A stretch of 64,000 nt of DNA from Haplodiscus bocki (Eukaryota), in contig OZ296654.1 of assembly GCA_965655095.1 (NCBI GenBank), forward strand, positions 76,756,001 to 76,820,000, written 5' to 3'. A program made the translations under genes and the position numbers. The notes beneath the pieces are model-generated. The model worked only from the letters and a program-made list of their open reading frames with translations, did not search any database and had not been told where the DNA came from. Below, piece by piece: positions 1 through 64,000 of this stretch; the stretch's first letter is position 1, and every line of letters begins with the position of its first letter.

Positions 1-3000
1 TCGCTTTTGACAGCACCCAAAGCAGCATTCTTTAAGGAGTAGTTCAGTTCAATTCCAACAACAAGGCAACTTTCGACAACTGGAAAAAGTTCCAAGTTTT
101 AGAGGCTTTCAGTCTCCGACCGCAACAGTGTTAAGCCCGGGTAAGGTTAGGGACCGCAAAGAAATTTTCCATTAATTGTAGAAGTGTCTGTAAAAATTGC
201 TGCTCATGGAGAAATTGGCGGTTTTTTGTGGTTTTAGAATACACGGAAAATGGTAATGTACATGAAGATGTCGAGTACCGCTACGGATACACGAAGCCAA
301 AATATACGAAGTACATGTAAAATATTTAGTACAGTTAAATATTTTAGCATGGAAGTGAACCCCATAAACAGACCTTTTCAGAACACAATATGTTTTTGAA
401 AATTTTAGTTCCAAAAGTTTCCTACAACTTCATCTAATTCACAAGAGTTTTCCCTTGAATCTGTGTTACCATTAAAACAAAAGTTAGTTTTGTGGGTTTT
501 TTCATTTTGGCAACTTGTTCCTTTCCAAAATATCTGCAGAGCGATTCAATGGCAAAAAAGTTCGAGAAAAATCCAGTTTTTTTGTCAATTTTGCATCAGA
601 AGACTACTTTGCAAATTTTTCATTCACGCGTACCCTGACTCAAATTTATCAATGTAACTAATTGAAACTATTTTTGCGGTTCTGAGAAAAGATCGAAGAC
701 ATCACTGGAGAGTTCATCTCTGGTGAACTTGCAAAAAATTGCACCTCACGAAACTCGATGCCTCGACTTTTTACGAGTTCTTTCACTTTTCTGTACTTTG
801 CACCCAATGACTTCATGGGAGTTTGCTATCATAGTGCCATATCAATCTTGCTTCAATCAATCCTGAAGTTTTGGTTCGCGAAACAGAACTTTGTTTTTTT
901 TGAACTTCTCTGATTGATTTTTTTCATTTTGCGCACTTACTACTGGTTTCACGTATTGTTAGGCTTTGCCCACTTTGAGAATACTTTTTCACCTACTTAG
1001 GGACTAAAGGACGACTTTGGATCCAAGATTAGAAGTTAATAGTTCCCCCTTCTTTGAGTTTTCTCCGAATTTTGTATTCGCTTCATTTTTTCGAACACAA
1101 TTCAAATATTTTTCGACAATGTTTGTCCTTCCAACTCTTTCGAAGATACCAGAAAAGCTACGAAACGGCATCGAAGGTGAATGCGTTGTGTTGGCTTAAG
1201 CTTTTCATTTGTTTCGAGCTCCCGTTGCAAATGAATGGGATATCTTGTGACCACATCTGTTACCCACGCAGCAAAAGAATCCACGATGATAGCGTCTAGC
1301 TGACGATAAATTGTTGAAAAACATGTTCTCTTTTTCCATAGATGATCCTCACTCTGTTCTGATGACTTTCTGTGTTATTTTACGTTCATTTTCTCAAAAA
1401 GACCAATTGTTTTTTCTACTGGTTTTCATATCAATATTTTTGCAAAAGTCATTGCAAGCTTCTGGCGACGAAAGTTACTGTACTACCACTGCGTTTTTTC
1501 GTTCGTTTCCATTCAGTAACATACGATTAGATGCTGCATATGCCATTGAGTGTCTTTTACAAAGTTGTTGCAAAGCGCAAAAAAAAACGCTGAGTTGTTT
1601 TTCGTTCGTAGATCTGAATTATCTGCAAACGAAATCATAAAAGAATGAGCGCAACCCTTTTCAAACGAATAAATGAGAACTTAGGCGCAAATAGCTATGT
1701 GCTTTGGCTTTGGCGTGCATTGCTCTGTTCATAACACATCAGTTGGCGAATATGTATTAGTGCCAGAGAAGGTTGCGTTGCCTCAAACGAGCAAAAACAC
1801 CAAAAAGAACCATCTACTTTTGTCTTCGCTTGTTTGAAGTAAAACAATTTCAGGCACTAATACAATTTTGCCATTTGATCTGGCGTAGTTACGGCTGCGC
1901 CCCTTGAAATTAAAAAATTCAGTTTCCAGATATCGAATTCATGAAAAGTGACAATGTTTCTCTCCAAAAACACTTTCACACTACAATTCGATATTTCAGA
2001 ACTCAATTTTTGCCTAATGCGCTAGCCAGTAAACAACGCAAGATTGTCTTCAATGTCGGCTTGCCTTGTACTAGGAGAATTTAGTAGCGGTCCGCGAATC
2101 GTTCAAGTAGCCTTCCAATCAGTTTCAAAAACAAGCAATTTCGCGTATTGACCATCGAACCAATACAACGCACTTAAAGTTTGATACGTCGAAAGTAGGA
2201 TCGTTCTTGATACATGTTGTGACATTTGGCCGAACTGGGACGACTAGCTGCCAAAAAATGGGACTTGAAGAATGGAAAAAACCGCAACCAGCACGTTTTC
2301 CAAGTTTCTTTTGCAGAAAACCTGTGACAGAGTTTTCAGATTGCAACCAAAAAGTGACGAGTCGCTCACCGTAGTCCCGTCCCGTTTATACTTCTATTCA
2401 AAATTTGTGTGATAGTGCATTTTTCATAACGCTTTCGCAGAAGAAACTATCGAAGAGTTTTCGGACCGCAATCAAAGCTGATGAGTCGTGCATCAGACAC
2501 TTTCTGTCACTGCCAGACAAAATTAGGGCCACTCGCAGGCCTGGTTGCTAAGATCTAGATTTCGGATACTTAATTTCCGACAAACAGCCGAAAATACCTT
2601 ATGGTTCTCCCCATGCTCTTCCGCGAAAGCGTTTCGCATATCTTTTGGACAGCAACCAACAACTGACACGATGGGCATGGGAATCTTTTGTTACTTCACT
2701 GCAAATTTCATGTACTTTGGAGGCCCACATGCCAGAATGCAGAACATCAAGTATCGACAAAATAGCCAAAATCAACTCCAAAAAAAACTTTGATAACATT
2801 TTTCGGGCCGCAACCAGTTTGACCAAGTCCTGTATTGGCCTCTTTTTATTACTTCTACGCAAAATACGGAGGAACTGGAGATCTATATCGGGCTTGAAAT
2901 ATGCAATTTGGGACAAAATAGCCAAAACTACCTCGTTTTTCAAGCTTCTTTCGCACACAATACTATCGCAAAGCTTCCGGACCGCAACCAAAAACCAATA

Positions 3001-6000
3001 AGGCATCTCGTGGACTTTTGTTGTTACCGCTAGGCAAAATTAGGACTTGAACTTGTGGGCTAAATAGATAGAAAACTTGTGAATATGAAATTATTGACAA
3101 AACAACCCATATCACCTCGGTTTTCAATGTTTTTTTTTCAAAAGTCACCATAAAATGATTGGAACAGAGTAAAAATTCGGTCAGTGGTTTATTAGATTCT
3201 TTGCGCGACCCTTCTACAAATGACAGAAGAATCTTATAAGTACCAGAAGATATTCTCGGGTCAAACATGTTTTTCACAATGGAGAATGTAAATTGATATT
3301 TCTTCAAAAACTATGATTTTTTGTATATTGGCCTCTATAATATGATTAGCCGTCTTTAGAAACGTGCAAAAAGATTGACTAAGCAACATAAGCTAAGCAA
3401 GGCAGTGTCAGCAGCATACGCTCCACTATCATCAATGGATTCTTACATCATACCCCATTGCCATGCCTGAAAAACGGACACGGGATTGTTTTATTATTTT
3501 CAACTTCGCCTCCCTTGTTAGAAACATCAAGAACTGCAAAAAGATTTTCGACTCCGTTACTTTTTTTTGAGAAAACCTTCGGATTCTTTCTAATGAGGTA
3601 ATTCCTCTCCAGCGAGTGGAAAGTGCACGAGGAATTGGTCAGAAGTACTGTACGAAAGAGCGAACCATGAATAATGATGAAATATTTTTTCTAAAGTTCG
3701 ACATCATAGGCCACAAAAAGGAAAAAATGTGTAATCGTTTTTCTCCAAAGTGTACCTGAACAAGTCGTCGAGCTTTTCATTTGAAAAATTACGCTCAGTA
3801 TGATAAATACAGAATATATTAGCATTCAGAAACTGAAGCAGCAGTGCAAGGAAAAAAACCTAACACGCCAACAATAGGGGTTATCTCATTTCACTCGAAG
3901 CCTTCAAATTAAATAAAAGATTAATTTCCGCTATCTACGATATATGTTCTGCCTTCCAAATTTACTAAAATGCGTTGGAAGAAAAAGAAAGGAAAGTGCA
4001 CTTCTACCAGAAAATTTTCGGAAGCATTTCGGTTTAATATGCTTCTTGTAAAATTTGGTAACTTTTCCTATGACAAAAGAAGATCCGAATGTTGAAAATC
4101 ACGATTTCTTCAGTTTTTTTGAAAAAAAAACAGCTCAATTTTGACGAGAAAATGATTCTTTGAGAAAAGTTTTATTAGACGCATTCTACGGTAAATTTAG
4201 AACAAATTGATGGAAGAAGAATATATTATCTCCGTGTAATTTTTGTTGATCCTGCAGTAGACAGATTTCATGTGAAAATTTGAACGTTGAATGAATGAAT
4301 TTCTTTTCATATACGAAATGCAGGCAGAAAATAATATGGTAGAGTGCAAATTATCCTCTTTGCAAAGTGTTTTCTAATCTGTTATCAACTTCACTCTTTT
4401 TTGCTGAAAATTAATGTCGCTCAATCGGAAAGTCAGTTTTTTATGTCGGGGCTGGAAATGTCCCGACCGAAATATGAAAGTTGGTATATTATTAGAAGGG
4501 CTTTTCGTTTTCTTCAACGCGTGAAACTACGTTTGTTTAAAGTATTCGGATACCAAAATTTTCAATGCGCCATTAGTTTCAAGACCAGGACTAGAGCCGG
4601 GAACGTGAAAAAAAACATTACTATATACGGAGTTGCTTTCGAGAAAAACATATTTATAACCTATTTTTCATTGGAAAAACCATAATTTCTCAAAAAAATG
4701 ACCCCGAAAGATATATATGACCATACGGCCGGCGCGGATTTGGGCCGTTCCCGATTTTTATTGTATAAAGTTCCAATAAATATTGTTTTTGCTTGTCAGT
4801 TTCCAAAGTTTGCAAATCAATGTTGAACTCATTCTTGCTCGTAACAATCTCGACCTATCTGTGACTATATCACAGAACATTCGCGGTCGAAACCATGATA
4901 TGTGTCATGAGACAGAAAACTATTTTCAACGAGTGTCACATTTTGAATACAAAATTTCTGAACAATTCACAACAAAGTTATTGAAAATTTTGTGTATTTT
5001 TGGTTTGTACATTTTTATATCTCGAGCATGACAGCAAGCGGATCCACCAGGATCACGAACTGCTGCCCTATACACAACATATTGAAAATTTTCTTAAATC
5101 AAAAAAGCACACGGGTAGATAGAATCTGGATCAAGAAAAAATGATAGACTAATAGGGAAAGAACTCAGAGATATCGACGAAACAAAAAAAATGGCGATTC
5201 TGATGAAAAATTCGACACCCTTCATAAAACCCCTCTGCAAGTAGATATACCTAGTTGGATTTAAGTTCAAAATTCAATTTTGTTGCCTATTTCTTGACAG
5301 TAACTAGGCGTTAATTATGCACAAACCGATTTAACGTTAGGCCATTTTGATAAAACGAGATCTCTTCTGATTTAATGCACTCTTTTCCTGAAAGTTGTTT
5401 CGGACAAAGTGGTCATTTTCAAGGACAGGAATTTATTTCCGACCACGATATTGATAAACGTTGGGCACTCATTTTCCTGGAACAACGCTCTGTTCAACCA
5501 ATTTTTTCTATTTAAGTGTTTTGTATTTTCGGAAAGTTTTTCATCTCTTTGTTAGCTGTATGAGAAAATTGTGATTCAAAAACGTACAAATAGTTTCAGC
5601 GACTGTCAGCGACCTTTTTTTACTTACTAGATTGTAATACGAACAAACTTCAAAAGTTCATCAACAAACAAATCAAACACTGTTGGATCGTTGATGCTAA
5701 TCGACGAACGCAAAAACACTTTCGGTGTTTTAGAAGCGAAAGCAGTCAGATAAGTTCGTTTGGAAGCTTCAGCAGTGAATCAAGTGCTGAAGTTTTCTTG
5801 CAACCGTACATCAAATTGCCAAAATGAACAAAAATTGTGAAGTTTGAATCCATTTGTTTCAAAAGCACTTTTTTGGAATGCAATGTCTCACTTCTGAAAA
5901 GACTTCACAATGTCTTCCCAAGTGAACACCGATAGATTGTATATGAATGGAGGAAAAAAGTTTGTCGTTCACGTGAACTGCAAAATTTTCACCAATTTTC

Positions 6001-6069
6001 AGAAGTTCAAGGAACTCATTAATGGAAAAAGGACCGCTAAGTTTTTACACAAAGAGGCGCGGCTTGCTA

Positions 6070-6400
6070 ATTACGTATCTTTTTGAATTGTCTTTCTAAA
6101 GGTCAACCAGAGAGCATTAGCACTCAACCACTTATCTATATTCGTTATATCATTCTTCCTCTGTGTAGTTGATTGGGACTAGGTGACCATCATCAACGAA
6201 TTAGCAGGCTTGATTTATTGAAATAAGTTGGCAAGGCGTTGACTTCCAACAAGATGAAAAAGGGGCTTAGGAAGGATCTCTGCGGTATCCTGCAATTTTT
6301 TTGACAGTTTGATGTAACGGTATTCACGTGAACGCAAAAGTTTCAATCAGTCAAGTGGTTTTCCATCCCAGCGAGAGATTTTCTTCTCATATCCTGTCAT
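6070..6400 (-). pseudogene. Non-LTR retrotransposon (LINE, CR1/L2-like) reverse transcriptase fragment
   Basis: Minus-strand translation across frameshifts gives NHLTD*NFCVHVNTVTS, then RIPQRSFLSPFFILLEVNALP (cf. [21 protein letters not shown]), FVDDG (cf. FADD) and NDITNIDKWLSANAL (cf. DLxxIxxWLxxNKL). Order and spacing match LINE RT domains 4-6. Confidence 0.75.
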
Positions 6401-6519
6401 TCTGAATTATGTAAAAGCGTAAGGAAAACAAAAATGAATACAAACGAATACAAAAAATGATTTTTTGTATTGGGCGTTGTCTTCAGGCCCTGAAAACAAC
6501 TGGTGACTTTGTTGATAGT

Positions 6520-6990
6520 ACAACTATTGCGTGTTTATCGCACTTGTTTGGCAACAGCAACAATTGTACTATGCTTTCTTCGAAACGGAACTGATGAACA
6601 AGAAATTAAGAAAAGGACTCGAGATTTGATTACAAAACTGATCATCATGAAAAAAAAGACTCGAATTACGGAGAAACGGAGTTGGAACAACATTCGCTTG
6701 TAAATTTTGTCCATACAACATGCAGCGAGCTTTCCTTTTGCTAGTTTACATCACCGTTCAATCCAAGTTTAGGCAGGACAAAGACTTTTGCATACGACAA
6801 AGACGTTGACACTTCACCAATCCAAAAACAACTGAAACTTAACTGAACTACATGCTTAGCGAAAATACCGAACTAATTTAACACCCAAATGTTAGTGACA
6901 CCATCTACAAGACAAAATGATTTGTTACCATAGATTTGATGTTTATCGAAGTTTTAAACATTTGTTGGATACCGAATTCGACTATGGTGG
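6520..6990 (+). pseudogene. Possible decayed APE-type endonuclease fragment of a LINE
   Basis: Weak motif remnants in the expected order: FFETEL (cf. xETWL), RNGVG (cf. RGGGV), LLVY, DKDVD (cf. GDxNxD), TPSTR and IDLMF (cf. PTR...IDxxF). Very degenerate. Confidence 0.25.
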
Positions 6991-9688
6991 TTGATGACCT
7001 CAAGCGTAACAGGTTTTTTTTCTTTGTATCTGCTCTTTCAGAGTTGGTCCGACGTTACCAAGTGATCACTTAACTCACGTCCTACAGCAATAGTTCTAAT
7101 TTGGCACAATTCTTGCTTCCTCGTGGGACAACGAGTCTTTCTACAAAGTTTTTCTTTAAGTAATGAAGAAACTTTTACAGTTGTCTTTAGTTGCCAATAG
7201 TTTTTGCTTAATTTACAGATATTGTTTCCATTCATTCTCTTAAGCACTCCTTCCAAATTTTCCCACGCATTTCCAAACCGTTGCAAAATCGTTGTCTTTG
7301 CTGCAGTCGACAAAATCAGTTCTAGTTTTGTCCGATGTCCGAAAAACATTATTGATCAGACGCACAACCGCTTTCTCCGGAATTGAACTCCCCTACAGTC
7401 TGATTCCGAGAAAATTGTGTCTTTAAAGTATCGCGTTTCAGTTTTCAATCTGAAAAAAACATCGAATAGGAGAACAAGTGGAAAATGATGACTGTATCTC
7501 TGATCTACCAGGACATACATAGTATTGAATTTCATATTGCGTACGATAAAATAATTGGGGCACGATTCAGACATTGGAGTAAATCTAGTGCGTTTTTGAT
7601 GACAAAAAACAAATCTATCTGTTCGGCTTGACTCGGTCATTTCGATGTTAAAATCTCTTTAGACACTTACTTAGTCGAATTTCACAATGAGGTGTTTTAG
7701 TCTTTCCTCCAGTTTTTTTAAGAAAGCTCCCGTTTTTACTCCGAGCAGATTCTAAACATAAAAAGCACGTTTTCGCTAGTTTAAATTTGAAATTGGCAGA
7801 GTGGTTTTCTACCATTGTGCAGTCAATCACCGCGAGCTAACTCACGTCACGGTTTAGTTCAACCATTCTCCATAAAACGTCAGCTGCTTCTTAATTTAGT
7901 CAAGCAGGTTTTGTTTTTCCCTACCTTGCACAAATTAAGCTAGCCTGCCCCGTTCTACTGCGTTTCAATCGGACATTTTCAGCGCGGTGACGCTCCAACA
8001 CAAGTTGTCATCGTATGTAACTCTTCATGATGTGTTTGTAAAGATTTTTATTTTCTTTGCAACAACTCCAGTGTTCCAGCTCAAAATCTTCATGAACATC
8101 GGTCGATGTATCTCTGGTCAATTTCAAATTCATCCTGTCGCAAAAGTTTTTCTCCGTTTTTGTCAACATCCAACTTTCACATTTCGAGTACCTCCTACAA
8201 GCCCCGTCAGAAAACCAGCAAACCTTCTTTGTTACTCCTTCCGTCACTACATATCTTCTAAAAATTTTTTTGTTCAGCTTTCATTTTCTCGCCTTTTCTT
8301 CAAAAGAGGGAGTCTTGTTACCCATAGCGTACTTGGATGACAGTTCCGTTTCTGGACTTGGTTGACACGGGACTTTTGTTTTTTGTCAATTTCTTGCTGC
8401 TTGTGTATAAATGAACTTGAGACAGCACTAATTTAGAGTTCCACAAAACATTGCAATGATACTTGTTATTTGCATTTGCACCATCGAAGCAGAGTCCTTC
8501 GACCAATTTTTTCCATGAAAGATTCAACCTGCTAACTTTTTGTCGAAATACAACGGTTTTACCTTTCATGGAAGTTTGTGATCTGGAAAGAGACGCTTAC
8601 TCGATCACAATTTTTGTTTTTATTAAGTGAGCTACCCAATATTGAGGAGTGGATTTTCTAAGGAGTCCCTTCCCAATTGATGACATGCTTTGATATCACT
8701 GGTCTCTAGTCGGACGTCCAAGATTTTTTGAAATAACTCAGCAGCCTTTTGATTGTTTGAATCCTTGCAGTTAACGGATAAGTTCGGATAGAATAGACAA
8801 CTTCTGGATTTGTATCGTTCAAGTTGAGTATTTTGCAGTCTCCGCTAATAAATTTCAGGTTTGATTTGAGCTGTTCTCGTTGTCCTGCCTCATTTTCCGC
8901 GACAGGGCCAAATGAGGCTTTTTTGTGGTTTAGTCAAAACTTTCAAACTCAAGCAGAATTGTCACTCCAGCTTCCATGCCTGAGTGGTTTATTTCTGAAA
9001 CAAGTTTTTTAAAAAAGCCTCCTTAGTTAAATATTCTCCAGGAAAACAACACTTTAAAAGGCACATCACAACAGCATGCTTGCTCATTTTCATTTAGGTA
9101 GGACTCGCTTAGACACTACTGAAGTTTTAACTTTTTGATAAAGCCCAGATCTCTTAGGAAGTCAGCAGCTTCTCTGTTAGTTTAAGAGTCGAACTCGCGT
9201 AGAAACAAAGACCGCAATATTGCAGCAACCACTCTGATATAAAAAAATTACAAGTTTAGTGTAGGAAAAAGGAACAAGACGTAGACGCTACTCGTCAAGC
9301 TCAAAAATTTTTGGAGCACTCGTTTTGTGGAAACGTGTCTTCCGACAACAACCTAAAAAAACCACGTCTCTCCTCAAAAAAGTCTGTGAAAGAAACCAAA
9401 ACTCCCTCGAGACGTGCGCGTTGGTATGATAAACAGTGCCGGCGAACCACGTCCATCAAAAAATATCAATAACTTCGAGAAAAAGGAAGTTTCTGCCCAA
9501 ACTACTTAAAATGATGGCGCACATAAAGGGGTAACGTGAAAGTTTTTTTTGAAACATGGGAAAGTGATCGACAACTCGAAAGTGGCTTCCACTTTAGCCT
9601 TTACGTGGAAATTTCCCTAGTATTTTTTGTCTTGGAGGTTTTTTAGCACGTTCAAACTTTGTAATGAATACCATTATTACAAACTTTT

Positions 9689-12600
9689 ACATCACAATGT
9701 CCAAAAGTCTGAATCTATTAACATAGCCGGAAAAAAAACGAAAAAAGGTTTCTCCAGTTTGAATAAAAAAGTTGACTTACAATTATTCTGTATGGTCAAA
9801 TTTCTCATAAAATCTAACAACGAATATGAGAAGGTTTACATTTTTTATCAACGTGATGGTTCTTCTCACTGTTTCAGGTCACTTCCTTCAATTTTACCTT
9901 TTCAAAGGAAAACTTAACCAATACTAACAATATTGGGCAAAACATGAAATGTTTTGGAAGAATTGGACCACCCAGAGCTCTTTCAGTCTTAACACACTTT
10001 GCAAAAAAATGCTTCATAGGCTGGAAGGAGTTGAGAGCCGGTCAAAACAAGTAATTTCAAATAGAGGAAGATTCAAGCTGCAAGTGAACAAAGTTATAGC
10101 CAAAATTTTCCTCAACGAAGCGTTTTGGCAACAACAGCTAAAAAGTTTGTTTCTTCAGAGCTCGACCAATTAAGGCAGTAAAAAATGAAACAACCGTATA
10201 CGGCGTGAAGTTTTAGCATGTAAGACAGACGAGCAGAAGTTGTCGCGAGAACTCAAAACTTCATATTAATGGCCACTTTCGAAGCACCAAAGGAGCTTAT
10301 CTTCAAAACCATCAGTGAAAAACGGCAAAAGCCTAATTTTGAGTTTTATTCAAGAGGAATGCAGGTCACATTCTTGGTCGACATGTAAGGAAAGCTGACA
10401 AACCAGAAAAATTGAACAATTAGCAAGGTGTAACCTAAAAAACCGCACCAAAAACCAGAAACAGAGGACAATTCCAAGGTTTTGAAAAGTCACCTTTTTC
10501 ATTGGTTGAATATAGGTTTGCGACCGAAAATTGATCTAGGAGCCAAAATAACGAAGTGTGGATTCGAAGTCGAAAAGTTATGTTGCTTTTTTTAATTTAC
10601 CATGAAGCACCAAAAAGCATTCTTTTTTCAAATAAATGAAGTATTCTTGCAACTTTGGCGAACTGTAGCTTTTTAGCGGCTTTTGAGCTGCAACACTTTT
10701 AGAAGAACCTGAAGCAAATGAAACATTTTTGGTGATGTTCTTGTGGGAGAACGGTAATTGTGGCGATTAAAAGGGTTCAAAATGTTTCCCAAAAAAAGAC
10801 AATATACTTCATTGGTTTTCCAAAAACTTTTGTTCCTCGACATGGCAAAACACCTTTGTGACAAAACATCCAGCTGAGAAATAATAACAGAAAAACACAG
10901 ACAAAACTTGGGCTCCTTCTTTTGTTGTCTGATCTATGACAAATCTCAAGCATGAGTGATTTTGACCAAAGTTTGTTGTGTTTCTCAAGAAGAGTGGCAA
11001 CATGGAGTTCAAAATACTAAAACAATCTAATTTGCAAACAGAGAGCCAGATTTGAACTAAGTTTTAGAACCCAGTGAGACATCAGCTAGTTGTTACAAAG
11101 AAAAGTTCAGTGGAGAGAAAAATTCAATCACACAAAAGATGCCACCAGGGTCCGAAGATACTCACAAACAACTTTAGCGGAATCACAAAATGGTTGAATC
11201 TTTGCGTCGCTGAAAGACAAAGCAAGTGTGTGACACTGCGTTGCTACCATATGGACAAAGCAATGGCTGATTTTACGTGTATATCGCAATGTCCGAAAAT
11301 TTGAATCTAATAACATAGCCAGAAAAAGAACAAAAAAGTGTTTCTACAGTTTAGTTAAAAAATGACTCACAAATGATCTGTTTGGACAAAATTTTCACAA
11401 GTTTTAACAACGAACATGAGGAAGTTTACATTCTTCAACAAGTTGATGGTTCTTCTCAATGTTTCAAGTCGCTCCTTTAATTTTCATCTTTTCAAAGTAA
11501 ACCATATGCAATACTAGCAAAATTCGGCAAAACTTAAAACACTTTCGAAGAATTGGACCACCCACAGCTCTCTCAGTATTAATATTCTTTGCGAAAAAGT
11601 TTCAAAGATTGTGAACGATGTAAGAACCGGTCAGAAAATGCAATTACAAAGAAAGAAAAGTTCAAGACGTCATTGAACAAGCTTGTAGCCAAACTTTTTT
11701 TGACGAAACATTTCTGCAACAACAGGTAAAAAACGAACCCATCACGGCTCGACTATTTCGAGGAAGTGAAAAATCAAACTTTCCTATCAGAGAAAAATCA
11801 TTAGTTTTAACTGTCTCTTTAGGTTTTTTTTTGGTTGAACTTTCAGAAGAATTGTAAAAATGAACAGTTCCAGTTTCTTTGAGTGAAGTTATAGCGTGGA
11901 AAATCGTTTTGAAAGATAGACGAAGCAAAGTTTTCGGCAGAACGCATAATTTCGTTTTATGGCCACTTTCGGAGCACCAACAGAGCTCATCTTCAAAACA
12001 TTGGTGAGAAGAGGCAAAGGTTTACTTTTGAGTTGTTTTCATGAGGAACGCAAGTCGGAATTTTGATCGAAATGTCAAGAGAGCTGAAAAACCAGAATGA
12101 TTGAAAAGTTAGCAATGTAAGACATAAATCACTTCACCAAAACCAGAAGCAGATCATAAATCAATTGTTCTAAGACGCCACTTCTTTTCATTTGTCGAAG
12201 GTGAATTTGCGACTGAAAAATGATCCGGAAGCCAAAATACGAAATTGTGAGTCGAAATCGAAGAGCTTCGTTGTTTTCCTTAACTTACCATAAAACATCA
12301 AAAAACCATTCAAATTTTACAAAACTGATGAAATCTTGCAACTTTGGCAAACTGTAGCTTTTTAGCGGCTTTTGAGCCGCAACACTTCAAGAAAACCTGA
12401 AGCAAAAGTAACATTTTTGGTGATGTCTTTCTGGAAGAAGGGGATTTGTGGCGATTAAAAGGGTTCAAAATGTTTCCCAGTAAAAGAGAATCTACTTCAT
12501 TTGTTTTCCAAAAACTTTTGTTCCTCGACATGGCAAAACACCTTTGTGACAAAACATCCAGCTAAGAAATAATAACAGAAAAACACAGACAAAACTTGGG

Positions 12601-15600
12601 CTCCTTCTTTTGTTGTCTGATCTTTGACAAAACTCAAGCATGAGTGATTTTGACCAAAGTTTGTTGTGTTTTTCAAGAAGATTGACAACATGGAGTTCAA
12701 ATTACTAAAACAAACTAACAGAGAGCCAGACTTGAACTATGTTTTAGAACCCAGTGAGACATCAGCTAGTTGTTACAAAGAAAAGTTCAGTGGAAAGAAG
12801 AATTCAATCACACAAAAGTTACCAGCAGAGTCCGAAGATACTCACAAACAACTTTAGCGGAATCACAAAATGGTTGAATCTTTGCGTCGCTGAAAGACAA
12901 AGCAAGTGTGTGACACTGCGTTGCTACCATCTGGACAAAGCAATGGCCGATGTTACGTGTATATCGCAATGTCCGAAAATTTGAGTCTAATAACATAGCC
13001 AGAAAAAGAACAAAAAAGTGTCTCTATAGTTTAGTTAAAAAATGACTCACAAATGAGTTGTTTGGACAAAATTTTCACAAGTTTTAACAACGAACATGAG
13101 GAAGTTTACATTCTTCAACAAGTTGATGGTTCTTCTCACTGTTTCAAGTCGCTCCTTCCATTTTCATCTTTTCAAAGTAAACCGTATGCAATACTAGCAA
13201 ATTTCGGCAAAACTTAAAACACTTTCGAAGAATTGGACCACCCACAGCTCTCTCAGTTTTAATAGACTTTGCGAAAAAGATTCAAAGATTGTGAACGATG
13301 TAAGAACCGGTCAGAAAATGTAATTACAAAGAAAGAAAAGTTCACGCCGTCATTGAACAAGCTTGTAGCCAAACTTCTTTTGACGAAACATTTCTGCAAC
13401 AACAGGTAAGAAACGAACCCTTCACGGCTCGACTATTTCGAGGAAGTTAAAAATCAAACTTTCCTATCAGAGAAAAATCATTACTTTTAACTGTCTCTTT
13501 ATGTTTTTTTTGGTTCAACATTCAGAACATTTGTAAAAATGAACAATTCCAGTTTCTTTGAGTGAAAATATAGCGTGGGAAATCTTTTTGAAAGATAGAC
13601 GAAGCGAAGTTTTCGGCAGAACGCATAATTTCCTTTTATGGCCACTTTCGAAGCAATAACAGAACTCATCTTCAAAACAACGGTGAGAAGAGGCAAAGGT
13701 TCACTTTTGAGTTGTTTTCATGAGGAACGCAAGTCGGATTTTTGATCGAAATGTCAAGAGAGCTGAAAAACCAGAATGATTGAAAAGTTAGCATTGTCTG
13801 ACCTAAATTACTTCACCAAAACCAGAGCAGATCACAAATCATTTGTTCTAAGACGCCACTTCTTTTCATTTGTCGAAGGTGAATTTGCAACTGAAAAATG
13901 ATCCGGATTCCAAAATACGAAATTGTGAATCAAAATCGAAGAGCTTCGTTGTTTTCCTTAACTTACCATAAAACATCAAAAAACCAATCAAATTTTATAA
14001 AATTGATGAAATCTTGCAACTTTGGCAAACTGTAGCTTTTTAGCGGCTTTTGAGCCGCAACACTTCAAGAAAACCTGAAGCAAAAGTAACATTTTTGGTG
14101 ATGTCTTTGTGGAAGAATGGGATTTGTGGCGATTAAAAGGGTTCAAAATGTTTCCCAGTAAAAGAGAATCTACTTCATTGGTTTTCTAAAAACTTTTGTT
14201 CCTCGACATGGCAAAACACCTTTGTGACAAAACATCCAGCTAAGAAATAATAACAGAAAAACACAAACAAAACTTGGGCTCCTTCTTTTGTTGTCTGATC
14301 TATGACAAAGCTCAAGCATGAGTGACTTTGACCAAAGTTTGTTGTGTTTTTCAAGAAGAGTGACAACATGGAGTTCAAATTACTAAAACAAACTAACAGA
14401 GAACCAGACTTTAACTAAGCTTTAGAACCCAGTGAGACATCAGCTAGTTGTTACAAAGAAAAGTTCAGTGGAAAGAAGAATTCAATCACACAAAAGATAC
14501 CACCAGAGCCCGAAGATACTGACAAACAACTTTAGCGGAATCACAAAGTGGTTGAATCTGTGCGTCGCTGAAAGACAAAGCAAGTGTGTGACTCTGTGTT
14601 GCTACCATATGGACAAAGCAATGGCTGATATTACGTGTATATCGCAATGTCCGAAAATTTGAGTCTAATAACGTAGCCAGAAAAAGAACAAAAAAGTGTT
14701 TCTATAGTTTAGTAAAAAATGACTCACAAAAGATCTGTTTGGACAAAATTTTCACACGTTTTACCAACGAACATGAGGAAATTTACATTCTTCATCAAGT
14801 TGATGGTTTTTCTTACTGTTTCAAGTTGCTCCTTTCGTTTTCATCTTTTCAAAGTAAACCCCAAGCAATACTAGCAAAATTCGGCAAAACTTAAAACACT
14901 TTCGAAGAATTGGACCACCCACAGCTCTCTCAGTATTAATGGACTTTGCGAGAAAGTTTCAAAGATTGTGAACGATGTAAGAACCGGTCAGAAAATGTAA
15001 TTACAAAGAAAGAAAAGTTCAAGCCGTCATTGAACAAGCTTGTAGCCAAACTTTTTTTGACGAAACATTTCTGCAACAACAGGTAAAAAACGAACCCTTC
15101 ACGGCTCGACTACTTCGAGGAAGTGAAAAATCAAACTTTCCTATCAGAGAAAAATCATTAGTTTTAACTGTCTCTTTAGGTTTTTTTTGGTTGAACTTTC
15201 AGAAGAATTGTAAAAATGAACAGTTCCAGTTTCTTTGAGTGAAGTTATAGCGTGGAAAATCGTTTTGAAAGATAGACGAAGCAAAGTTTTCGGCAGAACG
15301 CATAATTTCGTTTTATGGCCACTTTCGGAGCACCAACAGAGCTCATCTTCAAAACATTGGTGAGAAGAGGCAAAGGTTTACTTTTGAGTTGTTTTCATGA
15401 GGAACGCAAGTCGGAATTTTGATCGAAATGTCAAGAGAGCTGAAAAACCAGAATGATTGAAAACTTAGCAATGTATGACCTAAATTACTTCACCAAAACC
15501 AGAAGCAGATCACAAATCAATTGTTCTAAAACGCCACTTCTTTTCGTTTGTGGAAGATGAAATTGCGACTGAAAAATGATCCGGGAGCCAAAATACGAAA

Positions 15601-18600
15601 TTTTGAGTCGAAATCGAAGGGCTTCATTGTTTTCCTTAACTTACCATAAAACATCAAAAAACCACACAATTTTCATAAAAATGATGAAATCTTGCAACTT
15701 TGGCAAACTGTAGCTTTTACGCGGCTTTTGAGCTGCAACACTTCCAGAAGAATCTGAAGCAAATGAAACATTATTGGTGATGTCTTTGTGGAAGAAGGGG
15801 ATTTCTGGCGGTTAAAAGGGTTCAAAATGTTTCCCAGTAAAAGACAATCTACTTCATTGGTTTTCCAAAAACTTTGGTTCACCGACATTGCAAAACACCT
15901 TTGTGACAAAACATCCAGCTAACAAACCATAACTGAAAAACACAGACAAAACTTGGGCTTCTTCTTTTGTTGTCTGATCTATGACAAATCTCAAGCATGA
16001 GTGATTCTGATCAAAGTTCGTTGTGTTTTTCAAGAAGAGTGACAAAATGGAGTTCAAATTACTAAAACAAACAAATTTGCAAACAGAGAGCCAGATTTGA
16101 ACTTAGTTTTAGCACCCGGTGAGACATCAGCTAGTTGTTACAAAGAAAAGTTCAGTGGATAGAAAAATTCAATCACACAAAAGATACCAACAGAGTCCGA
16201 AGATACTGACAAACAACTTTAGCGGAATCACAAAATGGTTGAATCTTTGCGTCGCTGAAAGACAAAGCAAGTGTGTGACACTGCGTTGCTACCATATGGA
16301 CAAAGCAATGGCTGATATTACGTGTATATCGCAATGTCCAAAAAATTGCGTCTAATAACATAGCCAGAAAAAGAACAAAAAAGTGTTTCTACAGTTTAGT
16401 TAAAAAATGACTCACAAATGATCTGTTTAGACAAATTTTCCACAAGTTTCAACAGAGAACATGAGGAAGTTTACATTCTTCATCAAGTTGATGGTTCTTC
16501 TCACTGTTTCAAGTCGCTCCTTTCATTTTCATCTTTTCAAAGTAAACCCTAAGCAATACTAGCAAAATTCGGCAAAAATTAAAACACTTTTGAAGAATTG
16601 GACCACCCACAGCTCTCTTAGTATTAAAAGACTTTGCGAAAAGGTTTCAAAGGTTGTGAACAATGTAAGAACCGGTCAGAAAATGTAATTACAAATGAAG
16701 AAAAGTTCAAGCCGTCATTGAACAAGTTTGTAGCCAAACTTTTTTTGACGAAACAATTCTGCAACAACAGGTAAAAAACGAACCCTTCACGGCTCGACTA
16801 TTTCGAGGAAGTGAAAATTCAAACTTTCCTATCAGAGAAAAATCATTAGTTTTAACTGTTTCTTTAGGTTTTTTTTGGTTGAACTTTCAGAAGAATTGTA
16901 AAAATGAACAATTCCAGTTTCTTTGAGTGAAGTTATAGCGTGGAAAATCTTTTTGAAAGATAGACGAAGCGAAGTTTTCGGCAGAACGCATAATTTCCTT
17001 TTATGGCCACTTTCGAAGCACCAACAGAGCTCATCTTCAAAACATTGGTGAGAAGAGGCAAAGGTTTACTTTTGAGTTGTTTTCATGAGGAACGCAAGTC
17101 GGAATTTTGATCGAAATGTCAAGAGAGCTAAAAAACCAGACTGATTGAAAAGTTAGCAATTTATGACCTAAATTACTTCACCAAAACCAGAAGCAGATCA
17201 CAAATCAATTGCTCTAAAACGCCACTTCTTTTCATTTGTCGAAGGTGACTTTGCAACTGAAAAATGATCCGGAAGCCAAAATACGAAATTTTGAGTCGAA
17301 ATCGAAGGGCTTCGTTGTTTTCCTTAACTTACCATAAAACATCAAAAAACCATTCAATTTTTATAAAAAAGATGAAATCTTGCAACTTTGGCAGACTGTT
17401 GCTTTTTAGTGGCTTTTGAGCTGCAACACTTCAAGAAGAACCTGAAGCAAACGAAACATTATTGGTGATGTCTTTGTGGAAGAAGGGGATTTCTGGCGAT
17501 TAAAACTGTTCAAAATGTTTCCCAGTAAAAGACAATCTACTTCATTGGTTTTCCAAAAACTTTTGTTCACCGACATTGCAAAACACCTTTGTGACAAAAC
17601 ATCCAGCTAACAAACCATAACTGAAAAACACAGACAAAACTTGGGCTTCTTCTTTTGTTGTCTGATCTATGACAAATCTCAAGCAAGAGTGATTCTGATC
17701 AAAGTTCGTTGTGTTTTTCAAGAAGAGTGACAACATGGAGTTCAAATTACTAAAACAAACAAATTTGCAAACAAAGAGCCAGATTTGAACTTAGTTCTGG
17801 CACCCAGTGAGACATCAGCTAGCTGTTACAAAGAAAAGTTCAGTGGATAGAAAAATTCAATCACACAAAAGATACCACCAGAGTCCGAAGATACTGACAA
17901 ACAACTTTAGCGGAATCACAAAGTGGTTGAATCTGTGCGTCGCTGAAAGACAAAGCAAGTGTGTGACTCTGCGTTGCTACCATATGGACAATGCAATGGC
18001 TGATAATACGTGTGTATCGCAATGTCCCAAAAATTTGAATCTAATAACATAGCCAGAAAAAAAACAAAAAGATGTTTCTCTAGTTTAGTTGAAAAATGAC
18101 TCACAAATGATCTGTTTGGACAAAATTTTCACAAGTTTTAACAACCAACACGAGGAAGTATACATTCTTCATCAAGTTGATGGTTCTTCTCACTGTTTCA
18201 AGTCGCTCCTTTCATTTTCATCATTTCAAAGTAAACCCTAAGCAATACTAGCAAAATTCGGCAAAACTTAAAACATTTTCGAAAAATTGGACCACCCACA
18301 GCTCTCTCAGTATTAATAGACTTTGCGAAAAAGTTTCAAAGATTGTGAGCGATGTAAGAACCGGTCAGAAAGTGTAATTACAAATGAAGAAAAGTCCAAG
18401 CCGTCATTGAACAAGTTTGTAGCCAAACTTTTTTTGACGAATCATTTCTGCAACAACAGGTAAAAAACGAACCCTTCACAGCTCGACAATTTCGAGGAAG
18501 TGAAATTACAAATTTTCTTATCAGAGAAAAATCATTAGTTTTAACTGTCTCTTTATGTTTTTTTTGGTTCAACTTTCAGAAGTTTTGTAAAAATGAACAA

Positions 18601-21600
18601 TTCCAGTTTCTTTGAGTGAAGTTATAGCGTGGGAAGTCTTTTTGAAAGATAGACGAAGCGAAGTTTTTGGCAGAACGCATAATTTCCTTTTATGGCCACT
18701 TTCGAAGCACCAACAGAACTCATCTTCAAAACATCGGTGAGAAGATGCAAAGGTTTACTTTTGAGTTGTTTTTATGAGGAACGCAATTCGGAATTTTGAT
18801 CGAAACGTCAAGAGAGATGAAAAACCAGAATGATTGAAAATTTAGCAATGTATGACCTAAATTACTTCACCAAAACCAAAACAGATCACAAATCAATTGT
18901 TCTAAAACGCCTTTTCTTTTCATTTGTCGAAGGTGAATTTGCGACTGAAAAATGATCCGGAAGCCAATACACGAAACTTTGAGTCGAAATCGAAAGGCTT
19001 CGATGTTTTCCTTAACTTACCATAAAACATCAAAAAACCATTCAATTTTTATAAAAATGATGAGATCTTGCAACTTTGGCAAACTGTAGCTTTTTAGCGG
19101 CTTTTGAGCTGCAACACTTCAAGAAGAACCTGAAGCAAATGAAACATTTTTGGTGATGTCTTTGTGGAAGAAGCGGATTTGTGGCGATTAAAAGGGTTCA
19201 AAATGTTTCCCAAAAAAAGACAATCTACCTCATTGGTTTTCCAAAAACTTTTGTTCCTCGACATGGCAAAACACCTTTGTGACAAAACATCCAGCTGAGA
19301 AATAATAACAGAAAAACACAGACAAACTTGGGCTCGTTCTTTTGTTGTCTGATCTATGACAAATCTCAAGCATGAGTATTTTGACCAAAGTTTGTTGTGT
19401 TTTTCAAAAAGGGTGACAACATGGAGTTCAAATTACTAAAACAAACTAAATTGCAAACAGAGAGCCAGACTTGAACTAAGTTTTAGAACCCAGTGGGACA
19501 TCAGCTAGTTGTTACAAAGAAAAGTTCAGTGGAGAGAAAAATTCAATCACACAAAAGATACCACCAGAGTCCGAAAATACTGACAAACAACTTTAGCGGA
19601 ATCACAAAATGGTTGAATCTTTGCGTCGCTGAAAGACAAAGCAAGTGTGTGACTCTGCGTTGCTACCATATGGACAAAGCAATGGCTGATAATACGTGTA
19701 TATCGCAATGTCCATAAATTTGAATCTAATAACATAGCCAGAAAAAAAAATGAAAAAGTGTTTCTCTAGTTTAGTTGAAAAATGACTCACAAATGATCTG
19801 TTTGGACAAAATTTTCACAAGTTTTAACAACGAACATGAGGAAGTATACATTCTGCATCAAGTTGATGGTTCTTCTCACTGTTTCAAGTCGCTCCTTTCA
19901 TTTTCATCCTTTCAAAGTAAACCCTAAGCAATACTAGCAAAATTCGGCAAAACTTAAAACATTTTCGAAGAATTGGACCACCCACAGCTCTCTCAGTATT
20001 AGTAGACTTTGCGAAAAAGTTTCAAAGATTGTGAGCGATGTAAGAACCGGTCAGAAAATGTTTTTAAAATTAAAGAAAAGATCAAGCCGTCATTGAACAA
20101 GTTTGTAGCCAAACTTTTTTTGACGAAACATTTCTGCAACAACAGGTAAAAAACGAACCCTTCACGGCTCGACTATTTCGAGGAAGTGAAATTTCAATCT
20201 TCCTTATCAGAGAAAAATCATTAGTTTTAACTGTCTCTTTATGTTTTTTTTTGGTTCAACTTTCAGAAGATTTGTAAAAATGAACAATTCCAGTTTCTTT
20301 GAGTGAAGTCATAGCGTGGGAAATCTTTTTGAAAGATAGACGAAGCGAAGTTTTCGGCAGAACGCATAATTTCCTTTTATGGCCACTTTCGAAGCACCAA
20401 CAGAGCTCATCTTCAAAACATTGGTGAGAAGAGGCAAAGGTTTACTTTTGAGTTGTTTTCATGAGGAACGCAAGTCGGATTTTTGATCGAAATGTCAAGA
20501 GAGCTGAAAAACCAGAATGATTGAAAAGTTAGCATTGTCTGACCTAAATTACTTCACCAAAACCAGAGCAGATCACAAATCATTTGTTCTAAGACGCCAC
20601 TTCTTTTCATTTGTCGAAGGTGAATTTGCGACTGAAAAATGATCCGGAAGCCAAAATACGAAACTTTGAGTCGAAATCGAAGGGCTTCGTTGTTTTCCGT
20701 AACTTACCATACAACATCAAAAAACCATTCAATTTTTATAAAAATGATGAGATCTTGCAACTTTGGCAAACTGTAGCTTTTTAGCGGCTTTTGAGCTGCA
20801 ACACTTCAAGAAGAACCTGAAGCAAATGAAACAGTTTTGGTGATGTCTTTCTAGAAGAAGGGGATTTGTGGCGGTTAAAAGGGTGCAAAAATTTTCCCAA
20901 AAAAAGACAATCTACCTCATTGGTTTTCCAAAAACTTTTGTTCCTCGACATGGCAAAACACTTTTGTGACAAAACATCCAGCTGAGAAATAATAACAGAA
21001 AAACACAGACAAACTTGGGCTCCTTCTTTTGTTGTCTGATCTATGAGAAATCTCAAGCATGAGTGATTTTGACCAAAGTTTGTTGTGTTTTTCAACAAGA
21101 GTGACAACATGGAGTTCAAATTACTAAAACAAACTAAATTGCAAACAGAGAGCCAGACTTGAACTAAATTTTAGAACCCAATGAGACATCAGCTAGTTGT
21201 TACAAAGAAAAGTTCAGTGGAGAGAAAAATTAAATCACAAAAAAGATACCACCAGAGTCCGAACATACTGACAAACAACTTTAGCGGAATCACAAAATGG
21301 TTGAATCTTTGCGTCGCTGAAAGACAAAGCAAGTGTGTGACACTGCGTTGCTACCAATTGGACAAAGCAATGGCTGATATTACGTGTATATCGCTATGTC
21401 CGAAATTTTGAATCTAATAACATAGCCAGAAAAAAAACAATAAAATGTTTCTCTAGTTTTGTTAAAAAATGACTCATAAACGATCTGTTCGGACAAAATT
21501 TTCACAAATTTTAACAACGAACATGAGGAAGTTTACATTCTTCAACAAGTTGATGGTTCTTCCCACTGTTTCAAGTGGCACCTTTCGTTTTCATCTTTTC

Positions 21601-24600
21601 AAAGTAAACCCTAAGCAAAACTAGCAAACTTCGGCAAAACTTAAAATACTTTCGAAGAATTGGACCACCCACAGCTCTGTCAGTATTAATAGACTTTGCG
21701 AAAAAGTTTCAAAGATTGTGAACGATGTAAGAACCGGTCAGAAAATGTAATTACAAATAAAGGAAAGTCCCAGCCGTCATTGAACAAGTTTGTAGCCAAA
21801 CTTTTTTGACGAAACATTTCTGCAACAACAGGTAAAAAACGAACCCTTCACGGCTCGACTATTTCGGGTAAGTGAAAATTCAAACATTCCTATCAGAGCA
21901 AAATCATTAGTTTTAACTGTCTCTTTAATTTTTTTTGGTTAAACTTTCAGAAGAATTGTAAAAATGAACAATTCCAGTTTCTTTGAGTGAAGTTATAGCG
22001 TGGAAAATCTTTTTGAAAGATAGACGAAGCGAAGTTTTCGGCAGAACGCATAACTTACTTTTATGGCCACTTGCGAAGCACCAACAGAGCTCATCTTCAA
22101 AACATTGGTGAGAAGAGGCAAAGGTTTACTTTTGAGTTGTTTTCATGAGGAACGCAAGTCGGAATTTTCATCGAAATGTCAAGAGAGCTGAAAAACCAGA
22201 ATGATTGAAAAGTTAGCAATGTATGACCTATAACACAACACCAAAACCAGAAGCAGATCACAAATCAATTGTTCTAAAACGCCACTTCTTTTCATTTGTT
22301 GAAGGTGAATTTGCGACTGAAAAATGATCCGGAAGCCAAAATACGAAATTTTGAGTCGAAATCGAAGGGCTTCGTTGTTTTCCTTAAATTACCATAAAAC
22401 ATCAGAAAACCATTCAACTATATAAAAATGATGAAATCTTGCAACTTTGGCAAACTGTAGCTTTTTAGCGGCTTTTGAGCTGCAACACTTCAAGAAGAAC
22501 CTGAAGCAAATGAAATATTTTTGGTGATGTCTTTGTGGAAGGAGGGGATTTGTGGCGATTAAAAGGGTTCAAAATGTTTCCCAGTAAAAGACAATCTACT
22601 TCATTGGTTTTCCAAAAACGTTTGTTCCCCGACATTGCAAAACACCTTTGTGACAAAACATCCAGCAAACAAACCATAACTGAAAAACACAGACAAAACT
22701 TGGGCTTCTTCTCTTGTTGTCTGATCTATGACAAAAGTCAAGCATGAGAGATTCTGATCAAAGTTTGTTGTGTTTATCAAGAAGAGTGACAACATGGAGT
22801 TCAAATTACTAAAACAAACTAATTTGCAGACAGAGAACCAGATTTGAACTAAGTTTTAGCACCCAGTGAGACGTCAGCTAGTTGTTACAAAGAATAGTTC
22901 AGTGGAGAGAAAATTTCAATCACACAAAAGATACCACCAGAGTCCGAAGATACTGAAAAACAACTTTAGCGGAATCACAGAATGTTTGAATCTGTGCGTC
23001 GCTGAATGACAAAGCAAGTGTTTGACTTTGCGTTGCTACCATATGGACAAAGCATTGGCTGATAATACGTGTATATCGCAATGTCCGAAAATTTGAATCT
23101 AATAACATAGCCAGAAAAAAAACAAAAAATATTTCTATAGTTTAGTTAAAAAATGACTCATAAATGATCTGTTTGGACAAAATTTTCACAAATTTTAACA
23201 ACGAACATGAGGAAGTTTACATTCTTCAACAAGTTGATGGTTCTTCCCACTGTTTCAAGTGGCACCTTTCGTTTTCATCTTTTCAAAGTAAACCCTAAGC
23301 AATACTAGCAAACTTCGGCAAAACTTAAAACACTTTCGAAGAATTGGACCACCCACAGCTCTGTCAGTATCAATAGACTTTGCGAAAAAGTTTCAAAGAT
23401 TGTGAACGATGTAAGAACCGGTCAGAAAATGTAATTACAAATGAAGAAAAGTTCAAGCCGTCATTGAACAAGTTTGTAGCCAAACTTTTTTGACGAAACA
23501 TTTCTGCAACAACAGGTAAAAAACGAACCCTTCACGGCTCGACTATTTCGGGTAAGTGAAAATTCAAACATTCCTATCAGAGCAAAATCATTAGTTTTAA
23601 CTGTCTCTTTAATTTTTTTTTGGTTAAACTTTCAGAAGAATTGTAAAAATGAACAATTCCAGTTTCTTTGAGTGAAGTTATAGCGTGGAAAATCTTTTTG
23701 AAAGATAGACGAAGCGAAGTTTTCGGCAGAACGCATAACTTACTTTTATGGCCACTTTCGAAGCACCAACAGAGCTCATCTTCAAAACATTGGTGAGAAG
23801 AGGCAAAGGTTTACTTTTGAGTTGTTTTCATGAGGAACGCAAGTCGGAATTTTCATCGAAATGTCAAGAGAGCTGAAAAACCAGAATGATTGAAAAGTTA
23901 GCAATGTATGACCTATAACACAACACCCAAACCAGAAGCAGATCACAAATCAATTGTTCTAAAACGCCACTTCTTTTCATTTGTTGAAGGTGAATTTGCG
24001 ACTGAAAAATGATCCGGAAGCCAAAATACGAAATTTTGAGTCGAAATCGAAGGGCTTCGTTGTTTTCCTTAAATTACCATAAAACATCAGAAAACCATTC
24101 AACTATATAAAAATGATGAAATCTTGCAACTTTGGCAAACTGTAGCTTTTTAGCGGCTTTTGAGCTGCAACACTTCAAGAAGAACCTGAAGCAAATGAAA
24201 TATTTTTGGTGATGTCTTTGTGGAAGGAGGGGATTTGTGGCGATTAAAAGGGTTCAAAATGTTTCCCAGTAAAAGACAATCTACTTCATTGGTTTTCCAA
24301 AAACGTTTGTTCCCCGACATTGCAAAACACCTTTGTGACAAAACATCCAGCAAACAAACCATAACTGAAAAACACAGACAAAACTTGGGCTTCTTCTCTT
24401 GTTGTCTGATCTATGACAAAAGTCAAGCATGAGAGATTCTGATCAAAGTTTGTTGTGTTTATCAAGAAGAGTGACAACATGGAGTTCAAATTACTAAAAC
24501 AAACTAATTTGCAGACAGAGAACCAGATTTGAACTAAGTTTTAGCACCCAGTGAGACGTCAGCTAGTTGTTACAAAGAATAGTTCAGTGGAGAGAAAATT

Positions 24601-27600
24601 TCAATCACACAAAAGATACCACCAGAGTCCGAAGATACTGACAAACAACTTTAGCGGAATCACAGAATGTTTGAATCTGTGCGTCGCTGAATGACAAAGC
24701 AAGTGTTTGACTTTGCGTTGCTACCATATGGACAAAGCATTGGCTGATAATACGTGTATATCGCAATGTCCGAAAATTTGAATCTAATAACATAGCCAGA
24801 AAAAAAACAAAAAATATTTCTATAGTTTAGTTAAAAAATGACTCATAAATGATCTGTTTGGACAAAATTTTCACAAATTTTAACAACGAACATGAGGAAG
24901 TTTACATTCTTCAACAAGTTGATGGTTCTTCCCACTGTTTCAAGTGGCACCTTTCGTTTTCATCTTTTCAAAGTAAACCCTAAGCAATACTAGCAAACTT
25001 CGGCAAAACTTAAAACACTTTCGAAGAATTGGACCACCCACAGCTCTGTCAGTATCAATAGACTTTGCGAAAAAGTTTCAAAGATTGTGAACGATGTAAG
25101 AACCGGTCAGAAAATGTAATTACAAATGAAGAAAAGTTCAAGCCGTCATTGAACAACTTTGTAGCCAAACTTTTTTTGACGAAACATTTCTGCAACAACA
25201 GGTAAAAAACGAACCCTTCACGGCTCGACTATTTCGGGGAAGTGAAAATTCAAACATTCCTATCAGAGCAAAATCATTAGTTTTAACTGTCTCTTTAAGT
25301 TTTTTTTGGTTAAACTTTCAGAAGAATTGTAAAAATGAACAATTCCAGTTTCTTCGAGTGAAGTTATAGTGTGGGAGCTCTTTTTGAAAAATAGACGAAG
25401 CGAAGTTTTCAGCAGAACGAATAATTTTTTTTATGGCCACTTTCGACTTTCGAAGCACCAACGGAGCTCATCTTCGAAACATCGGTGAGAAGAGGCAAAG
25501 GTGTACTTTTGAGTTGTTTTCATCAGGAAAGCAAGTCGGATTTTTGATCGAAATGTCAAGAGAGCTGAAAAACCAGAATGATTGAAAAGTTAGCAATGTA
25601 TGACCTATAATACTTCACCAAAACCAGAAGCAGATCACAAATCAATTGTTCTAAAACGCCACTTCTTTTCTTTTGTTGAAGGTGAATTTGCGACTGAAAA
25701 ATGATCCGGAAGCCAAAATACGAAATTTTGAGTCGAAATCGAAGGTCTTCGTTGTTTTCCTTAAATTACCATAAAACATCAGAAAACCATTCAACTTTAT
25801 AAAAATGGTGAAATCTTGCAACTTTGGCAAACTGTAGCTTTTTAGCGGCTTTTGAGCTGCAACACTTCAAGAAGAACCTGAAGCAAATGAAACATTTTTG
25901 GTGATGTCTTTGTGGAAGAAGGGGATTTGTGGCGATTAAAAGGGTTCAAAATGTTTCCCAGTAAAAGACAATCTACTTCATTGGTTTTCCAAAAACTTTT
26001 GTTCCCCGACATTGCAAAACACCTTTGTGACAAAACATCCAGCAAACAAACCATAACTGAAAAACACAGACAAAACTTGGGCTTCTTCTCTTGTTGTCTG
26101 ATCTATGACAAATGTCAAGCATGAGTGATTCTGATCAAAGTTTGTTGTGTTTATCATGAAGAGTGACAACATGGAGTTCAAATTACTAAAACAAACTAAT
26201 TTGCAAACAGAGAACCAGATTTGAACTAAGTTTTAGCACCCAATGAGACATCAGCTAGTTGTTACGAAGAAAAGTTCAGTGGAGAGAAAAATTCAATCAC
26301 ACAAAAGATACCACCAGAGTCCGAAGATACTGACAAACAACTTTAGCGGAATCACAGAATGGTTGAATCTGTAAGTCGCTGAATGACAAAGCAAGTGTTT
26401 GACTTTGCGTTGCTACCATATGGACAAAGCAAAGGCTGATAATACGTGTATATCGCAATGTCCGAAAACTTGAATCTAATAACATAGCCAGAAAAAAAAA
26501 ACAAAAAATGTTTCTATTGTTTAGTTAAAAAATGACTCACGAATGATCTGTTTGGACAAAATTTTCACAAGTTTTAACAACGAACATGAGGAAGTTTACA
26601 TTCTTCAACAAGTTGATGGTTCTTCCCACTGTTTCAAGTGGCACCTTTCGTTTTCATCTTTTCAAAGTAAACCCTAAGCAATACTAGCAAACTTCGGCAA
26701 AACTTGAAACACTTTCGAAGAATTGGACCACCCACAGCTCTGTCAGTATTAATAGACTTTGCGAAAAAGTTTCAAAGATTGTGAACGACTTAAGAACCGG
26801 TCAGAAAATGTAATTACAAATAAAGAAAAGTTCAAGCCGTCATTGAACAAGTTTGTAGCCAAACTTTTTTTGACGAAACAATTCTACAACAACACGTAAA
26901 AACGAACCTTTCACGGCTCGACTATTTCGAGGAAGTGAAAATTCACACTTTCCCATCAGAGAAAAATCATTAATTTTAACTGTCTCTTTATGTTTTTTTT
27001 GGTTGAACTTTCCGGAGAATTGTAAAAATGAACAATTCCAGTTTCCTTGAGTGAAATTATAGCGTGGGAGCTCTTTTTGAAAGATAGACGAAGCGAAGTT
27101 TTCGGCAGAACGCAAAAATCTTTTTCATGGCCACCTTCGAAGCACCAACAGAGCTCATCTTCAAAATATCGGTGAGAACAGGCAAAGGTTTACTTTGAGT
27201 TGTTTTCATGAGGAATGCAAGTCGGATTTTTGATCGAAATGTCAAGAGAGCTGAAAAACCAGAATGATTGAAAAGTTGGCAATGTATGACCTAAATTACT
27301 TCACCAAAACCAGAAGCAGATCATAAATCAATTGTTATGAAACGCCACTTCTTTTCATTTGTCGAAGGTGAATTTGCGACTGAAAAATGATCCGGAAGCC
27401 AAAATGCGAAATTTCGAGTCGAAATCGAAGGTCTTCGTTGTTTTCCTTAACTTACCATAAAACATCAAAAACCATTTAATTTTTATAAAAAAGTATGAAA
27501 TCTTGCAACTTTGGCAAACTGTAGCTTTTTAGCAGCTTTTGAGCTGCAACACTCCAAGAAGAACCTGAGGCAAATGAAACACTTTGTGTGATGACCTTGT

Positions 27601-30600
27601 GGAAGAACGGGATTTGTGGCGATTAAAAGGGTTCAAAATGTTTCCCAGTAAAAGACAATCTAATTCATTGGTTTTCCAAAAACTTTTGTTCCCCGACATT
27701 GCAAAACACCTTTGTGACAAAACATCCAGCAAACAAACCATAACTGAAAAACACAGACAAAACTTGGGCTCCTTCTTTTGTTGTCTGATCTATGACAAAT
27801 GTCAAGCTTGAGTGATTCTGATCAAAGTTTGTTGTGTTTATCAAGAAGAGTGACAACATGGAGTTCAAATTACTAAAACAAACTAATTTGCAAACAGAGA
27901 GCCAGAGTTGAACTAAGTTTTAGCACCAGTGAGACATCAGCTAGTTGTTACAAAGAAAAGTTCAGTCGAGAGGAAAATTCAATCACACAAAAGATACCAC
28001 CAGAGTCCAAAGATACTGACAAACAACTTTTGCGTAATCACAAAATGGTTTAATCTGTGCGTCGCTGAATGACAAGGCAAGTGTGTGACTCTGCGTTGCT
28101 ACCATATGGACAAAGCAATGGCTGATAATACGTGTATATCGCAATGTCCGAAAATTTGACTCTAATAACATAGCCAGAGAAAAAACAAAAGATGTTTCTC
28201 TAGTTTAGTTGAAAAATGACTCACAAATGATCTGTTTGGACAAAATTTTCACAAGTTTTAACAACGAACATGAGGAAGTTTACATTCTTCAACAATTTGA
28301 TGGTTTTTCCGACTGTTTCAAGTTGCACCTTTCGTTTTCATCTTTTCAAAGTAAACCCTAAGCAATACTAGCAAACTTCGGCAAAACTTAAAACACTTTC
28401 GAAGAATCGGACCACCCACAGCTCGCTCAGTATTAACAGACTTTGCGAAAAAGTTTCAAAGATTGTGAACGATGTAAGAACCGGTCAGAAAATGTAATTA
28501 CAAATAAAGAAATGTTCAAACCGTCATTGAACAAGTTTGTAGCCAAACTTTTTTTGACGAAACATTTCTGCAACAACAGGTAAAAAACGAACCCTTCACG
28601 GCTCGACTATTTCGATTAAGTGAAAAATCAAACTTTCCTATCAGAGAAAAATCATTAGTTTTAACTGTGTATTTATGTTTTTTTTTGGTTGAACTTTCAG
28701 AAGAATTGTAAAAATGAACAATTCCAGTTTCTTTGAGTGAAGTTATAGCGTGGGAAATCTTTTTGAAAGATAGACGAAGCGAAGTTTTCGGCAGAACGCA
28801 TAAGTTCCTTTTATGGCCACTTTCGAAGTACCAACAGAACTCATCCTCAAAACATCGGTGAGAAGAGGCAAAGGTTTACTTTTGAGTTGTTTTCATGAGG
28901 AATGCAAGTCGGATTTTTGATCGACATGTCAAGAGAGCTGAAAAACGAGAATGATTGAAAAGTTAGCAATGTATGACCTAAATTACTTCACCAAAACCAG
29001 AAGCAGATCACAAATCATTTGCTCTAAAACGCCACCTCTTTTCATTTGTCGAAGGTGAATTTGCAACTGAAAAATGATCCGGAAGCCAAAATACGAAATT
29101 TTGAGTCGAAATCGAAGGGCTTCGTTGTTTTCCTTAACTTACCATAAAATATCAAAAAACCATTCAATTTTTATAAAAAAGATCAAATCTTGCAACTTTG
29201 GCAGACTGTAGCTTTTTAGTGGCTTTTGAGCTGCAACACTTCAAGAAGAACCTGAAGCAAATGAAACATTTTTGGTGACGTCTTTGTGGAAGAAGGGGAT
29301 TTTTGGCGATTAAAAGGGTGCAAAATGTTTCCCAAAAAAGACAATCTACCTCATTGGTTTTCCAAAAACTTTTGTTCCTCGACATGGCAAAACACCTTTG
29401 TGAGAAAACATCCAGCTGAGAAATAATAACAGAAAAACACAGACAAACTTGGGCTTCTTTTTTTGTTGTCTGATCTATGAAAAATCTCAAGCATGAGTGA
29501 TTTTCTCAAAAGTTTGTTGTGTTTTTCAAGAAGAGTAACAACATGGAGTTCAAATTACTAAAGCAAACTAAATTGCAAACAGAGAGCCAGACTTGAACCA
29601 AGTTTTAGAACCCAGTGAGACATCAGCTAGTTGTTACAAAAAAAAGTTCAGTGGAGAGAAAAATTCAATCACACAGAAGATACCACCAGAGTCCAAAAAT
29701 ACTGACAAACAACTTTAGCGGAATCACAAAATGGTTGAATCTTTGCGTCGCTGAAAGACAAAGCAAGTGTGTGACACTGCGTTTCAACCATATGGACAAA
29801 GCAATGGCTGATATTAAGTGTATATCGCAATGTGCGAAAATTTGAATCTAATAACATAGCCAGAAAAAGAACAAAAAAGTGTTTCCATAGTTTAGTTAAA
29901 AAATGACTCACAAATGATCTGTTTGGACAAATTTTCCACAAATTTTACAAAGAACATGAGGAAGTTTACATTCTTCATCAAGTTGATGGTTCTTCTTACT
30001 GTTTCAAGTCGCTCCTTTCACTTTCATCTTTTCAAAGTAAACCCTAAGCAATACTAGCAAAATTCGGCAAAACTTAAAACACTTTCGAAGAATTGGACCA
30101 CCCACAGCTCGCTCAGTATTAACAGACTTTGCGAAAAAATTTCAAAGATTGTGAACGATGTAAGAACCGGTCAGAAAATGTAATTACAAATAAACAAATG
30201 TTCAAACCGTCATTGAACAAGTTTGTAGCCAAACTTTTTTTGACGAAACATTTCTGCAACAACAGGTAAAAAACGAACCCTTCTCGGCTCGACTATTTCG
30301 ATTAAGTGAAAAATCAAACTTTCCTATCAGAGAAATATCATTAGTTTTAACTGTGTATTTATGTTTTTTTTTGGTTGAACTTTCAGAAGAATTGTAAAAA
30401 TGAACAATTCCAGTTTCTTTGAGTGAAGTTATAGCGTGGGAAATCTTTTTGAAAGATAGACGAAGCGAAGTTTTCGGCAGAACGCATAAGTTCCTTTTAT
30501 GGCCACTTTCGAAGTACCAACAGAACTCATCCTCAAAACATCGGTGAGAAGAGGCAAAGGTTTACTTTTGAGTTGTTTTCATGAGGAATGCAAGTCGGAT

Positions 30601-33600
30601 TTTTGATCGACATGTCAAGAGAGCTGAAAAACGAGAATGATTGAAAAGTTAGCAATGTATGACCTAAATTACTTCACCAAAACCAGAAGCAGATCACAAA
30701 TCATTTGCTCTAAAACGCCACCTCTTTTCATTTGTCGAAGGTGAATTTGCAACTGAAAAATGATCCGGAAGCCAAAATACGAAATTTTGAGTCGAAATCG
30801 AAGGGCTTCGTTGTTTTCCTTAACTTACCATAAAATATCAAAAAACCATTCAATTTTTATAAAAAGGATGAAATCTTGCAACCTTGGCAAACTAAAGCTT
30901 TTTAGCGACTTTTGAGCTGCAACACTCCAAGAAGAACCTGAAGCAAATGAAACATTTTGGGTGATGTCCTTGTGGAAGAACGGGATTTGTGGCGAGTAAA
31001 ATGGTTCAAAATGTTTCCCAGTAAAAGACAACCTACTTCATCGGTTTTCCAAAAATTTTTGTTCCCCGACATTGCAAAACACCTTTGTGACAAAACATCC
31101 AGCTAACAAACATTAACTGAAAAACACAGACAAAACTTGGGCTTCTTCTTTTGTTGTCTGATCTATGACAAATCTCAAGCATGAGTGATTCTGATCAAAG
31201 TTCGTTGTGTTTTTCAAGGAAAGTGACAACATGGAGTTGAAATTACTAAAACAAACTAATTTGCAAACAGAGAGCCAGATTTGAACTAAGCTTTAGAACC
31301 CAGTGAGACATCAGCTAGTTGTTACAAAGAAAAGTTCAGTGGAGAGAAAAATTCAATCACACAAAAGATACCACCAGAGTCCGAAGATACTGACAAACAA
31401 CTTTACCGGAGTCACAAATTGGTTGAATCTGTGCGTTGCTGAAAGACAAAGCAAGTGTGTGACTCTGCATTGCTACCATATGGACAAAACAATGGCTGAT
31501 AATACGTGTATATCGCAATGTCCGAAAATTTGAATCTAATAACATAGCCAGAAAAAAAACAAAAAAATTTTTTTCTAGTTTAGTTAAAAAATGACTCACA
31601 AAAGATCTGTTTGGACAAAATTTTCACAAGTTTTAACAACGAACATGAGGAAACTTACATTCCTCATCAAGTTGATGGTTCTTCTTACTGTTTCAAGTTG
31701 CTCCTTTCGTTTTCATCTTTTCAAAGTAAACCCTAAGCAATACTAGCAAAATTCGGCAAAACTTAAAACACTTTCGAAGAATTGAACCACCCACAGCTCG
31801 CTCAGTATTAACAGACTTTGCGAAAAAGTTTCAAAGATTGTGAACGATGTAAGAACCGGTCAGAAAATGTAATTACAAATAAAGAAATGTTCAAACCGTC
31901 ATTGAACAAGTTTGTAGCCAAACTTTTTTTGACGAAACATTTCTGCAACAACAGGTAAAAAACGAACCCTTCACGGCTCGACTATTTCGATTAAGTGAAA
32001 AATCAAACTTTCCTATCAGAGAAAAATCATTAGTTTTAACTGTGTATTTATGTTTTTTTGGTTGAACTTTCAGAAGAATTGTAAAAATGAACAATTCCAG
32101 TTTCTTTGAGTGAAGTTATAGCGTGGGAAATCTTTTTGAAAGATAGACGAAGCGAAGTTTTCGGCAGAACGCATAATTTCTTTTATGGCCACTTTCGAAG
32201 TACCAACAGAACTCATCTTCAAAACATCGGTGAGAAGAGGCAAAGGTTTACATTTGAGTTGTTTTTATGAGGAATGCAAGTCGGATTTTTGATCGAAATG
32301 TCAAGAGAGCTGAAAAACTAGAATGATTGAGAAGTTAGCAATGTATGACCTAAATTACTTCACCAAAACCAGAAGCAGATCACAAACCAATTGTTATGAA
32401 ACGCCACTTCTTTTCACTTGTCGAAGTTGAATTTGCCACTGAAAAATGATCCGGAAGCCAAAATACGAAACTTTTAGTCGAAATCGAAGGGTTTCGTTGT
32501 TTTCCTGAACTTACCATAAAACATCAAAAAACCATTCAACTTTTATAAAAATGATGAAATCTTGCAACTTTGGCAAACTGTAGCTTTTTAGCGGCTTTTG
32601 AGCTGCATGACTTCAAGAAGAACCTGAAGCAAATGAAATATTTTTGGTGATGTCTTTGTGGAAGAAGAGGATTTGTGGCAATTAAAAGGGTTCAAAATGT
32701 TTCCCAGTAAAAGGCAATCTACTCCATCGGTTTTCCAAAAACTTTTGTTCCTCGACATTGCAAAACACTTTTGTGACAAAACATCCAGCCAACAAATAAT
32801 AACAGAAAAACACAGACAAAACTTGGGTTCTTTCTTTTGTTGTCTGATCTATGACAAAAGTCAAGCATGAGAGATTCTGATCAAAGTTTGTTGTGTTTAT
32901 CAAGAAGAGTGACAACATGGAGTTCAAATTACTAAAACAAACTAATTTGCAGACAGAGAACCAGATTTGAACTAAGTTTTAGCACCCAGTGAGACGTCAG
33001 CTAATTGTTACAAAGAAAACTTCAGTGGAGAGAAAAATTCAACCACACAAAAGATACCACCAGAGTCCGAAGGTACTGACAAACAACTTTAGCGGAATCA
33101 CAAAATGGTTGAGTCTGTGCGTCGCTGAAAGACAAAGCAAATTTGTGACTCTGAGTTGGTACCATACAGACAAACCATTGTTTGTTTATACCTGTAGATC
33201 ATAATGTCCGAAAGTTTGAATCTATCAACATAGATAGAAAAAAAAGAAAAAATTTTTTCTCCAGTTTGGTAACAAATTGACTGACAAGTGATCTGAAGGG
33301 AGACTTTTTTCTCAATTTTTAACAACGAATAAGAGGAAACTTACATTTTTCATCAAAATGATGGTTCTTCTCACTGTTTTATGTCCCTTCCTCCATTTTT
33401 GTCATTTCAAAGGAAAACCTAACCAATACTACCAATAATCGGCAAAAGCTAAAATAAATGCGAAGATTTTGTCCAACCAAAGCTCTCTCAGTCTTAACGA
33501 GTTTTCCGAAAAAAAAGGATTCATGGAGTGTGAACGATATAAAAACGGGTCAGAAAAAGTAATTACAAAAAGACGAAAGTTCAAGCGGTAAGTGAACAAG

Positions 33601-36600
33601 GTTGTACCCAAAATCTTTGTCAACGAAGCATTCCTGCAACAACAGTTAAAAAATTGAGTCTTTCAGGGATCAAATAATGAAAGCTCTGAAAATTGAAACG
33701 ACCTTCTTAGGAAAATTCGCCGTTTTTAACCGTCTGTTTATGCTTTTTTGCTGAAAATTCAGAAGTAATGTAAAAATGAAAGAGTGCAGTTTCTTTGAGT
33801 GAAATTTTAGCAAGGGAGTTTTTTGGAAAATAGACGAACAAAAGCTGTCACGAGCCCGCAAACCTACCTGTTTTTGGCCACTTTCGAGGCACCAAAGGAG
33901 CTCATCATGGAAACCATGAGTGAAAAACGACAAAAATTTAATTTTGAATCTTCTCCATAAGGAATGCAAGTCACATTTTTGATTGAAATTTCAGGAATGC
34001 TGAGAAACCAGAAAAACTGAAAAGTTAGCAAGGTGTAACCTAAAATACCGCACCAAAATCCAGAAACAGATGACAAATCCAATGTTCTAAAAAGTCACCT
34101 TTTTCATTGGTTGAATATAGGTTTGCGACCGAAAATTGATCTAGGAGCCAAAATAACGAAGTGTGGATTCGAAGTCGAAAAGTTATGTTGCTTTTTTTAA
34201 TTTACCATGAAGCACCAAAAAGCATTCTTTTTTTCAAATAAATGAAGTATTCTTGCAACTTTGGCGAACTGTAGCTTTTTAGCGGCTCTTGAGCTGCAAC
34301 ACTTTTAGAAGTATCTGAAGCAAATGAAACAATTTTGGTGATGTTCTTGTGGAAGAAGGGGATTTGTGGCGATTAAAAGGGTTCAAAATGTTTCCCAGTA
34401 AAAGACAATCTACTTCATCGGTTTTCCAAAAACTTTTGTTCCTCGACATTGCAAAACACCTTTGTGACAAAACATCCAGCCAACAAATAATAACAGAAAA
34501 ACACAGACAAAACTTGGGTTCTTTCTTTTGTTGTCTGATCTATGACAAATCTCAAGCATGAGTGCTTCTGATCAAAGTTTGTTGTGTTTTTCAAAAAAAC
34601 TGGCAACATGGATTTCAAAATACTAAAACAAACTGATTTACAATCGGAGAACCAGATTTGAATTAAGCTTTAAAACCAAGTAAGACGTCGGCTAATTGTC
34701 ACAAAGAAAACTTCAGTGGAGAGAAAAATTCAACCACACAAAAGATACCACCAGAGTCCGAAGATACTAACAAACAACTTTAGCGGAATCACAAAATGGT
34801 TGAGTCTGTGCGTCGCTGAAAGACAAAGCAAATTTGTGACTCTGAGTTGGTACCATACAGACAAACCATTGCTTGTTTATACCTGTAGATCATAATGTCC
34901 GAAAGTTTGAATCTATCAACATAGATGGAAAAAAAAAATTTTTCTCCAGTTTGGTAACAATTTGACTGACAAGTGATCTGAAGGGAGACTTCGTTCTCAA
35001 ATTTTAACAACGAATAAGAGGAAACTTACATTTTTCATCAAAATGATGGTTCTTCTCACTGTTTTAAGTCCCTTCCTCCATTTTTGTCATTTCAAAGGAA
35101 ACCCTAACCAATACTACCTACCAATAATCGGCAAAAGCCAAACTAATTGCGAAGAATTTGTCCACCCAAAAGCTCTCTCAGTCTTAACGAGTTTTCCGAA
35201 AAAAAAAGATTCATGGAGTGTGAACGATATAAAAACGGGTCAGAAAAAGTATTTACAAAAAGACGAAAGTTCAAGCGGTAAGTGAACAAGGTTGTACCCA
35301 AAATCTTTCTCAACGAAGCATTCCTGCAACAACAGTTAAAAAATTGAGTCTTTCAGGGATCAAATAATGAAAGCACTGAAACTTGAAACGACCTTCTTAG
35401 GAAAATTCGACGTTTTTAACCGTCTGTTTATGCTTTTTTGCTGAAAATTCAGAAGTAATGTAAAAATGAAAGATTGCAGTTTCTTTGAGTGAAATTTTAG
35501 CAAGGGATTTTTTTGGAAAATAGACGAACAAAAGCTGTCACGAGACCGCAAACCTACCTGTTTTTGGCCACTTTCGAGGCACCAAAGGAGCTCATCCTGG
35601 AAACCATGAGTGAAAAACGACAAAAATTTAATTTTGAATCTTCTCCATAAGGAATGCAAGTCACATTTTTGATTGAAATTTCAGGAATGCTGAGAAACCA
35701 GAAAAACTGAAAAGTTAGCAAGGTGTAACCTAAAATACCGCACCAAAATCCAGAAACAGATGACAAATCCAATGTTCTAAAAAGTCACCTTTTTCATTGG
35801 TTGAATATAGGTTTGCGACCGAAAATTGATCTAGGAGCCAAAATAACGAAGTGTGGATTCGAAGTCGAAAAGTTATGTTGCTTTTTTTAATTTACCATGA
35901 AGCACCAAAAAGCATTCTTTTTTCCAATAAATGAAGTATTCTTGCAACTTTGGCGAACTGTAGCTTTTTAGCGGCTCTTGAGCTGCAACACTTTTAGAAG
36001 AACCTGAAGCAAATGAAACAATTTTGGTGATGTGCTTGTGGAAGAACGGTAATTGTGGCGATTAAAAGGGTCCAAAATGTTTCCCAAAAAAAGACAATAT
36101 ACTTCATTGGTTTTCCAAAAACTTTTGTTCCTCGACATGGCAAAACACTTTTGTGACAAAACATCCAGCTAACAAACAAAAACTGAAAAACACAGACAAA
36201 ACTTGGGCTCCTTCTTTTGTTGTCTGATCTATGACAAATCTCAAGCATGAGTGATTCTCATCAAAGTTTGTTGTGTTTTTCAAGAAGAGTGTCAACATGG
36301 AGTTCAAATTACTAAAACAAACTAATTTGCAAACAGAGAGCCAGATTTGAATTAGGTTTTAGAACCCAGTGAGACATCAGCTAGTTGTTACAAAGAAAAG
36401 TTCAGTGGAGAGAAAAATTCAATCACACAAAGGATACCACCAGAGTCCGAAGATACTGACAAACAACTTTAGCGGAATTACAAAATGGTTGAATCTTTGC
36501 GTCGCTGAAAGACAAAGCAAGTGTGTGACTCTGCTTTGCTACCATATGGACAAAGCAATGGCTGATAATACGTGTATATCGCAATGTCCAAAAATTTGAA

Positions 36601-39600
36601 TCTAATAACATAGCCAGAAAAAAAATGAAAAAATGTTTCTCTAGTTTAGTTGAAAAATGACTCACAAATGATCTGTTTGGACAAAATTTTCACAAGTTTT
36701 AACAACGAATATGAGGAAGTTTGCATTTTTCATCAAAATGATGGTTTTTCTCACTGTTTCAAGGCCCTCCCTCCAATTTGATCATTTCACATGAAAACTT
36801 AGTCAATACCAACAGTATTGGCAAAAATTAAGGTATAAATGAAGAATCGGACCACCTAACGCTCCTTCAGCCTTAACTCACTTTGCAAGAGGAGCTTCAT
36901 AAAGCTTGAACGATTTGAAAACAAGTCAGAATGCGTAATAGCAAATAGAGAAAAATTCAAGCGGTAAGTGAACAAATTTGTAGCCAAAACTTTTTTCAAC
37001 GAAGCATTTCTGCAACAACAGGAAAAAACAATGACCCCTTTATGAGTCGATATTTGACGGAAGTGAAAATTCAAACAACTCTCTCAGAGAAACATCGTTA
37101 GTTTCAACTGTCGGTTTTGAACTATCCGTTTTTGAAAGATAGATGAAGCGAAGTTTTCGGGAGAACGCAAAAATACCTTTTTTTGGCCACTTTAGAGGCA
37201 CCAAAAGAGCTCATCTTCGAAAACATTAGTGAAAAAAAACTCCAAAGTTCTAAAATTGAATGGTTGTCATAAGGAAGGCAAGTTGCATTTTTGATCGAAA
37301 TTTCAGGAATGCTGAGAAACCAGAAGGATTGGAAAAGTTGGCAATGTATAATCTAAATTACCGCACCAAGAACCAGAAGCAGGTGACAATTATTTGTACT
37401 AAAAATGTCAACTTTTTCATTGGCCGAAGGTAGGTTTGCGACTGAAAAGTATTCTGGAAGGCAAAAAAAATGAAGACTTCAGTCGAAGTTGAAGAGTTTT
37501 GTTGTTTTCTTTAATCTCCGCAAAGCACCAAAAAACCCGTCAATTTTCCAATATGTGAAGTATTTTTGCAACTTTGGCGAACTTTAGTTTTTAGCGGCTT
37601 TTGAGCTGCAAAACTTTTAGAAGAAGCTGAAGCAAATGAAACAATTTTGGTGATGTTCTTGTGGAAGAACGAGATTTGTGGCGATTAAAAAACTTGAACG
37701 TGTTTCCAAGTAAAAGACAATTTACTTCATCGGTTTTCCAGAAGTTTTTGTTCCTCGACATTGCAAAACACCTTTGTGACAAAACATCCAGCTAACAAAC
37801 AAAAACAGAAAAACACAGACAAAACCTGGGCTCCTTCTTTTGTTGTCTGATCTATGACAAATCTCAAGCTTGAGTGATTCTGATCAAAGTTTGTTGTGTT
37901 TTTCAAGAAGAGTGTCAACATGGAGTTCAAATTACTAAAACAAACTAATTTGCAAACAGAGAGCCAGATTTGAATTAGGTTTTAGAACCCAGTGAGACAT
38001 CAGCTAGTTGTTACAAAGAAAAGTTCAGTGGAGAGAAAAATTCAATCACACAAAAGATACCACCAGAGTCCGAAGATACTGACAAACAACTTTAGCGGAA
38101 TTACAAAATGGTTGAATCTTTGCGTCGCTGAAAGACAAAGCAAGTGTGTGACTCTGCTTTGCTACCATATGGACAAAGCAATGGCTGATAATACGTGTAT
38201 ATCGCAATGTCCAAAAATTTGAATCTAATAACATAGCCAGAAAAAAAATGAAAAAATGTTTCTCTAGTTTAGTTGAAAAATGACTTACAAATGATCTGTT
38301 TGGACAAAATTTTCACAAGTTTTAACAACGAATATGAGGAAGTTTTCATTTTTCATCAAAATGATGGTTTTTCTCACTGTTTCAAGGCCCTCCCTCCAAT
38401 TTGATCATTTCACATGAAAACTTAGTCAATACCAACAGTATTGGCAAAACTTAAGGTATAAATGAAGCATCGGACCACCTAACGCTCCTTCAGCCTTACC
38501 TCACTTTGCAAGAGGAGCTTCATAAAGCTTGAACGATTTGAAAACAAGTCAGAATGCGTAATAGCAAATAGAGAAAAATTCAAGCGGTAAGTGAACAAAT
38601 TTGTAGCCAAAACTTTTTTCAACGAAGCATTTCTGCAACAACAGGAAAAAACAATGACCCCTTTATGAGTCGATATTTGACGGAAGTGAAAATTCAAACA
38701 ACTCTCTCAGAGAAACATCGTTAGTTTCAACTGTCGGTTTTGAACTATCCGTTTTTGAAAGATAGATGAAGCGAAGTTTTCGGGAGAACGCAAAAATACC
38801 TTTTTTTGGCCACTTTAGAGGCACCAAAAGAGCTCATCTGCGAAAACATTAGTGAAAAAAAACTCCAAAGTTCTAAAATTGAATGGTTGTCATAAGGAAG
38901 GCAAGTTGCATTTTTGATCGAAATTTCAGGAATGCTGAGAAACCAGAAGGATTGGAAAAGTTGGCAATGTATAATCTAAATTACCGCACCAAGAACCAGA
39001 AGCAGGTGACAATTATTTGTACTAAAAATGTCAACTTTTTCATTGGCCGAAGGTAGGTTTGCGACTGAAAAGTATTCTGGAAGGCAAAAAAAATGAAGAC
39101 TTCAGTCGAAGTTGAAGAGTTTTGTTGTTTTCATTAATCTCCGCAAAGCACCAAAAAACCCGTCAATTTTCCAATATGTGAAGTATTTCTGCAACTTTGG
39201 CGAACTTTAGCTTTTTAGCGGCTTTTGAGCTGCAAAACTTTTAGAAGAAGCTGAAGCAAATGAAACAATTTTGGTGATGTTCTTGTGGAAGAACGAGATT
39301 TGTGGCGATTAAAAAACTTGAAAGTGTTTCCAAGTAAAAGACAATCTACTTCATCGGTTTTCCAAAAACTTTTGTTCCTCGACATTGCAAAACACCTTTG
39401 TGACAAAACATCCAGCCAACAAATATTAACAGAAAAACACAGACAAAACTTGGGTTCTTTCTTTTGTTGTCTGATCTATGACAAATCTCAAGCATGAGGG
39501 CTTCTGATCAAAGTTTGTTGTGTTTTTCAAAAAGAGTGACAACATGGATTTCAAAATACTAAAACAAACTGATTTACAATCGGAGAACCAGATTTGAATT

Positions 39601-42600
39601 AAGCTTTAAAACCGAGTAAGACGTCGGCTAATTGTTACAAAGAAAACTTCAGTGGAGAGAAAAATTCAACCACTCAAAAGATACCACCAGAGTCCGAAGA
39701 TACTGACAAACAACTTTAGCGGAATCAAATAATGGTTGAACCTGTGCGTCGCTGAAAGACAAAGCCAGTTTCTGACTCTGCGTCGGTACCATGCGGACAA
39801 ACCAATGGTTGTTGATACCTGTAGATCATAATGTCGAAATGTTTGAATCTATCAACAAAGACAGAAAAGAAACAAAAAATTTTTCTCCAGTTTTGGTAAC
39901 AACTTGACTGACAAACGACATGCAGGGAGAATTCTTTCTCAAATTTTAACAACGAATATGAGGAAGTTTGCATTTTTTATCAAAATGACTGTTTTTCTCA
40001 CTGTTTCAAGGCCCTCCCTCCATTTTGATCACTTCACATGCAAACTATAGTCAATACCAACAATATTGGGCAAAACTTAAGGTATAAATGAAGAATCGGA
40101 CCACCTAACGCTCTTTCAGCCTTAACTCACTTTGCAAGAGGAGCTTCATAGAGTTTGAACGATATAAAAACAAGTCAGAATACGTAATAGCAAATAGAGA
40201 AAAATTCAAGCGGTAAGTGAACAAGTTTGTAGCCGAAACCTTTTTCAACGAAGCATTTCTGCAACAACAGGAAAAAACAATGACCCCTTTACGAGTAGAT
40301 ATTTGACGGAAGTGAAAATTCGAACAACCCTCTCTGAGAAACATCGTTAGTTTCAACTGTCTCTTTATGTTTTTTTGGTTGAATTTCCAAAAGAATTGTA
40401 AAAACGAATGATTCCATTTTCTTCGTGTGAAGTTTCATTGAGGGAGTTATTTTTGAAAGACAGATGAAACGAAATTTTCGGGAGAACGCAAAAATACCCT
40501 TTTTTGGCCACTTTAGAGGCACCAAAAGAGCTCATCTTCGAAAACATTAGTAAAATACGCCAAAGTTCTAAAATTGAATGGTTGTCATAGGGAATGCAAG
40601 TTGCATTTTTTATCGAAATTTCAGGATTGCTGACAAACCAGAAGGATTGGAAAAGTTGGCAATGTATAATCTAAATTACCGCACCAAGAACCAGAAGCAG
40701 GTGACAATTATTTGTACTAAAAATGTCAACTTTTTCATTGGCCGAAGATAGGTTTGCGACTGAAAAGTATTCTGGAAGGCAAAAAAAATGAAGACTTCAG
40801 TCGAAGTTGAAGAGTTTTGTTGTTTTCTTTAATCTCCGCAAAGCACCAAAAAACCCGTCAATTTTCCAATATGTGAAGTATTTCTGCAACTTTGGCGAAC
40901 TTTAGCTTTTTAGCGGCTTTTGAGCTGCAAAACTTTTAGAAGAAGCTGAAGCAAATGAAACAATTTTGGTGATGTTCTTGTGGAAGAACGAGATTTGTGG
41001 CGATTAAAAAACTTGAAAGTGTTTCCAAGTAAAAGACAATCTACTTCATCGGTTTTCCAAAAACTTTTGTTCCTCGACATTGCAAAACACCTTTGTGACA
41101 AAACATCCAGCCAACAAATATTAACAGAAAAACACAGACAAAACTTGGGTTCTTTCTTTTGTTGTCTGATCTATGACAAATCTCAAGCATGAGGGCTTCT
41201 GATCAAAGTTTGTTGTGTTTTTCAAAAAGAGTGACAACATGGATTTCAAAATACTAAAACAAACTGATTTACAATCGGAGAACCAGATTTGAATTAAGCT
41301 TTAAAACCGAGTAAGACGTCGGCTAATTGTTACAAAGAAAACTTCAGTGGAGAGAAAAATTCAACCACTCAAAAGATACCACCAGAGTCCGAAGATACTG
41401 ACAAACAACTTTAGCGGAATCAAATAATGGTTGAACCTGTGCGTCGCTGAAAGACAAAGCCAGTTTCTGACTCTGCGTCGGTACCATGCGGACAAACCAA
41501 TGGTTGTTGATACCTGTAGATCATATTGTCGAAATGTTTGAATCTATCAACAAAGACAGAAAAGAAACAAAAAATTTTTCTCCAGTTTTGGTAACAACTT
41601 GACTGACAAACGACATGCAGGGAGAATTCTTTCTCAAATTTTAACAACGAATATGAGGAAGTTTGCATTTTTTATCAAAATGACTGTTTTTCTCACTGTT
41701 TCAAGGCCCTCCCTCCATTTTGATCACTTCACATGCAAACTATAGTCAATACCAACAATATTGGGCAAAACTTAAGGTATAAATGAAGAATCGGACCACC
41801 TAACGCTCTTTCAGCCTTAACTCACTTTGCAAGAGGAGCTTCATAGAGTTTGAACGATATAAAAACAAGTCAGAATACGTAATAGCAAATAGAGAAAAAT
41901 TCAAGCGGTAAGTGAACAAGTTTGTAGCCGAAACCTTTTTCAACGAAGCATTTCTGCAACAACAGGAAAAAACAATGACCCCTTTACGAGTAGATATTTG
42001 ACGGAAGTGAAAATTCGAACAACCCTCTCTGAGAAACATCGTTAGTTTCAACTGTCTCTTTATGTTTTTTTGGTTGAATTTCCAAAAGAATTGTAAAAAC
42101 GAATGATTCCATTTTCTTCGTGTGAAGTTTCATTGAGGGAGTTATTTTTGAAAGACAGATGAAACGAAATTTTCGGGAGAACGCAAAAATACCCTTTTTT
42201 GGCCACTTTAGAGGCACCAAAAGAGCTCATCTTCGAAAACATTAGTAAAATACGCCAAAGTTCTAAAATTGAATGGTTGTCATAGGGAATGCAAGTTGCA
42301 TTTTTTATCGAAATTTCAGGATTGCTGACAAACCAGAATGATTGGAAAAGTTGGCAATGTATGATCTAAATTACCGCACCAAGAACAAGAAGCAGATGAC
42401 AATTCTTTGTACTAAAAATGTCAACTTTTTCATTGGCCAAAGGTAGGTTTGCGTTTGAAAAGTATTCTGGAAGGCAAAAAATGAAGACTGCATTCGAAGT
42501 TGAAGAGTTTTGTTGTTTTCTTTAACCTCCGTAAAGAACCAACTAACCCGTCATTTTTCCAAAATGTGAAATATTTTTGCAACTTTGGCAAAATGTAGCT

Positions 42601-44872
42601 TTTTGGGGGCTTTTGAGCTGCAAAAATATAGGAAGAACCTGATATAATTGAAACAAATTCGATGATGTTCTTGTGAAAGAACGGGATCTGTTGCTATAAA
42701 AAACGTTTCAAGTGCTTTCCAGTAGTATACAATCTACTTCGTCAGTTTTCCAAAAACTTTTGTTCTTTGACCTCGCAAAACGCCTTGCTGACAAAACATC
42801 GAGCGAGCTAGAAATTAGAATAAAAACACAGTCAAAACATAGGTTGCTTTTCTTTTTCTCTAGTCTATGAAAAATGACAATCAATAGTAATTCTGAACAA
42901 AGTTTGTTGTGTTTTTCAAGAAATGTGACAACATGGAGTTCCAAATACTAAAAGACACTAATTTACAATCCGAGAGGCAGTTTCGAACTCAGTTTCGAAA
43001 CCGAGTGAGACATCAGCTAATTTTTGCAAGGAACACTTCAATGGAGGGCAAAACTCAATCTCACAACAAATGGTAGCAGACTCCCAAGATGCAGACAAAC
43101 AACTATAGCGGAATCACAAAGCGGTTGAACCTGTGAATCGCTGAAAGGCAAAAGAAGTGTAAGACTGTGCGTTGCTACCATATGGACAAACCAATGGCTG
43201 ATGATACTTGTATATTGCAATGTCCGAAGGTTTTATTCTATTAACATAGCCAGAAAACAAACAAAAAAAGATTTGTCTAGTTTGGTTAAAAAAATGACTT
43301 AAAAATGATATGTATGGAAAAATTTCTCGCAAATTTCAACAACGAACATGAGGCAGTTTACATTTCTCACTGTTTCAAGTCCCTCTCTCCATTTTTGTTA
43401 TTTGAAAGGAAACCTTAACAAACAACAACAATGTTCGGCAAAACTTGAAACACTTTTGAAGACTTGGGCCAGCGATAGCTCTCTCAGTCTTAACAACCTT
43501 TGCAAGAAAAAAGATTCATAGAGTGTGAACGATATAAGAACCGGTCAGAAAAGAAATTACAAAAAGAGGAAGGTTCAAGCCGTAAGTGAACAAGGTTGTC
43601 TCCAAACTTTTTTAACGAAACATTTCTGCAACGACAAGAAAAAAAATGACCCCTTCACGGCTCGACTAATGAAAGGAATTGAAAATTCAAATACCTTTCT
43701 CAGAAAAGTCGTTGTTTTAAACTGTCTCATCATGTTTTTCTGCTGAGAATTCAGAAGAATTGTAAAAAAGAACGATTCCAGTTTCTTTGAGTGAAGTTTC
43801 AGCGTGGGAGTCATTTTTGGAAGATGGACGAACAGAAGCTGCCAAGAGACCGCAGAAATACCTTTTTTGCCCACCTTCGAGGCACCAAAAGAGCTCATCT
43901 TCGAAAACATCCAGGAAAAACGGCAGAAGTTTAAATTTCAATGGTCGTTATAAGGATTGCAGGATGCATTTTTGATCGAAGTTCAAGAATGCTGAGAAAC
44001 CAGAATGATTGGAAAAATTGGCAAGGTATGATCTAAATTACCGCAACAAAAACCAGAAGCAGTTGACAATTCTATGTTCCAGGGTCAACTTTTTCTTTGG
44101 TCGAAGGTAGGTTTGCGTTTGAAAAGTGTTCTAGAAGGCAAAAAAAGAAGATTGGAGTCGAAGTTGAAGAGTTATGTTGTCTTCTTTAACTTACCATAAA
44201 GCACCAAAAAACCCGTCATTTTTCCAATATGTGAAATAATTTGCAACTTTGGAAAAATGTAGCTTTTTAGGGGCTTTTGAGCTGCAAAAACTTAGGAATA
44301 ACCTGACATAATCGAAACATTTTTGGTGATGTTCTTGTGACAGAACGGGATTTGTTGCTATAAAAAACGTTTCAAGTGCTTTCCAGTAGGAGACAATCTA
44401 CTTCGTCAGTTTTCCAAAAACTTTTGTTCTTTGACCTTGCAAAACGCCTTGGTGACAAAACATCGAGCAAGCTAGAAATTAGAATAAAAACACAGTCAAA
44501 ACATAGGTTGCTTTTCTTTTTCTCTAGTCTATGAAAAATCACAATCAATAGTATTTCTGAACAAAGTTTGTTGTGTCTTCAAAAAAGTGACAACATGGAG
44601 TTCCAAAACCTAAAAAACACTAACTTACAATCAAAGATGCAGATTTGAACTAAGTTCAAAACCGAGTGAGACATCTGCTGCTAGTTACTACAAAGAAAAG
44701 TTCGTTGGAGAGCAAAAATCAACCCCACAACATATGGCAACAGACTCAGAAGATACTGACAAACAACTATAGCAGAATCATATTAATGGTTGAAGCTCTG
44801 CGTCACTGAAAGACAAAGAAAGTATGTGAGTCTGCGTCGGTACCATATCGACAAACCAATGGGTGTTGATAC
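9689..44872 (+). repeat. Tandem array (macrosatellite) of 21 head-to-tail ~1.69-kb units
   Basis: A marker of the form gtgagacatcagct recurs at about 11074, 12754, 14432, 16119, 17807, 19493, 21181, 22866, 24551, 26243, 27929, 29615, 31303, 32989, 34680, 36369, 37992, 39615, 41310, 43005 and 44665. Spacing is mostly 1678-1695 bp, 1623 bp for two deleted copies and ~1660 bp for the last. The same short ORFs recur with this period in the ORF track. Confidence 0.98.
11340..12995 (+). pseudogene. Representative array unit: decayed C-terminal half of a Polinton-type pPolB
   Basis: Collinear remnants, in shifting frames: VDGSS 11442 (VGGPS); KFK(P/T)..NK 11658; FLQQQ 11711; QRKIISFN 11788 (QKKIDCF); SLSE..RG..IDE 11876; (E/G)APTEL-IFKTLV 11971 (EVPEEL..IFKNTLV); TPLLF 12175; LANCSF 12344 (motif B LANSSY); AI..KMF 12451; FVPRH(C/G) 12517 (FFPRTC); DLNxVLEPS 12729 (GLNKRVLEQS); TNNFS 12844; VAT-YGQ 11240/12920 (VATYEQ); PKI-ESNNI 12973 (PKRIVESDGI). 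Several have counterparts in the in-window pPolB at 62.7-64 kb (TPLL, SNSSYG, FPRTC, VATYEQ). Confidence 0.7.
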
Positions 44873-45449
44873 GCTCAAGTCCAGTTGTTGGAGAAAAAAA
44901 AACGCAAAATCCCTCAACAAATTGTGTGTGAACTAAAAATTTTATTAAGATTCAAATCTACTGATTGTAAAATTTCTCTATACGTTACAGTTACTGCTAA
45001 TGAGCACCTTTGCAAGGTTTTCAAAAATTTATATTGCAATTTCTCAGTCTCAGTCAATTCTTTTCCTGTTCCTCGCGGAATGAGCTGCAGCGGAGAAAAA
45101 ACTTTCTTCTCAAGCGAAAATCAAAACTGGGACATTATCTTCTAGTATGGACGACTCCAAAATCTTCTCCCAAGAAAATCACGTTGAGTGTACTCGAAAT
45201 GCAACAGCTACCGTCCATTGAGAGAACTGATCAAAAATAAGAGATCTCGTGCCGACAAAAGACAATTCATATTGATAGATGAGACAAATGTGTATTTTTC
45301 ACAGCTGATACAGACAATTTAGTCATTGTTCTATACAGTATTTGCAACATTTTGTCCCGCAAAGAATGGGACAGCAATATATAACTGGCAAATAACCAGA
45401 AGCACTTGGCGAAAACAGTTTATTTATTGAGTTACAGTGACCTTTTTGA

Positions 45450-45850
45450 AAGCTGTGCATTGTATTGGATCAAACAACAGTTCCTAATTGGAACAATTTT
45501 CATCAAGGAAGGATGTTTTTATTCCAGTGAACTCGTCTCGGTCTTTTTCGCTCCTAAAACTGTCATTTGAACGCAATAGTGTCCGCAAAAGTTTTTGAGT
45601 AAAGTATGGTACTGTTGGAACGAAAACAACTCTTAACATAAGTTGGACCAAAAACTTTCACGAGCGGGTTCATTAGTTAAGGAAACTTGTACTCGGACTT
45701 TTTGTTATAGCATTACAAAGTATGCAGACTACATGCAAAACAACACGATGCTGTTAAAGCAGTACTTTCACATTCTGGCACAAAAGATGGGTTGCTGATG
45801 CAAGATTGGACGATGTCCAAAGTCATGCTTGCCTGCTCACTTGAATGGAC
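45450..45850 (+). pseudogene. Polinton accessory ORF, copy 1 (possible DEDD/RNase H-like fold)
   Basis: CIVLD..., FIKE..., FFAPK and a C-terminal CPKV remnant (tgtccaaagtc ~45825). It resembles the adjacent copy 2. Confidence 0.35.
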
Positions 45851-45914
45851 TAAAAATTTGCTTTTACGTGAAAGTGTATTTTCGTTTCAATTTTTATTTC
45901 TGTCGATTTTTGAA

Positions 45915-46350
45915 ACAAGACTTCTGCTAGACTTTGAACTAGCAGGTAAAAACAGAACGAGAAAAGTGCAAACTTGTAACAATGGGATTGTTCAGGGATA
46001 GTCATTCCGTGCTCCGAAAACGTAGAATCCCATAAAACAAACGTTCCGGTGCAGAAGAATTTGGCAGGGAATTGTGCGGAAGGGTGGATATTTGGAAATC
46101 AGTGAACTCTCAAACTTTCTCCCGAAGACGCAAAGGCTTGATGGTTTGCAAAAAAAATGAGATAAAAAAAATTTAGCAGATTTTTCAGATAGAGAGGTAT
46201 AATTTTCGGACGATCAGAGCTGCCACAAGTGTCAAGGTCTTGTAGAACCTAAAACAGATGTATGATTGCGGATTTGTTCAAGTTAACCATTCCAACACAA
46301 GACTCCCTTCTCTGCGCAGAAAACCCAGAAGAATACTTGTTTATTGACAA
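45915..46350 (+). pseudogene. Polinton accessory ORF, copy 2 (possible DEDD/RNase H-like fold)
   Basis: Translates as LLLDFELAGKN...VQG*SFRAPK...KQTFRC...GIV...SELSNFLP...DDQSCHKCQGLV...ICSS*PFQHKT. This matches my recollection of a small ORF family found between pPolB and ATPase in invertebrate Polintons. Confidence 0.55.
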
Positions 46351-46729
46351 GACAAGGTCGCAACAAAAGCTGTATATTTCGTAATAGGAAATGTATTGTC
46401 TCTATCTACGTAATGAAACCTTCTAAAACAAATCAATTTTCCATAATGACTCAATCTGGAGAAACAGAGTAAAACGGGTTATTTGATTATCAAAATGTTT
46501 AAACTCTAGTCAAAATGCCTGTGGATTCAACAGTCAAAAAAGCAAGCCGTGGTCTTGTTAGGGACAACTGTGTTGCAGATCTTTGACTGTTTTTCTCATG
46601 TTTCTGCCAATTTGTTCATCGTGTTTGGTTCTTCTTGTAGAAATCATCTATCATTTGTTTTCAGAGAATCAACTGTTGCAATGTGAACTTTGTATCGTGC
46701 AGCAGGATACGTTCACCTTGGCGAAGACC

Positions 46730-47480
46730 AGGAACAAGTTTATATCCACAAAGAATCGCATCTTCAAATCTGTGGTTCGACCGTCGGAAAAGAAAAAAAC
46801 AACTCAATCACAATTGATTAAATTGTGGAACCCTCCATTTACAGAAAAGGCAAAAACCACTTCTTCTATCAACACCGGCATCCACTTCCCGACGCCATGG
46901 AAAAAAAAGAAATTTTGAGTTTGTCCGATGTGTAACTTTTGAGTTTATCGACTCGTTGAAAAACCGAAGTAAAAACACTTGGTAATTTGTGACACTTCAT
47001 GTGAACAGTTTTGCAACTCGAAAGTTTTTGTTGATAGTACCGCAAGTGTAGAACACCGCAAATTGAGTATTGAATACTATAGGCACTGATGTGTGGCTAC
47101 GCTGGGTTTTGGATCAGAACATTTCGATTGACTTTAAGACGCAGTGTCTGTTACCCATTGTCAACTTCTTACTGACCTTTTGCCCACACCAGATGATCAA
47201 TTAGGATACTCTTTTATCACCCCGACCGATGGAAACAAGAAAAATTCCAACAACGAACACACAACACACAAAAACTTCCACCCTGTAATTTTTCCTATCG
47301 TTTTGTTGCAGGTGCAAAAACTGTTCATTTCACTTGCCCAAAAAGTTCCCGTGTTCCATGCGAAAAACCCTAGAAAAAAAAGAAAACAAAACACTAAGCT
47401 TGTTTTTAAAACAACGAAAAACAAAGTGCTCTTTCTGGAAAGAACAACTTGGGAGGGGAAACCAAATGTTTTCCCGCCTG
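46730..47480 (+). pseudogene. Polinton A32/FtsK-like genome-packaging ATPase (decayed, internal deletion)
   Basis: NKFISTKNRIFKSVVRPSEKKKT (decayed Walker A, cf. GPSxxGKS); EFIDSLKN; LVICDTSCE ~46978 (Walker B, cf. LLIFDDSCE); downstream LGFGSE...LLTDLLPTPDDQLGY. Confidence 0.85.
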
Positions 47481-47539
47481 AAATGCCTAACAAATAATGA
47501 AAGTATTTTTACTTCTTGTCCCTGGACATTAGTTTTATC

Positions 47540-47935
47540 AAGGAATACTCTATTTTTTCCCTGCTTTTGTGTACATAAAACCTTGACTACGCAATCCTTC
47601 GCCAAAGAGGAACTTCTACATGAAGTAGCCTAAACAACATCCCACTTACCAACTTGATTTGCTTAAGAAAGAAAGAAAAACAAAAAATTTTTGCCAAAGC
47701 TGACTAATTGATGAATGAAAACTTTTGTCCTTGCTTTATGTTTTCAAAATCCCCAATCAAAAGCATTAGTTGGTGTAGAAACCAGAATTTCACTTTGCTG
47801 AAAAGTTGCGTTGCAATGATTTAGGTTTTCCAGTAATTGACATTACTTGACTCGCCGGTAAACCTCCAGCTGTGTTTATGAATGATAGTCCCGAAGCCCA
47901 ACAAAGAAGAACATGGGTCTCATCAAAATCAGAAT
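47540..47935 (+). pseudogene. Conserved Polinton hypothetical ORF upstream of integrase
   Basis: Remnants LTTQSFAKEEL, PTYQLDLLKK, FAKAD, GVET and a C-terminal RTWV..KI. Its position between ATPase and integrase fits my recollection of this ORF family. Confidence 0.5.
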
Positions 47936-48736
47936 TTCAAAAGCTGCGAAAACTGTACACACAAGTTGGTGCTCGTAATGGGTGTGTGTACAACTGAGTG
48001 AAAACTAACAGACTACCAGTTTGAACTCTGAGAGAAGTTTTTGCAAGCACCAGTTTCCGACACAAAGATGCCACTGAAAGTTTCTGATAGATTCAAAAGT
48101 GAACTTCAGTCCAGTTAGCTGGTATAATGTGAGGATTTAGAAAAAAATTTGAACGGTATAAAGTTTTCACTAGTCAGGAAAAACTTGTGGCCTTTTAACG
48201 ATCCTAACTAAAAAAAGTCAACTCAACAACTTTGGAAACGATAAGTTTAAAAAAAACTAATGGAGAACTTGAAACAAATCAGTGTCGATTGACTTCAAAA
48301 CCACTCTCCGAAGAGTGCGACAACGGCAGCATTTATTGAACATGGCGAATGTTGAAAAACAGTTTGAACCCTTACAGAGAACACTATGGTAACAAGTCCA
48401 ATAAAAAAATTGTTTTGTTCATCTCAACTCTGATTTTTCGACAAAAATGTTTAATCCACTCGATGTCAAAGAATTTCAAAAGTTCCAATTTTTTATCCAC
48501 TCTGTACAGTATATCACCCAAAAGCACAGATAAACAAAACTTCAAATTGAAGACACAGTTCGCATTTCCAGGTTTGATATAAACTTCAGGAACGGCCACA
48601 AGCTACCGTTCACGAGAAGAGTTGAATTATTTGTTGCCATTTGTTCCAGAAAACACCCAGCATACACAATATTGGACAAACAAGATGAACATAACCGCAA
48701 ACATTCAGTTGAAAACAGTTGACTAAAGTCATTTAA
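47930..48736 (+). pseudogene. Retroviral-like (rve) integrase of Polinton A
   Basis: KLRKLYTQ at the N-terminus; TTAAFIE..LKNSLNPYREHYG (cf. KAAFAERxIRSLKNILYRYMEDYG); KNFKSSNFLSTLYS; CSRKHPAYTILDKQDE (cf. PPTYTIKDEQDE). Confidence 0.85.
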
Positions 48737-48738
48737 CT

Positions 48739-49555
48739 ATGAAATAATTTGAAAAAGACTTGGTTTCTAATGGATCAGCACAACTTTTTCCGGACAAAAC
48801 TCTCTGCTTCCACAAATACTCCAGTTCACAAACACTCTGCTGAATCAACTTAGCCTGTAGGGCAAATGAGAGGAGCTAATTTAGGAAAATCGGTACTCAA
48901 TACTACACCAAAACAAAGAGAATTTTAGGTTTTCGATACAAATTTTTCAAACTAATTAGAAATCAACTACTTGGCTCCAGGATTCTACTCCTGTTCTAGT
49001 GATATTGCGGAAGCCACGAAAATGTTCATTCAAGAGAGTCAATCACTCCGAAAGTTAAGTTCTATCATGGTCTAAATGTCTGAGTGAACGCAAAAAAAAG
49101 TGAGCTTACCTCACAAATTAAGGATTCGGTTTCAAATTTTTCAGTTCAGGCCCAGTTCACATTTTTAAACCAATGTCAGCAATGATTTTGCAGTAACATT
49201 GAGAAAAAGAGGACACCACAATCTGATTCTTCTGAAAAATTTGTCTGAATAAACTTTTCCATGTTTACACAAACCTAATTGAGTGAAAGTTTGTTGGTGA
49301 TAGAAATGTTCCGCTTTGCTGCGTTGTTTTGCCTTTTTTTCAAATCTAAAAGCAAGGAAAACTACATGTATGGGGAATTACATGAACTGTCACACATTTA
49401 ATAACCTAAAAGTTAGCTTGCTACGAATAATTATCTTAATAGTGTTCAGGTTGACATAGACTTGAAAGACACGAACCATAAAAACACCCCTTGATCTGCC
49501 GCGTCTTTGCGACTGGCTTCAATGTTCTATAAAACCTTCCGTTATTTATTTATAA
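48739..49555 (+). pseudogene. Minor capsid protein (penton-like)
   Basis: Starts MK*FEKDLVSNGSAQLFPDKTL (cf. F.I.LxSNASxxxFPxNTL), followed by GQ*E.. and PGFYSCSSDIAEA (cf. PGLYxSITDIVEA). Immediately follows the integrase stop. Confidence 0.8.
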
Positions 49556-49573
49556 CGAGTAAAAGAACACAAG

Positions 49574-49900
49574 ATGGCTGCTTGAAGACCAATAGGGAAT
49601 CGATACTATACAAGCCTGGGTTGGCAGTGGGGAAGGTGACTTGGTGCACCTGCAGAAATTAGTTGGTGAACAGTGATTGAGCAAAGAGGTAGTCACAGCT
49701 GCTAAAAGTGTCGGTGCTAATTCACTCGAGTTTCCTGCTCCATAGTCGAAATTTCGGGTGCATTAACAAAACAGCTGCTGAGTTAGAGGGTAAACAAAGA
49801 CTCAGGAACCAACTGCTTAATGAGAGTCAGGAGAGGACAATCACAACGAAAACATCCTAACAAACAAGCCAGTCGATCTCGTGGAGACTTTTTGATGACC
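49574..49900 (+). pseudogene. Small basic QRGxG-motif virion protein (pX/pVII-like)
   Basis: YYTSLGWQWGR*LGA (cf. YYxGxGRQRGRGFGA) and AAKSVGANSLEF. Lies between penton and major capsid. Confidence 0.65.
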
Positions 49901-49911
49901 GTTTTTCGGTC

Positions 49912-51235
49912 ATGTCAAGTCAAAGTAAATCTCGGTCCCGAGCTTGTGTGGAAGGTTTTGCAGATTTTGGAGAGAATGTTGCAGTAGTTGACAACGTCTG
50001 GTCATACCACGACCAAGAAACTCACCCTACTACCTGGCTTCATGAAAACACCTTAGTGTTTGAACTTCAACTGAATTGAATCTTTTGCGTTTTTTGACGC
50101 GTTCTCCAATGTTGAGGAAGAATATGGTCCGAGAAAAAAATGATTACAACAAAACCACAGAAATTGAAAAAAGATAGCAAAGGAGAATGAAAAGAAGCTG
50201 GCGGCATCAATTACTGAAGTGGGGAACATACTCTAGTTCCGCAATGTTCTCCTATGAACAACTTTTTGCATCCAGTTTCTTTCGAAACCTTCAAGTGTGC
50301 ATCAACAAAGTGCAATTCAATTGGACTCGATCTGCACAGTTGCTACAAGTACAACAATTTCAAAGTAGCCACCTGGTTGAACATAGGAGTCTTGCATTCT
50401 GAAGGCTATGATTAGGAGGAAGCTAAAAAGCTACCGATAATATTCTTGAGGTATCATTGTCGGAAACTCCCTATGTAGGGGGAACAAAATGCTTAGTTTA
50501 TTTATGATTTCATGTTATATGGTAAATTGAACGTTGACGTTGTCTCAACTTCTGACTTGCTTTCTCCATATTTGAACGTTAAGTTACGTTTAATCAGAGC
50601 CAAAGCTAATTTTTAAATGAAAACCGACAACCGCAAGGTTAGGTTTTTAAAAATGCCTTGTTCGATTTACCCACAACGTACTGCTTTCCAGACAGCTACT
50701 CACAAAACAAGATTGGATGTGCTTTTAATTACCCCCGGGGAAGACAGATATCTGCTGACTACCTGTAAGTTTCCTCCTAGACACAACCAATTCAACCAAT
50801 AAAGCAATTCAGCAAGGCTTTAGTTCATCGAGTTGCTAACTTGCTATTGCAATTAAAACAACTTCTGCTTTCACTGCATAGTTTACTGAACAGCCAATCT
50901 GGTATCAATTTTTTGATCTCCAGTGGTTTAGATTACTCAGAAGAAGTCAAGTACTTGAAGACTTTGACACTGCTGATTGATGCGACAGTCTTCAAAACGA
51001 TATCCCCTCAACTCTTCTTGACAATTCCTAACACCACGATGCAGCAGTAATCAGTTTGACCTCAATGCAAGATGCTACTCAAAATTGTTATTTCCTTGAA
51101 ACAGCTCAAGAACCACTGGGACTGGAGTTGAACTCTACTTTTCCTGTGGAACACGTTAGTGAACTCAAAGTATTGGCAGAACCAGTGTATTTGCTTGCAA
51201 TTGACAAGTGTGGCAATATTCAAAGGCAAATTTAA
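49912..51235 (+). pseudogene. Major capsid protein (double jelly-roll) of Polinton A
   Basis: VAVVDNVWSYHDQETHPTTWLHENTLVFE near the N-terminus; LYGKLNVDVVSTSDLLSPYLNVKLRLIRA centrally; LTSMQDATQNCYFLETAQEPLGLELN...LAIDKCGNIQRQI* at the C-terminus. Confidence 0.85.
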
Positions 51236-51236
51236 A

Positions 51237-51606
51237 CTGGATACTGTTGCAGTCCTTCAATTAACCAATCGTACCCGTCTACTCAAAACACGGTGCCTCA
51301 GTCTATTCAGTGCATATCAGGTTCCAAATTTTGTCAGTCATAATTACGGCCCACATGGAACCATATAACCGGAAGGTGTCCATACGACAATCACGAATTG
51401 AAAGCATTTTGCACTCTCTCGGACGTAAAAAGTACAGTTTCTTCAAGCAACACTAATAGCAGGTGATGCCAGAAGCAGAAAATTCCCACTGATCATTTGT
51501 GGTTTGGACAGGAAATATGCAGTTTTCATTTGTTCAAGTTCCGACAAGAAAAAATACAGGAGTTCTTGATGTGAATGTGATATCATCCATGAGTATTACC
51601 ATGCAA
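51237..51606 (+). pseudogene. Adenain-like maturation cysteine protease of Polinton A
   Basis: LDTVAVLQLTNRTRLLK start, GVH (catalytic His region), SLGRKKYSF, ICGL (catalytic Cys region), FHLFKFRQE and DVNVISS. Directly follows the capsid stop. Confidence 0.8.
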
Positions 51607-52599
51607 TACTTTATTGTTTTCAGTGTGAAGGCGCAGTTGCTTTAATGTTTTTGCTTATGTTTATACCGCATAATTATCTCGCTTTATTTATTGCAACTTT
51701 TGTTTAAAGCGTTACGTCACTGCACTAACCATAACAATTAACCGCAGCGAAGTTTACTACCAGAAAGCGTAGTAACCAACCTCTGGCGTATTATGTTGTT
51801 CCGCACCGTATTTAATTTCGCCCGGCAGCGGACAACCTGGAAATTATTTTCTTCGAAAAATCAAGAACCACCGTCGATCAAGTGGTGTTGCTGAAGATAC
51901 TGCCACTTAACGGGAAGAAACATCAAGGATGTTATCTAGCCTGTTTTGCAGTCAGTGATGAAAATCGCGTCTTTGGAGTGGCAGAGAAAACTTCCAAACG
52001 GAACAGTCTTCCAAAAACGTGCCACAGGAATTGCCAAAGAAAGCAAAAGAAACCCGTAAGTGCTGAGAAAAAAGTTACGCAAACTGAGAAACGGTAAATC
52101 TGTCAGTAAAACCCAAAGTTTTTGATGGAGGCATTCATGGATCAGTTTTGGAAAGAAAAGTCGCAAACCTTGCATGAAAGCAAGGCTTCTGTAATCGAAG
52201 GTTGAGACAAAGCATTAAGCTTTGAGTGCATTTGCACAAATCGTTAGTCAATTGAAACATATTTCCTCTTTTCCTAAAAAACCAGAAGCAAAGATTGGAC
52301 TGGGAAGCAAAAAAGAGACGGAGAGGTCAACCTTGAGCCGGCTCAAATGCTGCTTCGAGTTCTATGCAATCTCCACCACAGTTAAGCTATTTTAATCTCA
52401 AGTTATCAATATTTTTCTATAGACCCAAGGTTGGGCGGAACGAACCTCCTAATTACCTACCGCGCCAAAAAAAGTTTTGAACACAATATAATCATCGTCA
52501 CTGAACGCGAAGTCGGTCCGCAATTCGAAAAACTTGATCGAAGTGAAAAACCAGACTTCAGACACAGCTGAGTTGTTTATACAGAAGACACATATATTA

Positions 52600-54310
52600 C
52601 GAAAAATTGGTGGAATATAGTTACCTCTGGAATACATGTTTCAACTCTCAGCTGGTTTTTGCCAGCAATATGCATACTCACAGTGGCAAAGTAACGCAAC
52701 AGACCTAATGTGGGCATCCAAATTTGGACTCCTAGTCTGTTTTTGCATAGCGTAGGCATATATATAGTGAAGGCTTGTAGCAAAATACCTACTGTACGCA
52801 TATATGATTGGACTCTACGATTGTTTTGTCCTGAATTATGCAACTAATTAGTGAGAAGTTGACTCAAAATGCCTAGTATAAGCTTCTTAATTTGGATCAT
52901 AAGTTTGTGTAGGCAAACTGTAGGCATCAAATAAAAGAAAAACAGACGCAAGATACCTTGTATGGGCATACGTTGTTGAAACGTTAGATTGTTTTGGCGT
53001 AAAGTATGCATCTGAGTACTGAAAGATTGGACGATTTAACTTAGCATAGGCATAAATATTCGGTTTCTTAGTCCGTTTTGGCATAGCGTACACATCTTTA
53101 TAGTGAAGGAATGATGCAGGATACCCATAACAGTCACTTATACCCGGACTCTTGGAAGTTTCTGGCCTGCAGTAGGCATGCATTTTGTACTGCAATTTGG
53201 ACGAAAGATACCTAGTTTAGGCATTCATACTAAGACTCTTATTTTGTTTTGTCCTACTAGGGGCAACTATATAGTGAAAAATCGAAGGATGATAGCTACT
53301 AAAAGCATACAAGTTCGGACTTTCAGGTTGTTTTGGCCTGCTGTATGCAGCTATATAGAGAAAAATAAAGCAATATGCCCAGAAGAGACAATCAAACTAG
53401 GTTTCTTAGTTTGTTTTGGACTGATTCAGGCATCTATTTACTGAAAAATTGAAGGGTTAAACAAAGTATAGGCATACGTTTTCGGACAGTTAGATTGTTT
53501 AAGTCCGCAGTATGCATCTAAACAGTGATAAATTGACGCAATATACATAGTGTAGGCATCCAAGTATGGACTCTTAGTGTGTTTTGGCATACCTAATGAA
53601 TCTATATAGTGGGAAATGCAATACATCTAGTATAGGTGTAATTATTCGGACTGTTAGGTTTTTCTGACCTGCAGTAGCAGTAGGCATGTATCTTCACACT
53701 CGGAGGTTAACGCGTTATACCTGGTATAGGCAAGCCAAGTCGGATTTGTATATTACCTTGGCATAGCGTAGGCATCTATAGAAAGAGAAACAGACACAAA
53801 AGTATTAGTCCGGGTATACATACCAGGACTCTCACATTGTTTTGGCATGAAGAATGCATCTGAATACTGAAGGATTGAATGAGTGTAATTAGAATTGTGA
53901 GCCAGGTTTGGGCACTTAGGTTGTTTTAGCATGCGGGAGGCAACTAAATACTGATGGATTGAACGAAAAGATATTCAGCCGGAATACAAATTCGGACTTT
54001 TATATTTTTTTGTCAAACTACAGTCAATTTTATATTGAAAGATACGTAGTAAAGGCGTTCATGTTTGGACTTTTAGAAAGTGTCATCATACAATAGGCAT
54101 CTAAACAGTCAAGAATTAATGAACTATACCTAGTTTAGGCAAACAGTATCGGATTCCAGATTGTTCTGGCTTGCAGTAAGTAGGCAAGTATATACTGATG
54201 AGAAGGTGGACTACACCTAGAACAAGCAAACACATTCGGACAATTAGACTGCCTGAGCAAAATTTGAGCATCTAAAAAGTGAAAGTTCGATAGCAAAAAC
54301 CTTGCAAAGC
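52600..54310. repeat. Degenerate ~84-bp tandem repeat, about 20 copies
   Basis: A ggcat...ggactc-like marker recurs at about 52711, 52794, 52878, 52962, 53046, 53130 and 53217 and onward. Each unit has tgttttggc..gtaggcatcta..tagtga and a second taggcat half-site. The minus-strand ORFs show a matching 28-aa period (DAY...PK). Confidence 0.9.
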
Positions 54311-54364
54311 AAAACTTCCTATTTCTAATCCTAGAAAGTTTTGACGTACTACTTAAAAGCTGGC

Positions 54365-57300
54365 CCTAAAATTTGAGTGTCACCAAATTGTTTTCTGTGG
54401 CATGGAGCCTATGATCCTATTTGAACTATGGAAACAACTACCCAGCTCCGAACTATTTGTGAGTTCTTCAAAAGTCGGTGTTTGAAAACATAAAACTGCG
54501 ATTTCGTGGACTTTGTGTCAGGAAATAGGACATTAAAAATCAAATACGTCTCTTGACCTCACAGTGGAACTGGAACAAGTGATACTTTGCAAGGCTCAAA
54601 ACGCACGCTCCAACAAAAGTAGACTTGTTCCAAAGATTGCTTCCGCATTGCGACGATACTGCTGCGAGGTCTTCGTCAAAAACTTGAAATCACAAACTGC
54701 GCAACATCACTCCTACGGAGAAACTACTCTCTTTCAAACACCACTTTGACTATCATTTGTTTTCTCTGGTCTGCAGCGTTTCATCGTAGCATGACTGGAT
54801 CATAAGTTTGAAGAAACTTGCTGCAAACCTAGTTTGTGACTGCAGCAGCTTCTCACTTTTGAACTGAATATGTGACCTCAACCAAACTTGCTCGAACTTT
54901 AACACACGAAAATTTTTTTCAAACTCCAGTCCAAAATTGACATAGGGATTCGATGTAATGTCGTGATATCAACTTGCTGCCTACCCTTACTTAGCAAATC
55001 CCCTTTCCTTGCTAGCAGTTTCCTTTGTGTCTCTCCCAAAAGAATTGGGTTCATTTTTTTAAACTGGAGCCAAAACGGAGGTGTGACATCCTTGAGTAAA
55101 AAAACAAGATAAATGTAATCAACCTATAGAATGTTTTCGACCTTTATTTCGTTTGATGCTTGTAATGTAGTATCCACTCTATAGCTTTGGACTGCCTCAA
55201 AGCTGTATAGTGGAAGAGGATTTTTCTCCATTACGCTTCCGTTTATTGTTTGCGTCAAATGAGACCTATACGTGTAATATTCACCACTACCATGAAGTGC
55301 AATTTATCTACTGTTGGCTCAAAAAAATCTTCTTTGGAAAACAGATGCCACGATAGCGCAATTCATACTTTTAGAACTCCCACGTGCTTCTTTTCCGCTA
55401 ACAGCTCAATCAAAGCCTGACAGTTTTTGAGGAAAGCATCATCAAGCAAATGCGAACAATTAAAGTAAGAAACGCTATCGAAGCCGCAGGTATTGTACCA
55501 AAAGTTTCTGAAGTTAGGGAAAAGACATGCTAGAATCAAGGTGTCTGTTTTTTCAGATACACTTCGCGTTTTTTTCTCATATTTTGACACTGGAAGTGCT
55601 CAAACACTTTTCTAACGTGTTTTCACCGAGTTTCTGTCACCGGACACTCACTAAAGTGCAAACATTTTCCGTTTTTCTTACTGCTGGTAGCTCCAAATTT
55701 TTTAACTTTTCGTTGTCATGAAGGTAAATACAGGGCTAAAATCCTCGGTGGCGCAATAGGTTTTCGTCTTTTGGATTGTAAGTGGAAAAACAATAGTTAA
55801 ACCTGTCTCGCTAGTTGATCAAGTGAGCAACCAAAAAACCAGTAAGAGTCTACGAGGCGGATGTACTCATAGACTGACTTTGTGGTACTCCTAGACTGTC
55901 TTGTGTAAACTTTTCTGTGTATATTCCGATGGTCACACCTGTGGATAGACTAATGTAGATCTCACTCGCGGATGGAGTACCGGCAACCGGATTTTCACTT
56001 GTCAATATAGAGAAAAACGTGATGCATATCATAGTTGACAGGTTGCGGGCGATGATTGGAAAAAAGTTCATTATTTCGCTCTGAAAAATAGATTTTGGTT
56101 GCGCGAATCCTTGGAAATCATCAGAACAGTGAGAGCGGTCAAATATTTTGTGTTCATCTGAGATCAAAAGGAATCCCTGCTCACAAAATAAGCAAATCTG
56201 AGCTGACTCTGGTTTCTCTGGTAGCGCATTTCTCTAGTGTAGTACCGAAGGCTCCGTTTTTTTTATGCTTTTTGGAAGCAAAAGTTTTCAGAGCTTCATC
56301 AGTCCTCACCATACACTTTTCTGAGCTGTCTGGTTGCAAAAATTGGCGTTTAACTGACATGTTTCATTCCTACGATGCAGAAACCTTTAGGGTGATACCT
56401 TTTTTTTCACAAACTTGAGTTCGTGTGTGTTTACTGAGCCAGCCATTGGCTGTATGAGACTTCAAATACAAGTAAATTACTATGGAAGCAAACGAACGTG
56501 CCAAGAGGTTTTTGGTCTCAAGTTTTTTGAGCCTCGAGTTTTTGATTTTTGCAGACCTATGGTTCAAACAAATCACATGATGAAGATGAAATGTAATCTG
56601 ATTCAAGCAACCATGAAAACATTTGCGACATAAGACTTTACCAAAAATAGTTGTCGTACCTTTTACTATGGCCACAGGTCTATAATTGACCCCGATCAGA
56701 AAATATGGATAGTCATAGCAATCGTATACTAACAGTAAGTCAAATCTGAGATCGTTTTTTGTACCTCTCGATAATTCCGTAGGTACAATTTTTTTACCCA
56801 TGTAGCGGAAGACAATATTCTGACAGTTGTTTACTTTCTAAAAAATTTTCATTTCCGCGAAGCTTAATGGCATGTTAACTTCTAGGGTCCTTGGAGAATC
56901 TGAAATGAGAGCAAGTCCAGTTCTGTTCGAATTCTCAGACTGTCGCGGCTTGCAACGTACAACAGCGGGCCATCCTTCGAGTGCCAGTCATCAAGTGAAG
57001 CAGCAAAAGAATTTTTTGTTGTCTTGTCGACTACATATGTGAGGCGTCCTAAATTGGCGTTGTTCGTAAATATGATGATCCTCTTATCCGTTTGAAAATA
57101 TAAAGTTTGACAACGATCTCCACTACGCGAAGCAGTATCCAACTGCTTCCAGACGCCGTGAACGTGAAAGGGGAAATGAGAAATTTGTCTCAGACTGCGA
57201 AAAACTATGGTTGTGAGTGGATGGTTTCATATGTGGGCTGCATCTGCTTCCAAGAAAAAGGATATGTGATTTTTTTGATAGCCTGGAAAGCTCCATTTCT

Positions 57301-57750
57301 GACGTGCAATGTATTTTCCAAGCATTGTCCTTTACTTTCTTGATCAATATCAATTTAGGTTAACATTTTGCTGTCTGAATTCTAGGAAGTTTTTTTGTCT
57401 TCCAAAAAAAGTCTCTGTGGAGAATACCATTGAACTCTCTTGCGATTGGAGCTGTTCGGTCTCGCACAGGATCCCTTGGAGGAAGGAAACCGTGCTCTTC
57501 ATCAATGAGTTCGTAAAAGTCCCGAATTGTCAAACCCTTGTCCAGACGGAACGTACGTCTTTTCAAACATCGTTTCGGGTTTTTTAACGAAGTGCTCACT
57601 TCCACCGAAGTGCAATATCGTTATTTTTCCACACTCTTCAGTCAAAAGCTCAGAGGACTTTTGTGAACATTTCTTCAGTGATGCGTCAAATTGTTGTGGT
57701 TTGCAAGGTTTTTTTGCAGACATCGCAAGTCGTGTTTTTGACCAATTGAA
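54365..57750 (-). pseudogene. pPolB (second lineage) with N-terminal C2H2 zinc finger(s), 3'-truncated
   Basis: CDVCKKNLANHNNLTHH*RNVH (~57730-57665); FTASGSSWIL and RIRGSSY (~57160-57070); LCRKCFHGC; DRSHCSDDFQGFA and PIIARNLS (exonuclease region); KTDTLILACLF; motif A DANN..GSVMEKNPLPL ~55255; motif B FFKLMIQSCYDET ~54815; motif C LFPDTKS ~54520; ends near NNLVTLKF ~54370. Confidence 0.85.
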
Positions 57751-58699
57751 TTCCACTTTTGATTGATTGGAACTACTTGATCAAAATTTTTCTAGATCAG
57801 CTGCCTGTATGGTTAATTTTCATAAAAGTTTCAATTTCTGAAACCTATTTTGTAAGTGGAGCAAAGGAAATAATTTCAATCAATTACTGGTTGATAGCAA
57901 ATGCCTCCGGTAACAAAAATCTGTATAGAAACCTTCTCCGCGTGCAAAGGTAAAACCAGTTGTTGCATCAGAGCCAGACAAAAAACCGATCCGATAAGCT
58001 GAAACGTGGAATTATATTTCATTATGTTCATACAAAGGGTCGCCAAATTTGATTATCTCTCCTCCAGATTTGTTTATGTTCGTAACGTCATAGGCTGCTG
58101 CGTCAACAAACGCTACCACCTGTCTCAGTTTAGTCATCTCAACTGTCTCTGTTTTTTTTTTCTAAACTAGCCGTCATCTCAAGTCTGATTTTTTATTATA
58201 TAAAATTTTCGTCATATATGGCCTTCACTAATATTCAAACTGGATACTGCGGATGTGTTCAAAGCCACGAAACTTCCACTGATACCTTGTTTGCACCAGA
58301 TTTGACCAGAGCACTCTCTGTAAAACTCAAGTCATACTAACAAAAATCAATCACTTGCGCTTGAAAAGTTGCAATAAAGGCAGGGAAGACGGAATAAAGG
58401 AAGCCGTTGTCTTTGCTTAATTCAAAAGAGCTCAAAGTGATGAAGGGCACCGTAAACAAGCACAATTTTTAAAACATTTTCACATCTCTGGGACTCCATC
58501 TACGAGGACGACACTTCAAATTTTGTCTGCAATCCGAACGGATCTTCCAGCGTTTCTGCTTTTCTAATAGTATGCTTTAAATTTCAATCTCAAGTTTTTT
58601 GTTTATTAATAGTGTATTCAGCAAACAACTTTCAATTCTTTCGAAAGATTACAGAGCAAATTCAAAGTAAGCAATACTTCATGTAGGAAAGAAGTTAAC

Positions 58700-59060
58700 T
58701 GCTTGAATAAAACAGAATTTGTTTTTCTGAAACGTATGGATTACAAGCACTTATCTTCAAAGTCAGCAGAATGATTTTTTTGTTTCCACGAAAATGAGAT
58801 CAGAGAATTTTTTATGCTTCCTTCAAGAGCGTAAATAATATGTCAAAACTTTTTCAACTGGGTTGCCAAACAGGTCTTTGATGCCCCGCGTGCACAGTTT
58901 CAGCCAAAGTTGTCCTGGTTTGATTTCTGTTTTGAAAAGACAAAATTGAAAGTGTTAGGATCAACAGGTAGAGGAAAATCAATTGCTCCAGAAACTTGTT
59001 GTTGAAATTTTTGCGTTGTTTGTTGGTCGCTTTCAAATAAATTTCATCGGCCTTTTCCAA
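58700..59060 (-). pseudogene. Adenain-like protease of Polinton B
   Basis: GAIDFPLPVDPNTF (cf. ADNFPLxLxxNTF) and LFGNPV (cf. FADPLG). Immediately downstream of the capsid gene, as in element A. Confidence 0.5.
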
Positions 59061-59074
59061 GAATTAGTTTTTGT

Positions 59075-60339
59075 ATTGAAAAAGATGGGTGTGGAAACTC
59101 TTCGAAAGGATTTAAAGCAAACTGTTATACCTTTTTCTCCAAGGAGACTCATTGCTCCATCGTTTGCCAGAGCAGTCAAAAAGCGAAAACCATTTGAAAA
59201 TGATGCGTTTCTAAGTTTCGGAGGTGCGCCATCCGGATATGCCTGCTGATTACCATTGGAATCAAGCACCATCAATTAAAGATTTGAGTCGTCGGAAAAT
59301 GGAATGTCATAACCAAGATGCCCAAACGCAAGAACTTCCGAAGAAATGAGGTATTATTTTGTGTGTCTCCAAGATCAACGGCATATCAGCAATGGGGCGG
59401 CAGCTACAGTCATTAGTGACATTATTTCTTAACCCAAATTTTACTACTCAAAAGGGTTATTTTGTTCAGCGCCCGCGAATCCAGCATTGGTTGTCTTTGA
59501 GGAAACGAACTTTTTTACATTCACCCTTTCAAAAGTGTCTTCTTCATCTGCACTCTACAATTATAGAGGTTAAATTGCTTCTACTACAACTTCATTGTAA
59601 CAATACAATGCCGGCATCTTGGCTAGTGTAGCCTCACGGACATTGTAAACATTGTCCACAACTGTCATTTTGCAAAAATACTAAATTGCTTAGATAATGC
59701 TAACTTTGTAAATTTTTGCTTCATCGTCGTATATCAAGGTGAATTTTGGCTTTGTCATCGAAAAATGTCGCAAATTAACTCCACACAAAAGATGTTTGCC
59801 ACAAGAGAAAACATCTGCAAATCTCCATTGAAGTTACTAACAGTGAAGTTATGGTCTCTGTCTATGTGTAAAAAAGCAGTTGTGAATTCAATAGTGTTGA
59901 ATTCGTAACAATGTCCCTGAACTTTCAACCACCTTTCTTTCGCCTCTTTGTTGTGAGGAAAGTCTTATTTAATGAAAGCCTTGCGTGCGTGATTTCCGTT
60001 TGCGAATGAGTTTTTTTCTCGTTTTTTGTTATTCTGCAATTGAGTAACAGCAAATGAAGCGAATTGTTCACAAACGCTTCGTTCGCTGTTTGCAGCGTCA
60101 AAAGCAAAGTTGGTTTCAACTGGTTGGGTTTATTTACATTCCACTTCCAGATAAATGTTTTGCAGATCAATTATTAAGCTTAGATTCCTTTCAACTTCGA
60201 ACTCCATTGTGGGTCTATTTGGAACAAAAACGAGAATATTTTCCCGCTCGATTGATGCATCAAAAGAGATCAGTGGAGATAGTTTCTCAAATACATCGAG
60301 TGAGCTATGAGATTCTCCAGCAAATGTTAAATATGGCAA
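59075..60339 (-). pseudogene. Major capsid protein of Polinton B
   Basis: HSSLDVFEK...PNRPTMEFEV...IDLQNIYLEVECK; AFVNNSLHLL; LAFGHLGYDIPFSD; MVLD...QQAYPD..PKLRNASFS..FLTALA...LGEK. Confidence 0.85.
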
Positions 60340-60399
60340 ATTTCTTGACTATTGAAAAAAACTGACCGCTTTCTGACTGACAACCTTTTCCAATTATTG

Positions 60400-60645
60400 A
60401 CTCGGCGTTTTCTTTCTGCTCATCTACCCACTTGGCTCTTAAATGCTTGTTTGTGTGAGTTTCTTCTATGTGCGACTTCAACCAAATCAGGTAGACTTTG
60501 AGAAAACAATTTTTTGCAAATTGATTTGACTGCAAGTAGAAAAACTTTTTGGCAAATGGAATGACTACACGACCAACACCTGCTGCTAGTGAATCGAAAC
60601 TACTGCCTTCTGGTCTCTTGACCAGTAACTGAAAGTAAACGGATT
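60400..60645 (-). pseudogene. Small basic QRGxG-motif virion protein (pX/pVII-like) of Polinton B
   Basis: RPEGSSFDSLAAGVGRVVIPFAKKF (cf. RQRGSGFGSLAxGxGRxAIPF) and QSLPDLVEVA. Lies between penton and capsid. Confidence 0.7.
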
Positions 60646-60664
60646 GTGCAAACTATTGCACCTT

Positions 60665-61500
60665 TTTCAAAACAATTTGAACTTCATTGTCAAGGCAGCT
60701 TCTCCGGTTTTTACCAAGGAACTTTTTTCACCTGTAACTGCAACATGTTCAATTTGGAATTTTTCATTTGTGCCTGTATTTATTTTTTGAAATGTAGTTC
60801 CGAGAAAAAATTATGTGTTGTTGAAATATTTTGTAGTCTGCCGTTCGACATTTTTCTTCAACTATGAATGACATGCAGCAAAAGTGACTTGATGCATGCG
60901 ACATGCTGTTGTTCAAGGACCATAGTGTTCGCAAAGAACATGTTTGTCCGAGGTGTAAGATCACGAAAATAAACATTAAAGAATGCTGATTTCTTTCAGC
61001 CGAAATCATTGTGTTTGCCCACAAAGAAAACATACTTGTGGTGCTTGCCTGGTTCGCCCTTGAACCCCAAGAATTTTAGCATACTGCGGTCTGGAAACCA
61101 TGATATCCTTGAACATAAGGCATACTCGTATTTTGTCATTATTTGGGCAAAACTCCAAAACTTTACTGGAACCTGTTCCGTTTTTCAACATTATCAAGAT
61201 AATTTCCATTTTTTTGTTTTAAACAGAAGTGATTCCGGCAAGGTATCACCAGCTCTCACGCGATACTGGACTTCCTCCTGAATTTGGTTCGGGAAAAGTT
61301 TTTTTCGATACGTTTAGACTGTACAAAAAGTAGTCGTTTGCTGTATTGCTTTTAATGCTACTAGGGAAAATGAATTCAACCAAAAACACACGCCCTTCGT
61401 CTTCTGGTTTGGTTGGATATGGAAGTAGAATGTTGAAGAAAGCCAGCGTGTTGTACGGGGTGTATTGACTTTGAAATCGTAGATATGAGGCAAACTTTAC
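60665..61500 (-). pseudogene. Minor capsid protein (penton-like) of Polinton B
   Basis: VCLISTISKSIHP at the N-terminus; EGRVFLVEFIFPSSIKS (cf. GxWxVALxEIxFP); KILG; VLEQQHVACIKSLLLHVI (cf. IIExQxVGDxKAPLLRVI); EKSSLVK/KVP remnant near the end. Confidence 0.75.
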
Positions 61501-61509
61501 TTCGTCCTA

Positions 61510-61910
61510 TTACTTTAAATGGGGCTCGTAGGAAATTCGTTTCAATGTCGCCTTTTTCTCGACGCACATTTTGTATGGTAGTGAGTTGAAGTTGGCAACT
61601 GAGTAACTGCAAAAATTTTGTCGGTAGACCACTGTTTGTAGCCTTTTTCGATTGTAAAACCTTGTTCGGCTAGAGAAATTCTTTACCACTTGCGAATCTC
61701 GGTTCACTGACAACCCTACTAGACTGTTCTGCAAATGGAAAATTCAAATAAAGTACATGCCGCTTGTACCTTTGTTAGGCACTAAGTCAGCAACACGCCT
61801 AACCCGGGAAACGATGGTTTTGACAAATGACTGCAATCTGTTGATTCAATGTTAGGTCTATTTCTTTTGTTTTCCAGTTTTATAATTATGGCGTTTTTAA
61901 GTGAGCGGCT
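61510..61910 (-). pseudogene. 3' part of rve integrase of Polinton B (5'-truncated)
   Basis: SRSLKNAII (cf. IRSLKNII), RLQSFVKTIVSRVRRVADLVPNK (cf. LQSFVxTINSRxNRxxxLAPNKV) and ISYEPHLK (cf. FYEPEL). Similarity stops abruptly at ~61910. Confidence 0.75.
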
Positions 61911-62099
61911 GGAAGGTAGGAGTGTGAGATGATCAATTGGAGCTGGACGACCCACATGTAATAGGATGGGAAACAGCAGTCCGAGAGCCAAATGGAATGT
62001 AACCAGGTGTTTTGAGCAAGCAGACCCCTCTCCGCTCCTATAATATTCGTGGTTCAATGAAGGAAGGTAGGGTGTGGGGAATTTCGGCACTGTGGCACC

Positions 62100-62360
62100 A
62101 TTTCAAGATAGGGTATACCACCTTAATCTTCCAAGACAAATCGATAATTTAAGTTAATCCATTTTTTAAGATACACCATGCTTTATGATAGCGTTTAACC
62201 GAAGATAGTGTTTACTCCAAGAATAGGTTCGAGTTTTCGGTACCGTAAACGAAGATTACGTTTTTCTGGAACTGTGAGACTAAGTTTCACCCCAAGATAG
62301 GTATCAAACCAATATTTTTATTGAGGGTTAGTACAATGTATTAAGATACGGGTTTAATGT
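62100..62360. repeat. Short degenerate aagatag-motif cluster
   Basis: aagata(g)-like words at about 62105, 62133, 62168, 62186, 62202, 62219, 62252, 62294 and 62343, often followed by gtttt/gttta. Spacing is irregular. Confidence 0.4.
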
Positions 62361-62699
62361 CTCAAATGAATCACGCTTTGTCTGATTGTGGTCACTTTTT
62401 GTCCAATAATAATGTGTGAGCAAAAGTAGAGAAAATTGAGAGGTTACACGGGGACTCCAACCTGGCAGGATAGAGGGAGTTAATCTGAAAGGCCGGGTGG
62501 AAATTTTATGACGCCTGTGTATCTTTTGTGATGCCTGCAACTGTTCTATCACGCGTACAGTTTTTTTGATACGGCTACGGAAGAAACACAAGGTAGCTGA
62601 CAATTTGATGCCTAATGATTTGAAAAAAGATTGCTTTAGAGTTTAGAAAGGTAAATTGAAGAGTTTATATTTTTTAAAAAAATTCATTTTTCCTGGAGT

Positions 62700-64000
62700 T
62701 CAAACTTGCAAGGGAAAAAATGATTCCATAGGACACAACTAGTGGCATAGGATAAAAGCGAAACAGTCCTTTCTCTCTCTGCTCGTAAGTTGCTACACGG
62801 TGGTTCTTTGTGCAGATTCCAAGATTCACTGAAGTTACAATTTTTGTGTGGTCCAACACTTTTCGATAATTTGCCATGGGTCCGTCTCTACCGTTTTCAA
62901 ATGCTTGATTGTTGAATCCCTTGCTGATGAGTTCAAATTTGTTGCTGCGAAAGTTGTAACAGCACTACGTATTGCTACACAAACGCTACATTTCAGTGCA
63001 TTGAAACTCTTCCTTGAACTATTCAGTTTGCCCTTTAACAAGTTTTTTGTGTTTGGCAGAGCAGGTGCGGGGAAAGACAATGCTGAAAGCTTCTGCAGTA
63101 AACCAATCATAACAATTTTTACTACGTGAAAATTCTCACTCCTGTCTTTTCTCCTTTCTCATACACTCATACACTTTTTTTCTGCTAGTGCTAAATACAG
63201 TGAATTGGTATCCAATTTTATCTAATTATACTTGTTAGTTTCGCGAAGTTTTTTCAAAAAAAGGTGCATGAGAGCTCCAGCGTTCTCAACTTGGCGTACA
63301 GCAGGATAAAGAAGACTGCACTGATTGGTTGTTTCTGTTAGTCTTCAAAAAAGGCCAGTTTTACCTAATAAAGTTGGTCGTTGATATGTCCAAAACTCTT
63401 GAAAAATTTGTTGTTGATCGCTGCATGTGTCTTTTAACAATCTTTTATCTTGTATTTGAGTAGCGACTGCGTTCCATAAGTTGATAGCCATACGAGCTGT
63501 TTGAAGCGAACTCCATTGTTTCGGCAACAACACTGCATTTGGGATTCACGACTCTTTGACGACGAGCCTTGACAGGAGTTTGCACAAAGTCGTTGAAACA
63601 TTTAACAGGGGTAAGTTCAACGAAGAGATAAACTTTAGTGCTCACGATTCTTATCTCCAAGTGAAACTGTAGCAAGGGAGTATTGAAAGTGCCATTGGTT
63701 AGATCGAAGCTAGAAATTACATAGCATCGCAACTCGGGCATTAAACCTTCCTTCTCAGCATACTCTTGCAATAATTGTCCATTATCTTGTCTACATGTGT
63801 TTGTACTTTCGAAAATGAACAGGAAGTTGGCAGTGTTTCCTCTCACATGATCTGCATTTTTATCATCACACTCTACCTAACCAAACAATGTGCCTGATTT
63901 TTTTGTCCAATAACTGGTCCAGACATAATGGAAGCTTGCTTGGGAAGAATTCAGTCAAGTGTTGCTTTTCTGACACATCAGCTTTTCAGAGTTCCAACTT
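62700..64000 (-). pseudogene. pPolB pseudogene (first lineage), C-terminal part; continues beyond the window
   Basis: LFG*VECD; QEYAEKEGLM; TPLL; VVAETMEFASNSSYGYQLMERSR (motif B); FFILLYAKLRTLEL; LDTNSLYLALAE ~63215 (motif C, DTDS changed to DTNS); FPRTC; SKGFN...DGPMANYRKVL; VATYEQREKGL..FYP. Confidence 0.92.

Follow-up and report, generated by a model that had tools for sequence, protein, structure and literature searches.

The tandem array that fills 35 kb of the 64,000-nucleotide window analysed here (Haplodiscus bocki, contig OZ296654.1) is a single-locus repeat whose 1.69-kb unit ends in a broken fragment of a Polinton accessory gene, ORF193, and very probably arose when the edge of a dead Polinton was duplicated and then expanded neutrally by local unequal exchange. 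The first-pass annotation had read the monomer as a dead Polinton DNA polymerase (pPolB) gene, an origin which we reject on the basis of six kinds of test. Its wider claim of a satellite made from a dead Polinton gene survives in that the array does hold dead Polinton coding sequence, but the gene is an accessory one and accounts for about a fifth of the monomer.

The array and its layers of expansion

The array extends from 9688 to 44873 on the forward strand and comprises 21 head-to-tail units (starting at 9688, 11280 and so forth up to 43211) with periods of 1,592-1,695 bp and pairwise identities of 75-99%. Its longest stop-to-stop frame does not exceed 129 aa, in agreement with the initial description of 21 tandem units without a long ORF. 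A genome-wide count yields 21 copies at one locus, the sole one found in the 1.5-Gb assembly: 15 of 15 genome matches to a 25-nt pattern from the array, as well as every match to a 1.35-kb array query, fall inside it, and searches of the assembly reaching sources above about 65% identity found no copies elsewhere. The array thus shows several hallmarks of a satellite derived from a mobile element, that is, (i) head-to-tail monomers of kilobase scale, (ii) monomers that are non-coding and diverge neutrally, with no third-position bias among units, and (iii) homology to such an element, here over about 300 of 1,690 nt. The high copy number and several loci of classical satellites are not found.

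Units 2-14 (11280-33194, + strand) form a young block of 92-99% identity, in which the closest relatives are mostly neighbours (2/3, 4/5, 6/7, 8-11 and 12-14) and identity drops from 94.6% for adjacent units to 92.2% for units 12 apart. Identity comparison assigns units 15-20 (33195-43210, +) to older layers: units 15 and 16 are 95% identical to each other, while units 17-20 are a mosaic whose neighbours share 99-100% identical segments. Unit 1 (9688-11279, +) is likewise a mosaic, with one segment 97% like unit 16 and a 3′ part 96% like unit 6, and unit 21 (43211-44873, +), which runs into the flank, is the most diverged, being 77-82% identical to the others. It is because of this layered pattern, with neighbours most alike, that we favour unequal exchange; replication-based repeat gain would give a similar pattern.

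The 99-100% identical neighbouring segments might partly reflect assembly duplication. That the array as such is an assembly artefact, however, is hardly conceivable, considering that its units differ by 1-25% with a tree-like structure and that contigs from four out of four sequencing runs contain unit-specific sequence and cover 29-30 of 30 bins. Contigs of all four runs also bridge the array edge at ~44870. The runs provide short contigs from two samples of one study, and it is the assembly that gives the copy number. Over units 13-16, the read depth is several times that of the flank and is not readable as copy number.

ORF193 and the adjoining Polinton

Homology to intact elements places a broken 193-aa accessory gene, ORF193 (beginning MAYNTT in intact elements), at 44578-45030 (+). 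The portion before ~44873 recurs in each unit as its last ~300 nt, at the 3′ end, and the remainder is single-copy in the flank. A profile built from the 21 units matches ORF193 in six clade-2 elements (E 4e-11 to 1e-8, against a best E of 1.6 for the reversed control); of 19 further loci, 18 give an ORF193 match as well (E 9e-21 to 1e-5). With a frameshift-aware ORF193 profile, the segment at unit nt 1392-1670 scores 133 (z 20.5 against 30 shuffles), and, taken singly, 18 of the 21 units score above every one of 21 shuffles. When other genes of the element were compared with the units, using 20 proteins in a frameshift-aware manner and 503 frames from 30 loci with tblastn, only ORF193 stood out. 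A homologue search with ORF193 returned, among the matches listed, only relatives at 85-97%.

Mismatches between the units and intact ORF193 are distributed over the codon positions as 56/107, 32/107 and 61/108 (p 1.5e-4), a pattern which argues for coding descent of the segment. Among units 2-14 the corresponding values are 43/107, 28/107 and 30/108, and a third-position excess is absent. Four of twelve frame-breaking indels in the segment are common to all 21 units, counts sensitive to the underlying alignment, whose identity is about 60%. These shared lesions therefore support the earlier proposal that a gene died first and was amplified afterwards, but the gene in question is ORF193 and not pPolB. 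A second, internal ORF193-like copy, discerned by eye near unit nt 800-960, was discarded: the z value of 2.2 arose at another position, P was 0.4-0.6, and self-comparison gave 24 bits against 28-29 in controls.

The structural model of ORF193 (pLDDT 62.5) has Pur-alpha as its best match (Foldseek E 0.023, prob 0.99; VIA Z 5.9, rmsd 3.6, 86 aligned), and 28-55% of the members of its Atlas neighbours carry PF02229 (score 0.82), whereas a Pfam search of ORF193 did not match PC4. These scores, all of which lie in the lead range, weakly suggest a predicted PUR/PC4-like fold. The model would then resemble PC4/PUR/Whirly-type nucleic-acid-binding domains, with binding by ORF193 itself being only a prediction.

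Unit 21 continues into the rest of ORF193 and from there into a decayed host Polinton (44870-51775, +), which is collinear with intact clade-2 elements at 61-63% DNA identity over 7 kb. The alignment of the flank to intact Polintons starts at 44870, that is, at the array edge, and follows the intact gene order, with remnants of a packaging ATPase (46712-47428, +; intact relative narrowly missing the cut-off for Pox_A32, E 1.3e-4), an integrase (47863-48689, +; relative matching rve, E 2.7e-9), a 271-aa frame aligned to intact elements (48727-49411, +), which by its position may be the minor capsid protein, a major capsid protein (49864-51232, +; relative resembling double-jelly-roll clusters, score 0.98, with the family on 24-30% of members) and a protease (51234-51603, +; relative weakly matching Peptidase_C5, E 0.009). 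The ATPase and protease identities come via intact relatives with scores below curated cut-offs. Integrase, ATPase, capsid and protease are shared with Polintons and adintoviruses as outlined in part of PMC8502044, and intact relatives of the host element carry a PolB frame (24% to clade-1 pPolB, E 1e-10). In contrast, the copy beside the array is decayed and truncated, a search to its left revealed no polymerase arm, and neither flank, each searched alone, contains a long inverted repeat. The left flank of the array (5730-9071, unstranded) belongs to another old dispersed repeat family with 57-63% identity to five loci; it appears LINE-like by eye only and gave no Pfam hit.

Polymerase signal and the first part of the monomer

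For the pPolB hypothesis we used intact frames of two clades from this genome as well as profiles including outside homologues. The same tests readily detect the remnants of clade-1 pPolB at 54546-54968 (-), which was recognized by translated similarity and served as positive control, and of clade-2 pPolB at 62722-63985 (-), yet remain at shuffle level on the units. The latter remnant, which the first-pass annotation had correctly recognized (43% identity to an intact 1,460-aa frame, E 2e-81), likely stems from a separate Polinton copy and is not the source of the array. In tblastn, 12 clade-1 and 19 clade-2 pPolB frames reached best E values of 0.16 and 0.15 on the units (shuffles 0.049-0.7), and a clade-2 DNA profile gave a best E of 6.6 in the array as opposed to 3e-193 at 63 kb. 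Frameshift-aware profiles yielded z values of -1.4 to 1.9, with unit means of 34-41 against 35-40 in controls and 139-346 and 80-98 for 300-nt windows of the real remnants. The frameshift-aware translated search with shuffled controls, proposed at the outset as a check, gave no significant collinear pPolB match and a better one to ORF193 (z ~20). Moreover, the unit profile leaves pPolB unmatched in 18 loci carrying it and in the clade-1 loci searched, and in intact elements pPolB lies about 5 kb from ORF193 on the opposite strand.

The case for the polymerase had been built on about 15 motif remnants translated by hand. All eight that were looked up do exist as translations in unit 2, but they were not confirmed as pPolB remnants above chance, and their order does not come with polymerase spacing: in our own mapping onto intact clade-2 pPolB, one of seven intervals agrees within 10%. 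This is TPLL to motif B, where the reported 169 versus 174 nt is accurate; the others measure 547 versus 387, 186 versus 135, 173 versus 432, 227 versus 156, 176 versus 123 and 53 versus 45 nt in unit and pPolB, respectively. DLNxVLEPS and VAT-YGQ fall inside the stretch aligning to ORF193, the claimed C-terminus overlaps that gene, and the DTDS motif has no match in the unit. What speaks for a decayed + strand pPolB gene, perhaps of an unsampled clade, is a residual signal to the C-terminal half at unit nt ~230-700 (a single unit gives the best domain, of 6.7 bits with iE 0.038, against a shuffle maximum of 3.6; means 0.86 versus -0.88 in shuffles; best of a second test 3.5 versus -0.2 bits), together with the poorer preservation of the units relative to the 63-kb positive control. 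The position of the signal within the unit, however, does not fit the claimed motif order, and neither translated similarity, motif spacing nor DNA similarity is that of a pPolB pseudogene, leaving such a descent most improbable.

The first ~1.34 kb of the monomer (43211-44550 in unit 21, unstranded) is devoid of pPolB signal, and for ~80% of the monomer no source match was found, though collinear flank DNA of similar age aligns easily; the unit is therefore not a simple slice of known elements. Six-frame Pfam searches of unit 2, unit 21 and the left flank gave 0 of 18 hits, and a recurring minus-strand open frame at 43578-43937 matched only array units below E 0.4. Unit nt 99-432 matches a self-similar inverted stretch of one locus (L057:7478-7813, E 1e-6) that is unmatched among the other loci.

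Possibly, though we consider this tentative, the whole monomer derives from a rearranged or extinct Polinton subfamily, with its first ~1.34 kb consisting of inverted pieces of ORF193 neighbours. Unit nt ~610-826 resembles, in inverted orientation, the 3′ part of a neighbouring 226-aa frame (P 0.007 for all units, 3e-5 for six divergent units and 0.004 for unit 21; each belongs to a set of 16 tests, with 40 shuffles as control), and a second neighbour is matched, again inverted, by unit nt ~1170-1240 in 6 of the 12 best rows (E 0.3-2.6). With nhmmer, however, these matches did not recur (best E 0.8, against 0.3 for the reversed control), they are absent at the protein level (z -0.4; mean 38 versus 34), conflicting and overlapping hints of similar strength exist, and the gene orientation is the standard one in each of the 19 closer loci examined. 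Such a subfamily is compatible with expansion from the edge of a dead Polinton, and would fill in the first ~1.34 kb. It is tempting, if rather far-fetched, to speculate that this stretch, for which the assembly has no second locus, is all that survives of an extinct Polinton lineage with a different arrangement, kept as a multi-copy fossil by 21-fold amplification; if so, the layers of the array would date the death and rearrangement of that element.

Origin of the array and relation to known satellites

We propose that a Polinton would have inserted and decayed, that its left arm would then have been lost or rearranged, that a stretch at the edge of the already dead element would have been duplicated head to tail, and that repeated local unequal exchange would have expanded it neutrally, with a later burst giving rise to units 2-14. 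The order of events, the exchange mechanism and the absence of function are what we infer from these patterns. A functional array, e.g., a centromeric satellite or a source of small RNAs directed against the many Polintons of this genome, might be considered in view of the abundance of Polinton polymerases there (first-look candidates numbering 10,958 and 8,817, with 98 and 150 matches scored) and the expansion of units 2-14 as a single burst. It is very unlikely, however, given one locus of 35 kb with units up to 25% diverged, and an identity of only 59-64% between the Polinton piece and intact copies, which is generally too low for sequence-guided silencing. The array likely represents ordinary local amplification of old mobile-element debris.

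The supposition that such a satellite had not been described does not hold for the kind as a whole, since Polinton-related satellites are in print. According to the available passages of PMC8268682, CgiSat52 of Crassostrea gigas has a 1,656-bp monomer with Repbase similarity to DNA/Polinton, and one linkage group holds 17 of these monomers (6 in a second assembly). It is thus like the array in monomer size, Polinton similarity and single-chromosome habit, whereas the array, unlike CgiSat52 in those passages, can be traced to a particular gene and to a host element next to it. LmiSat34-299 of Locusta migratoria is, as stated in part of PMC4935994, homologous to Polinton coding sequence, as is our array, with a monomer of 299 bp versus 1.69 kb. 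The portions consulted of a review on TE-derived satellites (PMC9659126) include ORF-derived cases such as chicken CR1 ORF2 and LINE-1 ORF2, which share with the array the tandem amplification of a mobile-element piece, coding parts included; Polinton or Maverick has 0 occurrences there. A Polinton-like sequence next to arrays is mentioned in an excerpt of PMC5983683, which is not a precedent, and the sections seen of PMC7598501, PMC7859515 and PMC12694884 yielded none. By title or start of abstract, no polymerase-derived satellite appears in the literature surveyed, which is not a claim of absence.

The significance of the array is modest. No new biology is opened, as its kind has precedents and nothing points to a function. 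A further lesson is that, in decayed, AT-rich DNA, short motifs pieced together visually over frameshifts can pass for a polymerase. We regard the array as a nascent long-monomer satellite that still lies beside its source, with the gene of origin, the breakpoint and the successive expansion layers all legible.

A tandem array at one locus

The 35-kb tandem array of 21 units described in the first-pass annotation is confirmed: self-comparison of the window confines repeated sequence to ∼9.7–44.9 kb (main spacings 1,623–1,695 bp), an anchor search places the start of the first of the 21 units at 9688 and that of the last at 43211, with periods of 1,592–1,695 bp, and, in line with the absence of a long ORF described there, no stop-to-stop frame within the array exceeds 129 aa. 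The window belongs to a contig of 96 Mb in a genome of 1.5 Gb, in which (i) a 1.35-kb unit query returned 21 candidates, all in the array, (ii) a 25-nt pattern, with one mismatch allowed, gave 15 matches, again all in the array (reversed control, 0), and (iii) 33 of the 34 matches to a left-edge query lay in or at the array, the remaining one being a 38-nt match; all three queries are insensitive to distant array copies. Contigs of four runs (two samples of one study, possibly the source) cover 29–30 of 30 bins across 30–49.5 kb and bridge the array's right edge in every run, but cannot fix copy number. One contig of run X4 (second sample), at a depth of 14.7, connects the right flank with the first part of unit 15 (44910 to 33237), 15 other letters intervening; it may reflect another haplotype of the array or else a misjoin.

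Origin of the monomer

A profile of the 21 units matches one gene of clade-2 elements (one of two Polinton polymerase groups found in the genome), the 193-aa accessory gene ORF193, in six elements (E 4e-11 to 1e-8), in one nearby remnant and, of 19 additional loci, in 18. The match occupies unit nt ∼1340–1680, reaches 113 bits at the DNA level (controls ≤28) and a z of 20.5 at the protein level, and exceeds the best of 21 shuffles in 18 of 21 units taken singly. Second codon positions show the fewest mismatches to intact ORF193 genes (56/107, 32/107 and 61/108 at the three positions; p 1.5e-4), and this fixes homology as well as reading frame. The evidence shows that about a fifth of the monomer derives from ORF193. 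The protein collection holds 3,322 relatives of this gene, and all of the 120 listed are unnamed; because its medium-confidence structure model resembles Pur-alpha and its Atlas neighbours carry PC4, we regard a putative single-stranded-DNA-binding role as a lead only.

The first-pass annotation had instead read the monomer as a dead Polinton/adintovirus DNA polymerase (pPolB) gene. Scored matches in the genome number 98 for PF03175 (clade 1) and 150 for the open frame of 63.4–63.9 kb (clade 2), many of the latter within frames of about 1,460 aa. The pPolB remnant at 63 kb, also named in the first-pass annotation, is a true relative of the clade-2 polymerases (43% identity, E 2e-81), which are 24% identical to the clade-1 group (E 1e-10) and were not recognised by PF03175 in hmmscan. 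The array, however, scores at shuffle level in translated and frameshift-aware tests. When the longest frames from 12 clade-1 and 19 clade-2 loci were searched against it, E values reached 0.16 and 0.15 at best (15 shuffles, 0.049–0.7; reversed and complemented controls, 0.19–0.32); four full-length pPolBs in a frameshift-aware aligner gave means of 41–44 versus 40–45 for controls (5 of 21 units); and a clade-2 pPolB DNA profile reached E 6.6 in the array versus 3e-193 at 63 kb, although the units are more decayed than this positive control. Profile-to-profile scoring of the units with four polymerase profiles, one built from 85 proteins with outside homologues included, yielded z −1.4 to 1.9. 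With five polymerase profiles, unit by unit, 0–3 of 21 units exceed the best of 21 shuffles; on 300-nt windows of real remnants the same profiles give 139–346 (clade 2) and 80–98 (clade 1) over a background of ∼36–40. A faint hmmsearch excess for the C-terminal half of pPolB at unit nt ∼230–700 (6.7 bits, iE 0.038, shuffle maximum 3.6; in another test, 3.5 versus −0.2 bits) counts against rejecting a polymerase origin, but is gone in profile-to-profile and per-unit profile scoring. Polymerase motif spacing fits in one of seven intervals, and two supposed motif remnants, DLNxVLEPS and VAT-YGQ, fall inside the ORF193 match. Descent of the monomer from a decayed pPolB gene is not supported.

Unit nt 1–1340 has no Pfam hit and, in the unit-query search, which is blind to distant copies, no DNA counterpart outside the array. 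The strongest hint, an inverted match of nt ∼610–826 to the frame next to ORF193 (one of 64 comparisons; P 3e-5), did not recur with nhmmer or in protein-level tests. Unit nt 99–432 match (E 1e-6) an inverted, self-similar stretch close to a clade-1 element (L057:7478–7813).

Flanks and history of the array

From the array's right edge at 44870 onwards, intact clade-2 elements can be aligned to two decayed segments of the window (44870–47041, 63%; 47263–51775, 61%), which keep the intact gene order: the remainder of ORF193, several small frames, then ATPase, integrase, a 271-aa frame (from its position, a putative minor capsid), major capsid and protease (adintovirus hallmark genes as given in PMC8502044). 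Intact elements have pPolB on the strand opposite to ORF193 and ∼5 kb upstream of it; a pPolB-bearing arm was sought on the array's left side and not found, and 5.7–9.1 kb there is a member of another old repeat family. Other insertions are the likely source of the pPolB remnants at 54.5 and 63 kb; clade-1 remnants on the minus strand span 54546–56197 and 59905–60312 (polymerase pieces, E 5e-13 and 4e-4; match to a 269-aa clade-1 frame, E 5e-6). Just past the decayed element that adjoins the array lies a diverged 84-bp minisatellite (52623–54141; at least 10 copies, 61–70% to a reference copy), and one more ORF193 remnant lies 12 kb past the window's right end. Positions 4094–4336 match, at 67% identity, a region carrying FLYWCH that lies a few kb upstream of the window (L036:4229–4469), possibly a MULE-type element.

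Of the 12 frame-breaking indels in the ORF193 piece, four occur in every one of the 21 units, and the variation between units lacks the third-position excess seen, by contrast, among intact ORF193 genes (66/108 versus 23/107 at second positions). On these sequence grounds the ORF193 copy had likely died before duplication began; the proposed order of death and then amplification is supported, albeit for ORF193 and not for pPolB. Unit 21 is the most diverged (77–82%), units 15–16 and 17–20 form older layers, units 2–14 a younger block (92–99%) whose closest relatives are mostly neighbours, and segments resembling unit 16 and unit 6 make up the mosaic unit 1. Tandem arrays under repeated local unequal exchange are expected to show such a layered, neighbour-alike pattern, and the unit identities suggest that this array may have grown in that way.

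Polintons in the genome and related satellites

The genome is very rich in Polintons, with 10,958 and 8,817 first-look candidates for the two polymerase clades, many having uninterrupted 1,200–1,500-aa frames. Two clade-1 polymerase frames of 98.6% identity face each other across ∼12 kb in which small frames are mirrored, forming a large palindromic Polinton (L050–L051; G000:C4:88368991–88384201). Equal-scoring same-strand polymerase pairs 16–23 kb apart (G000:C1:107066023/107082220 and C2:82642491/82665401) suggest whole Polintons in tandem. Between two of their accessory genes, intact clade-2 Polintons contain an internal short tandem repeat (L038, 3100–3735 of the oriented stretch).

The Pacific oyster satellite CgiSat52 (1,656 bp) is similar to Polinton and is present as 17 monomers on a single linkage group (PMC8268682), the locust satellite LmiSat34-299 shows homology to coding sequence of Polinton (PMC4935994), and satellites from ORFs of other mobile elements are listed in PMC9659126. 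CgiSat52 resembles the present array, with its periods of 1,592–1,695 bp and all query matches but the 38-nt one at a single locus. Polinton-related satellites are already on record, and the array adds another case of a known kind.
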